Positions 1-64,000 of a stretch of DNA of 64,000 nt are shown here, in pieces; the first letter of the stretch is position 1; each line of letters begins with the position of its first letter. The DNA lies in the NCBI GenBank assembly GCA_965649825.1, contig OZ287699.1, positions 186,001-250,000 on the forward strand, written 5' to 3'. The translations under genes were made by a program, and so were the position numbers. Source of the DNA: Penicillus capitatus. Its lineage: Eukaryota; Plantae; Chlorophyta. A model generated the notes under the pieces. The model had not been told where the DNA came from, ran no database searches, and was given only the letters and a program-made list of their open reading frames with translations.

Positions 1-530
1 CACGACGTCTCTGTCAACCGACTTGCCACAGAGGAATGTTGACCTGGCACGGAATTGTGTCAGTCGGTCGTTTGACCTTTCACTTTTAACCGAATCGGAA
101 TGGCTCTTGTGGCCTGAAGCCGCTAAAAATGTTCGATCGATCAGGCTCGATGTCTGTTTACATGATCGTCTTGATACGACCGAATTACGGCGCCGCCGTC
201 ACGCGAAAAAGACGACCCGGCGCACGATCTTAGGTCACCACAAAGAGAAGTCGATATTCAAAAATCCAAGAAGCTGCCTGACCGTGCTTCTGTATGAAAC
301 GCAGTTCTGAACATGCGAGAAGAGCAACCTCTCCTTCATTACGTATATCATCTATGCTACCAAGACACCCAGGTGGACTCAACAGCACACTGTTGGCAAC
401 AAAGCGGATATTTAAGCTCCAAGTCAACGCAGTGAAACTGCTGCTACCGTGCACGTCGCAAACAGTCCTGCCTTGGAGCCGTCACATCATTGAGAAGTCA
501 AGAACAAGTGCTTAAGCATGAACGGGTTCA
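1..530 (+). pseudogene. Family X copy 1 (partial/degenerate, runs off left edge), upstream of protease-ANK P1
   Basis: nt 1-190 align by eye with 28310-28490. Shared translated blocks TCHRG[M/I]LT (21-44 vs 28329-28352) and CLH.R. The splice acceptor used in the 28 kb copy is mutated here. End coordinate is a guess. Confidence 0.35.
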
Positions 531-879
531 TTGAGAAAGACTCAACGACGATGAGATTGTACAGAACGCAATGCATCAGAAATCCATTCGAACAACGCAC
601 ATCGAAATGCGTATTCAGTTCTCTCAGACGAAGAGGCAAGACAAATATCCACGATGCCTTCAATCACCGTATCATCACCTAGTCTCACTCTAAGCAACGA
701 CTCGTGAACGGGACAACGATGTTGGCGTCGTTGCTTGTCGTAAACGCAGAGTGGCGTATCGAATGATACTGCCGAATCTGTTAATTGTGGCATCAGAAAA
801 CCATCTCCCTGCGCCAACAAGAGCAGCAGATTTGCATTCGAGCCAGCGTGTTCGCGTACATCCACCGGCCATCCGTCGA

Positions 880-3659
880 ATGTGCGGTGCGAAAAGGCTG
901 AAGCCATTCATTTTGAAGCTCTGGTTATGCTTGCTAACCTTGACGCCAAGTTCTTTTTCTGACAGTACGCGTACCGACGAGATCAGCATCGCATCCGAAG
1001 AACAGAACTGGCCTTCTCCGGGTCACGACAACCGAGATGCGCCACTTTGGCTTAGCTCCAACCAAAGTGCCGCAGTGTTACCGCTGCATGATAGAGGGAC
1101 CGCATGGACGAACCGTCCTTGCTGTGAAGGAGCGGAAGAGGAGCAGTTCAGCAGATTTCCTTACTTATGCAGCCTGCGGCTGTCCGGAAGTCGAAAACAC
1201 GTCTGCACCGCCACACTCATTGACCAGAGATGGATCTTGGCAGCCGCTCACTGCATCGATCCGAATCTTCGTCAATCGGCTGGGTGTTATCCTCTCGTCT
1301 ACTGCGGCGATTCCAGAGTCAACACACCAAGCGCAGAAAAGGTGATGCGTATGGCTCTGGCCAGGAATGAAAGGAAGATCACCTCTTGCCTGCCCTCTCT
1401 GTAGATCTTCCATGTCGTCGAAGCTTATGTACACGAAGATTGGATCGGGGACGTCTTCTACGGTTCCGACGTTGCTATGCTGAAGCTGGACAGAAATGCT
1501 GAACTTCCTATTCCGCGTTTGTTCCGCGAGGGGATGGTTTTGAAGGAAGACATGGAGCTGCTTTCGTCCTCATGGCGCATGGTGAAGCATTCCATCCACG
1601 TCAAAGAAGAAAGGCAAGGTGGCGGCGATGGCGGCGGCCCAGCCGCATTACTCAATCGCCATATGTGCACGAAACAACCCGATATCATATCGAAGAAGAG
1701 TTGGTTATGCATCGGCGCGCGGACAGAGAATTCGCCAGACGGTGAATCAGAATACGGGCCTCTGGCTTTGCGTTCGAAGTTTGTGTCTTCTATAGGCGAA
1801 TCGGCACATCCCCTTCTGTTGGTTGACCGGCCAAAAGGGCATCTGGAGAGGGGGCAGCCAGAGGAGGATCTGTTGGTCGGTCTCATGTCTTTTCACGCAT
1901 CGCATGCAGTATGTCCATCGTGTTCTGTCTACACCAGCGTTGCGTATTTCAGAGAATGGGTGCTGGAAACGATGAAGGGCAGTTTCTTGCCGAGCCGCTG
2001 CGTGCTCTTGCCAAAACGTGTGTTAGAGACACCGAGTAATTACAGCCATGAATCACCCGAGTTGACGACGCCGCCTCAAGTAGATTCTCTAAACACACAG
2101 TGCCTTTGTGTTTTGAGCCGTATTTGGCAGTTTGCATTTTCATTGGGGTTTTGAGATGCGTCCATGTGTGGCTAAGTGCATGCACCTTTGTGACGTAGGT
2201 CGTTGAATCGCCCGTGCTGTTGCCGGAGATTGCGTACCCGATAAACCGAACCGCCGAAGAGGAGGAAAAAGGCGAGACGAAGAAAGGAACGAAAAAGCGC
2301 AGACCGAGGGAGAAATTCAAACCAAGTGAGCCGTCCGGTGGTGCTCAGGACATAGGACCCGCCAGAGAGAAAAGGAAGAAGCCCACGGCAAGAGGAATGT
2401 CGCCTGTGCTCGAGGCCGAGGCGCCCGTCGCCGAACCGTTGAAGGAAGTGCCCGTCTACGAAATCGAGTCTCCCGTTTTGGAGACGGAGAGCGAGTATCC
2501 GAAAAAGTTACCGGCCGAGGAGAAGACGCGAAGCAGACAAACCATATGGAAAGAGAAGCCCGAACCCGAACTCGAACCCAGGGAAGAATTTAGACCCGGT
2601 TTACCATCTGGCGCGTCTCAGGAAACGGGATTCTTTCGAGAAAAGAGAAAGAACGCGACGGTGGGAGGCGTGCCGGTACCTCAGATCACGCCTCCGGTTT
2701 TGCAGCCGAAGAGCAAAGCGCGCGTGGCTCAGACAACAACGTCTCCCGCTTTGGAGCCGCAAGGCGAAGTGCCTGCGCGAGAGGCCGATGCACCCGTTGC
2801 AGAACCGATCAAAGAAATGCCCGCGCGTGAGGTTGAATCTCCCGTCTTAGAACCGGAAGATGAAGTTCCTGCGCGTGAGGCCGATGCACCCGTTGCAGAA
2901 CCGTTGAAAGAAGTGTCTGTCTACGAAATCGAGTCTCCTGTTTTGCAGACGGAAAGGGAGTATCCAAAAGAACGTCCTGCTGAGGTGACAGAAAAAGGTG
3001 TAGAAACAGAAGCAGGAGAGACGTCAGAGCCGAAGACACCGTCTACCGTCGGCAAGCCATTCGCTGCGTTTGCGGAATCGGAACCCGTTGGCGAGAAGAG
3101 AAAGACGGCGAAGACGAAAGGAGTGCCCACTCCTGTGGTTATATCTCCCGCTTTGCAGCCGAAGAGTAAGGCCCAGAAACAAAGACCTCTTGTCGAAGAG
3201 AAGAGCAAAGAATCGAGAGGAACGAAGAAAAAGACGAAAGAAGAGACAAAGCGCGGGGCAAAGGAGACGAAAAAAGGACCTCAGAAGAAAGGATCCCCTA
3301 TCGAAGAGAAAAGAGGAGCAGAAAGGGGCACAGGAGAAAAGAAGTCGACGACTTCAACCGTGACATCTCCCGTTCTTCCAGCGGAGCCAGGACTGGTCGG
3401 CGAAAAGAGAAAGGGTCATGCGGTACCAACGACGTCGGCAAGACCCGTCCAGCAACCGCGAGTTTACGGCGCACAGGCGAAACGCACTCCGCCCGGAAAA
3501 CAGCAGAAGGGTAAAAGCATTAAAGGCAAAGAGCAGAAGAGGAGACAATCAAAAGAAAGGAAACCAAAACCTTCAGTCCGCATGAAAGAAAAAGATTTTA
3601 GGGTGCGAGAATGGACCCACATGTTGGAAGGTCTCGGGGAAGAGGGTTTGCTTTTGTGA
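880..3659 (+). CDS. P1: signal peptide + trypsin-like (S1) serine protease domain + long Lys/Glu/Pro-rich repetitive linker (multi-exon)
   Basis: MCGAKRLKPFILKLWLCLLTL N-terminus; RFPYLCSL, WILAAAHC (His), DVAMLKL (Asp), spliced NSPD-GESAHPLL (Ser), DLLVGLMSF. Intron positions are shared with P2-P4. Confidence 0.8.
2402..2985 (+). repeat. Internal coding repeats in the P1 linker (32-aa unit EVPAREADAPVAEP.KE.....ESPVL, about 3 copies)
   Basis: Direct repeats visible in DNA (gaggccgatgcacccgttgcagaaccg at about 2780 and 2876) and in ORF 2214..3659. Confidence 0.85.
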
Positions 3660-3707
3660 GGCATGGATTCTGGTTTTTAACACGGTCCGATGGATTCGGG
3701 TTTTCAG

Positions 3708-4190
3708 ATGATGATGGAGTATATTATTGAAGACGACAAGGCAGTGGCCGATGCCATTCTGCAAATTGACCTGAATGCAATGCGGTGCCTGAGAAAGATC
3801 GTTTACACAGCGCGTTTTTGCTCACAGAAGCGAAACGTTAGTGATGTGGACAATGGTATTGAGCGCGTGTTTATGTGAGAATCCTCAAAAGGAGCCCGTT
3901 CTGATGCCGCCGACGCCGCTGGCCAAACGCCACTAGATTGGGCAGTTGGGACGGTGGATCGTGGCAGGTATCTATCAGCCGCGACGCAATGCTCTCGAAC
4001 AGTATGGCTCAGATGTCTATCACTACCGTCACGTCAAAATCGCGTAAAAACCGGCACGAAGGACACCCTTGGTCAACGTCTGTGCTTCGATCGCTCCATG
4101 TTCCGACGACACGCGTTCGGCTATCAATGAGCTTTCGATACCACAAGGAAATCCCAACATCTCAGATGTCTGTGATTCTGACGAGAGAGA
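3708..4190 (+). pseudogene. Decayed ankyrin tail of P1
   Basis: MMEYIIEDDKAVADAIL and SETLVMWTMVLSACLC match the N-cap of the P2/P3 ANK module. GARSDAADAAGQTPLDWA is one ANK repeat. RTPLVNVCASIAPCSDDTRSAINEL matches the P2 C-cap. The pieces lie in different frames. Confidence 0.7.
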
Positions 4191-4512
4191 AGTCAGTTGC
4201 ATTTGTTTGTGCCTCGTGTGTTATTTTCGGTCGCTCAGAGAGGCGCGAGGCTTTTCGTGCCGTTTTCGTGGCACGTGGGTGGCCGAGTTTGCCGTCTCGT
4301 TTACTGCCTGCTCTTCGCGGTGCATCGTTTCTAACCGTCTGGTCAACATCAGCATTCAGGAGATCACCGCGGACGAACGGCACGCTCACAGTTACTCGGT
4401 CGAAGGTACGATTCTTTTTGCGAACGGCGTGGCGGTCCTGCACGCTGGCACTGTGTCACTTACCCCCTCCCTGAACAGCCCTCTACCGTCTTTGTGGGTT
4501 GCCGTCAAGCGA

Positions 4513-6054
4513 ATGAACGAAACGGACACCGAAGATGTGGCTTCGCGTCTGTCGAGGCGCATTTCGCGCTTCGCCGAACGTTTTCTTAGCGGCAACGGCG
4601 AAAGCCACACCATTAACTACGCCTACACCCTTCGAACGAAGCCCCTGTCCGGACTCTACACAGTAACCCGTCCTGGGACCATCAAGCCTCTTCGTGACTA
4701 TGCGCGTCTCAGTGCTGTATACACAGAGACCTCTTGAACGGTGTCCCCGGAAAATTCTTCTCCGACTCCTTTATCATCGCCGGCCACGAATGGTGCATTC
4801 CCCTACCTTGTGCCTTTCTCGGCGAGCGTACGGTTCGTAGGCGTATCGCTGTGGAGGCCATCAGCGAGCACCTCTCCCTTTTTCTCGTCTCGCTCGATCC
4901 GCAGCCCGTGGAAGTATCCTGTACATTCGATATTGTGAATCTCTTGGATTGTTCTAAGATCATCAGTAAAGGTGAGGTAGACCATTTCGCATGCCACGTC
5001 ACATCAGATTCTGTAGGAGGGCGCAAAGTGATAGGGCCTGCAGGCGGAATGGGTTTCCTCAAGATCTGCTCCGTCAATGATCTCGCGACGCCGGAGAACG
5101 GTTTCCTCCGAGAAGATGGTTTCTTTATCATCGAGTTGAGACTCGGCCTCGTCTCGTCGATGGTCGAAAACTTCACCATCGATGCGGACGAAAGCACGTG
5201 CATCAGTGTGGTAAGCAAGAAGGCAGATGTCGCATCGATCGGAGGCCATCGTGCGTTTCAGTGGAAGCTGCGGTGTCTGAAGGAGATGGACTATGCCGAT
5301 ATCATCACGAACGACATCAGCACTGCCCAGGCGACTTGGTAGGATCCACCTCGACGGTCCGAAAACGATCGAACAGTGCAGAGGGATGCATATAGGCGTT
5401 TGAAACTCGAGCCTCTAAGATCGGCCGAGAAAGGGGATGTCTATGGCGCACATCTCTGCTGTACAACAGACGTTGTTACCGACGCCAAGTTTACTTTTTC
5501 GGTGCTCAATGTTCATGACGAGAAACGAAGCATCACACGAGGTGCGCAGCATAGCTGGCATTGCCTTCTGACGGAGGGGGCCCTTTGCCCATACGACAGA
5601 GTTTCTCTGCAAGTTTCCTTTGGGTGAGTCGAGTTGGGGCTGGAGCGATTTTGCCGAGATGTCTATGATTCACGATCCCAGATTTGGATTCCTTGAGGAA
5701 GGCTGGATCACCTTCATCGCTCGGATCTCCGTCATCAACGTTCGGCCGTTACGCCGCAGAGTAAACGCACCTAACCATGGACACTTCCGCCATCTGTTGC
5801 CGATACAGACGCTGAGGCAGAGGCGTCCGAAACACTTGTGCGTTGTCTGTATGTCTAAGGAACAGACCTCTGGATTCGTCCACGGCAAAACGTAAGTCCT
5901 TACGGCGGCAGTTATCGGATTCTCGGCTGCGATTGTGGTGTCTAGATCGCACAAGTGTGTCTGCGCCGAGTGTTGTGAACTGCTCTTCAAGAGAAATGCT
6001 GGATGCCCAGTTTGCCGAGCCAAAGTGGATTCCATCGTTCTTCACTATTTCTAG
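4513..6054 (+). CDS. MATH-A: tandem MATH (TRAF-like) domains + C-terminal MDM2-type C2H2C4 RING
   Basis: Splices into an intact frame with MATH motifs (FIIAGHEWRI, SLFLV, WGWSDF, GFLEEGWITF) and CVVCMSKEQTSGFVHGKTSHKCVCAECCELLFKRNAGCPVCRAKVDSIVLHYF*. Confidence 0.85.
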
Positions 6055-6867
6055 AACGTGCTTTTTCACTGACCGGCTCGTTTTTGTTCGATTGACATAT
6101 TCGTGACTGCGAATGCAATGGCTGTCGACATTCTTTGCAGTTTCTGATCGCAGTGACTGACTGACGGAACCATTGCTTGCCGACGCCAATAGATGAACTT
6201 CTGTCTCATTTTTCTTTTGTTCTGCCAAGTCTCGTGCGTCATCGGCCGCTATGCCAAGCACAACGCTGCGCGCCAATGCATGCCACGGCATTGATGCAGG
6301 ATGTGTACGTTTGTTTAAGTGGGAAAGCGATACGACGACACGAGAGGCTGACGAAGCACGCATCCCGAAAACGGCGTACTGTATCGAAATGTCGCGTGCG
6401 ATCGTGATCGCACGTGTCCATCGGCGTACGACCATCGCCACCTCGACGTCCAATCGAACGTCTGCATCAAGTATGCTGCTCTATCGCATGCGTACCGAAA
6501 ACGCAACGCACGAGATGTGCCCCGTCGCTGTCGAACAGCATGGGAGAGAGAGCGGATCCGCCGTACACAGATCGTCGCTCGCGATCGGTCGAGCGCTTAG
6601 CGTCGACATCGTCGTCTTAGGTCGACAGCAATCTATCTCAGTTAGATGCCGAGATGGCGGCGGTTCAGCCGTTGGAGTGTTCGTTTTTGTGCCTAACCGT
6701 CACAGTCACCATCGTGCATGTCTTTTCTCATTTCCTCCTTTCTTCGACGAGGCCGACAGCAGTTTCCCCATACCCATCGAAGGCAGCGGGCTTTACTTGT
6801 CTTCTCATCTCACGTTTCTGTATTCTTCACACCGAGCGCCGTTCTCTTTCTAATGTACCTTGCATAA

Positions 6868-8437
6868 ATGAACGAAGCAACAACCGCAGGTGTAGCTGCT
6901 TCCTCACAAGACACATCCCTTTATCGCACGTGCAGATGGGTGCGGTATCAACAACGGCGTCAACTACTCCTACACGCTCCAGACGCGACACATGTCAGGG
7001 AAATACGAAGTGCGTGAGAAATGGAAGCCACTGGAACATGCGCTTTTTTCTAATATGCACATTTTTTGACAGTGTCACATCCATCGATGCTTTCTCGACA
7101 GACCTGTTAACGAATTCCTATCAGATCCATTCACCACTGCCGGATATCAATGGTGCGATCGCCCTATCCACTATCTCTCACATACTGTCTGTTTATTGGC
7201 AAGGCGGCTCAGATTGAGTAACGCTGACGGAGAGATCTTCGTTTTCTTGGTGCTCATGAGCAGAGCGTTGGAAGACACGCACTACCGATTTACGCTGGTC
7301 AATCATGTGGATTCCGCAAAGAGTATCACCAAAGGTCATCTCTACCGCGATGCCTGCTCGATGCGATCGTGGTCTGTCGGCAGGGTGGAAAGGGATCCTT
7401 GGATCGGGAACAGCCAAGGGATACAGTCTTTTTCTCGCAGCTGGCGGCGTGCAGGATCCGAATGTCGGTTATCTACTGAGCGACGCCTTCACCGTAGAGG
7501 TCCGCATCGGACGCGTGCTGCCACAAAACAAGAGCCTGCGAATCGAGTCCTGTGGAGAAACGTGTATCTGCACCGTAAGGACCGGACCGAGTATCGCGTA
7601 CGCGAAGACATGTGGTGCTTGGTTGCTGTTAGTGGAGACTACGAGATCTTGTCGACTTCCAGTTTTCAGATCTGATCCTGGACGATGTCCAAATCGGCAG
7701 GACGATCTGGTAGGCCAACCAGTCCATCTCTCCTAGCAATGCTCAGCGATGCGATGATGGTGCAGGAATGTTAAACTCGAGCCGAATAAATCATCAGAAA
7801 AGGGGAGAGACACCTGTGGCGTCTACTTCTATGGTAAATGCTTGTACCCGACCGAAGTGAGTTTGAACATGACGCTGCTCAACTGCTGCGATGCATTGGA
7901 GAGCAGGTCCAAAGGTATGGACGTCACTTCATCGTCGATGGTCGCTATGTTAAACTATGTGGCTGCAGAGCTCGCTTGTGTCTATGCCGAGGGCCGTTCG
8001 TGTCGCGGATGGCGTGATTTCATTGAAATGCAAGCACTCTTCGATCCAAAACTGGGATTTCTTGATGATGGATGGCTCACGCTAACCGTCATTCTTACCG
8101 CCGCCAGGAGCGTAAATCGAATAGAATCCTGGAGATATTGTATACCGGCTTTGCAGTCGGCGAAGAAGCTGGCGATAGAACAAGCTGCATCACAAAGAGT
8201 GAACGAGCCTCTTTGTGTCGTGTGCCTCGTTAAGAAGCAGACGTCTGGATTCATCCATGGAAAGACGTGAGCCATGTGGATGAATCGAGGCCATGGCTGA
8301 CGGTTCGTCGGTGATTGGTGTTCGTTAGGTCACACAAGTGTGTCTGTGCGGATTGTTGTCGAATACTACATGAAGAGAGAGCCAGATGTCCCGTTTGTGC
8401 CGCCAAAGTGGATGCCATCATCATCGGCGACTCCTAA
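6868..8437 (+). CDS. MATH-B: MATH-MATH + MDM2-type RING
   Basis: Same exon structure as MATH-A. FTTAGYQWRL, RGWRDF, GFLDDGWLTL; RING CVVCLVKKQTSGFIHGKTSHKCVCADCC...CPVCAAKV...GDS*. Confidence 0.85.
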
Positions 8438-9109
8438 CAAGCCTCATTCGACATCGACATCGACGATGACGACCGCCGCCGCCGCCATTCGACACGATAT
8501 ATAATCATTAAGAATGATTTTTCATTTTTGAAAGCACCACCGTCTGAATGTTGGATGCATTCGGGCATGTATGTGCCTCCTTTGACTATGATATAACGTT
8601 GTGCGGTGTAAACACTGTATGAAGTGCCCCAAAGCTCACGCGTTCACGCGCAGTGATGGAACCTTCTCTGCTGATGGTCCTCATTTCGCAATAGAAGCCG
8701 TTTTCTGTGTCTTAAATGCGTGTATCATTCGTGCGCTCTACTAAAAACAAGTAGAATCAAACAAACACGTGTGAATGCATCCTAGTCTCTCTCTACGGAC
8801 AATGCGTCTCTGTCGAGGCTATGAAGTGAGCAAACGGATGTTCGGTGCGATATGAATTTAATTCGTAGACAGGCGCTCAAAGTGGACGATGAGGATCAGA
8901 CCTCGTCGTTTCTATCCAACTAAACACGTATGCGCGAGTAATTTTTCGCCGTTCGTCATTTAGACTCGACGCGGAGCCTAACTAGAGCTCACTCATCTAA
9001 ATGAAGTCCTCTCAACGAGCGTGGCCATTCGATCACCATATTCTAAGGTTCTGGTAGATCACAACGAGAGTAGGTATCTGCACGGAATGCTGTGAGATGC
9101 TTGCTGTAC

Positions 9110-9830
9110 GGGAATGCATTCGTATGGTATGGGCTGCGCTTCTGTGTCGAAGATCCGCGCAGGTACGTCTCAGTTACGACATGTAGATGACAGGGACGTC
9201 TGCCTCCGCTGGCGACCTTGCCTATCGGATACCTCCGTCGCGATCACGGAACTGCAAACGAAATGGTTTTCTGCTCCGAACGACGACACATCCGCGTGCG
9301 TCTTTCCGGAATGACGCAAAATCTGTGACGACAGTGGAAGTCCTGACAGCGACTTACGAAGCATCGCGATGCATTGATGACTGCGTCAGCATTTATCTTC
9401 GTGGATGGCGATCAAACCCCGTGACGCACGCACCGCAATCGTCTGGCACAAAAATCCAGAACCATAACGTATCACCTTACTGGATCACCGCCCGACAATA
9501 GAAGGCATACGTCGTGTTAAATACCACCATCAGCAAGTGGATCCGTATGATGCCCAGACGCCCGATTCTTTGCTGCCGTCGAAACTGCAGCATCGACGAT
9601 CGGCAGAAAAATAAACGAGATCTGCTGTGCTTTCTCTATATCTCATGAGGTTTGCTCTTCGAAAGCATGCGTTTGTCATCGAGAGTGTACGACAAAAATC
9701 GATCTGTCTGACATACAATCCTGCTGTCGTTGTGTATCTTATGACACCGTGGATCTGGCAGTCGCTGTCACGACACGAGCACCTCGTAACTGCTCCGCGC
9801 TTTATGATAAAAACAGAGACGCGAAGGTAG
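9110..9830 (+). pseudogene. Family X copy 2 (frameshifted), upstream of P2
   Basis: Blocks FVDGD (9398-9412), W.KN, ILCCRRNC (9571) and KHAFVI..VRQ correspond to the 28-30 kb copy, but lie in different frames with stops. Confidence 0.4.
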
Positions 9831-10555
9831 CGAGGCGACGACGTGTCCGCAAGACAGAAGACAAAACCCTAAGGTATGTGACGAGGATGCGTGGTTGGGC
9901 GTTTCGCCGAAAACGCAGCTCAGAAACGCCTCACGCTCGTCTCATGTCTTCATCTGTCTCCTTGCCGAACGACGATCTGCGTGCGCTTCATGCGATGCAC
10001 GATACACAACACAAGGCGTCCTTTGCGTCATTGTCGCCAACCGGACACCACGCTCTCGCACAGTTCGCTCGCTGACCTGCCTCGCCACGCAGCGCGTCGT
10101 CATTCTGAGTTGTCGACGGTCGCATAGACGTGCGCCGAACGAATGAAGGAAACAAGGCACAGTCAGGAATTCACATTTTTGTCTAGGATGGATGATCCAG
10201 CGAGGATTCTATATGACGACCTTTCTTCGTCGGCTCCTGGGCGAAATTGAGCGAACGGGCGAAAGTCGTCGTTCCGTATTGCCGCTGTCGACACCACGTC
10301 TGTACTTTGGCAGTCTAGGCCGCGTATGCGCCCGTGTGCGCTTCACGATGATTTCCGTCAATGGGTAAGAAAATCGACAGAGTTTATTCGTACACCCGTC
10401 GTCACGACATAGAATCGGCAAATCGAAGGAGTATAAATGGGAGTCAAAGCAGAGACATTCCGTGTGCTTCCTGCTCAGTAAGAGTGCCATCGGATTCTGG
10501 CAGACGTTTCAAACATCTTTGTCCTGCTAAGCGGTCGCGCTGTGTGAAGAGTACG

Positions 10556-13500
10556 ATGTTGGTCCTCGTCCATTTGTGGATTTGTTTCCTGACCTTTGCG
10601 CCGAACCCTACCAGGTCGAGCTCAGGTATCATCGAGTCCGTCATCCTGCTCTGCTATACGTGTGCCCCCAGAGGTCGACCGTCAAAGTATCCGACCGCCA
10701 CTTGACGGCGACGAACACGTCGAGACTGGGCTTCTGCATGGCGCGGAGGTCGACCGCTCAAACCGTCAGGCTCTGAAGGGCAGTCGACACACAGAGGAAG
10801 ACCGGTTTCCTTACCTATGCAGCCTCCGAATGTCAGGAAGCCGGAAACATGTGTGTACCGCCACGCTTGTTGATGGGAAATGGCTCGTCACGGCGGCGCA
10901 TTGCGTCGACCCGAATTATCCCGGCTCGACTGGCTGCTATCCACTCGTCTACTGTGGCACTTCTCGAATTAATGCCCCCACCGCTGACAAAGTGACAGAA
11001 CCCGTCTAGTGGAATGGACGGTGATTGGTTGACGCACGATGTTTGGTTTTAGACGTTTCATGTTGTCGAAACGTACATGCATGAGGACTGGATGGGCACC
11101 ATCTTCTACGGTTCCGACATCGCGATGCTGAAACTGGACAGAAATGCGAAACAGCCTGTTCCGCGTCTGTATCGAGAAGGAATGTATCTGGTGGAAGAAT
11201 TGGACGTGCCGTCGACGAACTGGGACGTCAAGAGGAGATTACGAGCGATGTCTAAGACGCCAACGACCAGCGCGACATCGTCGACCTCCTCTGTTACCGT
11301 GCGCAGCGACGACGTCTGTCAAATGCAACGCGAAATCATTTCGAGCAAGGGCTGGCTCTGCGCCAGCGAAAGCGCCAAGGAGACATGCGACGGTGCGCGC
11401 ACCGACTGCGCCCTTCGTGTATGACGCTTTTTTTCTGTGTTTTAGACGGAGCTGGTAACCCTCTGCTGGTGACCGATCGGCCACGTGGTCGCCTGATGGA
11501 CGGCTTTCCTGCAGAGGACTTGTTGGCAGCTGTGAAGTCTTTTGACGCGTCGGATCCGAAATGCCAGTCATGCTCTGTGTACACCAGTGTTGCGTACTTC
11601 AGAGAATGGATGGTGAGGACGATCAAGGGAAGATCCGAGCCAAGTCGATGTTCGCTGTCTCCGAAATACGAACCGCAGGAACGCATTCCAGCCGGTTGGC
11701 GACAAACCCGACCGCTGTGCAAATCTGAGGTAAACCGTAGACGCAGCGATCGATCTCTTGCGCCGAGCTTGCGGACGATCTGCGACAAAGCGTCTGTCTA
11801 TATTCTCCCGCTAATACATACGATGCTGCGCAGACGAGTGAAGACAGACCCGTTGAGCAAATAAAACCGAAAAAAAAGAAAAAGCACGACGTCGTACCTG
11901 CAGCAACAGAACCAAAGGGGGATATCAAGGAAGAAACGGATCTTATTGAAGAATCCGTTGGACTGTCCGAGACGGGTCCCGAAGAGGCACCCGCTCAGCC
12001 ATGGAAACCGAAAAGATATAGAGAGCAGGCCGCTAAGCCTGAGAAGAAGACACAACACGAACAAGAGGGGGTTGATGTAGTAACATCTGGAATGGAACAT
12101 ACAGAGAAATTCGACAAACAAACCGCAGCAGGTCCCGAAGTCACCGAGCGACCGGATGCGGGTCCCGAAGTCATACAAGAGGTCGACCTGTTAATTTCAG
12201 AGGTGACCGAAATGCCAATCGATTCCGTGACACCTGGGGAGATTGAGGAAACGGAGGTCAGCAGCGACGAACCGATGGACGACGGAGGGGACGACGACTT
12301 CCTAGATGTCGAAACGTCGGCCCCTGCGCCAGAGAGTTATCCCGCCGAAGTATGGGATTTGCTTTCCGTAAGGACAACCAGTCATTTCCCGCTCGACTTC
12401 ACATGCATTGCCTTCTTAGATGATGTTAGAAGCCATCAGAATCGACGACGACACAACGGCAGCAAAGGTGCTTCGACGTGGTCTAGATCCAAACTCAAAG
12501 AGCATGGACGAAGAGTCTTTTTTGGACAAGGAATCGACACTGCTCCACTGGACGGCAACCTTCGACGCTTCGCGATGTGCCAAGGTAGATACCGTCGTTG
12601 TCTATCCAGCCCATAGATGTCGCTGCCTTTGTCTGTGCTGAATGATCGTGTGCTTAGGTCATTTTGGACAAAGGCGGCGATGCCAATGCTGTGGATCTGT
12701 CCATCGGCACACCGCTGCATAAATCGGCGACTTATGGATACGCCGAGGTCACGAAGGTAAGATTCGCGTCGTCTCGATATCTGCGCCGTTGACATTGTGC
12801 AACAGATCCTTTTGAGCAAAGGAGCAAAGGTCGATGCTAGGGACAAGTCTAGCAGAACACCGCTTCGCTATGCAGCAACGTACGGAAACGTCGAAGTCAC
12901 AAAAGTAACTTCCAGATCTGGCCTCGGCGCCTCACGACTGGGCAATGGACAGATCCTCGTGGAACATAAAGCCGATGTTGAAGCCGTGGACGATTCCGGC
13001 TGGACACCGCTTTATTTTGCGGCCAACTACGGATACGCTGACGTTGCGCAGGTGACGCCCGACTGCTGCCGAGGCGCTCTCTACTCGTGTATGCCGAGTT
13101 AGGTGCTTTTGAATGCGGGAGCGATTGTGGATGTCACGGACAAGACTGGCTGGACACCAATTTATACTGCAGCGTCCAATGGACATGCCGAAGTGACACA
13201 GGTAACAGTCGAGCGATGTTCGATATCCTTGCCACGTGGAGATCAACGTAATAGGTTTTGCTGGACGGCGGTGCCGACGTCAACGCGACGAACGACGCCG
13301 GATGGACGCCACTGCATTCTGCGGCAGGTCAAGAGAACGTCGAAACTGTCAAGGTAACTTCTATACAGGCCGCATCTTTCAACAGTTCCTACATGCACTC
13401 TGATGTGACAGGTCCTCTTAGACGCCGGAGCTTATGTCCGAGCCACAGACACGACGGGATGGACAGCGTTACACTGCGCAGCACGATGGGGAAGACTAGA

Positions 13501-13691
13501 GACCGCAGAGGTAAGTCCACGCATTACGGCGACTAGATCTTAACAGTATGGCTCAGTTGCTGATTGCCGCTGGGGCGTCGAAGTCGAGCAGAGATGATAT
13601 AGATCGGACGCCCTTAGACTGCATCTGTGAACCCACTGCCTTCTGTTCCGAAGAAACACGCTCAGCCCTCACGGAGCTGCTGACGCCTTAG
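10556..13691 (+). CDS. P2: signal peptide + trypsin-like pseudoprotease (Ser->Ala) + acidic linker + ankyrin repeats
   Basis: MLVLVHLWICFLTFAP; WLVTAAHC; DIAMLKL; spliced ETCDDGAGNPLL; six 99-nt phase-0 ANK exons; Cys-containing C-cap ending LLTP*. Confidence 0.85.
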
Positions 13692-13999
13692 AGGGTGCAG
13701 CATCCATCTCAAGCAATGATGCATTCCAAGTACCTAATAAGCTTTTGTCAAGTGTATTGTCTCGACTAGCAGAGACCGAAATGAAAATCCAGTTTGGTTC
13801 AAAGGAAGTATAGACGAATTAAGAAGACAGGATATATTGTTTGCGAGATTGTGGCTGTTGCGTATACCGTTCAACTCGTGGCCGCTCGAGCGTGATGTCT
13901 GCTAGTCACACCACTACACCATCTGATCAAGGACGACGCGCAGTGCGTTGATCCAAACGTCGTGGTGCTCTGTTATAAGCCATTCTCTCGTCTGTTTGC

Positions 14000-15595
14000 G
14001 ACATGGCGTCTGTGGCCATGAAACGGAATCGATCAAAGCGTGTTGCGTTCGTCAGAGGGTGGAGATTTTTAAGATTCTTATCCCTTTGTGTTAAGATCGA
14101 CCTGCGTCTATTCGCTTTTCTTTTATACGAGCATGGGATTGCCTGAGCTTGGATGGTGTCTGTACAGTTTATGTTTCTCTTCGGAGACGTCTTACTGTTC
14201 AAAGCTGTTTCAAGAGCGGCGTCAGATGCCGTTGATTTGTTACCTTTTGAGGGTACGGCCGAGAAGAGTGGAGGGTGCATTGGGGAGAATAAATTGTTGT
14301 CGCTTTTCGAGATTCTGTACTAGATCGTCCGTCCTTTTCGCATTTAGTTTTGGTAACAGAAGGGCAATGTAGGATACAACTGTACGAGACCAATCACGCG
14401 AAGAGTGTTTTCATCCATTGTCTGTCAAGTCCAAGAATTCATCCAATGAAGAAACGGTCGTTGCGCAGAGGCAGGCAGACATGCATTGTTAGGTGACGGA
14501 CTGTGATGGAGAGCTAGCTGCGGCTTGTGCTTTTTCAGAATGGATGGTGCTGGTTGTTATGATCGGCAGAGGGAAAGGTGGGTGTGTGTCATCATGATGT
14601 GACGTCTGCCGTACGGATACAGCGTCCGACACTCGCGCATCTGATCGGTCCATAATGACCCATTGGTGATGGATAACTCTCGACACTGTTCGAAAGAGTC
14701 TGACGTTCGAATGCCCGCATGCTGCCAATGGTTGCTAGCAAGCGGGATCCGCAGACGTCTTTGACGATCATGGCTGCAAAACAGAAGAGGCAGTGCATCT
14801 GTGTCGCGCTGTCCTGGATACAAATCAGCCTAACGTACCTTCGATGCGCAAGACGGGTGGATGACTTTGAAGAGGGAGGGTGTCTTCGGACAGTCGACTC
14901 CACCGGTACAAGCCTGAGATAGGATGACCTACCTGTGTAAAGATCTTTCTTGACTCTGGAAAACGTCGCTTTGTGAAGAACGGTTTGCTATCTTTCCGAT
15001 ATCTCAGCTGCGTCCGTCCACCTGTCCCATCATTTGACGCGACGTTCTTCTGTGTCTGTCGTGTTCGTTCTCTACAGGTCGATGAAAGGATTTTATTGAA
15101 CGATGGTGGTGTCGTCTGAATGATATTAATTGAATATTCGCCCACCAGTTTTGACTGCTTTATGTTTTCGGGAGTTTCTTAAGATTCAAGGAATTCACCT
15201 CTCACGGAGTTATCCTTTGGATCGTCAACGGCTGTCACGGCTTTTCATTCGCGTTAGCTGTGGATCTACCTCGGCAGATGTTGATATACTTGGATAAAGG
15301 ATCAGCACAATGAGAGCTTTACGGTTGCGCTTATGGCTTTGTCAACATCATGACAAACAATCGATACCTTCGAGCTCTTTCTTTATCTTGCCTTTGATTG
15401 TTTATCTTTCGGGCTGCTCTCAGTTGTTTGTCAAGTTCTATAGTGGAGGATCTCGTGGTCTGGCGACAAATCTCCGTCTCTAATCCAATAAGCGGCCGAT
15501 ACCTGCTTAAGATAATGAGGAGTGTCGACATGCTTTCATTGTCTCATCTTTTGCTTATTAACGACGTTTGGGTGTCCTACCGACCTGATCACTGA
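14000..15595 (+). CDS. Family X copy 3, upstream of P3 (unknown function; exon structure unresolved)
   Basis: SGKRRFVKN (14955-14981) and LVVWRQISV (15452-15478) match DGRRRFVNN and VFVVRQINV of copy 4. Confidence 0.4.
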
Positions 15596-15896
15596 ATCAT
15601 GCCTCACCGACAACGACTGAATCTCCGCCTTCTGTTTCTTACTCCATCGATGAACCTATGCAGTGCGAGCCCTTCGGATTTGACGTTCATCTCCCTGATG
15701 TACCGCATCAGGACGCCGTACTGTAAACGAAAAAGAAAACGGTTTGTTGGAGTGTAGGTTTAGGAGATCGCAGCAACGCGTAGCTGAAGGCAATCAGAAT
15801 CAAGCGTTTGCAAAAGTACAAAATTGTGCGATTTGCTAATCAGAGAAGGCCATTCCATTTCGGAAGACGCGATTAGACGTCCTGTGCCGAAGACAG

Positions 15897-18547
15897 ATGC
15901 TTTGTTTGCAGACAGCGAAGACCGTCTTCGCAAAACTGTGGCTCTGTCTCCTGTTCTCCGCACCGGACATTACGTTCGGCATTTCGAGTGCGGTCGAGCG
16001 AAATGTCCCCCTCTATCCCGAGAGCGTGTTCTCCAGACGAGCGAAGCCAAAAAGCGTCTCTGTCGCTCTTCTTCAAAGAAAGCCTCTCTGTGGCTCTGCC
16101 TTATGGAGACTCACCTGACGCCATGAACCGTCCCTGCTGTCAGGGAGGCGATGGGAGTGGAGTGGCCCGCTTTCCTTACCACTGCAGCGTGCGCCGTCCT
16201 GGAAAACGACGCCACGTGTGCGCCGCCACCCTCGTTCACCGAAGATGGTTACTCACTGCAGCACACTGCGTCGATTCGAACGTTGAGGAATCGGCCGGAT
16301 GTTTTCCCATCGTCTACTGCGGCCGCTCTACCCTCAATACCCCCACTGTTGACGAAGTGAGCCATTCTCCTACTTCATCAAACGGATTGACGACGGATGC
16401 AATGTAGACGTTCCACGTGATCGCAACCTATATTCACGAGGACTGGCAGGGGGACGTCTCCTACGGCTCCGACCTTGCCTTGCTGAAAATGGATAGGGCA
16501 ACGGACTCGCCTGTTCCTCGACTCTTTCGCGAGGGTATGCCTCTCCGCAGAGATGTGAGCATCCCGTCCATCGTCTGGGGCTTCGGCTCTCCATCTCGTC
16601 CGAAGTGCAGGTCTCGAGAGAACTGCTCCGCCTCGCTGATCGGTCGCAATTCCTGTCAGAAGCACCCAGAGATTATCTCGCAGAGGAGCTGGTTTTGCGT
16701 CGGCTCAGGAAAGACCGACAAATGGACGGGTGCGTCCAGAAGCAGAACAGATCGGCGATAAGTGTGATTCCAACAGGCGAATCGGGCAGTCCCCTTCTGC
16801 TGGCCGATCATCCGAGGGGCCGCCTGAAGAAGGGGGATCCCTGGGAGGATCTGCTGGTTGGCGTGATGTCTGCCAGCTTTGTAGACCCGAAACGCCAATC
16901 GCCCTCTGTCTACACCAACGTCGCCTACTTTAGAAAGTGGATACTGGATACCATCGAAGGCAGATCTTCCCCGAGCCGCTGCGTGCGTCAGCCGAAAGCC
17001 GAACACAGAGAACAGCCTCATCTAGCTCGCCAACAACCCGAATCGTCGTCATCTCCGGCGCAGGTGGAGAATCCGATATCACGTACTGTCTGCCTGCCGT
17101 CTTCGGCCGAACGTGCTTCAATTCCCCAGTCGCCAGTCGTTGTCTCGATGATTTATCCTTACTCCGCCTTTCTCGTAGACCACGTGTGATGTGATACAGG
17201 TCGGCAAAGAGAAAAGGAAACCGCAGAAACCGATAGAAGAAGTAAAAAGCGAGCCAGTAGTCGTATCCCCCGCCCCAGAAGCAAAGAGCAAGTCTGAGGA
17301 TGAACAGCTGATCAGCGAGTTCAGAAGCCTCACCAAAGAACAGCAGATCCAAGTAGCCCGTTCTCACTCTTGAAGCCCTTTGATGTATGCGTCGAGTTCT
17401 CAGAGGATGGTCGACGCTATCAAGGCCGACGATAATAAAACGGCCAGAGCACTTCTTACAGCAGGATTGGATCCGAATACAGAGAGAGGCGACCGTGAAC
17501 TTCGGCTTTCCGAGGATTCCAGGCTTCTCCACTGGACCGCCCGTCTTAACGCTTCTAAATGCGCCGAGGTAATCTCGTCTCTACTGCTGTTTAGACATGA
17601 TCAGTGCATCCAAATCCTCCGCGAAGCGATAACGAGTGGATTTCTGTGCAGGCTTTGTTGGAGAGCGGCAGCGACGTTGACGCCTCCGACGCAAACAAAA
17701 TGACGGCGCTCCTTTTTGCATCTTATTTCGGGCACCTCAATGTTGTAAAGGTGACTTCCAACGAAGGTCTTTGCGTGTGTCTCATGGTTCTTGCAACAGG
17801 TTCTCTTGAAGCACAGTGCGAACATGGAGGCTTCCACCCCGAAAGGATACACCTCGCTTCTTATTGCTGCACATAGCGGGCATACGGATATTGTAAAGGT
17901 ATCTTGAAAGCCACTTCAGATATCAGCTGCAAGACGACATGCTGAACAGGTCTTGTTAGAAAACAATGCCGACGTCAACGCCACCAGCCAAGGTGAATAT
18001 ACCGCGCTTCATTTTGCAACGAATACGGGGCATCTCGATATCGTGAAGGTAGGTGACATCTCAAACAGCCTTTCGCTTTTTGATATCATCATTCACGCCA
18101 CAGATTCTCTTAGAGTACAGTGTGAGCGTGGATGCTGCGGACAACCGAGGACGCACAGCACTTCATGCAGCAGCGCAAGGAGGGAATGTCGACATCGTGG
18201 AGGTGACATCCTGAACACTCACTCAATGATGGCTGTAGCATCATGGATCGATGAACAGGCCCTGTTAAATGACGGTGCTTCTGTCGACGTCCGTGATGGC
18301 AACGGGATGACGTCACTGTTCTATGCGTCGATGTATGGAAAGCTGAAGGTGGCCAAGGTGAGCGTATATGCATTTCTTCTCTGTCTCCGACGGATTCTTT
18401 CAGGTTCTTCTGTCTTCGGGGGCATCAGAAACTCTCCAAGACAAGGATGGACATACTGCCGCCGATGTTGTGTGCGACAAGTGCCTCGAATTTTCCGGCG
18501 AAACATGTCGAGCTCTCGACGAACTCTTGTCTCCGCAAGTCGCCTGA
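15897..18547 (+). CDS. P3: signal peptide + trypsin-like protease (triad intact) + short linker + ankyrin repeats
   Basis: FAKLWLCLLFSAP; WLLTAAHC; DLALLKM; spliced DKWT-GESGSPLL; five 99-nt ANK exons; C-cap DVVCDKC...ELLSPQVA*. Confidence 0.85.
17271..17758 (+). repeat. 488-bp near-identical tract, copy 1 (partner at 31610-32097)
   Basis: Base-by-base comparison gives about a dozen substitutions and no indels, including two complete introns. Confidence 0.95.
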
Positions 18548-18848
18548 GACAGATCTCTCCAGCTCCAACGACGAACCCGTACCTCTTTATGTCGCCGTAT
18601 TGACTGACGTAGCTAGTCCTCTGCGAAGAAAGGAATCCATGTTATCGATCTTAACCGTTGATGTCGATGTCGCATCGACGACTCTCCTCCGAAGTGACGT
18701 TCTTTTAACCGCTCGATCACGCTGCGTACGACTTTCTGCTACAGAAGAGATTTCGAAGTGCTGCGTCATCTACGTCGTCGCGGTTTCGCATCTCGGTCAC
18801 CGCCGCCACGACCCTCCCTTTCTTCGTGTTTACAGCCGCTTTCCGTGA

Positions 18849-20337
18849 ATGGACGCAGCAACGACCGCAAGTGCGTTACCTCCTTCGCGCACCGCGTCGA
18901 GTCTCTCGCTGACGATTCAGGCGGCAGCGGGTCAAGCAATGGCGTGAACTATGCATACACTCTCCAGACAAAACGACTCTCCGGACGATACGAAGTGAGC
19001 AGACGCCACGACGACGATGCTTTCCTGACTTAGTGCCCTCGACAGTGTCACATTCACAGATATCTATTAGATTCAGAAACTACAGAATTCATGACGGACG
19101 CGTTCTCCGTCGCAGGATTTCGGTGGTGCGTTGCGCATTTCGTCTCGAGGCTCCCGCCGTCTTATCTCCACATCTTCTCTCAGGCAGCTTCTTGTGAATA
19201 TCAAGAATAGAAGGATCGTCATGTACCTCAAGTCATCCGACGCTGAACCTGTGGAGGTTCGCTTCAACGTTCAGTTGACAAATCAATTGGACTGGTCCAA
19301 AACCATGAGTGGAGGTCCTATCAAGCATCTACTCTAAGCTCGTGTTGCATTCGAGCGCGTGCCAGGAACGCGTCGAGTATTCGAGCCAGGGTCGCTGTGG
19401 GGGTTTGAGGGGAAAGAGAACTCGGCATCTGATGTGCGAGATCCGAATGCTGGTTACATGGAGAAGGGTTGCTTCACCGTCGGACTGAACATCAGTCTGG
19501 TCTCTTCACTGAACGAGAACCTCATCGTCAGCACCCAAGGGAATCCGTGCGTCATCACCGTAAGCCTGTCAAACGTCTGAAGTCGTGTCAGATGGGAGGG
19601 CGGTTGCAGTGGCAGCTGCGCGATTTGAAGGAGATGGTGGATTCGAAGATCTACTCTGATGAAATCCGCACGGCAAATGCCACATGGTGAACACCTGTCC
19701 TGTCTGTCGGCGATCCGTTAAGACAGACGCGTTCGGTGCAGGAAGCTAAAGCTCGTGCATTTCGAGACGAACAAGGGGGGAGGTTTTTATGGTATCTATC
19801 TCGTCTGCACAGGCTCCTGTGCGACGCAAGTCAAGCTCAGAGTGCGAGTGCTCAACCACCGCACCGAGAAGCGCAGCATCACCAAAGGTCCCCGTCTCTT
19901 GCTGTTGCACCGTGCTGACGGAGAGTGATGGCGTAGAGCTTGCGCGCAGATTCGAAAAGGGCACTTCGAATTGGGGCTGGCATCATTTCATGGAAACGAC
20001 AGTGCTGCGAGACGAAGGATTAGGATTCATTGAAGACGGATGGTCGACTCTAATCGCCTGCCTCTCGTTCAAAGAAATCAAGGACAAAACGCAGACCGCA
20101 ATGGCGGAACAACTCCAAGCACGGGCACCAGTGATGGAAAAGCACGCAATGCTGACAGGGGGAAACGAGACCGGGACGACGAAGATGGACGACGCCTCAG
20201 TGCACGGCGAACTGAAAATCGCTGGCATGTGTCGCAGAAAGTGCCTTTGCCCACTCTCCTGGTTGGCTCTTATTAAGATAGCACTTGCAGGAATCGGAAA
20301 GGAGCTGGTGCTAAGGATGGCGGCACGCCCCGCGTGA
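18849..20337 (+). CDS. MATH-C: MATH-MATH protein without a recognisable RING
   Basis: Same exon layout as MATH-A/B (MDAATTA|SG..NGVNYAY; FSVAGFRW; WGWHHF; GFIEDGW). The C-terminal tail is unrelated. Confidence 0.8.
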
Positions 20338-21120
20338 AGAAATGTGGACTCGCGTTCTGCGGAATTCAGTAGCTTCATCTTCATCATCCGACGTTACTAG
20401 AAGATTCATCGCATCACATTTATTTTTTCGCTCCTCTGAGGATTCTTAGCTGGATGGTTCGAGGATGACCATTTCATATTACTTTTTTCCGATGTCAAGC
20501 GAATGCTGTTTGCCTGAGAGGCTGTTATTGGTTTCTCTTGATCTCTGGCTTCTTGCCGTAGGCTACAGCTGAGAAACGCACGCACCCTCTGCACGACACT
20601 CTACTAAATGCACGTTTTATCTAAAGTTATCTGATGTGTGTACCTTGTTGGTGACGTGGCCTCGTCCATTGACAAACTTGACGCGAGGAATCGGATGTGG
20701 ATTGTAGAGAACGAGAACAGAATTCTTGTAACGCTTTGGCTCGGGAAATGCATGCATGGACGTCGCGATCACATGGCGGGCGTCACTCAGATAACCAGCC
20801 CCCATCGGGCGGCCGCTAGCAATCCGTCTAAGGACTCTTCGCCGGCCCTGCAACAACCGGCATATACATTCGGATACTGGCTGGTCACATGAAATAGGAC
20901 AGGGCTTGCAGCAGACTGCCATTGCTGTCGACCAGACAATGCAATACTTCGGGGGTCTTTCCAGTGGCCGCTGGTCGCTTTGGTCGTTCGTCTGCGATTC
21001 ACACGTCTAATCTATATACTAACTGTGGGCGTATGCAAACTTCGTGTCGACGACGGGACTGTGTGTCTGTCAACTGTCGCGTCAGACGCGTACATTAAGT
21101 GCGTCTTGACGCAATGTAAG

Positions 21121-21951
21121 TGTTGGTCCGCTGGGCGATCAAGCGAAGAAGTTTTTGGCGACGGTTTGAAGGCCGTCAGAAATGGTCGCTTGAACGTGAA
21201 GAAGCTCTCAGCGACGGTTAAGAGAGCGCTTGAGAGGTTCGCGAAGTGGCCGAAGTGGGGTGAAAGACGAGTCTGTAATAAGACGTGAAAGGCGTGAATT
21301 GGCAAGTATCCAGAGTTCGAGTCTGGATGACGTGCATTCTTGGCGTATTCGGAAAAATGTTACTGTCATCTGTGAGCACTTAGACACTCGCCAGAAATCT
21401 CAGAAACTGGCAGAATTCGATGATTGCTGAGGACGCAGCGACGTCGAGTTTAGCGCTGCAAATGACCTGCGAGGTGCAGGTGACGTCGAGTTCTGAGCCG
21501 AAAGTCCGAGGCGACGGACGATGCTGTAACCCTGAGTAACCAGCCTGGATTACAGAAAAAGCGAGGAAAGCGTGGCAGTCAGTTGACGTGATGAAATGGA
21601 CAGTCAACGCGCTGAAAAGAAGACGCAGCCTGTGGTAAAAGCCTGAAGATGCAGCGTCGCAATGAGGTGAGGACATGAAATCAGGGTGTCGCCAAGACGC
21701 GACGCAAGACGTGAATTCAGTGTGTAACTAAGAAAAACGCAAATGAAACGGAGAACATGGGCATGTAAGACAAAAACTTTAGGGGCAAGTTTCGGTTTAA
21801 AAGCTTTCGGTGTTGCGTGCAAATTCTGTCGATCGAGTCGCTTTGCGTTGCTGACGACTCAAGCGTAATTCCGCTGCCGTGCTGACGATTTTGGCCTGTT
21901 TTTCAGTGCCAATTCTGCCCCATCGTCGCATAGTACTGCAGAAAACCAACA
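21121..21951 (+). mobile_element. 5' LTR (about 831 bp) of a truncated Ty3/gypsy-like retrotransposon
   Basis: Terminal inverted ends TGTTGG...CCAACA, immediately followed by a PBS-like 12-mer and the element ORF. The left boundary rests only on the TGTTGG match. No second LTR in the window. Confidence 0.6.
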
Positions 21952-21963
21952 TGGTTTCGGAGC
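21952..21963 (+). promoter_or_regulatory. Primer-binding-site-like sequence TGGTTTCGGAGC
   Basis: Two mismatches from the canonical tRNA-iMet PBS TGGTATCAGAGC; directly abuts the LTR-terminal CA. Confidence 0.6.
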
Positions 21964-21971
21964 GAGCCAAG

Positions 21972-23460
21972 ATGGCTCATGTGTGCCTTTGTTTCTGGCT
22001 ATGTTTTGCACTTGTCTCATGCGTGAGAACGAGAAGTGGTACCTCGACAGAACCCAATCTGTCGCAGGAAAATCGCGAGTTGAGAGAGCAACTCGAACTG
22101 TTAAAAGAGGAGATTCAGCAGCTCGGACAGCCTAAGACTAGTTCTGAGGCTACTGGATCGAAGTGGTTTCGTTGGGCATGGTCATTGGTAACAAGGACTA
22201 AAGTTCCACCGCTCGAATTTCCGGAGGACGATCAGGACGAGGTGGTTCCAGAGGAAGACGAAGCGAATGATGAAGCGGAAGCGTCATGTGATGGCGTATT
22301 TTCCTGCTCTGCATCACTCGGTAGTCAGATTTGGAGGACTTGTCGTTTCTTTTTCCCCCAAATCTGGATACTGATGACGCGTCAGACATTCTGGGTGTCC
22401 CAGATGAATCAGTCGTGCGTCGAACTGGTGTTCGTGTGGAAATAGGATGCGGCGCAAGTGGTTGGTTTAATGTTAGCCATTGCGTTTATCGCGTGTCTTG
22501 TCAATGCTGTTGCGTCCTTGGCGCTCGTGGTGTGGGAGGGGCGTCTTGGGTCGGTATTCCAGCGTTTTTCAAAGAAGTTGTCGCTTTTGGTCCTCATACT
22601 CAAGTTCAAATCACCAGGTTGAGAATGAGGTGAAGAAAAGTGTGCAAGAAGAGTTGGCCAAGGGTGGTCAAGCTCACGCTGTTGCAGCTGTCAATCAAGA
22701 CGCTAATCAGCGAGCTGTACCGCAGAATTCAACTATACTTTGTTTCAAATGTGGCAAGCCAGGCCATATTTCGAGAAATTGTCCTACCTGGAGAAACAAG
22801 TTTCAAGCTCAAGTTGAGGCGTCACGTGCGCAAGAGCAATTTGTGAGGCCTGCGCCAAGGCAACGAAGAGACGAACGTGTTCAAGTGCCGTCGGATATAG
22901 CTATTTCGCCTGAAGTCGTTAGAGCGAGCCAGCTTAAGCTGCCGACTCAGACTCAGGTGGAAGCAATGAATAACGTCGAACAAGCAGAAGCAGGAACTCA
23001 AATGAAGGCTCCCGCGTTTTTGGGACCAAAGGGTGTGAAATGTGTTTTGATAATTGATACTGGAAGTTCGGTGAATGTGATGCCTGAAGTGCGCGTCAAG
23101 AAGATGGGCCTGAGTGTTAATGCGGATTTGGCGCCAGGACAAACTCATCTTAAAGCGGTTAACGGAGGGATCGCGAGGGTCTTGGGTATCCTGAATTTGA
23201 GGGTAAAGCTGGGAGCGTGGGAGGCCGAAGTACCTTTCTATGTAGCAAGAGGTGTGTCCCACGTCATTCTGGGAGTGCTGGGATTGAGTGCAATGGCCGT
23301 CACGATAGATCCGGCAAATGACAGGCTTGTCAAGGGGACGGATGCATTGCTGTGTGATGGGTATCAGGATCATCCACCAGCATACCACCTAGTTGATGTT
23401 GCCGGATACGACCTGCGAGATGCACAGCCCTCAAGTTCGCACCCAAATGCGTCCCAGTGA
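21972..23460 (+). mobile_element. Gypsy-like gag/protease region (frameshifted; RT, RNase H and integrase absent)
   Basis: Zinc knuckle CFKCGKPGHISRNC; retropepsin LIIDTGSSVNVM...LKAVNG...VILG. No introns. Confidence 0.9.
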
Positions 23461-23579
23461 TCACCTAGTTAAAGCACATTCCTAGTTTTTCTTTAAAGTT
23501 TAAGTCTGGAAGGACATCGCTTTGTTGTGGATCGCCACTCGTCATTAGCCAAAATGACGTGGTGACGCGGAAGTTACCT

Positions 23580-24690
23580 TTTTGCCTGGAATGTATTTCT
23601 TATTGTTCTGTATTTCCAAAATTATCGACTCCGGGTCTGTTGATGTCGTTTGGCTTTCAGAGAAAGGTGAAATCTCTGTTCGCATTTGGAATAGTGGACG
23701 TGTCTCGCAATTTGTCGCACATAAGACAATCGTCCTAGAAGTTTATTCATGTATGTGTCCTGTGTTGCTTTCCAAGTCGTCGGCAAAATGACGAATCTTG
23801 TTTTTGAGCGTAGTTTTGTTGCAAAGCAGTGTATTCAGTTTCTCGATGATTTCGTCATGGCATAAGCTTCTTTGCGGAAGTTGTTCTATTTGTCCGAATT
23901 TGTCGTATTCGGAGGCTATTGTCTCTCTGAGAGGTGTGACGTACGTTTCTAGTTGTCTCGCTGGGAGGGTCAGCTGTGGTGCTTGTATTGCAAGAGGGAG
24001 TTTCAGCGATCGAAGGAGGAGCTCTGCACGTGGTTCTCTCACACCTAACATGCTGATGATGGTCTCTGTTGGAGTGGTCTTGAGGGTACCGGCAATAAGA
24101 CAACTAGCGTTCATGTACATTCTGGTGGTTGTTTGCATTCTTGTCATTGATCGAAGTCCCGTGTGCATCCAGATTTCGGAGCTGTAGAGGAGACCACTGA
24201 GGGCGCACGATTTGACCACTAAGTGGGTAACCCACGGTTCGGTACCCCACAACGTCCGTGTTACTTGTCAGATAATGGTGAGGCGCCTGTTTTCCCTGGA
24301 GGCGGCTTCGGATGCGTGAATATGAAATCCCAGTTTGGTATCGACTGTGAGGCCTAGGTAGCGGCAGGTAGGAGACTCGTGGAGGAGAGTTCCATTGAAA
24401 AGGAGGAAAACAGGGGGAGAATTCCGGAGTCGACTGAGCTTTACCAACTTGCATTTTCGTTCGTTGATTGTCATGTGTTTTTCGGCAGCTCAGTTTCCAG
24501 CTTGCGTAGAATGTTTTGGATCTGGCTGAGGTCTTTGAATGTTTTCTGCAAAGGGGCACTTAGGAGAAGATCATCTGCGAACATCGTGAGTTCGCTGGGG
24601 AAGTAATCTGATCTGCTGCATCGTTGATGAAGCAGATGAATCAGGGAAAAGGGCGATCCCTGTGGCAATCCAAGCGTCGGTTACACTTGG
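23580..24690 (-). mobile_element. 5'-truncated, decayed non-LTR (LINE) retrotransposon, RT C-terminal half
   Basis: GLPQGS, MFADD, YLGLTVDTKL, GLLYSSEIW and IAGTLKTTPT spread over three frames. Boundaries approximate. Confidence 0.85.
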
Positions 24691-25574
24691 TTTTTTTACG
24701 AGACCCATTGCGCACCGCGACGGCGCCCGTTGGCTCGCATGAGACATCCTGCACGTTAGTTAGATGCATCCCCACGCCCTCGGGCAGTGATAGCCACTCT
24801 CTGGCCGCTCGGTCGTGGAAGCAGAAATAGTGCTAGACTCGGAAGACGGCGACGAGCTTTTTGGAGCCATCGGTTCGGTAGAAATCTCTCTCGCGTAGAC
24901 ACTAGTTTGAAAAAACACGTACTCCCTACTAATCAGTGATGTGACGTTTGGTCCTCTTGCTGATCAGCAAATCTGGGACTTCTTCTTCGGAACGATTTTC
25001 TCTTCGGCGACGTCTTTGTGGATCCATCCGGCCGTGTGCCGTCAAAGAGGCATTCAGATGCCAAGCGCTGACCGTCCACTGCAGATCATCTATAGGTCTC
25101 TAGTCGACTTAAGGCTGTAGTAGTTCCGCATAGGGAAGCTTGTGCACTCAGCGCTTGCCTGTGTACGTTATTTCCACCAAGGCACCTCGAATGTTGGCGG
25201 CGTCTAGGGTAAGACGTTCACAAAGTACTAATACAATTAACTGTTCGTATAAGGAATGTAAAGGAATGTACCAGTTCTTGGTGGACAGTTTTGGGCTGGT
25301 CGTACATTCATTCTTATTGCCGCATTCAAACCGACGTCGTTATTGGATCGTCATAAACAGGACAGCGGGTTCCAAAACGAACGGCTGGTTATCCAAAACA
25401 AACTTTGCCTGTAGCGGCGTCAAAGGCAGGAAAACCAACTGAGCACGGTGTCCAGCCACGTTCCACTTACTCTGTCACCCTACCAATTGTAGTGCAGATC
25501 TACCCCCCAAACGTTTGTTGACACGAATCCCCAGATAATACACAAAGCTTGAGTAGTGGGTGATAGCGATTGAG

Positions 25575-25800
25575 TCAAAAGTAGGTGATGATCACGGACG
25601 GCATCCATATCGATGCCCCGTTCAGGCAACCGGAATCCTTTATGTGGAGCAATTTGCAGCAGTCAAGGCAGACGCGTCTGTTCGATCTACAGTCGACAAC
25701 CTCAGACATGAAGAGCAGTGTGATTAGCAAACTCACATTTTTCTGCTAAACATACCAGACGTCTATTTTTCTGCGAGACAGATGACCTTCTTCTTCGCCA
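25575..25800 (-). pseudogene. Decayed MDM2-type RING exons of MATH-D
   Basis: KVICLAEK*TSG (TAG at 25763-25765 where MATH-A/B have Gln) and last exon SNRRVCLDCCKLL...GCLNG...VIITYF*, homologous to the MATH-A terminus. Confidence 0.75.
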
Positions 25801-27179
25801 CAGTGTGGCTTTGAAATCTGCACCGCCAACAGCAACATGGACCGTCGTGAGCTGGCTTCTTCGGCGAGGGAGTATTCCTTGCGATTCTTGAACGAAAAGC
25901 GCACAGCAAAAGTGATCCACTCGTCATCCAGGAAGCCAAGCACGGGATCACTGAGATCAGGCATGTCCACAAAACTCGGCCAGCCTCTGCTGGAATCACC
26001 CGGGGTGAACTTGTGTGCGAGCTCTTCACCATCGGCATTTTGAGATGTCAGTGGGGCAAAGGAGAAGGCAGACACCTTTGGTCACGCATTGTGTCTCGTC
26101 CAGGTGGTTAACAAGAGTGACACTGAAGCCAATCTCAGCGGTGCTGTGGCTGGAACACACGAGAAAGATGCCCCATCTGTCGTCTCCTGTGATGGATGTC
26201 GTACGCTTGAGCTTCAGATTCCTGCGCAACGACACATACACCATTGCTCAGTCGGAAAGCGGGAGTGCAACGAGCGATCACACCATGTCGTGCCTGCCAT
26301 TTTAATATCGTCAGATATGATATCCGAGAAACCGATCTCTCTCAGGCGACGCAGTTTCCACTAAAAACAGTCCTCAGTACACGAGTGTGGCCTCATCGAG
26401 AGGTAAACTGTGGCCGTGTAGGATCCGAAAGTGCAAAAGACGAGGTTCTGGTTATCGGGCGGAATGATGCCGATGTTCAGCACGACGATCAGGCAGTTCT
26501 CCAGCAGGTAGCCTGCCTCAGGATCGCCGACGTCCGCGGCAGAGATGACGTCGCAGTGACCCCAGGTACCTCCCGGTCTAAGCATCTTTCGCCATCCTTC
26601 CAGACGGGGACATGTAAGAGATGACGAGGCACGGAGTGAGAGGCCATTCACCTCGCGTCACACTTTTCGTCGAGTCCAAAGGATTGATGAGTTTGAATTT
26701 GTAGTGCACGTCCACGGGCTCTCCGCTGCCGACCAGTGCCAAGAACAGACAGATTTCCCCCTGTCTGTTCTTCACCCTGAGCCTCCTGTCGAAGACATCG
26801 GAATGGGCTTCAGGGAGATGGCGAAAGCGTCGGCCCGTACCACTTGCGTCCGGCGACGGTGAACAGGCCGGACTGGAATTCCTCGACGTTTGCGTCTAAG
26901 AAGTCTCTATGAATGCGACACTGCCGCCGCGAATGCCGTGTTCGCGTCCCCCGACTGATGGTTAGCTCACTTCGTATCGGCCGGACCGGTTGTCTGTCAG
27001 AAGGCTGCAGGAATAGTTCACGCCGTTGCTTGTGCCCGTCCCGTTGCTTCTCTTTCGCACTCCCTCCGCCTTTCCTGTATTACTCTCCTCCGCCTTTGTC
27101 AAGGACAAGTCTTCAGGGAGCAGCAGTACGGGTTCCGTTTGCTTACCACTCTAGGGCGTTGTGTGTAGGCGTTGCCCAT
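25746..27179 (-). CDS. MATH-D: MATH-MATH protein with N-terminal MGNAYT; RING out of frame
   Basis: NGVNYSC..SGRYE|CRIHRDFL, FTVAGRKW, RGWPSF, GFLDDEWITF; same intron positions as the other MATH genes. Confidence 0.8.
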
Positions 27180-27949
27180 GTGGAAACAGTACGAAGGAGT
27201 CCTGTAAGCAATTCAACAAATTGCACGAGTTTCCGCGTCGTTGCAACAGTAGGTGATGTCGTCTCTCGTGCGACAAGCTAACCATCGATCGCTCCGCCGA
27301 AGCCGTAATGGCATCGTTTCGATTACGTGGCGAGGACGGCGACGTGCCTTATGCTTTCCTGTGTAAATGAATGAGATAAAGATGCGCGCGACGCCGTTGG
27401 CCGTGCGTCTGTCGTTGTCGAACAGAAGCTGTCCATCCAGTGAAGCCGTCTGCGCCAGACTTGAGCAGCGGAATCGATGCTTGATGTACTGGGACAATGA
27501 TGGAGATTAGTCATGCGAACCGCTGACAAACAACCACAGCGAGTGTTGCAAACGCAATAACCATCAGGCGTCTCTAGGCCATAGAGAGCGACGAATGGAT
27601 AACCTCCTCGTAACAGTAGAGATATGGTTGTCAAATGCGAGCACAAGTTCACAGCTGATAAAATCGAAGGTTAGGAAAGCTTAACTACCATGAGCGACTG
27701 TTCCGTGTAAGATATCTCGCGTTCTTGTATGTTTAATAAGAGTTTTTTATCGACGTCGCCGTGTGTGTTTTTCGACTATCGTTGTATCTAGTGTTTACAT
27801 TGATTCCGGTCAGACAACTAGCTATTTGGTGACATTGACGCCATCAGAGCTGCTACCTTATGTCATTCGGTCGGCGTTTGGCATCGGCCATTGGTGCCGC
27901 GTAGTGAATTCTTTATGTAAACCCAAAACGTTTTACACCTAATTCATCA

Positions 27950-29854
27950 TGGAGTCTCTATTTATTGCTTCGATCGCAGCATCCCATCAGTATTGTCTAT
28001 CGCATCAGACTGTCATCTTTCCGATCCCTCGTCACCAATGTGACTATCATGGTTCCGCACCATAAGGAGTTCACACTGTCAAACGTCCAGAATGGCCCCG
28101 AGGACAGGGACAGACGACGCGCTGTAGATGCCAGTGCAAGTAGCACGGTTGTTGGAAGAGTTCGCCACAACATAAAGAGAACCTCGTGGCTGATGACACA
28201 GACCTCTTCCGGAACATGCGCCAGCAGCGACGTCGCATCTGGAGAGGGGCTCAGCCGCGGTCAATCGCGCGTTCCTCGTGCAGCAACGTCGCTTCTTCGA
28301 ACAAACGCCGCGATGTCTCTCTCGACGGACTTGCCACAGAGGAATCCTGACGAGGTACAGAATTGTGTCAGTCAGCCGTTTACCTCTCACTCTTGATCGA
28401 ATCGGAATGGCTCCTGCAGTCCGAAGGTCCCCTATCAGTGTCTGCATGTTCGTCATGCCGACGCCGCTTCACTTATCTTCGTCAAGTAAGTAAGTATTTA
28501 CGGCTTAAGGCCGAAGCGACGTTTGTCATAGCGTCGAGCCTGCGTCGCGAGAGGTCTTGATCCGTCGCCGAACAAACCAACCCACTTTCAAAACCATCCG
28601 TCAACAGCATTCGGATGCTGTACGTATCTCGAATTGTCGCGGTCCATACCACTAGCATCCTTGCTTTCGCGCAGCGACTGACTAGATCGATTGACAGCGC
28701 TCGTCACTGTTTCTTCAGAAACTTCGTTACGTTCAGCTGAGTTACTTCTTCTGGTGTCTAGCTTTACCGAGATGCGTGTGCTCGGCTTCTCCGGTGACAT
28801 TCACGGCACGTTCGCTTTCAGCGGTGAGCGGTCTGAAAGGACCCGTCTGACGCAGAGAAAGGCGGAAACTCGATTCGAGTGAGATACCGACGACTGTTCT
28901 GTCCTTGAGCTTCTCGGAGATCGTTATCGCCCTTCGTGCATCGACCGACGAGGCAGTTCTACCAAGTGCGAATTGCGCAGCACACACACTGCCGTCTCCG
29001 CTGCCGTGATCGCACTCCGTCGAATACGGGCTGCGTCGTCTGCCTTTTTTCCTAGCGTATAAAGCGAACGGGTTAGTAGAATGCGAACAGCCTCTCTCGT
29101 CTCACTCTCTGCCGAAAAGTCATTGTGCAGCTCTCGTTCGTCGACGGAGACGCTCTCGCCGAGTTCTGGAAAGAGAACAGAGACGGACGACGTCGATTTG
29201 TCAATAATCTCTCTGTCGCAGTTCTCTTGGCGGATATCAAGACCACGGATCTTTCATTGTGGCCAGCGTCTGCGGAATTTACCTCCGTATCACCTGCGAA
29301 CGCCGAAAACTGTTGCAACGTGTGCTTGGTGACGTGCAGTGTGGACAGTTATTATTTGTTCTATCCGTGAATCTCTGTTTCCCGCGATCGGGCAATCGCA
29401 CATGACGAACAGCTTTATTTGAAACGTGAAGCCTAAAAGAGCGAGAAGTCCCGAATCCTAAAGCGTCGTCCGAACGCTCGTCAGTTGCTTGGGCGAAGAA
29501 AAGAGCCATGGAAAACAAGGGGCACGTTTCTTTCTTGATGTCGACGAGTGGCAAGTTGTCTGCTGCAGACCGTGCCAGTTAGCGAATGACCAATTTTTTG
29601 AATGCGTTCGTTCCATCTCACCCCTCACTACAGCAGGGGGCATTAGAAGGAATAGCCGAGTGGTGTGATGTCTGCAAACAAAGCACGCGTCTATGTGCAT
29701 GAAATATGCGGTGTTTGTCGTCCGGCAGATCAACGTATTCTCCCGACTCTTTGCTCCGACCGCATGCTTTAGGGGATTGGAGCATTTATCTACCTCCAGA
29801 CTGAAGCGAGAATACCTCTCTGATATAACGATCACATCTCTAACCTATATTTGA
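27950..29854 (+). CDS. Family X copy 4, upstream of P4 (multi-exon, unknown function, possibly LRR/solenoid-like)
   Basis: GT-AG introns join plausible exons (TCHRGILT|SPKVPYQCLHVRH..|NVEPASREVLIRR; LSFVDGDALAEFWKENRDGRRRFVNN; VVCCRPC; VFVVRQINVFSRLF..FRGLEHL). Synonymous third-position differences against other copies support the + strand. Confidence 0.45.
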
Positions 29855-30222
29855 ACGAAGATGGAGAACAGAGAGTGACGGAGCTGCAGAAACAGCATCT
29901 CTGTCTCCAACAGTATCTCGTCGATCATCCATCGGACGCACATGCACCTCGGATAAAGGCAGAAAACAGGTCGTCCGCAACCAGACCTTTGTGCAGTGCA
30001 GAGCAAGTTATCCGCCCATTCGTCGGATGTAGGTGCCCGAGTGAAATGGACAGGAATCGATGAAGAGAATCTGGAACCAGGACTGTGCCTCTGTGTCGTC
30101 TTCAGAGAAAGGGGGCAGTGCTGCATCGATCAAATTGAAAGGCTGAAATTAAGAGATGGCTTATTGTCCACCCATTCGCGCCTCAATCGCCGAAGTTCAT
30201 TTTTACGTAACAAGGCAAGGCC

Positions 30223-32334
30223 ATGTCTGAACTTTCTTCCTGCACTAGACGTCCGCCTCCTTCGGAAAAAGTGGAGTCACTGCTGACAAGGCTGTGGCTG
30301 ACGCTGCTGCTGTTCGCACCGAATCCTTCACACGGCAGCTCAGGTATAGACGATACCGATATCCCGTCCGACGGCAAGTGATCGTCATGCTGTAGACTAT
30401 AGCGACCTGAACCCGCCGTTGACACGCGTCACCGAACAGAACGTCGCATCCCTGTGCCCTCAAGGTCTCGAGGCCAACGCGACGAACCGTCACTGTTGCC
30501 CTCAAGGCAAGCGCGCAGGCGAAAGCAGATTCCCGTACGTATGCAGCGTCCGGAAGGCGGGAACGCGAAAACACCTTTGTACGGCCACACTCGTCCACCG
30601 TAAATGGCTTCTGACGACGGCGCACTGCGTCGACCCTAACAGCGACGACTCCGCCGGCTGCTACCCCCTCATCTACTGCAGCAGTCCCGTCGCCAACGCA
30701 CCGGCCGAGGAGCAGGTGAGCAGTTTCCCTTGAAAGCGACCTCTCGCACAAAGATCCGACCGATCGTGCAGGTTTTCCACGTCGTCGATGCCTACCTGCA
30801 TGAGGATTGGTTCGGCGACGCCGCCTATGGGTCCAACGTCGCCATGCTGAAGCTGGACCGCAATGCGAACTACCCCATTCCGCGGTTCTTCCGCGAATGG
30901 ATGTTCGAAGGCGCAACCATGGACGTTCCGCTGTCTCGCTGGGTCGCCGAGGGCAAATCTTCGCGCAAGTGTGGCTGCTGCAGCTGCGAGGTCAAGAATC
31001 GCAACAACGACGCCTGTCAGAAGTACCCGCAGATCGTATCCAAGAGAAGCTGGCTGTGTGTCGACGGCGGAGAGACCGACAACTGGACAGGTGGACTGAG
31101 AAGCTGAAGGTCGCTTCTTCTGTTCAGGCTTCGACGCTTGCGCTTTCTAGGGGAAAAGGGAAGTCCTGTTTTGCTGGCCGATCGACCGAAGGGCAAGCTG
31201 GCGAAAGGAAATCCCAGCGAGGATCTGCTGGTCGGTTTCATGTCCTTCAGCACTTCCGATTCAGAGGGCAAGACTTGTGCTGTGTACACCAGTGTTTCCT
31301 TCTTCAGGACCTGGATCATGAAAACGATTGGAGGCAAAACGAAACCGAGTCGCTGCATGTTTGTGCCGAAGGCCGAGCCCAAGAAAGAACCTCATGACCA
31401 AAAGGATCAGGAAAAACCAGCGGCAGGCACTCAAGTAGAATCCTTAAAAACGCAGTTCCCATGTGTTGTTGTCATATGTGGCATTTTCTTCTTGGATATA
31501 GCTGACGCTTAATTTGACTCGAAAGAGAATTTCGTGCAATGTAGGTTGGAGTAGCAAAAGAAGAACCTACAGCGTCAGAGAAGAGCGAGAAGCAGACTGA
31601 AGAGGTGTCCGCCCCAGAAGCAAAGAGCAAGTCAGAGGATGAACAGCTGATCAGCGAGTTCAGAAGCCTCACCAAAGAACAGCAGATCCAAGTAGCCCGT
31701 TCTCACTCTTGAAGCCCTTTGATGTATGCGTCGAGTTCTCAGAGGATGGTCGACGCTATCAAGGCCGACGATAATAAAACAGCCAGAGCACTTCTTACAG
31801 CAGGATTGGATCCGAATACAGAGAGAGGCGACCGTGAACTTCGGCTTTCTGAGGATTCCAGGCTTCCCCACTGGGCCGCCCGCCTTAACGCTTCTGAATG
31901 CGCCGAGGTAATCTCGCCTCTACTGCTGTCCAGACATGCTCAGTGCATCCAAATCCTCCGCGAAGCGATGACGAGTGGATTTCTGTGCAGGCTTTGTTGG
32001 AGAGCGGCAGCGACGTTGACGCCTCCGACGCAAACAAAATGACGGCGCTCCTTTTTGCATCTTATTTCGGGCACCTCAATGTTGTAAAGGTGACTTCTAG
32101 AACAGTTCTTCGCTTGATATCTCACGCTTCGTTTAATAATAGGTTCTCTTGAAGCACAGCGTGAACGTGGAGGCTTCGGACCCGAACGGACATAGCTCAC
32201 TTCTTCTGGCGGCTAACAACAGGCAGACTGACGTCGTAAAGGTATCCTGAAAACAACTTCTGATATTAGCCGCACGACAGCTTGATGACTAGGTCCTTTT
32301 GGAAAACAAAGCCAACGTCAACTCCACAGACTAA
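30223..32334 (+). CDS. P4: signal peptide + trypsin-like pseudoprotease (Ser->Lys) + ankyrin repeats truncated by premature TAA
   Basis: LLTRLWLTLLLFAP; WLLTTAHC; NVAMLKL (Asp position is Asn); spliced DNWT-GEKGSPVL; TAA at 32332-32334 in the third 99-nt ANK exon. Confidence 0.8.
31610..32097 (+). repeat. 488-bp near-identical tract, copy 2 (partner at 17271-17758)
   Basis: Direct sequence comparison. Confidence 0.95.
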
Positions 32335-33061
32335 AATGGACGTACCGCACTTCATCTGCGACGACTGTCCGGGATCTCGATACCGTTAAGGTGGCATCTA
32401 AAACAGCCCTTGGCTTGTTGCTTTCACGATTTATGCAACAGATTCTTTTGGAGCACCATATAAACGTGGATGCTGTCGACAATATCGGACACACAGCACT
32501 TCACGAAGCATCTGCTCACGGGTCCGCCGACATCGCGAAGGTGACATCCAGACCACCACTTCCTGACATCTGTCGTATCATCGATCCATGAACAGGCCCT
32601 TTTAAAAGACGGTGCTTCTGTCGACATCCGTGATGGCGACGGGATGACAGCACTGTTCCATGTGTCTATGTCTGGAAAGATAGACGTGGCGAAGGCGAGC
32701 GTATATTTATTTTTCTCATTCCGACGGTTTGTTTCAGGTCCTTCTGTCTTCGAGGGCATCAAAAACTCTCCAAGACAATGATGGATACACTACAGCCCAA
32801 GTTGTGTGCAAGCACTGCTCCTTTTGTCCCGATAAAGGATGTCAAGCTCTCGCCGAGCTCTTGCCTGTCGGCGAGATGGTGAGGGGACGGCGTCATCCTG
32901 GGGTCGTGATGGATCAGGCGGAGGATAAATCGACTGAGGGGACTGTCTGGCTGGCGATGGGTGCACGCCGCCATGGGGCGCTTAGGGTCTTGTCAGAGGA
33001 GGTCTCAGGTGTGGTGGGGGCTCTGGGGGGCTCGGGTTCTCTGGTCCTGGGCGAGGGATGA
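32335..33061 (+). pseudogene. Remaining ANK exons of P4 downstream of the stop, plus unrelated G-rich extension
   Basis: 1-nt deletion after the TAA; two further 99-nt exons and a C-cap homologous to P3; the frame then runs on into unrelated sequence. Confidence 0.7.
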
Positions 33062-34023
33062 GTCATCAGCTTCGGGGGTCACATCGTTCGGACGGGTTAA
33101 AAAGGGGGAAGAACATTAGGGAAAGCGTCCATTGTTGTAAGCAGTTTCACGCGTTGAGTATCAGACTTCGGTCAGTCTGGCAGACGACGACGAACACCCC
33201 TCGGTTTCTAACGCGACCGTTCCATATCCGCCGTTGTACAGGAATCCGCCATTTCTAGCGGCGCTCGGATTCTTTCGCGAAGGGGAGCGCCAGAGCATCG
33301 ACGCCACTGACTTATTCCAGCGGGGCGCCGACCAGGTGGTTCATAACGCCGAGCTGTACGACTCCCGACGTAGCTCCGTCCAAGAAGACCGACACGAGCT
33401 CGTGGGAGAGGCCGGTCCGTCCAGGCATCCAGAAGAGGGAGGGAATCAGGCACCCCCTCGTCCGGACAGCGGCGCGTCAAGAAGTCCCACACGGCAAAGC
33501 CGACATTGCCTCCGTCAGCTGCATGAGAAAAATATCTCCAGCGTTTGCAGCGAACACATATCTCTTCTTGTCGCTGTATGGACTGACACAGCTGGCTCCC
33601 TTATAAAGAAAGAAGTCCTCTTTTGCTGGAGGACTTATGGAGGGACCGAGAAGAAACACGACGTTCGCGAGATCGAGACCTGCGTTTGCTTGCCGCACCG
33701 GTAACCCTTCACGTCTGCTCTCGGGCAATCAGTCCTTCGACGGCACATGACTAAATTCTATCCTCTATCCCGCCGAGATGCGTACGATGCTGTTCAGACG
33801 TCTTCCCCTGTACAATGTTTGTCGATGCCGTTTGCCGCGCTTGGTAATGTCAGCGTCAGAGAAAAGCATACGTCGACTCTGTGTGTATCGAAAGAGTTCG
33901 TTCGACCACAGTTGCCATTTTCTACAAGCTTACGGGAGAGCCATCGACATTCCAATGTTTGAAACAGCCTTGTTGTGACTGTCACGTCATAGACAGATTT
34001 CGGCGCTTTGCATTTCGTCTGTT

Positions 34024-36356
34024 TTAGATGGCGGCAATAGAGTTGTAAAGATCGAGATAGGACTGAACAGAAAGGTCCCACGAAAAATCGAGTCCCATGT
34101 TGTTGACGGAGATCTCTGTCCACTTTTGAGGTTCTTTCTGGAACATCTCTAGAGCGCGTCCAAGGCATCCGTCTAACGAAGCATCGTCCACACCCGTAAA
34201 CCCAAATCCATTTCCTAAACCGTCAATCACATATTCTCCAAAAGAGTGAGAGAGTGCGACAAACCGCCGTCTCCATCCAGGTCGATGTCATGGACAGTGT
34301 CAGCCAGTCCTCCAGTGAGACGCACGACAGGCAATGCACCATAGCGCATTGCTATCATCTGTGTCAGGCCACACGGTTCGAAGAGGGACGGCACCAAAAC
34401 GATATCCGATGCAGCGTAGATCAAATGGGCCAAGGCATCGCTATAGAGCATCAGGAGCCGGACATTGGGATCGTCTTTGAAAGCGTTTTCGGCCATGGAA
34501 CGGAAATCCCCGTCGGCATGGCCTGTGCCCAGCAGCACGAATTGACTGCCAGATTCGTGTGTGTGATAGACGCCGCGTCGGATGAGGTTGATGCCTTTCT
34601 GTGGGACGAGTCTGGAGATACAACTGACGAGCGGCTTCTTTGATGTGACTTCCAGTCCCAACCCCTGTCCTCCACGTCCCCCTCGCCCAGAGAAGGTCGA
34701 CAGATGCCCTCTTACTTTCTGTAGGTACTCTTTGCAGATGGCTTTGCCTTCAGGAGAAGCTGCAGAGAAGCTGGCTGGAAGGAAGATGTCGTTCGACGGA
34801 TTCCACTCGTCCACGTCAATTCCTAAGACCCATCCACCTGTCACATCACGAACCCGACAGCAGGGCATGACCGTTTAGAATGCCATGCATTTTGGAACGA
34901 ATTTCCGGTCGGCCGAGCAGTCCTCTCAGCCACCCAGCTGCCCCTCCATCCAGCACCTCCCGTGCATACGTCGGTGACACAGTTGTGACACAGTTGGCAT
35001 AGGTCATGGCCCCCTAGAACTGCTCAATAAGTAACAGACGATGGAAGAGTGTGACCGACCTTCATGAGACTGAGACGCTCAGGATTGTGACCGATCGTGC
35101 GTTCGTCCAGTGCTTTCTCCACTGTTGCAAAGACCTCCCCTGGTACGCCTACCAAACAACGGCAATCCATCATCCAGTCACACACCATTCGTCAACATAG
35201 CAGATTACCAGTGAAGCTGAATTCTTCCTGTCGGCATTCTCCGCTGTTATCCATGTTGTGAATAGTGAACATGATTCTCGGAATGGTCAGTACATCGTGA
35301 TGGTATCTGCAAAGCACAATGAGGCAGGTTACCTCTTCGCAGATTGCATCTCTCACCTCTCCCAGAAAAGCATCGAAACGGCGGCCGTCTGCCATTCATG
35401 AAGATGCAGAACGTGCGGTTGCCGATGCGTCACTTTCAAGAACTCCAAACAAGCTCTGTCGTACACAATAGAGTGACCAGTATGTCACACAATCTATCTC
35501 AGACCTACCTGCAGAAATAGAGATAAGCTTCCGCTTCGTTATATCCACCTCCGTAAATCCGACTGCCTTTGAAGAGATTCGTTTCTGCCCAATCCGGCCG
35601 GAGAAGAAACACCTGCACACCTAACGTCACATCGCATTCAAAAGAGTGAGACGAAGCTGACAGGAAGCGGCAACACCTGCAATTTTGCCTTTCCATACAT
35701 GTGTCTTCAGTGTCCCCATCATCAACTGACCGTCCCAGTTGTACCCCTTGGGACAGTCAAACGTCGTCTCTTCCTCTAAGTACTGGATCTGCTCATTGGG
35801 AAGGCACTCGTAGTACGGCAAGCAGACTTCCACCGTGTGGCCTCTCGCCAACGAGGCGCGTGCCAATCCCGTCACCACATCGGCCAATCCTCCAACCTGT
35901 CACATCACGCTCACTCTTTCGATTTGACGTTGGCAGCTCGACCTTCGCAATCGGTGCCATTTCGGCGGTCATGTGAACAACGTAGAGAGATTTCGCATCG
36001 GGTGGATCTTTCATAACAATCTCGGCTCCTCCCGTTATCAACGTTGTCCTCTCGACGCCGTGTTTCGCTGCTCGTGTCCAAAACGGTGGGCTCTCGTTTG
36101 GCGAGGGCCACTGGATCCCATCCCTCTCTTTCTTGACCGGACTCCGTTTCTTCGCCCCCGTCTTCTTCGGTGCCGTCGCCGTCAGCGTCGCGATCTGCTT
36201 TCGCAATTCAGCGTTCTCCCGACGGAGCCTCTGCAGCTCTGACGAAAGATTCTCCCCTTCCGCCCGACATCGAACGACTCCCCGAAGACCGACGCCCTTT
36301 CGACAGGTCACCAGCCGAGGACGCACCTCGACGAGACGCGTCGTGCTGAGTTCCAT
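34024..36356 (-). CDS. Soluble starch synthase (GT5), coiled-coil N-terminus, SS4-like; plastid transit peptide
   Basis: VHMTAEMAPIAK|VGGLADVV, FTIHN, RLVPQKG, VPSLFEPCGLTQMIAMRYG, TGGLADTV, GNGFGF. Confidence 0.95.
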
Positions 36357-36491
36357 CTGCACGACACAGCGCTTCGCACTTCATCGTATCTGTACGACAA
36401 CGCGGGGCGTCTTTGACTGTTCACGATTTTCCTTGCACGCAGGGTGACTGCCTCTCTGTGGAGACGACTCTCTGTCGCCTCCCATGCAGCA

Positions 36492-38135
36492 ATGGATCGA
36501 CGAACGTTGCGTCTCAAAGAAGTGACATCTCCTGCGTCCCCTGTGCCGTTCTGACCCTCCGACTGCAGCTCACGGAACTCAGAGTCGATGTCAAAGACAC
36601 GCAGAAGCTGAACCTTGCCGTAGAGCACCACCTGCCTGTCACCTCAAATCACTCCTGTCCATAACGCAGCTCAAGAGCGGCGAAGCCGAAGTGTTCGGTG
36701 CAGAGTTGGGATTGGGAGAGCGGCTGACCATTTCGGGCAAACGCCTTGCTGTCGGTGCATTTCTCACTCCATCGCTCTCTTCAGATCATCGTTTGCAGGT
36801 CTTTACCTATGCGGGATGTACGATCGAGGTCGAGGGTCACGCAGAGCTGCTCTACGAGTCCAAAGACACCCCCATGCAGTACTACCTCAACCTGCACCAT
36901 GTCCTCGATACGCGTCGGCTGGGGGCCAAGGAGGCAGGACGTCACGGTCCACGCGTCATCATTGTTCGCCCTGCTTCTCCGCAACGCCTCTCGCTACGAT
37001 CTCTTCTTCGAGGTCGGCGGGACGGACCGTGGCAAGAGCACCGTTTCGAAGATCCTGGTCAACTACGCCGTGCGCATGGGCTGGTCGCCAGTCTATGTGG
37101 ACTTGGATATGGGTCAAGGGAGCATCTCGCCTCCAGGGACGATTGCGGCGACGCCGGTTCAGTTGCCGATCACGATGGAAGATGGATATCCACTGGAAGT
37201 GCCGCTGGTCTACTTTCATGGACACAGCTCACCGGCCACCAATCCAGATCACTACAAGCTCCTGGTCGAAAGCATGGCATCGGTGCTGGAGAAACGCGCG
37301 GCCTTGAATCCGGGTGCCGCTCATGCCGGTACCATTATCAATACGATGGGATGGATCGAGGGACTCGGCTACGAATTCCTCATGCATTCCATTCTCACAC
37401 TTAAAGTCACAGGAGGCGATGTTAAGTGGACAGAGTGAGTGATGTGACGTGTAGGCCGATTTTGTACTGGTCTTGGATGACGATGCACTGTATCGATCAC
37501 TCGATACCGATCTTAGACGTAAGACACGAAATGCAAAAGAGTGAGAAGAGTGAGAAGTTGAATACAGGGGCATCATTGGAGTCCGTTCCGGTCTTGTTAC
37601 ACGTTCCAAAGTCGACGGGCATCGAAGTGCGGAACAAGAAGCAGCGGGCTGCCGCCAGAGCACAGCAGGTGCGGAATTATTTCTACGGCATCGGCAAGAA
37701 TCTCATGCCCCACCTTCAAACATGTCCCGCCTCCGAACTCCAAATCTTCAGGTACGTACACCACACCGCACACCTACGTTTCTCACGTACACGGCCAGAA
37801 TCGAACGGCAGCGCGGGATGGCCAGCCACATGGAGCGACCGGAGTGGTTGGGCATGACGCCGGTGAAACCGAGCAACGAAATCTTTAACTGTCTCATCGC
37901 TGTCTCGCACGCACGTAACCACGATGAGTTACTCTACTCAAGCGTTGCTGGGTTTATTTACATCCAGAACGTCCACGTTGATGTATTACCACCATCTCCG
38001 TTATCGCTCTCGCATGTGAAGTTGCGTTTCTAGGCGGAGGGCAACGGCACGGTGACATTTTTGGCTCCTTCTCCTGGCCCATTGCCAGGAAAGCTCCTTC
38101 TGATCGGCTCGATCGAGATTCTGAACCTCTCTTAA
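36492..38135 (+). CDS. CLP1: Clp1 polynucleotide 5'-kinase / mRNA 3'-processing factor
   Basis: GEAEVFGAEL, AVFTYAGC, DTPM..Y.NLH, P-loop VGGTDRGKST, LVNYAVR, DLDMGQGSISPPG, GTIINTMGWIEGLGY, APSPGPLP. Confidence 0.95.
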
Positions 38136-39622
38136 CACGGCTGGATGTGACGGAAGACATCGTGGACGAATCCCGTCGGATAACGTTGCCGACGACGTTG
38201 TCGATCGGAGTTGTACATATCCGGGGTCACACATCGATCCCCTGAATCGATCGTGACATTCCACGTTTGCTTTTGACTGTAAACTGTCAATGTGTACGCT
38301 GTGGCTCTCAAAATCGCAAACTGCGAGAGGAACTCTGTGGCAAATGCCCTCCGACCATCGATCTGTCGACGAAACCCTTCGATTCCCTCTTGTTCTCTAA
38401 ACAGCCTTTGTCTCGGCAATAGAGCGAGGCGCGGGGATCGTATCGTACGTGTATTGCTGGAGGGTGCGATGGACAGTGGGGAGGAGATTGGCGAGGTCGT
38501 TTTTGAAGGGAATCGTCAGATTGCGGCCTTCGATGAGATGCGCGAAGTATTCTTTCCACGGAGAGGATTGTTTGAGGATTGGCGTGTTGAAATAGATCAG
38601 TCGTGAGAATCGATCACTCCAGGCATTGCCATCGACATCCAACACTGCCATGTATCGACTGAAATCATCCATCGACAGATACCTCTGCAATGGCGCCACC
38701 TGTGCCAGAATCCGTCGGATCTCCGAGTCGCTTTTGTCCAACTTGGAGATCACACAAATCCGGTATTGAGTGAGAATGTGTAAAAAGAGTGAGATCTTAC
38801 TTGGACATACTTTGTGACACCGACATCCAGTACATGCGGATAGTCAATGCCCATCATTGCCAGACGGATGCGTGTGACGTTCATGACATTTGACGAGGAG
38901 AGCGTGCGATTGCCTGTTGTGGATCCGCGCCATACTGCCTTGGTCACGCGACTGCTGTCGAGTGGGTATTGCGCATCGAGACAAGTCACAAATTTTTGGA
39001 GCTGTGCAGGGCCAAAGGCGTTATTGAAAGCTGCGTGGGAAGGAATCGTAAATCCACCACGTGCACCGCAGCGATCGTGAATGCTGTAGGCGATAAAAGG
39101 CAATCCACACGGAGTGATGTCGTCGATCGAGAAGACAGCCTCTGTGTCTGGGATGTCGAACACGTGCAGTGTGAACAGGAGCTGGTTGAGCAATGTTCCG
39201 ATCCTGTCACTGTACATAAGGCATCGCACACCTTTTCTTGTACTTTGAGGACTGTACTTTCTAAGCTTGTGATCCAAGGGGGAGTTCGGATTCTCTTTTG
39301 TGTAAAGTCGATTGTGGATGATCTTGAACGTTATTGAGTTCTGCCGAATGGCGAGGGCTCCCTCCAAATCCGACGGCAGAATGTCGCCTTTCCAACGGTA
39401 GTAAGCGTAGGGCGGGCCATCAGGATCGATATTCTGATGCCTCTGTCGAAAATGCGCTGTATACGCTTCCTTTTGTTTCCGAGCGAGGCGCCGACATGGA
39501 GACTCGACTCTGGCGCCAAGGAAAGGAAGGGATGGTGCCTGTAACAACTGTAGCAATGATAGAACGACCACCGCTGCAAGCAGAACGCGCCCTAATACAA
39601 CAAAACGCTTTACCCGAGCCAT
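38132..39622 (-). CDS. Glycosyltransferase family 90 (CAP10-like), type II membrane protein
   Basis: N-terminal TM; DIPDTEAVFSIDD, KAVWRGSTTG, R.RLA, LDVG, LDVDGNAWSDRF, PWKEYF. Confidence 0.85.
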
Positions 39623-39753
39623 ACCGTGTCCCAGAGAACAAGGCAGTCCTTATCACCTGTGTCAGTCAGATCATCCGTCACATCATCACCTCGCCGCGGT
39701 CGACGCCACGGACAGCGTGTTTGGAGCAACTCGGCTGCCGAGTTCTTCAGGAA

Positions 39754-41512
39754 ATGCACCTACCCCATGCCTTCTTCCGTGCCGTTCAGCTGTCTGGACT
39801 CTACCAAGACAGCAAGACCTTCATCGACCGGCCGGCTCGATACATCTACGACGATATGGAGTCGCGCTGGGCGACGTTTCACCGCGACTGGGATGGCTCA
39901 ACATCCTCTTTGCGTCACTTCGTCGAGCACGTCACATCACCCGAAGGCTCCGACCTGATGCAGGTCGTGCCGGACGATTGGCGAGAGAAAAACGAGTCCT
40001 GGCTCCGCGACGCCTGTCTGGATGATCATCTCCGTCAATGGGCTCTCTATCTGCATCGCATGTGGAAACAACTCTGCCGAGTCACACGCATTTCGCCCAA
40101 GGAGGCATCGCAGCATTCGCTCCTCCCCTTGCCTCGGCCGTTCTTCATCCCGGGAGATCGATTTCGCGAGATCTATTACTGGGACTCGCACTGGACCGTA
40201 CTCGGATTGATCGTTAGCGAGATGTACGACTCGGCGATCGACCACATCGAGTGCTTGCTCGTCTTGCTCGAGCGCTACGGCTTCGTCCCGAACGGCGGAC
40301 GGCATTACTACACCAACCGAAGTCAACCGCCCCTCCTCAGCATGACGCTGCGTGCTTTGTACGACGAAGCTCTGCATCACGTACCCCCGATCGGCACTCC
40401 TTTCTCACTCATTTTGTGTGAGATTCCAGGCCGAGGAGAAAACGCAGAAAAGGATGGCGGCCGTCGTTCAACGAGCGCTGCCTTTGCTCATACGCGAATA
40501 CCGTTTCTGGACCTCCCCTCCACACGGCGTCTCGGCAAAGGGCCCGTCCTCAGGGAAGACGCACGCACTGTCGCGATACTATGCTCAAACAGAAGATCCT
40601 CGGGCGGAGTCTTACCGTGAAGATCTGGCGACGCTCGAGTCCATGTGCGACGATGAGAAGCGACCCGCCGGTGCGCTCTTTCGCGACATCGCTACGGCGG
40701 CGGAGTCTGGACACGATTTCTCTTCGCGATGGTGTTCGGATCCGACCAGACTGGACACCATCCAGACGACCCGTGTCCTTCCTGTAGACCTTAACGCCTT
40801 TCTCTACGCCCTCGAATGCAACATTGCATACTTCGCCGTCGCACTCGACGCCTGCGATGGTCCCGCAATAGCCGAGAGCTACGACGAAGCTGCTCGACGC
40901 CGACAAGAAGCTTTCGACGATCTCTTCTGGAACGCTGTCACCTATCAATGGCGTGATCTCTTGTGTGAGACCTCCCCTCTGTAGCCTTCCCCTAACGCGT
41001 ATGCTTTCCTAGTGTGCAATGAGGAGGGCGTCGCTGCGGGTCGAGATGGATACTTAGTAAACCTCGTCCCTTTGGCGTGCGGTATTGCGCCGCCGGAGCA
41101 GATCGCTGTGACCTCTATGACCCATGCCCTGCGTCAATCGCCTTTGCTAAGTCCAGGTGGATGCGCCACCTCGCTCGTGGATTCCGGACAGCAATGGGAT
41201 GGGCCAAACGTCTGGCCGCCGTTGCAATGCCTGATCGTGGAAGGCCTGATGGCGCTCGAGAAGACATCCCCGTCGTGCGGCGCTCAAGAGCTTGCTTGCG
41301 AAATCGTCCAACGATTTCTTAACAACGCCTATCAAGGCTACCAACATCATGCGTGTATGTTTGAAAAATATCACTGTCAGAACATCGGCCGTCCGGGTTA
41401 CGGAGGAGAGTATCCAACACAGATGGGTTTTGGATGGACGAATGGGGCAGTCTTGTGGCTGCTAAGACTGCGTTGCCGTATGGACAACAAATCACTTTCG
41501 CTTGACCCATAA
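39754..41512 (+). CDS. TRE1: Alpha,alpha-trehalase (GH37)
   Basis: DSKTFID, PGDRFREIYYWDS, GFVPNGGRHYYTNRSQPP, AAESGHDFSSRW, PVDLNAFL, QQWDGPN.WPP, MFEKY, GGEY..Q.GFGWTNG. Start codon uncertain. Confidence 0.95.
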
Positions 41513-41791
41513 ACCCTGTAATATAGCAGATCTGTCAGATGTGCTTCGTCAGATCCATCAGACATCGTCCCATCGAAGTTATCTAAGGCGTTGTGCGCAA
41601 CGTCGTCCAGTACTTTGGCTACTGGGTCGAAAAATGCTTGACGAAAAAAACAGAAAGAAATAGAGAATCGGAAAACGGCAGATACGATCGTCATCCGGCG
41701 AAAACGGCAGAGGGCTTGAACGGGAATGGAAAGTGTGAGAAAGGAATGAGATGTCTAAGGAGATGACGATTCGGCAGCGGCAGTGTCATCT

Positions 41792-44700
41792 TTATTCTCT
41801 TCTCTTCTGCCGCTGCCGCTTTTCTGTAGCTTCTCCTGAAGGCTCTCTTTCAACTTGGCAGCATTGATGCTTGATAGGAGCTTCACCTACAGCATTCTCA
41901 CATCCACATATCATTCGTATGGCATACAGATCATACGCGCTCGATGGCTCTCTCTGGGATGTACTCGGCCTTCTCTAGACGAAGTTTGACGATGATCAGC
42001 TGATCGTATGCCACGAGAAGACGGTAGACAAAGAGGCCGACCATGAAGACGTTCGTGGCGATAATGATGATGCTGAGCACCACTTTGCCTCCATACGAGG
42101 TGTTGGGATCTCGGAACACGACGCCGCTGTAGAAGATGAAGATCGACGCCAGCAGGGAGAGGGATTCGAGCAGATTGAGCGAGGCGTATTTGTAAGGCTG
42201 TGCCAGAAACTGAGCAAGCAATGCGAAGATCAGAATGCCCAGAGCGATGGCCGACTGCAGATTGGGCCCCAAGTCGTATGCATAGACGATCACGGCCGCC
42301 ATGGACACCTTCCTCAGCATGATGATCGACTCCCAGAACACGAACTTCGCCTGATACGACTGATAGACAAATCCATACGTGTTCAGGCACTGCGGCTCGA
42401 GCACCACTCCACGGTGTCTCTTGTAGAGCAAGAAGAGGGCTAAGCCGATGGGTATGCCTGCCGTAATGATGAGCAGTCCAGGAATGCCGAGAATGCCGGC
42501 GACGAGGCCGTGCGATCCTTCCCAGCACACGTGCTGCGTGTCTTCTGCCCAGTAGCTGTCACGGGCTGTGGCGTAATCGGCATAGCGCTGGATGGTCAAC
42601 GGAGCGTCTGGATCTTCGGGATTCGGATCGTCCAGCGATACACAGTTGACAATCCGCATGAGCATCTCCGTTATCGTATCGTAGGCGAAGAAGATACCGA
42701 CGATGAATCCGATGATGGCACGGCGTCTGGCGTTGTCTTTATCGTCGATGTGCTTGATGTGATTGACCAGAATGTACAGCGCTGTTAGGACGAGGGGAAA
42801 GAGTGTCCGCAAGACGATGCCGACGATGGTGCGATCATCAAGATCCTCAAACAGACATTCCATTGGAGCAAAGGAGGCTCCGCTGGAAATGCTGGAGACG
42901 GAATCTAAAAGCAGCAATGTGTGGGCAGCGCTCGGCAAAGAGTGATAGCGTGCCTTCGATGACGAGAAGGAACCTGATGGATCGTGTCCAGGAGGCATTG
43001 ATGCCGACACCCACGGCTGTGATCTGAAAGAAATTGGTCAGAATCTACACGACATCGATGATAAGAGTGAGAAAGTGTGAGGCTCTGAGCAGACTTTAAT
43101 CGTTTCGGAGACGATCTCTGCTGCCATGATATGATCCACATTCAGATCCCCAGAAGTGGCGTACTTCTCCGTCAACGGACTCTGGCTGCTGGGCGATTGG
43201 TCCCCCGTCACATCATCCCCTTCTGAGGATGGACTACACACAACACGTCTTGCTCATGAGCGGTAAAGGCAATCTTCCGGGGTACCCTCCAGTATGACTG
43301 TCTGTCGGCTGCCGTGGCATTGACGAGCGCAGACCTCTGCCTCTTTGTGAAGGACGCATTCCGATCTGGCTTTTGCCGCCCGTCTTCATTCCTCCTCTCG
43401 CTGTGTTCATCGTCAATGCACGCACCAGTCGCATGTCATGCATTTCACGGATGGTGTCGAAAGCGGCTCTGGCAGTGCTGACGAGCAAAAAGAGCGTCCA
43501 GAGACAGACGACGCCGATCAGAATGGCCGTGAGCCACACCTGACGGCACTCCACGCACTCTCCATCGATGACATGACCATAGCCCTTGACACAGGATCCA
43601 CAGAGCGGCCCTGTGTACTCTTCTGCACACTGCGGGTATTCCTCATTGGACACCGTGGCTTGACTGGGCACCAGGGAGGCGGATTCTTTGTAGTAAGCTT
43701 CCAGCCGTTTGCGGCGGCCCTTGTACTGACAGGCCTCTTCAAGAAGGCACTCGTGCATGATGGGCGAGTAGGGTGTCGAATGCCAGTAGCCCGACACCGG
43801 AATCAGCACAGCCTTGCCACTGCATCGGGCATTGTCAGGGCATCCATCGCAAGGATAGCTGTAATTAAAACCAAATTGCTCTTGATCACACGGATCACAG
43901 ATATGCCGCGTATCATCGATCTCAATCTTCGATTCTCCAGCAAAACATTGACGGATCGAGATTTGCTCAAAGACGACGTCAGCTTGTCCATCACGAGGGA
44001 CAAAAGTAAGGGAGTGGATAGAAGCGTTGCCGATCGCCGTTGCCTTGGAGAAAACGACGCTGCCGCTCTCGGCGGTGGCGACACGTTGCCCGGAAATGGT
44101 GACGGAATCGATGGAGACAGACATGTTGGCATCACTGATTCCACCACGCACGGTTTGGCCGAAGACGTCCTGTACGTCCAGCTGGATCGTCGGCAGATCG
44201 TCTCCACTGTTGTGTCCTTCAACCAGCAAAGCTCCGGCTGTCACATCGGGTCTTCGGATCACTAGAGACGCAGCACGGGTGGCAATGTCCTCGCCAAAGC
44301 CTCCCTTTTCGACAGCGTTCGCGGACAAGGCATTCCACTCGGCTGGCGAAATGCCAGACAGCTGAACAAAACGACCGTTCTCTGAGGCATCGACGTAGGC
44401 CGATACTGGATGCGAGACAAACAGCGCGCCGCCAGCTGCCGTGGCTTTATTGGATGTGAAGGCGGTGGACGAGATGGCGAAGCTCTTGCACGGCTTCGAC
44501 GTGAGCGACTCTACTGCTGTGCCTTCCGATTTACATGTTGCGATCCAGTCCTCCTCCTCAGGCGTTGCTGCGAAAACGGCACCTCCGACGAAGGCCTTGT
44601 TGCGCGTCATTGTCACATCGGAGATCTCGATCTCCACGGGCGCCTGTTCCGGTACCTGCGTAGCGAGCACGCACACAGCGCCGCCGCCGCCAGGATGACA

Positions 44701-46713
44701 GGCGTCAAAGCTCTCGGGATCCAACAGGACGTCCTCCACTGTGCTCTCTGGTGTCTTCTCCTGCATTAAGGTTCTTAAGAAGAGCAGTCGACGACCGAGG
44801 GCTGTCGTTTCGATCTGGACATCCGGGAGGTCCAGTCGATCAATGCCGGCATCTCTGATCGTCCGCACCGCTTCGTTACCTCGGAAGACTGCTTGGCGAA
44901 TGCGCACGAGGTTGTTGATAGGACTGGAAGGCCGAACATGGATGGCTCCTCCCGCCAATGCCCTGTTCCGAACAAACGCATTTCTGCCGTCATCTACTGA
45001 GTAGAGCTCGAAATTCGAGACGCTGTCCACGTAGACAGCGCCGCCACGCCGTGCGGCATTGCTTTCGAAGTAGTTCGTCTGTAGCGTCGTCTGTCCAGAA
45101 GGAAGAGAGGCCAGGAGACACAGTCCTCCGCCGTTTCGGCCAGCACGATTTCGATAGTATCGCACACCTTGCAGAACAACCTGCCCTGCTCCCAGGAGAA
45201 ACAACCCTGCCCCATCCAACGCCGCATTCTCGGTGAAGTAGACGTCCAGGTCGATCCCGTCGAATGGCCCTTTGAAGAAGACTGCACCAGCGCCATTGGT
45301 CAACATAACGCCGCCGCCGGCCGTAGCTCGGTTTCGGTTGAAACGCACATTCCGCAGACGTGCCTACATAGAGTGATCACACAGGTATTGATGCGACGGA
45401 TAGGACGTCTTACGGAAATGACGTTGCGCATCAGGATCGCGCCGCCAGCCAGTTGGGCCTCGTTGTCTTCGAACTGACTGTTTTCGATGCTGATCTCCGT
45501 GACGAGTTCCGTCACGGCGTGAATCGCCCCGCCATAGGAGGCCGTGTTGTTGCGGAAGACGCATCGATCGATTCGGGCACGACTCAGGACACTCGTAAAT
45601 ACGACGTAGATCGCCCCTCCCGCTTCCAGATCGGTCACACGATCTTGCGACGCATCGTCCACTGAGGTCACACGATTACGAACGAAACTGCATTCCACGA
45701 TAATCACGTCGTCGTTATCGCTGACGTAGATGGCGCCTCCGGCAGGCACGGCTGTATTTTCTTCAAAGTCCGTTTTCTCGATCCGGACGCTGGAGTAGCC
45801 GTGGACATAGATCGCCCCTCCCGATGGCGTTGGGGACGGAAACTTGAGAAAGACGGCGTTTTCCAGAGGGGCGCCGTTGCTTAGCGTGAGTCCCGTCGGA
45901 TCTTCGCCGCCAGATACATCTCGATTGCGTCGAAAACGGCATTTCTTGATCGAAACGCTTGCAATTGTCCCGAAAAAATTCTCCGTCAAGCCTGCCGCGA
46001 TGGCCCCTCCGGCAATGGACGCTTCGTTCTCCTCAAACAGCGTTTTCTTGACATTCAAACTTCCAGCACCGTCGACCAGAATGCCACCGCCCGTCGATGC
46101 TTTATTTCGACGAAATTCGCAATTCTCGACCACTGCCTGTGTACCGGCACCGACGGTTAGTCCCCCTCCTTTGACATCCCTAGCATTCGGATCGGCAACA
46201 TTGTCAAGGAACTGGACTCGGGTGAAATTGACGCGAAGGTTTCTGAAACTGTACACGGTATCGATATCGAAAGGATCATATACGACATCCGGATTCAACA
46301 GCGTCACGGCACCGCCGAGGCATTCTTCAAACGTCAGGTTGACGACATCCACCCCAGTCGCCCGAATCTCCACACGGCCGTCATCTCGACAGCGAATCCG
46401 CGTCGCTGTGGCGTTCGCACCGATTAGACGCACGCCGCGACTCTGAATGCTGAGCACTGTGTCGAGGGAGACGCTCTCGACGGCGAACAAAAACGTAGTG
46501 CGCGGTGTCGCCTCAGCAATGCGTTGGGCAAAGTCGCCGGCATCGATCTCATTAATCGTGACCGTCTCCGAGTTGGCACCTATTTAAAGCACGCTCATCT
46601 TGCGAGCGACATTCTAGCATCGTGAAGGACGGACTCTGCGCAGCGGCGTTGCGGCTGAGTGCGAAGAGGGTGCAGAGAAGGAGAAGGCGATAAAGTGGAG
46701 GTCTTGTTTTCAT
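41792..46713 (-). CDS. Large membrane protein: signal peptide, PMP-like GGA[IV]/FxxN beta-helix repeats, Cys-rich region, multi-TM C-terminus
   Basis: Repeated N.A..GGA[IV] motifs; C..C..CPDNARC, GYWH, GPLCGSC; YGFVYQSY..KFVFWE..MLRK plus several hydrophobic segments. Five short introns restore the frame. Confidence 0.85.
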
Positions 46714-47576
46714 TGCGTTCGCTTTGCGCAAGAGCATCTGCGAGGCAGTGCGAAAAGCGAGGTCGTCCATACGGTCGAACCACGTCAAGAAAGCCGCACC
46801 CACTATCCGCCGTCATTTCAATCCACGTGATCCGCTGGCCATACGACAGCGACGTCTGATGCGTCAGACGTCGCTGTCGGCGTCAACGATCTCACTCTTT
46901 CATCGAGATGCCGTTCATTGTCGAGCGCGCTGTCGAGACGATGTGACATGTCCTATGGGTTCAGTTACACAATCACGCGATCGCTTCCTGAGCTTGAATG
47001 TATGATGAGCCGTTTTCGCAACAGAATGATCTCAATGCACCACCACTGAGCGTTTCCAATGCCCCCCATTATCCATTTGCCGAAATTATTCCCTTCTAAA
47101 CAAGGGCAAGCGCTAAACAATGGAATTCCGACACTCGAAGTGCAAAACATTCACATTGTTATTATTGATGGGTTCGATTGATATCACTCAAGTGCGGTCG
47201 TCATGCCTCTTTGGCTACAGCTTGCATACGCAGGTGACCACCGACAGAAATAACAGATTATCAGGCAGTCGAGCAACAACGCCATCTGCCGCTTTATGCC
47301 CCCTCACATCATGGCAGACCCGGATGGAGTACGTCATGCCCCATGACAGCTAAGCCAACGGCAAATGGGCTCTGTCATAGACGGCCCTCATTATGTCAAT
47401 TGCGTTCGTAAAAAAGTAATGAAAGTGTGCTATACTTAATGAATATCCTCACGTCACGTCATGTCCCATGAGTGTGTGATCCATCATCAACTTTATCTCA
47501 ACTCAATTTTGAAAGTACTAGACATCCGGTGGGCAGTGTGATTGGTAAGGAAGGGGAAATGATCTCTGGCAGAGCA

Positions 47577-49995
47577 TTATCGACAATCCGCAAGCAAATG
47601 CAGCGTTGTGTCCTTGATCACTCTTCTCTTGTTACCCAGACGCTCTCCTCGTCCACGTAATCTCAAACGGGTGCGCGGGTGGATGATCTTACAGTAGATG
47701 TGGTAGTACAGATCCACTTCCCGACGAAACGGCGCCCCCAAGAGGACTCTGAGCTGGATCGCTAGTTTGAGATATCTTTGCTCGCCGACGCCGAAGATCG
47801 ACGTCTTTGTGCGCATCTTTTTGGACAGAAATTTCGACGGCTGCAGTAAAGCCACGATATCGAGAGCGTCATGTTGACGACTCTGTACGGCTTCCAGTTC
47901 AACAAAATCCGAATCGGGTGGCGCAACGCGAATGGCGACGACGCCCTCGACGGAAAAGGGGATGGTATCTTGCGTCGTGATGCGGAGATGAAGACGCGCA
48001 TCCTGCTCGAGACGCAAAACGTGGACCGGATGTCCAGGCAAGGAGTCATCGTAGAAGCGCTCCGCCATTTCGGCTTCTCTCAAATTGAACGGAAAATCTG
48101 CCGAGCTGCTGCTCGAGAAATGCTCCGCCTGGAAAGTCAGCGACGTATGGTTGTTGAAGATCTCGACCCAAGTCTCCTCCGGCCAACGACAGACATCGCC
48201 CAGATTGAGATCGCTCTCGGATGGGATCTGCAGAGACATCTGAGCAAAGCGACAACGACAGGGAGTGTTTACGGTTGTTGTTCGAGAGTCCATGGCCCGG
48301 CTGCCGTCGATGGCGCATTCGAAGAAGACGTCCTCCAATGCTCCGGCAACTGTTTGTCGTTCCGCTGGGTCGGTACGGAGCAGATGGTAGATAAATCGCA
48401 GACCATCTCCACGGCCTTCCTTGCGATCGATCGAAGAGTCCTTGTGTGTCCTCTCTCTCGCAGAGAGCTCCTTCATGTCCCTCTCCACGATCGCCTGAAC
48501 GCCCAATGCATTGCGGATACTAGAACCTAAGCCATACGTTGTTTGAGATCGGCGGCGATCGGACGATCGAGATCGAGTGGCATACGTGTGAGAATTTCGA
48601 AGGTCATGATTCCGAAGGACCACATGTCTGCAGCAGATGGAAGTTGTGCTTGAGCGACGTCCTTGTCAACGGCGCGGAGGATCTCCGGAGCCGCATAGCG
48701 ACTGGTGCTGCGAGGCAGAGTGGCCGGTTTATCCAAAAAAGAAGCGTAGTCCAATCCGACGATTTTCCAGGAGAAGTCCGATTCGAACCACATGAATTTG
48801 GATGGGGTTAGGTTCCCGTGGGTTATGTTCAAGCTATGGAGGTACTCTAAGGCTTCAAGGATCTAATCACACATTTCGATGTTCACTGAGTGAAAAGGGT
48901 ACGGTAAAAGAGTGAGAACCGCGTAAAGGATCGTTCGCTGTTCGGCGATGGTCGTGCGTCTTGAGGCCAGACGTCGCGTCAAGGTGTAGGAACCGCGTTC
49001 GAAGACCAAACAGGGCGGAAACCCTTCTTCGTCCTCGATCACATCTAGCAGTCTGGCCACAGGAGACGCACGTTATCGGGGGAATGTGTGAGATAGGTCG
49101 TGTTACTGGCAGACGAGGGAGCTTCGATGCGTGTAACGGCAGATTCGGACAGCGTTCTTCCACGGTTGCGTCGTCTCGGTATAGAACTTCAGGAAGACGC
49201 GTCTCGATGTCTTCAGCTCCGTCGCGTAGCGGCAGTTCGGATTGCCCGGAATGCGCTCATGTGCGATTCTGTACCTACAGGATGGCGGCGCCATTGCGTC
49301 AGTCACACAGCGACGCATTGACGGTACCTGTTGGCGAAGATGACGCCGCCGTCCAGAGCCTCCAATCTCGCCAGAGGGTCGCTCTTCGACGACGAAGGTG
49401 GTCGCGTCGACGGTGGCGACGAAGGATCGTCTTCGGATTCGGTTATCGGATCGATGGACGAGGACGGACGTGTCTCGTCGATCGAAGACGTCGAGTCGAT
49501 CGACGAGACGATCGAGATCGGCACCGTGTTCATTCCGACTGTTTTATCGTCCACTACAAACATCTCCTCCGTCTCATCGAATGGCGGCGAAGGAGGACGG
49601 ACTGGAGCTATGGGTGGCGAAGAGACTGTCGTCTTCGGAATCCGAATGCCACACCACGGAGGCGTCATCCGAGAAGCCTTGAGAGTTGGAGGTGCATGGC
49701 TCGCGACGGTTTGCTCGCGGCGACCGGCGTCTGGGCCATCTCGGACGTATGGAGAATTTCTGACTCGCTTGGCGAAACACTCCGGAAAGACTCGTTGCCG
49801 TTGTCGATGATTTGGTCGACGCCTGTTGGTCGCCAGACGCATGACGACGCGTGGCCTTGTCCTTGAAGGCGGACCAGAATCTGCTAGTCTTTTTGGACCG
49901 AGGCAGTTTGTCTGCAGCACCATACACTCCATTTCGCGATGCTCCATGGAGACGGGGCTGGAGACCGTACTTAAGCTGTGGGTTATGGAGGACAT
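47577..49995 (-). CDS. Protein-kinase-fold protein (predicted pseudokinase) with Ser/Pro-rich N-terminus and unknown C-terminal domain
   Basis: VFLKFY, CLVFERG, LEYLHSLNITHGNLTP, YAAPE, DMWSFG, LL..DP..R.TV..AL. Start uncertain. Confidence 0.8.
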
Positions 49996-51145
49996 AATTG
50001 TGGTCGGTATCGGCAGTGCAGTACGTTTCCGTTCTACAGCCTGTCGAGAAGGGCATGTCAGAAGAGAGTTTGGGAAGCTATGCGGAAGACATGCCTTGTG
50101 GAAAGTGTGGAAAAGGGGATTCTGAGCTAAAGTACAGAGCAAAGCTGTCTTTACTAGGCGTCGCTGAACTCGGCAAGTGGAGATAGAGAGAAGCCAACGG
50201 CGGAGGAGCACTTTATTCTCCGCGGCGTGAATAAAAACAAAGGTGTGCCGTTCGGGCAAAAATACCTGCTGTTAAGTGGTACGAGCTGCAAACAGTCATG
50301 TCTAGACACGCGTTTAGGTTTCTATTAATTTAATGCGATGGCTCTGTTTTCACGGAGAGATCCAGTCGATTCGGTCGCGTCGCGGTAACCGCTGCAAAAG
50401 GCCGCGTGTTAATACGGCAGATGTTCACATGTGGCCATAAATGCCATCCACGTCTTGGAGGGCGTCGACGCGATCTGGCCGCGCCTAGCCGCGGGGTGGA
50501 GGAAATGATCAAGACGCGGGCAGCCGAAAAAAGCGTCTCTAAATGACTCTAGGTGGACGTGGACACTTGTTGTGATGAACGCACGGTTGGTCGGTTGGTT
50601 CCATCTTGGCATAAGACATGTGTCTGCGAGAAATGCAAGAGAGTGGGATGGACAGAGCTAGCTGTGCATTGTTTGTTAGGGAAGGCAGAGGAAGTCCTCG
50701 GTCGATCGTGCATCGTTACGGCACTCTGGTCACCTTTGGTGTCGTGGAAGCGTTCCTCCTTTGCCAATATGCTCGAGGAAGGTCGTGTCAGCAATGGCGG
50801 CGCAAAAAATGGGCGGCGTCTCCTAGTGTTTGCGAAGCAGTCTTCTAAGCGCTCGATTCTGCTGAGGAGGACGCATTGTTTCCAGCTTTGCAAAGGCAGG
50901 CGTCTCAGCGGCGCTCCATCCAGATCTGCACGATTCGCTAGAACACGTCTTTGGTTTTAGGAATGGACGGCGACGCAGCCATCTTCTGCGAATGTGAACA
51001 AAGTCCAAATGTGTTTGGACATTCTTCTCGACTGTCCAGTCTTGGCGCAGCCCGTCTCTTCTAGTATCCTTGGCCTATCGAAAGGCACATACGCATCGCA
51101 CACATAAAGGCAGTTCCTATCGCACAGCATTTGCTGGCTAAGTCA

Positions 51146-51199
51146 AAACCCTAACACCATCCCAACCATCCATCCCCTAGCGAAATCGACAAAACCCTA
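51146..51199 (+). promoter_or_regulatory. Two telo-box-like AAACCCTA motifs
   Basis: AAACCCTA at 51146 and 51192, followed by a likely 5'UTR intron (gtgagc at about 51237). Function inferred from plant telo-boxes. Confidence 0.35.
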
Positions 51200-51796
51200 G
51201 AGAACGCGTTCTTCATCTTTTGGCTGACGGCTTGAGGTGAGCACCTACTTCAAGACACAGGGCTGTCTATTACAGTTCTCCTCCGATGCAGCCTTCTGAA
51301 GAGACCGATCATTTTCTTCCCTCAGAAGCCGTGCGAAGGCGCATACCACCTTCCTCTATTCTTCGCGTGTCGCGACCCCGTCGTCCTTCTCTGCAGGAAG
51401 TCGCGCCAGAAGTACGACAGCCAACTGCCGCGTCGTTGCGTCAGACGCGAACGACAACGGAAGGGACATGTGGCGTTCTCCTTCCATGTCCTGTGCCCAA
51501 CGCGGCGCGTATGGGCGGCGTGTAACCGAGAAACACTTCTTAGCGTCATCCACAGCTTCAGATGCGCATCTAACGACAGGTGCGATCTGAGAGTTCACAT
51601 CGGATTTCAGTAGAAGGACGACGAACTGTCCCACGAACCGACGCGCGGGTAGGCAGCTGACGTAACGTGAAAAGCGAAATTCACCAGAGGACGGTTAGCA
51701 CCTATTCGACCCAGTTGTGGCCCTTATCCAGTCCTAAAAAACAAGCGGTTCACCACGTCACGAGGTTCAGCTTGAGTTGAATTGGTATTGGCCACC

Positions 51797-53126
51797 ATGC
51801 TGTCAGTATTCCGTGGACGAATGCGCTCTTTTTCTTACAAGACAGACGCACGGACATACGACGATGTCGCTAAGACCACAGGCAAGGCTCACGTTCTCAG
51901 CGTTTCTCCCCTAAAACGCCGTGGGGGTGTTCAGAGGGAAGTGGCTCGTATAAAGGGGTCAGCTATTCCTACGACATCTCCTCGAAGCGATGGTCTGGCC
52001 AATACGAAGTAAGACCTCACCGCACAGACAGTAGCTGCCTTACTAACTACTGGCCGCCAGTGTCGCATACACAGACATTTCTTGGATTCGGGAGCCGAGG
52101 AATTCCTGTCCGACGAATTCGCTCTAGCTGGATACAAATGGTACGTGCGTTCGTGCATTCGGCGGGTGACTGAGTGGGGGATACCTTGACGCGACGTAGG
52201 AGATTAAAAGTTGAGGTCGTGGATGGACTGCTTTCCGTGTTCCTTGTATCGAGTAATCAAGTCCGTCTGAAAGTACATTACAGTATTATTCTTGCCAATC
52301 AACTCGATCCCTTAAGAAGCATCGCCAACGGTAAGGCGGCTGAGCGTGGTGCCGATGGATGATGTGACGTGCGTGATCAGGTTGGCGTAAAGTGATCGAA
52401 GCGGGATCGACCCGAGGCTATAGCGAGATCATTTCCGTTGCAGAGATCGTTGAACGCTCGTGTGGATTTCTTTTGGGGGATAGCTTCGTTTTGCAGCTCG
52501 GCCTTCGACTGTCCATTCCCGAAAACGAAAGTCTTGCCGTTGCGGCGTGTGGAGCCACCCGCATCTGCACCGTAACCACCCCTTCTCTCGTTCCATACCC
52601 CACTGATCGATCATCATCCGCCTGTAGTGGACATTGAGATACATCGACGAAGTCGGCCCCGTCTATTTGACCTCGGATGATATTGAACTCGGAAACGCAA
52701 CTTGGTAAGGCGATCGATGACGGCGATGTGACAGCTACCCTCCTTTACGTGTGTGTCTAGGAATATCAGATTTCCTCCATTTAGAGTGACGGAGAAGGGA
52801 GATGCACGCGGGGCCTACCTCTACTGCAAAACAGAAACCCCAACCGAAGCAAAATTCAAACTCACCGTACTCAATCATCATAGCGATAAAGAAAGCAGAT
52901 GCAAAGGTGGGAGGAGATGCCAGTCGATAGGGAGGGACGCATCTGTGGTGCTGTAGAGTTGGTTTTTGAGTTCCCTATGGGTACTTCAGGAAGGGGATGG
53001 GCGAACTTCATCCCGAAGAAGGCGCTACAAGATCCAACTCTTGGATACATTAAAGACGGTTGGCTCACCCTGATCGCCCACGTGTCCCTCTTAGGTATGT
53101 CATCACAGCAGGCAGGTGTCGATTGA
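51797..53126 (+). CDS. MATH-E: MATH-MATH protein without RING, isolated from the main cluster
   Basis: GVSYSYD..SGQYE|CRIHRHFL, FALAGYKW, RGWANF, GYIKDGWLTL; same intron positions as the others; first intron GC-AG (51882-51934). Extra upstream exons (51286-51580) are possible. Confidence 0.8.
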
Positions 53127-54392
53127 CACGGCATCGTCTGTTCTGCAGCAAATGTACCTTCCGTGGAGACGCCGATGGCGAATGTCGTATCTCCTGATGA
53201 AAAACAGCAATCGGTTGCATTACTTGCTGGAGAAACATAAGCTCCAAGCGTCGATGAAGATGACGCTCTTAGCGAGAAAGTTTTCTATTTCGTTGACATA
53301 AATCGCCTGCTCCGAAACCGCAGGCAGTTTCCATAAGAATAACGTATGACGACGTAACGTCGAACACTGGTTCCACCTTCATCAACTGGTTTTTGTGAAA
53401 ATCTGATCAGTTACACTGTCCTCATTGGTTTTGGCTACCCAACGTGAGAGAATTGAGCAACGTTGTGTCTTTATCCATCCCTACTGTGTGTGAGATAAAC
53501 CCCAAATGTACGAATGAAATTTACCGACTTTTGACGGCATTCACTAGTCTGCTGCACAACACATCAGCCTTTGCATCATATGTGTGACCAACGCGAAAGC
53601 GTTTTAAAAGAGTGACCCAAGAATCGCGTGTGTGACATTCTCCATACTCGATGTCGTAAAGTAAGGGAGATTACGAGGAGAGACGCCCCTCTATCAATCT
53701 CATTGCTTGGATGATACCACATGCGGAGCAAGACATTCGAGTGACGGGCTTCGCGCACGGTGCATGGATCGCCGAAGGCATCGAAGAGCGCATGATCGTT
53801 TTCCCATCGCGATCGATTCGAAATGGCACGATTCATTTTCGCGATCATCTGTGATCGATCGATCATTGCGACAATACAAGCGCTTGATGAGGGGGTGTCT
53901 TAATCAGATGTTTTGGACATGTGTGATCGAATATGTGAACGAAACAGATCGATCATACTGCCGACGATACGCATTTCCGTATCGCAGACTAGCGCGGCGA
54001 TCGAGATTCGGCACAGACAAAGAAAAAGGCAAACATTTCATGACATGTGTATCAACAGTTGTCGCTTTCAAGTTACTGAATCTCAGACAGGCACAAGACC
54101 ATCCGGATGCATTGCTGTCGCGTCATCTAACAACAGCTGTTACTTGACGTCCGTCGTCACAGAAACTATTCGAAACGTGACACCGCCGTTTTACAAATGA
54201 ACATGCGATAAGTCTGCATAAAATGAAGAAGGACTGACGGACGGCAGGCACATTTACATTGCTTTAACTGAGTTCGTTAGCAATGCAAAAAGAATGACGG
54301 GTGTGTGCGAGGCAACAACTCTAGTATCAGCAGAATGGCAGAAATAGAAGCAAGACACAAAAGAAAACGAGCATTTCTTCTCGACCCATCCT

Positions 54393-55568
54393 TTAAAGAA
54401 CAAAGCGCCTGGATGCCGGAGCCATTGACATTGCCGGAGCCATGGGTGGTTTGTATGCCCTTCTCGACAACATGGGTGGTTCGGATGGCTTCGACAATCT
54501 GGGCGGTTGGGATGGCGTCGGCGGCGGCGTATCGCTCTGTGCTTCGCGTCCGACTGCTTCGTTTCCACGAAGCGCCTCAGCGAAGCTTGGATCCGCACCG
54601 TGCAATGTCGATGCACTGTCGGAATGCATGATCTCTCTCTTGACGCCCAAAAAACGTTCAGCCTGGCGGCGGTAGTGCGGTTGATCCATCAGCGTTTTCC
54701 AAGCACGCATGAGATCCTCGGCATCGGATGCCGCCTCATAACGAACTCCGCCGCAGAAGGCCCCGACTCCCGGCGCTTTGGTCTCAGTTCTATCTCCCCT
54801 AGGACTGCCAGCTGTCTCCCGTTCACGAGACGCGGCTTTATCACCCCCCTTTGTACTAGCTTTGATGTCGACCTTCATACGGCCAGTTTTCTGTTCCCAC
54901 TTGGACCGTTCCTTGTCGCTCACTTGTGGAGCATACTGTTCAATGGCATCGAGTGCGAGATATTCGCTCAGTTCTTCATAAGTATACGTTCCTTTTGCAA
55001 CAATGGCCAACCAGTTCATTCGATTGCGAACCACATCCTCGATCGAGTCCAGCGACGCTGAACCAAACGGCATCGTCCACATCGATTTTTGCAAATCCTT
55101 GGGCAACTTTTGGTACAGTAACTGCATACAACGCGCCTTGGCGACGACACCTTGGCGCAAGAAACTATCTGCCGTGCGGCGATAACGCAAGACGAAGTCA
55201 AGGAGATTCTCTTTCTTAATATTGCGGCGCAGTTCATTGAGCTGCGTCTCCGGTTCCAATTTGTCTTTGGTGGGACGCAGGGCGCGAAGGGCGTGTTTAA
55301 TGCGCAGCCACCGCAATTCTCTGAGACCCGTGACCGATTCGGCTTGTTTGAGCTCCGATGGATCGGCGTAACTATCCAGAATGTCTCGACGCGACATGGC
55401 CTGGAATTTGGAAACGACGTCCACAACGGCACGGTCGCCGGAAGTACAGCAGTCGAGGTTCTTAAGTAGAAGGGCCAGTTCTGAATCTTCGGCGGTCTCG
55501 AGGAATTGCAGCAGCCATGGCAACGTCTGTTCTGCGTTCTTGTTCATAATATCTTTGCCCGAAGTCAT
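54393..55568 (-). CDS. Intronless 391-aa gag-capsid-like ORF with Pro-rich tail
   Basis: LNELRRNIKKENLLDFVLRYRRTADSF...LLYQKLPKDLQ resembles the retrotransposon Gag capsid C-terminal pattern. No zinc knuckle, pol or LTR seen. Confidence 0.5.
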   Translation of the reverse strand: MTSGKDIMNKNAEQTLPWLLQFLETAEDSELALLLKNLDCCTSGDRAVVDVVSKFQAMSRRDILDSYADPSELKQAESVTGLRELRWLRIKHALRALRPTKDKLEPETQLNELRRNIKKENLLDFVLRYRRTADSFLRQGVVAKARCMQLLYQKLPKDLQKSMWTMPFGSASLDSIEDVVRNRMNWLAIVAKGTYTYEELSEYLALDAIEQYAPQVSDKERSKWEQKTGRMKVDIKASTKGGDKAASRERETAGSPRGDRTETKAPGVGAFCGGVRYEAASDAEDLMRAWKTLMDQPHYRRQAERFLGVKREIMHSDSASTLHGADPSFAEALRGNEAVGREAQSDTPPPTPSQPPRLSKPSEPPMLSRRAYKPPMAPAMSMAPASRRFVL

Positions 55569-56359
55569 GAAGGGAGGCCGTTGGATTGGTGTTCGAAAAA
55601 ACAGACGGAATACGAATCAATCGTTGACGCGGAAAAGCGTTGTAGAAACCACAGACTCCGGTTTAAGTAATGGTCGCCGATGAAAATGATGTGACGGATG
55701 ACACGCGAGCGTCACCAATCCGCCGACACCCACACCCTTTCCGATGGAGCCCGACGAAAGGGAGCAGAATCAAAGACACCACCCTATCAGCAGCAATGCG
55801 ACGCCCAAAGTGTGAACGCGTCACGTCTTGCTCAGATGTGCGTCCTGTTGGGATCGGTATGTGGGTGATGTTATGATTTCTGCCTTATTTGGTACAAGTC
55901 AGCGAACCTCATACGGCAATCGCCTCGTCGGTAATCTGCTCTGCTGCCTCACGGTCGGCAGCACTCGAGTTGCATCCTCCTCTCTGCATCGCTCGCTACC
56001 AGGACTCGATATTTCACGATCCCGCGCATCCAGTGCGTTCAGATGAGTGCTCTCTCTGTTAAGGCTGCCTCTATGGAGTCGTCTCAGCGTCCGCTCATCG
56101 CTGAGGCGCTCATGCAACGTCACATCACGGAGGAGAGCGCGAAAGGGTGTACAGAGGAGGGCACAGTCAGCAGTCGGCGGTGTTTTCTTCCCACTGTCCG
56201 ACAGACGTCATTTCATCTGTGGCTTAATGTCTGCATGATGCCTTTAGATCTCGATCTTCGAAGAACGAGCGCGTCGCGTCCCTACTGACCCTCTTCGTCT
56301 TTTTGTCGTCCTTCCTTTACTGCATCCCAGTCCCTTTCCTTTTTCCGAAGACCACGATC

Positions 56360-56635
56360 ATGCAGCGCGTTGCCTTAACACGACGACCTCTCGTCGTACG
56401 CGCCGCCGAAGATGCCAAAGGAGGCGCTGCCCCTCCGAAGCCCGTTGTCGGTCCGCCTCGTGGCTCGTTCGTCAAGATCCTACGCCCCGAGTCTTACTGG
56501 TACAACCAGACGGGGAAAGTCGTCTCCGTCGATCAATCGGGCATCCTCTATCCCGTCATCGTTCGGTTCGACAAAGTCAACTACTCTGGCGTGTCCACCA
56601 ACAACTTCGGCCTGAATGAAGTCGAAAAGGTCTGA
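56360..56635 (+). CDS. psaE: Photosystem I subunit IV (PsaE) precursor with transit peptide
   Basis: [53 protein letters not shown]. Confidence 0.98.
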
Positions 56636-56905
56636 GACGACGAAGATCATGCAATGCGGTTTTGTACGGATGATCATTTTTGAAGCTAGCTCGCTTTAAA
56701 CCTCTGTCCCCTTCGTGCCGCGTGATGTGACAGCAAGAGTGACCGATTATTTAAAAGCCATAGACCTTAATTAAAATCACACAACATCCATTGACAGATC
56801 CGTTCGTACTCCAGCACGACAGCCACGCAGTCATCGAGATATAACCAAAACAAGCAGAATGATCAGTGAGAGATGGACGAGAGTCATTCAATGGGGAATC
56901 ACTAT

Positions 56906-57945
56906 TCAGCAATAGCACGAAGCTTCTTTATTGTCTATCAAGTAGTACCAGATGCGATCCGAGGATTTCTTCTTGTATGCGTAGCACTTAGCGGGGTGGC
57001 CATTGTAGGAATCCGTTGGCTTGCAGCACGGTGCGTATGCTCCCTCGCATTTGAGGATGGTCTTCGATACAGCGTTGCCTCCACCGGCGGCTGTGGCGGT
57101 GCCTTGGGCGACGGCCAATGTTGAACTGGAAGCGTAGGTATCTGCGTTCTCTTTGTTCTCGGCATCGGCTTTGCCTTCGACGTATCCACTGTAGCCCGTG
57201 CAGTCGACTTTGGCGAACAGCCAGACAGACAGCGTGGCAATCACTTCGACACTGGCACGGGCATAGGTTTTCTGCACCACTTTTGCATAGCTGTTATCCT
57301 TGGCGCATGCTTTGGCCCAGGAATCGGCATAGGCGTAGGCAAGGGCCGCAATGGTGATTTCGATTTCAGCTGTGATATCTGCTTTGTCATATTTGTTAGT
57401 CGCCTTGGCGAGGGCTTTGAAAAAGATCCCCGCGACAGCTTCGGCATCTGCTTGAGCTCGCGCCTTGCCAAAACCGCATGCGCTGCCAGATCCTTGGACG
57501 CTCACGACGACTGAGGTCGTCGCATAGGCCTCGGCGATTGCTTTGCCGACAGCTTTGAGATCCTCTTCGATCAGTGAGTACGCCTTGAGGCAGTATCCTT
57601 TCTTTTCGCCCTGATAGACTGGGAACACATACTGATTGACCAACGCCTTGCAGAATTTGACTATCTCAGTTTCCACAGTCTCCGCTGTTGCCTGTCCAAA
57701 CAACATGAGAGGCCGAAAGGGGATCGATAGGATGTACGTACTCCGGACTTGGAGATGACAGTGGCGGTCGATACGCCTCCGGTGGAAACGACGCTCCCTG
57801 TGGCGTAAGCTTGCTTCAAGGCACGACCATTCGCCGCATGGGCGACGGCGCAGCATGCCTAAGACGTGCGGTTGATTCGTCGTGACATTCGAGGCAGACA
57901 ACGGTCGCTTACCAACAAGATAAGAACGGTGCTCAGTTTCAGCAT
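56906..57945 (-). CDS. Secreted Ala-rich protein with Cys-rich C-terminal module
   Basis: Spliced signal peptide MLKLSTVLILL|ACCAVAHA; A-x-A-x-A tracts; terminus CEG..APCC...C...SCYC*. Confidence 0.8.
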
Positions 57946-58820
57946 CTTCGCAACGAAGAAGTTCTTTTCCTGCCCACGAGAAACGCAGACATTCGGCGAA
58001 ACATCTTGGCCGACGGAGAGATTGGTACTTGGTAGAGATATCAGGCAGCGGCGGAGGTTGATGTCTTTATGATGGCACCGAACGACTTTGTTCGAAGGGC
58101 AGCTCTAGTTAAGTGACAGACCAGAGTAGTATCTGAATTGTTTGCAGCGCACTGACCAACTATGCGTTCTGAACACGCGTGGTGGTTATATAGCAGGCAT
58201 GTCCAGACCGTCGAGGGGCGCTGCATTTGCCTAGCTGTTTGTGGACCGTCGGTTCAAAGAGCGAATGAGAAGAAGCGCAGAAAGCTCGACCGTTGTTGAG
58301 GACTGATGGAAGAGTTGGTTAGGGGTCTGGATGTGACAGGTGCGGGATGGAGCGAAGGAGATACAGCGACGCAGGCCGCCGGCACAAAACTACTACTAAC
58401 TGCAGGGAACGAAACGGATATCGGCCCAGTGCTCGGTCCATACTGCGACAGTCGGGCCGCCTGCGTCAGAGCAACATAACAGCACCTGTCGTCCATACCA
58501 CATCCACCAAATCCAATCCGCCACATCCAACGCATCTACGTCTCGGGGGCAAGCGATGTCAATACTTGGTGGACCGAGATACCCACCCCTTTATCGTTCG
58601 TTGAAGCTAGCCACGCATTGTATCCGTCGTCTTTTGCCTTATGTTACGAACAACGTGATGGCGGCGCTTGTGTCATCTGGCGGCGCTTTTCGGGGAGAAA
58701 GGCAAAAGACATTGCATCGCGCCATTTGTTTAGAATGACGATTATTCGATGTCCTTCATTTCGCCCCCACGACGACCTCACTGTCTTCTGACATGGACGC
58801 GTGGGCAGTCTTTGAGACGT

Positions 58821-60049
58821 ATGGACGTTATCGTTGGCGGCAAGAAACGCATGAAACGCCATAAGCGATCACATTTTGTCGTCGACACGGGTGCAGGTGC
58901 GCAAGGCACGGTAGCGGACTATCTTGTGTTTGGCGAGGCCCTCGGGTTCACGGTCGATGAATCGCTCAAACGTCTCGAAGCGAAGGCGTATCCTAACAAA
59001 CTCGAACTCAATGCGGAGGACAAGGCGGCGATCCAAATGTCCGTCACGTTGGAGAGAATTCATATCATCGGATGACATCTCTGCCGATGCGTCGTCAGGT
59101 TCCGAGAACGGGAGGAATTGCGTGCGAAGCAGACGGAGGAGATGGAGAGCGCCATCGGTGATGTGTCGGCGTACGATGAGGTCATGGAGAGGATGGGTAT
59201 CAGTGCAGATGAGAGACCGATCACCACCACACCTGACGCAGGTGCGAAAACCTCATTCTGGCGGCGCAACAGGAATATTGGCACACGACGAGGAGATCAG
59301 AACGATCTGTGCTGCAGCGCGGTCAAAGGGCTTAGGGACACACATCGATCTCGATGAAAACGAAGACCATCAAGCGGGTCATGACCCGCTGGAAGCTGAG
59401 ATCGACGAAGGTCCAGTCGCCATCGCAATCGCGATCGTTTTTTCCGAGCTTTGCACGGCGCTGTGTAGATATGGACTGGAATGCTATGACAGGAGGCGTA
59501 CAAGATTGGGAGGAAGAATTTTTTGGCCAGGAAATGGATGAAGAGCCGATGAGAGTGATCAGAAGGTCACATCACACAGCTGTCCCTCAGAAGAAGAAGA
59601 AGCCTGTCACACTAGCAATAAAGAGACCCACTCTTCTAGGGGAGAACGTGCTAGAGAATGGGCACATAAAGAAAGGTGAGGTCCTTTACTCTGTGCTCTC
59701 TTCTGAACTGGCGTGATCAATTTCGAAGCCGCCAAAGACAAGCGCAAGAAAACAGCAAAGCCGATTGCTCCGAAAAGGCCGCCTATGCATTTCGAAGACC
59801 AGGAAGACACCATACGCGCCTCTGAGCCAACGGTAGGCAGTCACATCATATCAGAGTGATGTGACGTCTCTTCTGGGCACGCTTCCGCAGGAAGGAAGAA
59901 ACGCGCCGCCGCCGCCCTCGGCGAAAAAGGTCCCCTTCATCACTTCGCAAACATCCGCCAATGTCGTCCTTTCAGGTACTCAAGCCAAAAGGAGAAGTGC
60001 GATTGCGGCCAAAGCCCGGGAGGAAGGGATATTCGAACACGTCTTTTGA
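58821..60049 (+). CDS. Hypothetical charged protein (multi-exon), probably nuclear
   Basis: GT-AG introns join an open frame from MDVIVGGKKRMKRHKR to KAREEGIFEHVF*. No recognised domain. Confidence 0.6.
59840..59865. repeat. Perfect 9-bp inverted repeat GTCACATCA-n8-TGATGTGAC inside a 58-nt intron
   Basis: Read directly; intron 59833-59890. Confidence 0.9.
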
Positions 60050-60342
60050 TGGTGACGGATGGGACAGCCGCTGAGATTTTTGATTAACGACGCATTCGTG
60101 TCCGTTTCATTGAAAGAGCGCGGTCGATTCGGCGCTTTCTTCGTTACTCTTGAATGCCGGCTTTCGTTTTCTGTCTCTCGTCACTCTCATTTCCCCGTTC
60201 ACGCTCTTTCCTCCCCTCTCGGCCGTCGTCGTCTCTTTTTGGTTGCATGTCCGACGGCTTTGCGCCTTTTAAGAAAATCAAATTCTCGTTCCCCATTCGA
60301 AGAGATCACACGTCTTTTACTAGCAGGACCCTTCACGCGACA

Positions 60343-62060
60343 ATGACGGACCAACATATCTCTGGACATATGTATCGAGTAATGGCCTGTCTTTTCATAG
60401 AGGCCAAATGAACTTTTGGACGACGGTTAGGTGCCGGGGTATATGGTATGGGATCACACTTTTCGGGTCCCGTTGAACTGGAGTGAGAAAAATGGAAAGG
60501 AGATTCAGCTATTTGCGAGAGAAGTAGTGTCTCCTGGCAAATCTCACACACAGCAGCCCTATCTACTATACTTGCAAGGCAGAGAATCGCACGCTCGGTG
60601 CAAAAGAGTGAGAATGCAAAGATAGGTGGACCTGGATTTGCGGCAAACTTGCCGATCGATGGAGGATCGTGGCTCAAAACAGCGACCAACTATTTTCGCG
60701 TTATTCTCATGGATCAGCGCGGAACAGGAAAGTAAGAATGCATCGCGTCAAAAGAGTGAGAAATGAGTGATGCTCACAAGACAGATCAACGCCCGTGACA
60801 TGTTGGAATCTAAAGAAGGTGGGCACAGCTGAGGAACAAGCGCATTATTTGAAGCACTTCCGATCCGACAGCATCATCCGCGACGCAGAATTCGTTCGTA
60901 AGACAATCGTGCCACGAACGACGCAGAACGGTCGCTGGAGCATCTTGGGACAATCTTACGGAGGATTCTGCTGCGTTCACTACCTCTCCGCTGCACCAGA
61001 CGGTAAGCCATCGACCGGCGGACACCATCCGTGATGCTGCGGATGGGTACAGCCTTGAGTGAGGTGTTGGTAACGGGAGGCATTCCGCCGGACATCACAC
61101 TGAGCAATTCGGCAGACGCTGTGTACGAACATACCTACGAACGCGTCATCACACAGAATAAGAAATTCTATCAGCGGTACCCAGGTACTGACTGCTCAGG
61201 AGATCGCGATGGGTCGTCTGCTGAGGGCGTATGGGATGGATAGGTGACGTGGAGGTCGTGCAGAAGATTGTACGTCATCTCATGTCTCAGTCAGATGGCT
61301 TCATCTCGTTGCCCTCCGGTTCTCGACTGACACCACGCAGTCTTCAGCTGCTCGGTTGTTTGGGACTGGGGTACGCTGGTGGGTTTGATCGATTGCATTA
61401 TCTATTGGAATCGGCCTTCGATGGCAATCGACTGAGTTATCGCTTTCTTAAGGTCACACGATCTCTCACACCTGTCACATCATGTTCACCATCGCCGAAA
61501 TGTAGAGCTATGAGTCTTGGATGAACTGGGAGACCAATCCGCTGTATGTGCTGTTGCATGAATCGATCTACAGTCAAGGACCGGCGACGCAGTGGGCGGC
61601 GCATCGGGTCAGGGAGAAGAAGTTCAGTGAGACGTTCGACGCCGTCTTGGCCACAAACCAAAATCGCCCAGTGTACTTTACGGGCGAAATGGTCTTTCCT
61701 TGGATGTTTGACGATTTCAAGGAGCTCGCTCCTCTGAGAGACACTGCCAATGCCTTGGCTCAGATAGACACCTGGACACCCCTCTACGACCTCGAGGTTC
61801 TTTCGCAGAACGTCGTCTACGCAGCGTCCGCGACATACTACGAAGTAAATGATCATCGGCGAGAATGTGTGACCTCATCATGTGTGAGATGTCAGGATAT
61901 GTTTGTGGATTTTGATTTGGCGCAGAAATCGGTTCAGCATATCAAAGGACTGCGTCAGTGGATCACGAATGAGTATATGCATTCGGGGCTGCGAGACGAC
62001 GGGAATAAGATTCTCGAGAGGCTTATTGGAATGACACGCGAATCCGTCTTAATACAATGA
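60343..62060 (+). CDS. Proline iminopeptidase (alpha/beta hydrolase, S33)
   Basis: LLYLQ|GGPGF, MDQRGTG, HFRSDSIIRDAE, WSILGQSYGGFC, NPLY.LLHESIY, FTGEMVFPWMF, W.TNEYMHSGLR. Confidence 0.95.
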
Positions 62061-62106
62061 TTCCCCGTTGACACCTGTCACATCATCCGACGCACTTGCC
62101 GGTTCC

Positions 62107-63082
62107 ATGCCGCGTACACGCGAATGGCTGCGCGAGAATGCGGCTGCCGAGAGCACCTACCCAACGATCGAGCACTTTCTGACAGCGCCTGTCGTGGCGG
62201 CAGATGAATGTACGGAGGCGATTCTGAGTGAATTGGAGAGACGTTATGCGGCGCGTTTGATGACGGGAGTCGATCTGGAACGACGCATCCGCCATCCGCT
62301 GCGCCTTTCGACGGGCTGTAATGCCACCAACCGACGGCGCTGGTGCCGAATGTCTTCGTCTTAGGCGACGGGCTGGATGTAGTGCTCGGCGGTGGGTTGG
62401 CCGCCGGCCAAGTGACAGAGATTTACGGCCGCAGCTCGACGGGAAAGACACAATTCTGCCACCTCCGTACGTCCTCTCACTCCGTCGCCTCGCTCAGCGC
62501 GGCACCGTAGTATGCGCAAGGTGTATGTGTGAGGGGAAAAGAGTGATCTATGTGGACACGACGAATGCCTTTACGGCGCAACGGGTCGCGGATTTTGCGC
62601 AGGGCGAAACGCAACGGCTGCATCTGATCGACGTCTTTCGCCTTCATGACGTCTATGCGCTCCATCAGCTCCTCGATCAGCTGACGCTTCGAATCGACGA
62701 TCCGAGCAGATCACGGCCCGTCGTATTCATCGTCGATTCGATTTCGGCCCTGTTGACGACGGTTTCGAATTTTGACTCCCGTCAGAGCATGGCGCTGATC
62801 GAGTGTCTGGGTCGTGCCTTGCGACGTCTGGCCGACGATCACGACATCGCGGTGATGGTGACGAATCATGAAGTTGGTCGAGGAACGCCGAGAACGCATT
62901 CCCAAAGGGCGCCAGAGAATGGAGCGCCGGCGCTTGGTCATGTCTGGCGACACCAGGTCCATCGACGTGTCCACGTGCAGACGCGCAGCCAAAACTGGCA
63001 GTCGATTGAATGCGAATCCAGTCTCTCCTACATCCGTCTCGACAAAGACACCATCATGACAGTAAACGAATCCTCCGCTTGA
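62107..63082 (+). CDS. RAD51D: RAD51 paralog, most like RAD51D
   Basis: LSTGC..LD..LGGGL..GQVTEIYGRSSTGKTQFC, VIYVDTTNAF, Walker B IVDSISALL, VMVTNH, PALG..W. Confidence 0.85.
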
Positions 63083-63399
63083 GCAGATCTCGATGGCGAC
63101 CGCAACTCGATCGTCGCGAAAGCCGAAGATAAAAAAACGCAAATCGATCGATTGTCATCACAGACGTCATACAATTTGGCAAAACTGTCAAGAACCTGTC
63201 GCACGGTTGTTTTTCTTGTACTTGATAGTACCCGCCCACCCTTTGCTTGCCGTCGCCGGCATGCCGGTGCGCGTCCCGTTGTCGAATGTCAGCGTCGTCG
63301 ACAAACACAGCGAGCGCTTCACGAAGATTGACTCTTTAACGTAAAGCGCTGCGGGATTTTCCCCAACAGACGCGACTGGACACCTTCCATTTCGTTCTC

Positions 63400-64000
63400 C
63401 CGTTCCGCCAACGCCTTTATCGTACGACCTCTTCTCGGCGCATCGCTATCGAACGTCGCAGTCGGGAAAGCGTCTCTCGGACCAAGCGTGGCAAGGTCAT
63501 GGAAGAATTTCTCCGCGACGTGCGTCGTCTGGCGCAATCTGCTTACACCAAGCTCCACATGTTCTTAAAAGGGGCCAATCCTGTCGCCCTTCAACTGACA
63601 GGTGGACTTCGAGAGGGATCGGTGAAGGAATGGTCGCTTGTGCCGTCACAGGTCTGCTGGGAATCGCTGCCGTTTTGGCCGGCGTCTATCATTTTCGTGC
63701 ACTACGACGGAGAAATCGCGGCAATATCCACAACCGACCTCCTCGGGAAACATGGAATCCGAACCCCAGACGTCACATCACCATGACATCTCCCTCTGAT
63801 CTGCTTCAACGAATGTGTCCTGTACAGTGTCGGGCGCGGCAAAGCCCGGATCGGGATTCGGCGGCGTGGGGTCGGAATCGGCCCCCGTTCGTTTGTGTGA
63901 CCTGACAAGCCATCTCCCTGGCATCAAGACTATTACCATCTCCGCTCCGGGCGTTCTCTTAGAGGAATGGGATCCTGAGAAGATCGAAGAGGGTGCCAAT
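63400..64000 (+). CDS. Partial multi-exon hypothetical gene running off the right edge
   Basis: Short GT-AG introns join ...HYDGEIAAISTTDLLGKHG..|SVGRGKARIGIRR|HLPGIKTITISAPGVLLEEWDPEK. Start unknown. Confidence 0.45.

Follow-up and report, generated by a model that had tools for sequence, protein, structure and literature searches.

Described proteins closest to the cluster

Clusters of serine proteases and serine-protease homologs are found in arthropods, in which such clip-domain families act in clotting, melanisation and Toll activation. The algal protease genes described here (termed P) resemble these clusters, as chymotrypsin-fold proteins that are secreted (in the case of P, by prediction), both active ones and dead homologs kept by selection, are mixed in tandem. 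However, P proteins have neither a clip domain nor a canonical Ile-Val-Gly-Gly activation site and contain C-terminal ankyrin repeats instead. The comparison also spans two kingdoms, and a cascade is known on the arthropod side only.

MATH-BTB arrays of nematodes and grasses evolve rapidly; SPOP and BPM are adaptors of this type, whose BTB domain recruits cullin-3. The MATH genes of the algal locus (termed M) share with them USP7/SPOP-type MATH domains, tandem birth-and-death evolution and the combination of a conserved ligase-coupling module with fast-evolving MATH domains, but M proteins contain two MATH domains each and a direct C-terminal RING in place of the cullin-3-recruiting BTB. The RING of one of them, MA, aligns with that of MDM2/MDM4 over 54 residues without gaps up to the C-terminus (E 5e-12; 4e-4 for IAP RINGs), and the aligned stretch includes the motifs CV[VI]C, VHGKTxH, KRNxxCPVCR and the IVLxYF tail. 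Unlike MDM2, the green algal M proteins have an N-terminal MATH-MATH part and no p53-binding, acidic or RanBP2-zinc-finger regions. TRAF and TRIM37 proteins also join a RING with a MATH/TRAF-C fold in one polypeptide, but in M the order is reversed (RING last), TRAF zinc fingers, coiled coil and B-box are absent and the MATH domain is nearer to USP7/SPOP than to TRAF-C.

The S1 (PA clan) repertoire of Ostreobium and other Bryopsidales contains the same protease subfamily, with common signal peptides and tandem arrays. In the Ostreobium genome 159-189 S1 peptidase genes were counted, about 40% of them with signal peptides, and this expansion was ascribed to external protein degradation (10.1101/2020.07.21.211367). 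That paper provides the gene counts; ankyrin fusion, dead members and a MATH-RING link are not described there. Our literature searches turned up no account of the gene combination reported here, in agreement with the original prediction.

Gene content of the cluster

In this siphonous green alga, the protease and MATH genes form a genuine tandem cluster drawn from two lineage-specific families. The window, i.e., the whole stretch of 64,000 nucleotides of Penicillus capitatus DNA that was analysed, contains between 1 and 33 kb four S1 (trypsin-fold) protease genes on the + strand (P1, P2, P3 and P4) and four MATH-MATH genes (MA, MB, MC and MD), with a fifth, ME, at 51.8 kb (Table 1). The array extends past the left edge of the window, where P0 (a fifth protease-ankyrin gene), M0 (a sixth MATH gene) and a MATH relic are located. 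An algal setting is indicated by nuclear PsaE, which the window encodes with a short transit peptide, and by a starch synthase gene. Codon bias alone was too weak for gene finding, as its models spanned the whole window or left out most genes; the gene models are our own, built by paralog-guided local dynamic programming and hand curation.

The original prediction described a cassette of three components, in which a family X precedes a protease-ankyrin fusion four times and MATH-MATH(-RING) genes accompany them. The four + strand proteases were recovered, and so were the MATH-MATH genes after P1 (MA, MB) and after P3 (MC), for which coordinates and Pfam agree, and MD, divergent before P4. X is present at two sites only and is a non-coding spacer repeat, which leaves two gene families.

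Table 1. Features of the locus in window coordinates
Feature	Position	Strand	Description
P1	880-~4130	+	exons 880-1341, 1405-2079, 2199-~3343; 3' part uncertain
P2	10556-13691	+	Pfam Trypsin E 1e-16, Ank_2 E 6e-52
P3	15897-18547	+	Pfam Trypsin E 1e-23, Ank_2 E 6e-72
P4	30223-33061	+	signal peptide, S1 pseudo-protease, linker, ankyrin repeats
MA	4513-6054	+	MATH-MATH-RING, 440 aa, 5 exons
MB	6473-8437	+	MATH-MATH-RING, 486 aa, 7 exons; N-terminal part of model uncertain
MC	18661-20276	+	MATH-MATH without RING; first MATH domain modelled imperfectly
MD	25575-27179	-	MATH-MATH, decayed RING, divergent from P4
ME	51797-53126	+	solitary MATH-MATH gene without RING; MATH_2 73.1 bits
X1	1-109 (full copy -118 to 109 with upstream contig)		right part of ~228-bp non-coding spacer repeat
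X4	28190-28416		core of non-coding spacer repeat, between MD and P4
TE debris	21855-24559		ORF at 22477-23457 (+) with gag (zinc knuckle) and aspartyl protease of an LTR retrotransposon

The paralogy of the four proteases is based on all-vs-all blastp of ORFs, tblastx and Pfam Trypsin (PF00089), which scored above the gathering cut-off of 20.6 bits in all of them (55.5, 61.6, 84.6 and 58.9 bits for P1, P2, P3 and P4, respectively). Older copies are 48-54% identical in pairwise amino acid comparison, in a star-like manner. P3 is the best-modelled copy (658 aa, 12 exons, GT-AG introns of 46-136 bp), and its hand model was independently recovered by the dynamic-programming gene finder. It comprises a signal peptide, S1 domain, linker, 5-6 ankyrin repeats (one 99-bp exon each) and a Cys-rich tail, while P2 is composed of a signal peptide, S1 pseudo-protease, charged linker, ~7 ankyrin repeats and a Cys-rich C-terminal tail. 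The ankyrin fusion, proposed for all four genes, holds for P2, P3 and P4, where Ank_2 is found in the same spliced frame (174-239 bits, E 1e-51 to 5e-72, 5-7 repeats per gene). In P1 the cap is vestigial: a signal-peptide-like N-terminus and the S1 domain are followed by a ~380-aa K/E/P-rich tandem-repeat tail (repeats at 2741-2954) and a vestigial ankyrin region (~3690-4130), i.e., a first segment and the last cap, read by eye in the translation with no Pfam Ank match. The N-termini of P proteins are signal-peptide-like and are the most hydrophobic segments of the proteins; no internal membrane helix was found in the protease-ankyrin proteins of the window. A helix encoded inside the intron after the protease domain was considered and rejected, because read-through frames hit stops and there is no usable downstream donor.

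The copies are unlike in catalytic residues, ankyrin number and RING integrity, as had been predicted (triad alignment, Pfam and tblastn). End-to-end alignment of P3 with kallikrein-6 (E 1e-15) located His57, Asp102 and Ser195. The triad His-Asp-Ser is kept in P1 (GESAHP; Pfam Trypsin E 9e-15) and in P3 (GESGSP, with Asp at the 189 position, which sets trypsin specificity), and both are probably active enzymes. P2 has His-Asp-Ala (DGAGNP), Ser195 being replaced by Ala both here and in the ortholog, and P4 (GEKGSP) and the upstream P0 have His-Asn-Lys; the related-species ortholog of P4 is likewise dead (His-Asn-Met). Dead genes constitute three of the five P genes (P2, P4 and P0). The expected pseudogenised parts include the P4 ankyrin exon 32293-32391, which contains an in-frame TAA and a frameshift and needs skipping in the model; P4 also has a GC donor at 32695. 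Positions 31609-32090 of P4 are ~99% identical to 17270-17750 of P3, and since this identity across the 5' ankyrin part extends through the introns, it points to gene conversion.

Among M proteins, which were compared with the MATH/TRAF profiles PF22486 and PF00917, MA matches MATH_2 with 62.8 bits (cut-off 32 bits; MA, MD and ME each gave two matching stretches) and zf-C3HC4_3 with 33.6 bits (cut-off 27), and its MDM2-type RING has the full MDM2-like pattern, ending ...IVLHYF. MB scores 37 bits for MATH_2 and 25 bits for zf-C3HC4_3, slightly below the 27-bit cut-off, with the MDM2-like ligand motif intact. At MC (MATH_2 52.6 bits, MATH 24.4 bits) tblastn found no RING remnant, and the remnant of MD (MATH_2 63.7 bits, MATH 41.3 bits) at 25626-25786 has a stop codon in its first half and CPxC gone. 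No protease or ankyrin matches lie near ME. Including M0, at least three of the six MATH genes are without a working RING. The closest solved domains to these MATH domains are USP7 (E 1.5e-9) and SPOP, and neither signal peptide nor membrane helix was found in the MATH-RING proteins. Older MATH proteins are 29-39% identical pairwise, also star-like. Searches of about 5.8 billion proteins gave no M-family relatives outside this alga (in word-indexed protein searches the MA query had no match and the MATH profile matched an own-organism fragment only).

The recurrent coding family X, supposed to lie upstream of each protease, proved to be a repeat of ~228 bp with stops in its frames, which only two of the four sites possess. 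X1 is flanked by P1 on one side and, on the other, by the MATH relic, which lies upstream of the window on the - strand. The DNA identity of X1 and X4 is 83% within the window (3-109 vs 28311-28416) and 81-83% over the full ~228 bp (-118 to 109 vs 28190-28416). With three copies compared, no reading frame stays free of stops in all of them, and X was rejected as a coding gene. All four upstream regions were compared by tblastx (word size 2) and blastn (word size 7): 8440-10556 and 13692-15896 show neither X-like sequence (best tblastx E 0.04-0.6) nor mutual similarity, and their ORFs contain no Pfam domains. Structured RNA or tRNA was discarded, as no Rfam or ARAGORN match was obtained anywhere in the window, and so was a specially conserved regulatory element, as the related-species ortholog of the X core is only 71-73% identical, no more than the DNA around it. 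In three units the spacer repeat lies between divergent M and P genes.

A predicted transposable-element insertion was found as well: ORF 22477-23457 matches Pfam zf-CCHC, Asp_protease_2 and gag-asp_proteas. ORF 23746-24267 (-) has no Pfam match and might, as a guess, be of LINE-like origin. The related species lacks this whole stretch and has an NB-ARC-TPR gene after MC instead.

Duplication, constraint and related algae

The upstream copies P0 and M0 are close to P4 and MD. P0 is 88-94% identical to P4 over about 1.6-1.9 kb, and M0 with its spacer X0 matches MD with X4 at 85-87% as one direct block, intergenic DNA included, relative to which P0 is inverted; 28074-29200, around X4, is 85% identical to the spacer beside P0/M0. 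These duplicates imply that block duplication yields at least part of the pairing. With upstream copies counted, there are at least five P-M units (P1-MA/MB, P3-MC, MD-P4, P0-M0 and psiM-P1); P2 has no adjoining MATH gene and ME no adjoining protease. The gap from P3 to MC is 113 bp (MC start about 110-200 bp past the P3 stop) and that from P1 to MA about 380 bp. M0 has a broken RING and 2 stops, and omega between MD and M0 is 0.5. The protease domains of P0 and P4 differ by 8 synonymous and 3 non-synonymous changes; as evidence of selection this ratio is weakened by introns that are ~100% identical, a sign of gene conversion.

A second species has a colinear orthologous cluster with 75-81% DNA identity, and NB-ARC-TPR genes sit inside its version; no NB-ARC/TPR match was found in the window and 14.6 kb upstream. 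Omega against the orthologs is 0.16-0.23 in protease domains, dead copies included (P1 0.23, P2 0.23, P3 0.17, P4 0.16; 85% amino acid identity for P1), and 0.05-0.10 in RINGs, while ankyrin and MATH domains reach about 0.4-0.5 (0.43 for P2 ankyrin), i.e., about 2-8 times the values of RING and protease domains. The contrast is seen within single genes, with 0.05 for RING and 0.39 for MATH in MA and 0.10 and 0.42 in MB; the MC ortholog is 85% identical in amino acids (omega 0.18). The dead P2 and P4 protease domains are under purifying selection. Allelic differences are 10 synonymous and 17 non-synonymous in P1, with no frameshift, 6 and 2 in MA, and 3 and 17 in MB. Because no frameshifts or stops occur across P1, MA, MB and P2 in either haplotype, these genes appear functional, not debris.

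The protease subfamily is narrowly distributed: a profile of exact exon translations obtained only 181 matches at E <= 0.001 among roughly 1.84 billion representative proteins, and the named close relatives are all Bryopsidales (Ostreobium quekettii, Caulerpa lentillifera and Bryopsis sp. KO-2023). Trypsin with Ank accounts for 22 of the 40 longer matches and is the commonest architecture among full-length relatives, in which signal peptides are clear. A word-indexed search with P3 residues 1-340 gave one match only, a distant Ostreobium protein, and a JGI metagenome scan with the protease profile just two unrelated high-GC trypsin contigs. The protease-ankyrin fusion forms a family that spans the order Bryopsidales (Ostreobium, Caulerpa, Bryopsis). 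Introns are ~50 bp in the alga of the window, whereas O. quekettii homologs span 5-19 kb. In one O. quekettii relative (P0056) protease and ankyrin are separated by a membrane helix. In Bryopsis and O. quekettii S1-ankyrin genes are in tandem at sampled loci, and no MATH match lies near S1 or S1-ankyrin genes in six loci (168 kb), just three of which have ankyrin-fused protease genes. The linkage expected in relatives is thus colinear in one related species and absent from these six more distant loci, a small sample.

Why the two families are neighbours

As predicted, protease, repeat-domain and MATH/RING genes are clustered in tandem here in the birth-and-death manner, including kept pseudo-enzymes and fast-evolving binding domains. 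We regard the locus as probably a lineage-specific tandem array of a bryopsidalean alga, which would have grown as a local P/M pair of unrelated genes was repeatedly duplicated in blocks, inverted, altered by gene conversion and in part lost to decay. A P protein, with its signal peptide, S1 domain with the usual disulfide cysteines, charged linker, ankyrin repeats and Cys-rich tail, would enter the secretory pathway, and the ankyrin domain may be a fast-evolving partner-binding surface. M would be a cytosolic ubiquitin ligase, in which two USP7/SPOP-type MATH domains could bind short substrate motifs and the MDM2-type C-terminal RING could recruit E2, with the conserved aromatic tail supporting dimerisation by analogy with MDM2. 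P secretion, its enzymatic activity or inactivity, and M ligase activity are predicted from sequence. For P2, P4 and P0 a binding or regulatory role without catalysis is most likely, since their catalytic residues are gone yet the genes are kept by selection. The adjacency of P and M, we infer, was inherited and does not reflect joint work. The pairing looks like block duplication, because MATH genes are missing from the sampled Bryopsis and O. quekettii arrays, and functional coupling would meet a topological difficulty, as signal peptides are present in the proteases but not in the ligases; with no internal membrane helix, the whole P protein should be lumenal or secreted, and M cytosolic.

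Several observations speak against descent as the only reason. The pairing is held colinear in two species and the P-to-M gaps are very short; the spacer repeat between divergent M and P in three units would fit shared regulation; NB-ARC-TPR genes sit in the cluster of the related species; and a conserved catalytic module, fast binding domains and kept pseudo-enzymes together make the pattern of conflict-related families. The original prediction had the families acting jointly as sensor/decoy, scaffold and ligase, an idea weakened by duplication, topology, relatives and unpaired genes. A functional module in which P and M jointly carry out surveillance, for innate immunity or wound response, is unlikely; active and dead P would be its sensors or decoys, MATH would read their state (e.g., via linkers or ankyrin domains), RING would ubiquitinate P or downstream targets, and paired duplication would diversify matched sensor/ligase specificities. 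Such a module would agree with at least five units, colinear in the second species, with purifying selection on dead proteases since before the species split, with MATH and ankyrin omega about 2-8 times that of RING and protease, with the MB alleles (17 non-synonymous vs 3 synonymous), with the NB-ARC-TPR genes and with O. quekettii P0056, whose membrane helix would make the ankyrin domain face the cytosol. However, P proteins of the window have no such helix, the sampled S1-ankyrin arrays have no MATH gene, recent duplicates carry MATH gene and spacer as one block, P2 and ME are unpaired, and at least half of the six MATH genes are without a working RING. More doubtful still is a co-evolving P/M surveillance system of a green alga with a giant single-celled body, in which active and decoy proteases, secreted or membrane-associated, would report wounding or microbes and matched MATH-RING ligases, with the NB-ARC-TPR genes of the sister species, would transduce or limit the signal; if true, it would be a protease-plus-ubiquitin immune locus without described counterpart in plants or animals.

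We also give little credence to P being part of a large secreted S1 repertoire with which endolithic and siphonous green algae digest external protein, with ankyrin as a substrate- or matrix-binding appendage and M as unrelated housekeeping-type ligases nearby. External protein degradation was linked to the S1 expansion in Ostreobium (10.1101/2020.07.21.211367), signal peptides are found throughout the protease family, and Bryopsis has tandem S1-ankyrin arrays without MATH genes; yet bulk digestion is a poor fit, because dead but conserved copies make up three of the five P genes, and the M family is lineage-restricted and fast-evolving, unlike housekeeping genes. Decay is real in places (the P4 ankyrin exon and GC donor, the broken RINGs of MD and M0 with the 2 stops of the latter, the MATH relic upstream of P1 and the transposable-element insertions), but that the cluster is mostly a graveyard of decaying duplicates without current function is very improbable and largely refuted by the selection data: all modelled exons are open in two haplotypes and the second species, omega is 0.05-0.23 in protease and RING domains, and synonymous changes prevail (8 vs 3) between the P0 and P4 protease domains. 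The preferred reading, a tandem array paired by descent, also carries a caution, as an 'immune cassette' could rest on plain segmental duplication.

Bryopsidales, which are giant single cells, have to seal wounds and control microbes with no cell boundaries to help them, and very little is known of how they defend themselves at the molecular level. The locus adds two undescribed architectures, i.e., a presumably secreted S1 protease or pseudo-protease with ankyrin repeats, order-wide, and a double MATH with MDM2-type RING, so far in this lineage only. As dead copies and RING are constrained while the presumed binding domains are fast, the cluster is a reasonable site to seek algal recognition or proteolytic-signalling systems.

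Extent, composition and origin of the cluster

The cluster extends beyond the range of the original prediction, into the contig upstream of the window, for which the 1.58-Mb ctg340523 of the ENA long-read metagenome assembly ERZ25074695 was used (identical to the window over the shared part). In window orientation it begins with a gene for a MATH domain, a USP7-type UBL and an MDM2-like RING, followed by M0 (−), spacer X0 and P0 (−), where M stands for MATH-MATH genes with a variable RING, P for S1 protease(-ankyrin) genes and X for copies of a spacer repeat. Then come a MATH relic (−), spacer X1, P1, MA, MB, a 2.1-kb gap, P2, a 2.2-kb gap, P3, MC and 5 kb of transposon debris, in keeping with the TE insertions that had been predicted, then MD (−), spacer X4 and P4, and ME lies 18 kb further on (coordinates are collected in the table).

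The fourfold gene family X, which the prediction had placed before each protease, has to be given up: only the spacer repeat of ~228 bp is shared, its three copies are 80–83% identical, and no reading frame is free of stops in all three. The regions at 8.4–10.6 kb and 13.7–15.9 kb showed no resemblance to anything, and searching the window for RNA families and tRNAs found none.

P3 was modelled by hand (12 exons, 658 aa), the same model being reached independently by a small dynamic-programming finder, and the remaining P and M genes were modelled by paralog-guided dynamic programming followed by curation. All models are predictions from sequence, uncertain for MB, MC and the 3′ part of P1; they are backed by the modelled genes being open in both haplotypes (haplotig ctg335946 of the same sample is 98.5–99.3% identical to the window) and in a second species, and by the order protease, linker, ankyrin and Cys-tail, which was found in single ORFs of other Bryopsidales (transcript-like contigs and annotated proteins).

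The older copies are about equidistant from one another (P 48–54%, M 29–39% amino acid identity). P0 and P4 are 88–94% identical across ~1.6–1.9 kb, and M0 with spacer X0 matches MD with X4 at 85–87%, separately from the P0/P4 match. M0 and X0 belong to a single direct block relative to which P0 is inverted, so a MATH gene was copied along with its spacer, and a protease copy took the inverted orientation relative to the two. A tract of ~480 bp, comprising the linker end, the first ankyrin exons and introns, is ~99% identical between P4 and P3, against 65–84% outside it, which points to a recent gene conversion. A local P/M gene pair would have been multiplied by block duplication, with loss, inversion, conversion and transposon insertion following. 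Between MB and P2 there is also a presence/absence polymorphism: 2.5 kb, including an ORF of 538 aa with no Pfam match, are inserted in the other haplotype.

Coordinates of features in the window, its upstream contig, the other haplotype and the related species
Feature	Location	Strand
MATH-UBL-RING gene	L002 (upstream stretch) 17458-18918	-
Spacer X1	window -118..109	
Spacer X4	window 28190-28416	
P1 longest intron	window 2080-2198	
P2 longest intron	window 11730-11833	
P3 longest intron	window 17064-17199	
P4 longest intron	window 31435-31544	
MA RING, MDM2/MDM4-type incl. C-terminal IVLxYF tail	window 5815-6054	
MB RING, MDM2/MDM4-type incl. C-terminal IVLxYF tail	window 8190-8437	
P3 part of near-identical tract	window 17270-17750	
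P4 part of near-identical tract	window 31609-32090	
Insertion of the other haplotype (strand of its ORF)	at window ~8541; L001 13692-16168	-
Retroelement fragment	window 22477-23457	
Gene with membrane-protein-type repeats	window 41931-46770	-
Gag-like ORF	window 54396-55616	-
Large NB-ARC + TPR gene, related species, inside orthologous cluster	L006 17526-20492	-
Large NB-ARC + TPR gene, related species, inside orthologous cluster	L009 13866-16106	-

Protease and MATH genes: domains and selection

Pfam detected Trypsin in P1–P4 and ankyrin repeats in P2–P4, so that the predicted protease-ankyrin fusion stands for the latter three and not for P1, in which the ankyrin region is reduced to the first domain segment and the last capping repeat. 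Each repeat is encoded by one 99-bp exon, and a Cys-rich tail comes after. The N-terminus of every P protein is a short hydrophobic stretch resembling a signal peptide, as assessed by eye and hydropathy (e.g., ...KLWLCLLFSAP...), and no internal membrane helix was found in the P proteins of the window. The charged, K/E/P-rich linker 3′ of the protease domain differs greatly in length between copies, and in P1 it reaches ~380 aa and contains tandem repeats. In each P gene the intron directly 3′ of the protease domain is the longest; its retention would yield 24–44 in-frame codons leading to a hydrophobic stretch and a stop (in P4 ...FPCVVVICGIFFLDIADA). This might give a short isoform of the protease alone, ending in a hydrophobic or GPI-like tail, but may equally be chance. 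When catalytic positions were set by alignment to kallikrein-6, the copies proved to vary as had been predicted: His57, Asp102 and Ser195 are all present in P1 and P3 (the latter with Asp at position 189), and the triad is lost in P2 (Ser195 to Ala) and in P4 and upstream P0 (both Asp102 to Asn and Ser195 to Lys), which all keep His57 and, in P2, Asp102, and are predicted to be dead.

Each of MA–ME contains two MATH domains (Pfam), whose nearest types are USP7 and SPOP. The C-terminal RING of MA and MB is a gapless 54-residue match to the MDM2 RING, to the last residue (E 5e-12), whereas IAP RINGs match it far less well (E 4e-4); in both genes this MDM2/MDM4-type RING is joined to USP7-like MATH domains. 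We know of no description of such a RING outside animals. The RING of MD is broken and none was found in MC or ME, which bears out the predicted difference in RING integrity. Searches of ~5.8 billion proteins found nothing related to M over its whole length outside the window's organism, and M is a fast-evolving, lineage-restricted family of predicted RING ligases. The MATH-UBL-RING gene (CVICFTRPRTVGFVHG...), with a UBL of the ICP0-binding type and no USP catalytic domain, forms the left end of the cluster, with ClpB beside it, ~11.8–13.2 kb ahead of window position 1, and may be a conserved progenitor of the MATH-MATH-RING family.

Relative to second-species orthologs (dS 0.3–1.1, saturated in part), omega is 0.16–0.23 for the protease domains of all four P genes, dead P2 and P4 included, 0.41–0.50 for ankyrin domains, about 0.4 for MATH regions, 0.05–0.10 for RINGs and 0.18 for MC. 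The dead states are common to both species (P2 Ala; P4 Asn with Lys or Met). Between haplotypes no frameshifts or stops were found in P1, MA, MB and P2, and synonymous and non-synonymous changes number 6 and 2 in MA, 3 and 17 in MB, 10 and 17 in P1, and 2 and 1 in P2, these allelic counts being small, as are those for P0/P4. The comparison of MD with M0, which has two stops, gave an omega of 0.5.

Joint function or passive linkage

In the second species (ERZ26696514; ctg303740 and ctg303645) a colinear cluster is present at 75–81% DNA identity, in the order M, M, P1, MA, MB, P2, P3, MC and an NB-ARC-TPR gene of >1,890 aa that is essentially one ORF. Large NB-ARC + TPR genes stand inside this cluster at two places, after MC and after the P4-like gene, the second being seen as an NB-ARC fragment beside the P4-like locus on ctg303645. 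No NB-ARC occurs anywhere in the window, and the position after MC holds transposon debris.

The simplest account of the P/M pairing, and a probable one, is passive linkage. A true functional module of P and M would fit the colinearity between the two species, the short P-to-M gaps, the spacer common to divergently oriented pairs, the NB-ARC genes adjoining the cluster in the sister species and selection of the kind usual for conflict-related genes, yet it is unlikely, as P looks secretory and M cytosolic, a problem of topology, and the distant relatives sampled give no support. There, tblastn of all six M proteins against six Bryopsis and Ostreobium quekettii loci (168 kb in total) gave no MATH match, so that the P–M linkage is common to the window's alga and its close relative and was absent from the distant loci sampled.

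The alga and its S1 proteases among Bryopsidales

The window is eukaryotic nuclear DNA (G+C ~52%) with very short GT-AG introns (mostly 46–56 bp, a few 83–136 bp), and since its ordinary genes include a PsaE precursor whose transit peptide is short, starch synthase, trehalase and others, the locus was rightly called algal. Its G+C and haplotype divergence outside exons (1.27%) are similar to values published for Ostreobium (52.4%, heterozygosity 1.29%; 10.1101/2020.07.21.211367). The O. quekettii homologs of P genes are only ~30–40% identical and have much longer introns, so that the window's alga is a different bryopsidalean lineage. A striking difference in compaction is seen within the order: introns are ~50 bp and neighbouring genes a few hundred bp apart in the window, whereas, in a comparison of the whole window with L010–L015, O. 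quekettii counterparts stretch over 5–19 kb. The strongest coding signal of the window comes from a ~1,490-aa gene that combines repeats of the polymorphic-membrane-protein type with membrane helices and a Cys-rich region; a 407-aa ORF, gag-like by eye only, showed no similarity to the retroelement fragment in a window self-comparison.

Named close relatives of the P genes are all Bryopsidales (O. quekettii, Caulerpa lentillifera and Bryopsis sp. KO-2023). A protease profile built from exact window exons found only 181 matches at E ≤ 0.001 among ~1.84 billion representative proteins, with Trypsin+Ank architecture in 22 of 40 longer ones. A 7.4-Mb Bryopsis scaffold holds six Trypsin-Ank genes and one double-trypsin gene (BSKO_04754), and Trypsin-Ank genes are in tandem at both Bryopsis loci examined. 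In the O. quekettii protein P0056 a membrane helix separates the protease from the ankyrin part, and in P0028 (L010; 1,572 aa) the same protease subfamily is fused to a triple protein-kinase region, which suggests that in Bryopsidales several receptor-like architectures use the S1 domain as their extracellular head. The P genes fall in the S1 expansion known from bryopsidaleans (10.1101/2020.07.21.211367); their fusion to ankyrin and their retention of pseudo-enzymes are both undescribed additions to it.

Follow-up and report, generated by a model that had tools for sequence, protein, structure and literature searches.

Pseudoproteases of the S1 family are familiar from animals but, to our knowledge, have barely been examined in algae. 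The closest described systems to the locus studied here are trypsin-ankyrin proteins of bryopsidalean green algae, namely GMH36921.1 and GMH36826.1 of Bryopsis sp. KO-2023, CAD7703549.1 of Ostreobium quekettii and g4815 of Caulerpa lentillifera. They are part of the expansion of S1 peptidases that was reported in O. quekettii (GC content 52.4%), which comprises 189 genes, many of them predicted to be secreted (Iha et al., bioRxiv 10.1101/2020.07.21.211367). The proteins themselves are uncharacterised, and the published work is silent on inactive members and on the ankyrin fusion.

We analysed a 64,000-nt stretch of Penicillus capitatus DNA (contig OZ287699.1; hereafter the window) that carries four genes, P1 to P4, on the + strand. 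Their starts lie at 880 (P1), 10556 (P2), 15897 (P3) and 30223 (P4), and a tblastn search found no further copies in the window. Splicing of GT-AG introns of 46–63 nt gave four open reading frames, each with a Pfam Trypsin domain (PF00089) encoded by exons 880–1341, 1405–1741 and 1796–2079 in P1; 10556–10625, 10672–10991, 11053–11392 and 11446–11729 in P2; 15897–15987, 16037–16356, 16408–16729 and 16777–17063 in P3; and 30223–30343, 30396–30715, 30772–31090 and 31151–31434 in P4. A phase-1 intron at the identical position in all four interrupts the equivalent of the GDSGGP motif. The paralogues share 48–56% protein identity.

The bryopsidalean proteins are the best-scoring full-length matches to P1–P4, and seven of the ten closest full-length homologues combine Trypsin and Ank, the named ones coming from Caulerpa, Bryopsis and Ostreobium. 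Both groups have the order N-terminal hydrophobic segment, PF00089, ankyrin repeats, and both contain RFPY..SLR, TAAHCVDP and a P.G....G.P..D insertion after the serine. However, the bryopsidalean proteins are only 26–35% identical to the window proteins and keep GDSGGP, Asp194 and an IVGG-like N terminus. An earlier note on this DNA had placed the genes in the frame of invertebrate immunity. The host, however, is a photosynthetic alga of the green lineage, and this frame does not apply. Besides P1–P4, the window contains genes for a plastid-type starch synthase and a trehalase as well as nuclear psaE, and the closest named homologues come from bryopsidalean algae. Genes for MATH-RING proteins (TRAF-like E3 ligases) are duplicated beside the S1-ankyrin genes.

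P1–P4 scored 58–87 bits against PF00089 (curated cut-off 20.6). P2, P3 and P4 match profile positions 4–220 of 220, and the best stretch of P1 covers positions 5–100, owing to an insertion. The family profile matched elastase and kallikrein chains with E=1e-50. AlphaFold2 models of a live domain, P3 (pLDDT 85.3, pTM 0.87), and a dead one, P4 (pLDDT 85.7, pTM 0.87), have the S1A fold, and a Foldseek search with both revealed thrombin, factor XI, kallikreins and chymotrypsinogen (TM 0.62–0.71, probability 1.00). As modelled, P3 and P4 are predicted to have the two-β-barrel chymotrypsin fold. At the sequence level, the cysteines of Cys42–Cys58 and Cys168–Cys182 were found in all four proteins. 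Cys191 is present in P2 only, with Pro at this site in P1 and Trp in both P3 and P4, and a candidate for Cys220 is missing from the P3 sequence.

After splicing, the GDSGGP-equivalent reads GESAHP in P1, where the intron splits the Gly codon (1741 and 1796–1797), DGAGNP in P2, GESGSP in P3 and GEKGSP in P4, exactly as the earlier note had read it. Among the four genes, a complete His57/Asp102/Ser195 triad was found only in P1 (His 1249–1251; Asp, GAC, 1468–1470; Ser, TCG, 1801–1803) and P3 (His 16264–16266; Asp, GAC, 16471–16473; Ser, TCG, 16782–16784). P2 has His (10899–10901) and Asp (GAC, 11116–11118) with Ala (GCT, 11451–11453) at the Ser195 site. P4 has His (30623–30625) with Asn (AAC, 30835–30837) at Asp102 and Lys (AAG, 31156–31158) at Ser195. 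The codons thus confirm that His57 occurs in all four and that P4 has Asn at the Asp102 site, as had been noticed. Because their triads are broken, P2 and P4 are predicted to be homologues of the S1A family, not peptidases. Each combines the S1 fold with the replacement of one or more triad residues, which is what marks an S1 pseudoprotease.

The splice junctions of P1–P4 were deduced from the DNA and are conserved in a second genome. ENA assembly ERZ26696514, a metagenomic relative, contains a syntenic array beside starch synthase, Clp1 and trehalase genes, in which every intron position is retained and the frames are open; compared with the window, its exons are 82–88% and its introns 74–81% identical in nucleotides. 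The motifs of the relative are DESAHP, GGAGSP, GESGSP and GEMGSP for P1–P4, with Asn102 again in P4 (GSNIAM). These residue states suggest that both catalytic losses, in P2 and in P4, are older than the split from the related genome. The window sequence stems from a metagenome assembly, and the dead motifs might be artefactual, arising from assembly error or from a wrongly chosen splice site. We give this explanation almost no credence. Acceptor choice does not affect the replaced codon, which is internal to the downstream exon, and independent assemblies (two ERZ26696514 contigs and a second contig from ERZ25074695) show identical junctions and likewise have residues other than Ser at these sites. 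The earlier note had allowed that a different acceptor might restore the serine; no in-frame acceptor does so in P2 or P4, because the Ala and Lys codons sit two codons downstream of the acceptor, and the orthologues use identical junctions.

Selection was estimated as pairwise Nei-Gojobori (NG86) dN/dS between two or three genomes, with no branch model. The values for the modelled coding sequences (signal segment, protease domain and short tail) were 0.29, 0.33, 0.24 and 0.21 for P1–P4, and those for the protease domains were 0.21, 0.21, 0.18 and 0.14, with bootstrap upper limits that are all ≤0.33 (P2, 0.32; P4, 0.22). The flanking N-terminal segments gave 0.24–1.0. The dead domains of P2 and P4 have therefore been constrained as strongly as the Ser-retaining domains since the genomes split, and the neutral evolution that the earlier note had named as the outcome that would undo its reading was not found. 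A 95%-identical copy of P4 in the same sample differs by just two changes in the domain, both conservative (dN/dS 0.20 at dS 0.11). With a triad residue replaced, an intact S1 domain, purifying selection, and frames and splice sites intact, P2 and P4, as judged from their sequences, are genuine S1 pseudoproteases. Because low domain dN/dS is combined with conserved introns, frames and residue states, they appear to be conserved pseudoproteases, neither decaying genes nor splicing artefacts.

The earlier note had missed that the protease forms just the N-terminal domain of a longer protein, in which a linker and ankyrin repeats follow. The layout is an N-terminal signal-like segment, the S1 domain, a low-complexity acidic or lysine-rich linker and ankyrin repeats; the signal peptide was called by eye from the N-terminal hydrophobic segment. 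Pfam gives Trypsin N-terminally and Ank downstream and nothing else, with no clip domain in P1–P4. In P1, an intron (2080–2198) joins the protease to a linker exon (2199–3602) rich in Lys, Glu and Pro with repeated SPVLE-type units. This acceptor and the start of the exon are also found in the relative, and the intron carries a 2-nt indel. Downstream lies a degenerate ankyrin-like remnant (about 3708–4000), in which neither tblastn nor Pfam found an ANK match. Downstream of P2, P3 and P4, both searches revealed ankyrin repeats, and same-strand exon chains with GT-AG introns, as read from the DNA, link protease, linker and ankyrin exons, placing the S1 domain and the repeats in one predicted gene product. 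P2 has an acidic linker (11834–12349), an N-cap exon (12420–12584) and seven ankyrin exons (Ank/Ank_2) of 99 nt with one repeat each, ending at a stop at 13689–13691. P3 has a linker exon (17200–17352) ending in ...SEFRSLTKEQQIQ, an N-cap exon (17404–17568), ankyrin exons at 17652–17750, 17800–17898, 17950–18048, 18104–18202 and 18259–18357, and a terminal exon with the stop (18404–18547).

The linker and ankyrin tail of P4 (31545–31691, 31743–31907, 31991–32089, 32143–32241, 32293–32390, 32442–32540 and 32596–32694) is 83.6% identical to the P3 tail in nucleotides and is damaged. Its third ankyrin exon (32293–32390) has 98 nt instead of 99 and an in-frame TAA, and is intact in the relative. 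In the terminal exon, from 32738, the conserved stop that follows ELL(S)P is missing, and the frame is open to 33061. In the relative, protease exon 4 of P4 reads directly into the linker, and the frame stays open across the repeats as far as the ...EFRSLTEEQQIQ motif, which in the window lies in the exon after protease exon 4. Because of the nonsense codon, the 1-nt deletion and the lost stop, P4 may be starting to decay in this genome, or it may not require its tail. The same lesions would fit the view that P2 and P4 are decaying pseudogenes and that triad loss was part of the decay. We consider this very improbable, since both genes have open protease exons with intact splice sites in two or three genomes, their domain dN/dS is low up to its upper limits, P4 is constrained even against its 95%-identical copy, and the linker and ankyrin exons of P2 are all open. 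Moreover, skipping the damaged exon would keep the frame, because the flanking exons are all phase 0.

P1 and P3 are themselves non-canonical, as the earlier note had pointed out. Asp194 is absent from all four, being replaced by Gly in P2 and by Glu in the other three, and the residues aligned with IVGG are CEGA, LKGS, CQGG and CPQG in P1–P4, where canonical relatives are IVGG-like. The alignment thus contains no zymogen activation apparatus (Asp194 and an Ile16-type IVGG N terminus) in P1–P4, and no activation motif. P3, with a full triad and a near-canonical motif, is the best candidate for an active enzyme and probably is one. The activity of P1 is doubtful, because the glycines flanking its serine are replaced. 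Lacking Asp194, the IVGG N terminus and the Cys191–Cys220 disulfide, both may be inactive too. It is then conceivable, although in our view unlikely, that the whole clade abandoned proteolysis upon losing these three features and that the serine of P1 and P3 is retained for binding or structure, not chemistry. Glu194 recurs in the orthologues of P1, P3 and P4, canonical relatives also keep GDSGGP, P1 has SAHP instead of SGGP, its orthologue has Asp at Gly193, and dN/dS is equal in Ser-containing and Ser-less domains, all of which suit a non-catalytic clade. However, P1 and P3 retain His57, Asp102, Ser195 and Ser214 in both genomes, the P3 serine codon differs only synonymously (TCG in the window, TCT in the orthologue), and the 12 residues around this serine are unchanged. 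In addition, several S1 proteases work without Asp194/Ile16 activation, e.g., the V8-type GNSGSP enzymes.

P1–P4 form a clade with 100% bootstrap support, within which the pairings (P1,P2), (P3,P4), (P1,P3) and (P2,P4) received 58%, 39%, 4% and 4%, respectively. Duplication of a live/dead pair as the source of the alternation was rejected, as it requires the last two groupings. The alternation of live and dead genes noticed earlier exists as an order, but it has no statistical weight, since two of the six possible orders alternate (1/3 by chance). The weakly favoured topology joins each live gene to its dead neighbour, as would be seen had tandem duplication occurred twice, with one copy losing catalysis each time, and gene order and residue states are conserved in the relative. 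This might point to obligate enzyme/pseudoenzyme pairs, a possibility raised in the earlier note, P1 going with P2 and P3 with P4 and the dead partner being a cofactor or decoy for the live neighbour. We find such pairing rather improbable: the bootstrap support is weak, the alternation is easily reached by chance, and the spacing is loose and variable, P3 and P4 being 14 kb apart in the window vs about 48 kb in the relative, and the interval holds transposon debris and other genes.

The reading we favour, and hold to be likely, is that the live/dead array consists of anciently diverged S1A-ankyrin paralogues of a green-algal, Bryopsidales-type family, arranged in tandem, with P2 and P4 as selected pseudoproteases. 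Their common ancestor would already have had the motif G-E-S-G-S-P, with Glu for Asp194, and no Ile16-type N terminus. The two losses of catalysis appear to be independent: in P2, Ser195 would have changed to Ala and Glu194 to Gly, with Gly193 to Asp in this genome, and in P4, Asp102 would have become Asn and Ser195 would have become Lys, where the sister genome has Met. By analogy with other S1 pseudoproteases, the dead domains would most likely have kept the ability to bind a ligand, either protein or peptide, in what was once the substrate cleft, and the ankyrin tail would add a second interaction surface. Secretion, activity of P3 and a functional link between neighbours are putative. A far more speculative idea, to which we give little chance, is that the S1-ankyrin and MATH-RING genes form a lineage-specific surveillance or wound-response cassette of siphonous green algae, in which live paralogues would process the signal and dead domains, extracellular or lumenal, would sense ligands or act as decoys towards targets such as foreign protease inhibitors or microbial proteins. 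Such a cassette would parallel the cascades of serine proteases and their homologues in animals, with an independent origin in algae.

The array provides a clean, conserved algal case of two independent catalytic losses within one four-gene clade, with selection on P2 and P4 as strong as on the Ser-retaining copies, in an architecture (protease-ankyrin, no usual zymogen-activation apparatus) that is itself uncharacterised. Its matched live and dead paralogues are suited to asking what role the protease fold has once cutting stops. Of the complete domains in the 150 best family hits, about 20%, i.e., one in five, lack a triad residue, and the number of "expanded proteases" published for Ostreobium-like algae is probably an overestimate of proteolytic capacity. 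Large protease families can be expected to contain copies that have lost the serine yet persist under selection; the case is solid but fairly ordinary, and general principles are unchanged by it.

Arthropod serine protease homologues resemble P2 and P4 in that the catalytic Ser of an S1A fold is replaced, and they are secreted, conserved, non-catalytic cofactors; one of them, PPAF-II of Holotrichia diomphalia (PDB ID 2B9L), was the fourth structural match to the P3 model. However, the arthropod proteins have clip domains, are activated by cleavage, typically change Ser to Gly and act in animal haemolymph cascades, whereas P1–P4 have no clip or activation site and an algal host, and P2 and P4 have ankyrin tails and Ala and Lys/Met substitutions, respectively. 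The vertebrate S1 pseudoproteases include haptoglobin, hepatocyte growth factor/macrophage-stimulating protein, protein Z and azurocidin, and they reuse the former cleft region as a binding surface. They resemble P2 and P4 in keeping the chymotrypsin fold under selection after triad loss, and differ from them in their partner domains (kringle, Gla/EGF and CCP), their unrelated lineages and their known ligands.

Four forward-strand genes, P1, P2, P3 and P4 (starting at 880, 10556, 15897 and 30223), lie between 0.9 and 33 kb of the window and encode trypsin-like domains in their 5' exons; a tblastn search of the window revealed no S1 copy beyond these four. When spliced at GT-AG introns, which are 46-63 nt long in the protease parts, the predicted frames are open over 338-361 codons, running from a signal-like segment through the protease domain into a short tail. 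The splice junctions were inferred from the genomic sequence, and the signal peptides are putative, as judged by eye. All four genes match Pfam PF00089 (Trypsin) far above the curated threshold. A single phase-1 intron splits the GDSGGP-equivalent at an identical position in each gene, and the spliced motif reads GESAHP in P1, DGAGNP in P2, GESGSP in P3 and GEKGSP in P4. The catalytic serine is thus kept in P1 and P3 ("live"), and lost in P2 and P4 ("dead"), where it is replaced by Ala (codon GCT, 11451-11453) and Lys (codon AAG, 31156-31158), respectively. His57 (chymotrypsin-type numbering) is kept in all four genes within AAHC or TAHC, and the sequence at the Asp102 site is GSD in P1-P3 but GSN in P4. 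An earlier note had reported these motif states, the shared phase-1 intron, the four His residues and the Asn of P4, and the spliced DNA bore it out in every detail. Both replaced codons lie inside the exon that follows the intron, and the serine of P2 or P4 therefore cannot be restored by using another acceptor; rescue by alternative splicing was ruled out from the sequence.

A syntenic array was found in the related assembly ERZ26696514 via ORF fragments in the protein library. It is spread over two contigs, which are probably haplotypes, and shows the order P1, P2, P3 ... P4, followed by starch synthase, Clp1 and trehalase, the same as in the window. Nucleotide identity between the two genomes is 82-88% in exons and 74-81% in introns. 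All intron positions and reading frames are kept, which supports the splice junctions proposed earlier, and nearly all GT-AG sites are kept as well, one donor being GC. The motifs of the relative read DESAHP (P1), GGAGSP (P2), GESGSP (P3) and GEMGSP (P4, with GSNIAM). Since P2 and P4 are inactive in both genomes, the two losses predate the divergence of these genomes. In P4 the position once occupied by serine is free to vary, with Lys in the window and Met in the relative, and the Ser codon of P3 shows a synonymous difference (TCG vs TCT). Pairwise Nei-Gojobori estimates of dN/dS between the window and the relative were 0.29, 0.33, 0.24 and 0.21 for the modelled CDS of P1, P2, P3 and P4, respectively, and 0.21, 0.21, 0.18 and 0.14 for their protease domains, with bootstrap upper limits for the domains of at most 0.33; the N-terminal segments gave 0.24-1.0. 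The domain values of P2 and P4 speak against the neutral evolution that, according to the earlier note, would have refuted its reading. AlphaFold2 models of P3 and P4 had equal confidence, and both matched S1A structures. The conserved junctions, frames and inactive states, the low dN/dS of the domains and the S1A models together indicate that P2 and P4, as read from the two genomes, are selectively maintained pseudoproteases, neither neutral relics nor splice artefacts.

The genes that keep the serine are themselves non-canonical, as previously noticed from Glu194 and the lack of an IVGG N-terminus in P1 and P3. Asp194 is absent from all four genes, with Glu at this site in P1, P3 and P4. An IVGG-type N-terminus is likewise absent from all four; the aligned residues are CEGA, LKGS, CQGG and CPQG. 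A conserved Asn-Arg precedes them, as does a Cys-Cys pair in three of the four genes. Cys191 is present only in P2. Canonical family members differ from P1-P4 in Asp194 and the N-terminus, and from P1, P3 and P4 in Cys191. These absences would be expected if the whole P1-P4 clade were non-catalytic, but we consider this unlikely, as P3 retains the His, Asp and Ser195 of the triad, Ser214, Gly193 and the invariant stretch around the serine. Because of these retained residues, P3 is a probable enzyme. The catalytic activity of P1 is doubtful, since P1 contains SAHP where SGGP is canonical and Asp replaces Gly193 in its orthologue.

The earlier note had described an alternation of active and dead proteases. 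This order is expected one time in three with four genes, so the alternation is evidence of nothing. P1-P4 form a clade with 100% support relative to other algal homologues, and each gene pairs with its own orthologue, also with 100% support. The deeper branching is weakly supported, at 58% for (P1,P2) and 39% for (P3,P4), and the groupings that a duplicated live/dead pair would predict, (P1,P3) and (P2,P4), received 4% each. Because of these 4% values, and because the catalytic substitutions of P2 and P4 are unlike in kind, catalysis was lost twice, independently. The weakly favoured tree would fit two tandem duplications, with one copy of each losing catalysis; this is the sole, slight support for the idea of enzyme/pseudoenzyme pairs in which each live gene has a dead neighbour.

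The protease is predicted to be only the first domain of a longer protein. A conserved donor follows the last protease exon, and a conserved acceptor about 110-140 nt further on opens a low-complexity exon rich in Lys, Glu and Pro. In the relative, this intervening sequence has a 2-nt indel in the P1 gene, and in P3 the read-through frame soon meets a stop, so the stretch behaves as an intron. In the relative's P4, the frame is unbroken from the protease exon via SPxPEAxSEP repeats into ...EFRSLTEEQQIQ, a motif that P3 and P4 of the window carry one exon further on. A gene end by read-through past exon 4, with a short hydrophobic tail, was rejected on account of the indel and the early stop, and is also contradicted by the conserved downstream acceptor and exon and by the direct continuation of the relative's P4 into the linker. 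Further 3' come an N-cap exon and then 99-nt exons, five to seven in number, that encode one ankyrin repeat apiece, and a conserved terminal exon (...ELL(S/T)P-stop) closes the genes. Simple exon chaining recovered the linker and ankyrin exons; as it overran the true stops with invented introns, gene ends were set by the conserved terminal exon. Pfam confirmed ankyrin repeats in P2, P3 and P4, and P1 has a 1.4-kb linker followed by merely an ankyrin-like remnant. The introns after the protease exons of P1 (2080-2100) and P4 (31435-31455) start alike with a 20-nt stretch, GTAGAWTCYYTAAAMAC..CAG, although the two proteins are only ~51% identical; this may reflect a shared splicing or regulatory signal, or chance.

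The P4 tail is damaged in the window. Its third ankyrin exon (32293-32390) contains an in-frame TAA and a 1-nt deletion, and in its terminal exon (32738-33061) the conserved stop that should follow ELL(S)P is missing, leaving the frame open over another ~65 codons; both exon and stop are intact in the relative. Since the damaged ankyrin exon is symmetric, splicing could skip it; another possibility is that the tail is degenerating in the window genome with the protease domain still constrained. The linker/ankyrin tails of P3 (17270-18532) and P4 (31609-32866) share 83.6% nucleotide identity, whereas their protease-coding parts are only 59% identical. Compared with the two tails of the related genome, each reaches only 72-75% identity. 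The pattern points to gene conversion (concerted evolution) limited to the 3' halves of P3 and P4. Another contig from the sample that yielded the window (ERZ25074695 ctg335946, 20x coverage) carries at 2067-4800 of locus L007 a P4-like protease part, 95% identical in nucleotides and with GEKGSP, fused to a different ankyrin tail without introns. Its omega against P4 is 0.20, with just two conservative replacements in the domain, and this copy may come from a haplotype or strain variant, or be an extra paralogue.

Genes with two MATH domains (~4560-6170, ~6900-8400, ~18870-20340 on the forward strand and 25746-26775 on the reverse strand) are interleaved with the protease-ankyrin genes and seem to have been duplicated together with them. 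The first two, separate genes after P1, have a C-terminal C3HC4 RING (TRAF-like E3 ligase architecture); no RING was detected in the MATH-domain gene after P3. The stretch from the P3 unit to P4 contains transposon debris (21879-25000). One ORF there (22480-23460, +) combines a CCHC zinc knuckle with a retropepsin-like motif, and others resemble reverse transcriptase (23743-24668, -). P3 and P4 are 14 kb apart in the window vs ~48 kb in the relative. In the relative, a huge intron-less ORF of >1894 aa that encodes NB-ARC and numerous TPR repeats (17526-20492 of locus L002, -, contig ctg303740) lies ~7 kb downstream of the P3 orthologue.

The earlier note had placed the dead domains in an invertebrate frame, which does not suit this host. 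Other genes of the window (~52% GC) encode a plastid-type starch synthase, Clp1, trehalase, pmp-repeat proteins and a nuclear psaE, and the host is a photosynthetic green-lineage eukaryote. The window is part of a 1.58-Mb contig in the metagenome assembly ERZ25074695 (ENA), and searches with its starch synthase and trehalase brought up no closely related named organism. Two long ORFs (704 and 396 aa; 43234-46490, -) are rich in GGAI-type repeats resembling polymorphic-membrane-protein (pmp) repeats, and psaE (56303-56635, +) has a very short N-terminal extension as read without upstream exons. P3 had just two matches, both weak, in a word-indexed protein search, and an exhaustive profile search, used instead, gave 6053 protease-domain relatives. 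The best named full-length ones belong to siphonous green algae, namely Caulerpa lentillifera, Bryopsis sp. KO-2023 and Ostreobium quekettii, and seven of the ten full-length relatives scanned combine Trypsin with ankyrin repeats. The protease family matches, the gene content and a GC content equal to that of Ostreobium support assignment to the green lineage and Bryopsidales.

Large S1 expansions routinely include many inactive members, and a triad residue is missing in ~20% of the complete domains among the best 150 family matches. A recurrent subfamily has Asn at the Asp102 site together with V-D-S-G-S-P, the serine being kept (P0045, P0050, P0055, P0061, P0005 and the second domains of P0003, P0013 and P0040 in the protein library), and Asp102 to Asn has therefore become fixed repeatedly in the algal S1 family. 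In the Ostreobium genome (52.4% GC), S1 peptidases are strongly expanded to 189 genes, ~40% of them predicted to be secreted (10.1101/2020.07.21.211367). We found no account of inactive S1 homologues or S1-ankyrin fusions in the literature on green algae. P2 and P4 are a real and well-supported case of conserved algal pseudoproteases, in an unusual protease-ankyrin, activation-less variant of S1A. Animal S1 pseudoproteases, such as clip-domain homologues (e.g., PPAF-II), haptoglobin, HGF and azurocidin, resemble P2 and P4 by analogy; neither a clip domain nor an activation site was found in P1-P4, which excludes the clip-domain family. The closest known proteins are the uncharacterised trypsin-ankyrin proteins of Bryopsidales, which have the family and architecture in common with P1-P4 but, unlike them, carry canonical motifs.

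Follow-up and report, generated by a model that had tools for sequence, protein, structure and literature searches.

Why should one short word recur, in both orientations, inside the very short introns of unrelated genes of this alga? The word is the 8-mer AGAGTGAG, or its reverse complement CTCACTCT, and in the window (the whole 64,000-nucleotide stretch of DNA analysed here) it occurs in 17 exact copies, both strands counted. Dinucleotide shuffles of the window contain a mean of 2.7 copies and a maximum of 8, with none of 100 shuffles reaching 17, and an order-3 Markov model predicts 2.0, in agreement with the earlier note, which had counted at least 15 copies against about two expected. The excess over a Markov background holds at order 3 but largely disappears at maximal order (15.4 copies predicted); this is attributed to enrichment of the 7-mer sub-words themselves (AGAGTGA, 32 against 9.3 expected; GAGTGAG, 27 against 7.0), a consequence of a true unit that exceeds 8 nt. 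The copies at 17363 and 31702 lie within a 98%-identical duplication of 300 nt and thus represent one event, so that the number of independent copies is 16. All of the positions first reported stand except 31703, which is 31702, and the copies at 684 and 46891 had been overlooked.

Genes were mapped at positions 33,506–64,000 (33.5–64 kb, the annotated half) with the aid of a sister species (84.5% identity), intron borders being predicted by comparative gene finding and protein homology. This single 30-kb stretch contains 45 introns with a median length of 51 nt, bordered by GT-AG with one GC-AG exception. Introns make up 7.8% of the annotated half, yet 11 of its 12 motif copies are intronic (P = 7 × 10−12), with densities per kb of 4.6 in introns, 0.09 elsewhere and zero in exons; a single copy falls in the 10.9 kb of other non-coding DNA, promoters included. 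The earlier placement of almost all copies in introns of 45–70 nt is therefore borne out in the annotated half. The individual sites and related elements are as follows.

684–691, minus strand: unclassified copy just upstream of the ORF 751–1404; the plus strand reads GTCTCACTCT.
About 17356–17399: 98% duplicate of the intron at 31695–31738, with a copy at 17363–17370.
28386–28393, minus strand: unclassified copy; a paralogous site at window positions 80–90 reads TTTCACTTTT.
29101–29108, minus strand: unclassified copy, which may lie within a candidate 94-nt minus-strand intron at 29052–29145, ending CTACTAAC...CGCTAG.
31695–31738, plus strand: 44-nt intron, with an exon–intron conservation pattern and a 2-nt indel; antisense copy at 31702–31709, 6/8 identical in the sister species.
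34215–34264, minus strand: starch synthase intron 9, 50 nt; antisense CTCACTCT (8-mer 34243–34250, plus strand) and a second unit AGAGTGCG at 34251, the block CACTCTCTCACTCTTTTGG being identical in the sister species.
35621–35676, minus strand: starch synthase intron 2, 56 nt; antisense copy (8-mer 35643–35650, plus strand), conserved at 8/8 positions in the sister species, with GATGTGAC next in sense, 5 nt before the 3′ splice site, forming the composite TCACATCGCATTCAAAAGAGTG.
35897–35942, minus strand: starch synthase intron 1, 46 nt; sense copy AAAGAGTGAG (8-mer 35910–35917, minus strand) ending 13 nt before the 3′ splice site and followed by CGTGATGTGACAG; splicing out this intron restores the conserved K-VGGLADV.
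37406–37454, plus strand: intron of a Clp1-like gene, 49 nt, GTCACA...TGATGTGACGTGTAG; sense copy 37432–37439 ending 15 nt before the 3′ splice site, with GAGTGAGTGATGTGACGTGTAG identical in the sister species (the gene finder gave 34 nt from 37421; 49 nt was chosen from the lower conservation of 37406–37420).
37519–37567, plus strand: intron of the Clp1-like gene, 49 nt; tandem sense copies 37538–37545 and 37547–37554, the second ending 13 nt before the 3′ splice site, a spacing that survives four substitutions in the sister species.
38742–38800, minus strand: 59-nt intron of the gene at 38397–39622; antisense copy 38786–38793 (plus strand) beginning 7 nt past the 5′ splice site, with a second unit CTCACTC next to it; AGATCTCACTCTTTTT is conserved and the adjacent bases are deleted in the sister species.
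43045–43094, minus strand: 50-nt intron of a beta-helix/PMP-repeat membrane protein gene; antisense copy 43064–43071 (plus strand) with an adjoining unit AAGTGTGAG.
46891–46898, minus strand: the sole copy outside mapped genes in the annotated half, in unannotated DNA upstream of the PMP-repeat gene; 6/8 conserved in the sister species, with GTCACATCG 38 nt upstream on the same strand (46940–46947; the plus strand reads GATGTGAC).
48863–48919, minus strand: 57-nt intron of a kinase-like gene; antisense copy 48909–48916 (plus strand) beginning 3 nt past the 5′ splice site.
59840–59865, no strand assigned: compact palindrome in unannotated DNA, GTCACATCA-TATC-AGAGTGATGTGAC, comprising an AGAGTG core and both arms, which are conserved in the sister species.
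60579–60625, plus strand: 47-nt GC-AG intron of a prolyl-aminopeptidase-like gene, the removal of which restores ...PYLLYLQGGPGF...; sense copy 60605–60612 ending 13 nt before the 3′ splice site, a spacing retained in the sister species, where the box is AGAGTGCG.
60732–60784, plus strand: 53-nt intron of the prolyl-aminopeptidase-like gene; sense copy 60753–60760 and a second unit ATGAGTGAT ending 13 nt before the 3′ splice site; the box of the sister species has GTCACATC directly beside it.

Relative to transcription, six of the 11 intronic copies in the annotated half are sense and five are antisense, so that there is no strict sense-strand bias, and the starch synthase gene (nine introns) does carry both orientations, as had been noted, with a sense copy in intron 1 and antisense copies in introns 2 and 9. 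Significant information is confined to positions −2 to +8, which defines an 11-nt consensus, AAAGAGTGAGA, that is identical for the sense and antisense copies. This box is present in about a fifth to a third of the ∼50-nt introns and frequently forms tandem double units (37538/37547, 34243/34251 and 43064/43073). Because the same 11-nt consensus is found in both orientations, the box cannot be one strand-specific splice signal, as the earlier note had argued; orientation is nevertheless tied to splicing geometry, as described below.

Comparison with the sister species indicates that the box is under selection. Motif copies are on average identical at 7.45 of 8 positions, against 5.67 of 8 for other intronic 8-mers, and identity in motif columns is 93.8%, exceeding both the 87.7% of exons and the 69.6% of the remaining intron sequence. 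Identity of at least 7/8 is found for all 11 intronic copies and for 31% of control intronic 8-mers (P = 2.4 × 10−6), and about 18 of the 44 perfectly conserved intronic blocks of at least 9 nt hold either the AAAGAGTGAGA box or the TGTGA[CG] family. Since the box is better conserved than coding sequence, it appears to be a working part of the intron, and a passive footprint is excluded. On this comparative evidence, the box is a selectively maintained component of the ∼50-nt spliceosomal introns of this alga.

The two strands of the box occupy the intron differently. In the purine form, the distance from the end of the box to the 3′ splice site is 13, 15, 13, 13 and 13 nt (P about 2 × 10−4 under uniform placement), and the spacing is retained in the sister species in four of five introns despite substitutions; in the sister orthologue of intron 35897 it is 20 nt instead of 13, and in that of 60605 the candidate branch A is replaced by C. 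The pyrimidine form shows no fixed distance to either splice site (19–46 nt to the 3′ site and 3–26 nt from the 5′ site) and occupies the C-rich 5′ region of the intron or its centre. GAGTG is confined to relative intron positions 0.4–0.8, and for CACTC 15 of 17 cases fall at 0–0.6. The box is always turned with its GAGA end towards the nearer exon. The intron halves are themselves mirrored in composition, C reaching 34% in the 5′ half and G and T each 29% in the 3′ half. A related TGTGA[CGT] family is sense-biased (TGTGAC 10:2, ATGTGA 9:1) and lies in the 3′ part of introns, with TGTGA[GT] in other introns 5–7 nt from the 3′ splice site. The fixed purine spacing and the orientation-dependent placement imply that RNA-level constraints act on the motif. 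A fixed short distance to the 3′ splice site, as expected of a branch point, is seen for the purine form only, and the restriction to the sense strand also expected of one is absent, with six sense and five antisense copies of the same 11-mer; by its position, the purine form looks like a branch site. GUGAG differs from the canonical yUnAy branch site.

The motif-bearing introns also resemble one another outside the box. With the core held fixed, eight pairs score at least 17, against 0.42 expected, and none of 300 shuffles reaches eight. This similarity crosses orientations: intron 43045 matches the reverse complement of 60732–60784 at 28 of 35 aligned positions, and introns 35621 and 35897 form another such pair. 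Between introns 48863–48919 and 38742–38800 it is nearly full-length (score 19). The likeness of flanks among antisense-class introns might in part represent a common 3′ splice-region signal (TGTGA plus YAG). Inverted arms, GTCACATC and GATGTGAC, flank the core at 35621, 35897, 37406, 46891 and 59840, with most copies lacking one or both arms; TCACAT-N-AGAGTG occurs four times (0.42 expected) and AGAGTG-N-ATGTGA three times (0.57 expected), whereas the reversed arm–core arrangements are at chance level (preferred to reversed, seven to two). The GATGTGAC partner motif additionally has many perfectly conserved intergenic copies. In a fixed register the informative part is limited to 11 nt, and an nhmmer profile built from ten members retrieved one further copy at E < 0.1, that at 46891 (E = 0.028).

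The borders of the 11 motif-bearing introns carry no consistent target-site duplications, the sole case being the 7-nt TCCAAGT at 38742–38800. No intron-sized indel distinguishes the window from a 99.35% identical strain and all motif-bearing introns are common to the sister species, so that there is no sign of recent mobility. Lineage-specific gain is accordingly not seen among the motif-bearing introns at this distance, but a neighbouring intron of the PMP-repeat gene (45364–45413), which holds the variant ATCACTCT, has no counterpart in a distant relative, where the orthologue (locus L005) is uninterrupted. The earlier suggestion that the motif is a footprint of intron-generating elements draws partial support from this intron and from the flanks that are alike across orientations, with the qualification that the footprint cannot be a passive one.

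The explanation favoured here, tentatively and at somewhat less than an even chance, is that an old, short, introner-like repeat, spliceable in either orientation, left the box behind as its selected core. The intron bodies carrying the box would descend from one module of about 35–45 nt, sometimes with GTCACATC...GATGTGAC inverted arms, which would have inserted into unrelated genes, facing either way, before this alga and the sister species diverged, and could have been spliced out from both orientations. Both orientations would then be found because the intron bodies derive from one module inserted either way, and the box would have been kept because splicing can make use of it on either strand: the purine strand would supply GUGAG, 13–15 nt before the 3′ splice site, as a branch-site box, and the pyrimidine strand CUCAC and a U/C tract in the C-rich 5′ or central intron. 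The enrichment, the intron restriction, the two orientations, the conservation above exon level, the fixed purine spacing and the flank similarity are observations; the branch-site role and the mobile origin are what we infer.

A less likely alternative, in line with the dsDNA-binding or chromatin/linker motif that the earlier note had suggested, is that the box is a putative double-stranded DNA site for a sequence-specific protein, such as an intragenic regulatory, elongation/pausing or chromatin-boundary factor. The box would then lie in introns because these are the only non-coding room inside the genes of a compact genome, and its orientation would be filtered by what sense-strand splicing tolerates; were the purine form to lie in the 5′ half, its GTGAGA would strongly mimic a 5′ splice site, and this would explain the link between orientation and position. 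The identical 11-mer in both orientations, its conservation above exon level in each, as expected of an orientation-independent element, the frequent tandem units, as with dimeric sites, the constant direction of the GAGA end and the conserved intergenic copies of the GATGTGAC partner are all consistent with such a site. However, the near-absence of the box from other non-coding DNA (one of 12 copies in 10.9 kb, promoters included) would be an odd distribution for a transcription-factor site, a DNA-level role does not predict the tight 13-nt spacing and the site has no known binding protein.

It is improbable that each orientation arose separately, as an RNA signal or composition effect in its own right, with the G/T-rich 3′ half hosting a GUGA-type branch or 3′ box, the C-rich 5′ half hosting a CUCAC or pyrimidine element, and the two being reverse complements by coincidence. 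The mirrored composition of the intron halves and the strong sense bias of the TGTGA[CGT] family in the 3′ part are in keeping with this proposal, as is the co-occurrence of TCAC and GTGA within introns (4 against 5.2 by chance), which is not above chance, so that the two forms behave as alternatives. An exact 11-nt reverse complement that includes the AA and A flanks would nevertheless be improbable for unrelated signals, the flanks are alike across orientations and the pyrimidine form has no positional constraint.

The co-occurrence result also counts against the idea that sense and antisense copies pair as RNA, forming intron hairpins or bridges that loop out exons (exon definition or back-splicing), which is very improbable: although exon 2 of the starch synthase gene lies between a sense copy (intron 1) and an antisense copy (intron 2), and TCTCAC...GTGAGA pairs exist in a few introns (for example 40381–40429 and 38742–38800), the introns fold no better than shuffled controls (mean z −0.16, with three of 45 below −2) and most genes carry a single orientation (three sense units in the Clp1 gene, two sense copies in the gene at 60443–62060 and single copies in others). 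Chance, duplication or a functionless neutral remnant of dead transposon copies is scarcely credible and was rejected, since, despite the single duplication behind 17363 and 31702 and the 6/8 conservation of intronic 31702 and extragenic 46891, the shuffles (0/100) and the intron restriction (P = 7 × 10−12) exclude chance, the 11/11 copies at 7/8 or better against 31% of controls exclude a passive remnant, and only selection could have kept so many exact 11-mer copies intact while the introns diverged by ∼30% between the species.

In wider terms, it is possible, though doubtful, that the box is one of two novelties: an intron-resident signal, acting as double-stranded DNA or as either RNA strand with its GAGA end to the nearer exon, that marks or helps to define ultra-short introns with weak splice sites, or the core of the smallest intron-generating element yet found to be spliceable in either orientation (∼40 nt), later fixed as essential. 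The very short introns of green picoalgae have previously been described without any conserved internal signal. Should an old repeat spliceable both ways have left the box as its retained core, the box would reveal the appearance of introner-made introns long after the burst that produced them and would serve as a sequence tag for dating intron gain in this lineage; if it is read on DNA, an element resident in introns would be defining introns or regulating genes at the DNA level.

Among known intronic motifs, TTNGATYTG of Arabidopsis intron-mediated enhancement is likewise short and intron-enriched, and is thought to affect expression at the DNA level with a promoter-proximal bias; the AAAGAGTGAGA box differs from it in sequence and lineage, and we know of no positional link of TTNGATYTG to the 3′ splice site. 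In Trichomonas and Giardia a fused branch-point signal, ACTAACACACAG, lies close to the 3′ splice site and is strictly strand-specific. The purine form is similar in being an A-containing box at a fixed short distance (GAGTGA[G/T] at 13 nt), whereas here the reverse complement is equally common and has no fixed position.

The BOC1 small introns of Mamiellales are AT-rich and have been described without a conserved motif or branch point (PMC3491373, PMC3879977). The introns studied here share with them a length of 40–65 nt, their number per gene, a weak splice-site consensus and a green-algal host, but they are neither AT-rich (52.1% GC, compared with 54.3% in exons) nor motif-free, having two strongly conserved motif families, and the closest named PsaE sequences of this alga are not mamiellophyte. 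Amoebophrya introners carry 8–20-nt inverted repeats near the intron ends, interpreted as MITE-like (PMC7789003); unlike these, in which hairpins join the exon ends at non-canonical borders, the present introns show no hairpin tendency and have GT-AG borders with one GC-AG. Introners are known to insert in both orientations (PMC9860276), as the copies here are arranged (six sense and five antisense). The MITE-type introners of Micromonas pusilla and Aureococcus have terminal inverted repeats and target-site duplications (PMC9860276). Both would be spliceable after insertion in either orientation, and the arms seen in some copies here may correspond to terminal inverted repeats; either strand of CTGTCAC...GTGACAG arms would read GT...AG, and introns 37406–37454 and 35897–35942 provide examples of GTCACA 5′ ends and GTGACAG 3′ ends. 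The present copies differ in that target-site duplications are lacking, few copies are armed, no autonomous partner is seen and family identity is far lower.

The IE-C introners of Micromonas commoda RCC299 average 67 nt and contain a highly conserved box, GACTGACG, interpreted as a branch point (PMC3879977). Here the shared part is far shorter, an 11-nt core with weak flanks in a variable register, the introns are ∼50 nt long with the box in both orientations, and the copies are old (common to species that are 84.5% identical) with no sign of current mobility. Both systems nevertheless consist of short, repeat-like spliceosomal introns in unrelated green-algal genes, with a conserved internal box.

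The 8-mer AGAGTGAG and its opposite-strand form CTCACTCT together occur 17 times in the window, in agreement with the earlier note, which had counted at least 15 exact copies against about two expected; dinucleotide shuffles give 2.7 (largest 8) and an order-3 Markov model gives 2.0. Copies 17363 and 31702 belong to a single 98% duplication, so that 16 copies are independent. An unbiased scan of all 8-mers in the window puts this family near the top for over-representation. The copies had also been described as nearly all intronic, which is borne out between 33,506 and 64,000: 11 of 12 lie in introns, which occupy 7.8% of this region (binomial P = 7e-12), corresponding to an intron density of 4.6 copies per kb, against 0 for exons and 0.09 for other DNA. 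An exact copy is present in 10 of 45 introns and a copy with at most one mismatch in 16 of 45. Copies 31702 and 17363 are inside a 44-nt intron, in the half of the window without comparative annotation.

Three related genomes were retrieved: a strain 99.35% identical to the window (locus L001), a sister species that is 84.5% identical (L002, L003 and L006, with L004 as its second haplotype) and was compared over window positions 33,506-64,000, and a distant relative (L005). Because codon bias is too weak for single-genome gene finding (test region 33-38.5 kb; window 1-34 kb), introns were mapped with a two-species dynamic-programming finder that rewards synonymous change and conserved GT/AG and penalizes frame-shifting indels. 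The finder recovers all nine starch synthase introns mapped by hand from protein continuity (e.g. ...APIAK joined to VGGLADV...), and clusters of alignment indels fall at the same positions. Its output was corrected by hand at two sites, 37406 and 60579; at the latter the GT-AG-only finder had excised a conserved exon segment (60529-60578) in place of a GC-AG intron. The final set of 45 introns has a median length of 51 nt and a GC content of 52.1%, compared with 54.3% in exons. A search with the trypsin-like ORF for extending the comparison to window 1-33 kb found its orthologue alone and, as the sister species is not collinear there, copies 684, 28386 and 29101 were left unclassified.

The window comes from the nuclear genome of a photosynthetic green alga. 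Besides PsaE it encodes a starch synthase, a Clp1-like protein, a trehalase (whose best named matches reach only 39-45%), beta-helix/PMP-repeat proteins, a Rad51-like protein and tandem trypsin-like paralogues. Located features are as follows.

56360-56635: nuclear PsaE with a short transit peptide; best named matches Elliptochloris (75%), Chlorella (67%) and Ostreococcus (65%), the closest not being mamiellophyte
37406-37454: probably the Clp1 intron
60579-60625: 47-nt GC-AG intron holding copy 60605 in a prolyl-aminopeptidase-like gene; its excision restores PYLLYLQGGPGF
~58.3-59.9 kb, + strand: apparent multi-exon gene that the finder did not assemble
59840-59865: compact palindrome GTCACATCA-TATC-AGAGTGATGTGAC in unannotated DNA inside that apparent gene
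~700-2200, 10500-11900, 16000-17600 and 30000-31500: four trypsin-like paralogues in tandem, identity 60-75%
17270-18600 and 31609-32866: younger segmental duplication following two of these paralogues, its first 300 nt 98% identical
2214-3659: long ORF containing a 48-nt tandem repeat at 2742-2933
22480-23460: ORF encoding a zinc knuckle and an aspartyl protease of retroviral type, a retroelement gag-protease remnant

In the region matching the 2742-2933 repeat, a sister-species paralogue (L002, ~2320-2400) has a GC-rich coding repeat of another sequence (CCGGAGGC...). The copy number of a 26-nt minisatellite, GATTCGCTGATCGACGCAATGATCGA, is not the same in L003 (~7400-7600) and L004 (~7520-7610), which represent haplotypes or strains of the sister species. 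Comparison of L006 1-9231 with window 1-29000 shows no collinearity over the first 29 kb, the sister species having an NB-ARC/TPR gene where the window has the trypsin array, indicating a structural breakpoint at the left edge of the synteny block.

When 15 independent copies are aligned on their centres without gaps, information exceeds the 99th percentile of intronic controls at positions -2 to +8 only, which defines the unit as AAAGAGTGAGA; the consensus is identical in the sense and antisense classes. Tandem paired units are common (37538/37547, 34243/34251, 43064/43073 and 60753/60765). Identity to the sister species is 87.7% in exons, 70.4% in introns and 73.7% in other DNA, and reaches 93.8% in the intronic motif columns. 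All 11 intronic copies retain at least seven of the eight bases and five retain all eight, compared with 31% and 10.5% of 1,473 control intronic 8-mers (P = 2.4e-6 and 3e-3, respectively). The box and TGTGA[CG] dominate an unbiased list of 44 perfectly conserved intron blocks of at least 9 nt. With introns diverged by about 30%, neutral remnants alone cannot account for so many exact 11-mers. The box is not kept everywhere, with 6/8 bases in the sister species both at the 31702 intron and at copy 46891, which is extragenic. At box position 7 the sister species shows three A-to-C changes, but these are spread over both orientation classes, and no orientation-specific substitution pattern is therefore inferred.

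The starch synthase gene does contain both orientations, as the earlier note had stated (sense in intron 1, antisense in introns 2 and 9), and the 11 intronic copies comprise six sense and five antisense. The proposal that the motif is not a strand-specific splice signal stands to the extent that a single such signal is excluded, but orientation is tied to intron position. For the purine form (sense AGAGTGAG), the distance from the end of the 3'-most unit to the 3' splice site is 13, 15, 13, 13 and 13 nt in five introns; under uniform placement so narrow a range has P of about 2e-4. Despite substitutions, four of these introns keep this spacing in the sister species; in 60732-60784 the indel falls between the two units and not 3' of the second, and in the orthologue of 35897 the spacing is 20 nt and is not kept. 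The pyrimidine form begins 3-26 nt past the 5' splice site, with 19-46 nt left between its end and the 3' splice site. Of 17 CACTC occurrences, 15 fall within the 5' 60% of the intron, GAGTG is confined to relative positions 0.4-0.8, and the introns themselves are C-rich in their 5' halves and G/T-rich in their 3' halves. The related words TGTGA[CGT] are strongly sense-biased, located in the 3' part of introns and often 5-7 nt before the 3' splice site, and thus behave as a true strand-specific signal. TGTGA[G/T/C] at 5-7 nt is seen in introns 38742-38800, 40381-40429, 61845-61895, 37406-37454 and 35621-35676 and may represent a second, very 3'-proximal branch-site class.

Motif-bearing introns are also alike outside the core. 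All-against-all local alignments yield scores of at least 13 that are 8-15 times commoner than in shuffles, with the excess in both relative orientations; with the 11-mer fixed and the flanks shuffled, eight pairs score at least 17 against 0.42 expected, and none of 300 shuffles reaches eight. The alignment of 38742-38800 with 48863-48919 spans nearly their full length, 43045-43094 agrees with the reverse complement of 60732-60784 at 28/35 aligned positions, and starch synthase introns 1 and 2 align once one of them is reverse-complemented. Several copies have inverted arms (CTGTCACATC...GATGTGACAG) around the core, (AC)GTCACATC upstream and GATGTGAC(AG/GT) downstream. TCACAT-N(0-30)-AGAGTG is found four times (0.42 expected) and AGAGTG-N(0-30)-ATGTGA three times (0.57 expected), with the reversed arm-core arrangements at chance. 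Judged by their sequence, arms of the form CTGTCAC...GTGACAG would yield GT...AG on either strand; introns starting GTCACA and introns ending GTGACAG exist. Support for similarity beyond the box is moderate: most copies have no arms, the position of the arms relative to the core is variable, and searching with a ten-member profile adds just one copy. In the sister species (L006), inverted repeats of ~60 nt at 901 (-) and 3093 (+), 2.2 kb apart, both include ...GGCAAAAGATGTG...AAAGAGAGTGAGACTC... and may together form a larger box-carrying element.

The most over-represented 8-mer of the window, missed by the earlier note, is GATGTGAC/TGATGTGA (31 copies, 4.3 expected), and GATGTGAC is enriched in the sister species too (29, 3.4 expected).

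38144, 46940, 55688, 56119, 56724, 58330, 59566 and 62077: examples of GATGTGAC/TGATGTGA, which occurs window-wide

Intronic copies are sense-biased near the 3' end. Outside mapped genes at least ten copies are perfectly conserved, often as GTGATGTGAC(A/G)G, and conserved copies flank PsaE on both sides; the word may represent a promoter or terminator element, or a bZIP-like one (TGACGT).

No consistent target-site duplications were found. Over 20.9 kb, the L001 strain has no intron-sized indel relative to the window and differs by 131 SNPs and four 1-nt indels, none in the box. All motif-bearing introns are common to the window and the sister species. Intron 45364-45413 of the PMP-repeat gene (variant ATCACTCT) is missing from the L005 orthologue (1-2469), an uninterrupted 823-codon ORF with 58% identity; in this single case, therefore, intron content differs in the wider lineage.

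Four explanations are incompatible with these observations: chance, a passive footprint, one strand-specific splice signal, and a hairpin at the RNA level. The suggested footprint of intron-generating elements thus fails in its passive form only, and an old introner-like repeat is the favoured reading. Box-bearing introns would have their source in an old short repeat, spliceable in either orientation, the core of which would now be under selection, with each strand working in splicing; the purine strand would most plausibly be a branch box lying 13-15 nt upstream of the 3' splice site. Because both the role as branch site and the mobile origin are inferred, an old introner-like repeat with its core kept for splicing on both strands is proposed tentatively, at somewhat less than even confidence. 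A double-stranded-DNA protein site, its sense-strand orientation filtered by splicing tolerance, would account for the orientation independence equally well, but it is a poorer explanation of the 13-nt spacing and of the absence from promoters, and appears unlikely. Two independent RNA signals, complementary by coincidence, would fit the mirrored intron composition; the identical 11-mer in both orientations and the cross-orientation flank similarity do not fit them, making this the least probable of the three. A 5' splice-site role (the box contains GTGAGA) is rejected as the box is internal in mapped introns and not at the donor, copy 28386 being a possible exception. Also rejected are intron hairpins or TIR pairing (mean MFE z-score -0.16; TCAC- and GTGA-type elements do not co-occur), exon looping via sense/antisense pairs as a general rule (starch synthase exon 2 alone fits), an in-frame stop or NMD trigger (TGA is present in the purine form, whereas the pyrimidine form is stop-free in every frame) and a snoRNA or other known RNA (no Rfam or tRNA matches in the window or related loci).

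The closest described systems to the proposed introner-like repeat are the Micromonas introner elements, among them class IE-C (67 nt), in which a branch motif is conserved (PMC3879977), and MITE-type introners, inserted in both orientations, are also close (PMC9860276). For the small BOC1 introns of Mamiellales, an AT-rich composition and an absence of motifs are reported (PMC3491373); the window introns share their size but neither of these traits, and identity with this outlier chromosome is rejected on this composition and on the nearest named PsaE. Amoebophrya introners depend on hairpins (PMC7789003), which are not seen in the window introns. The box-bearing introns are treated as a probable variant of introner-type elements and not as a proven introner family.
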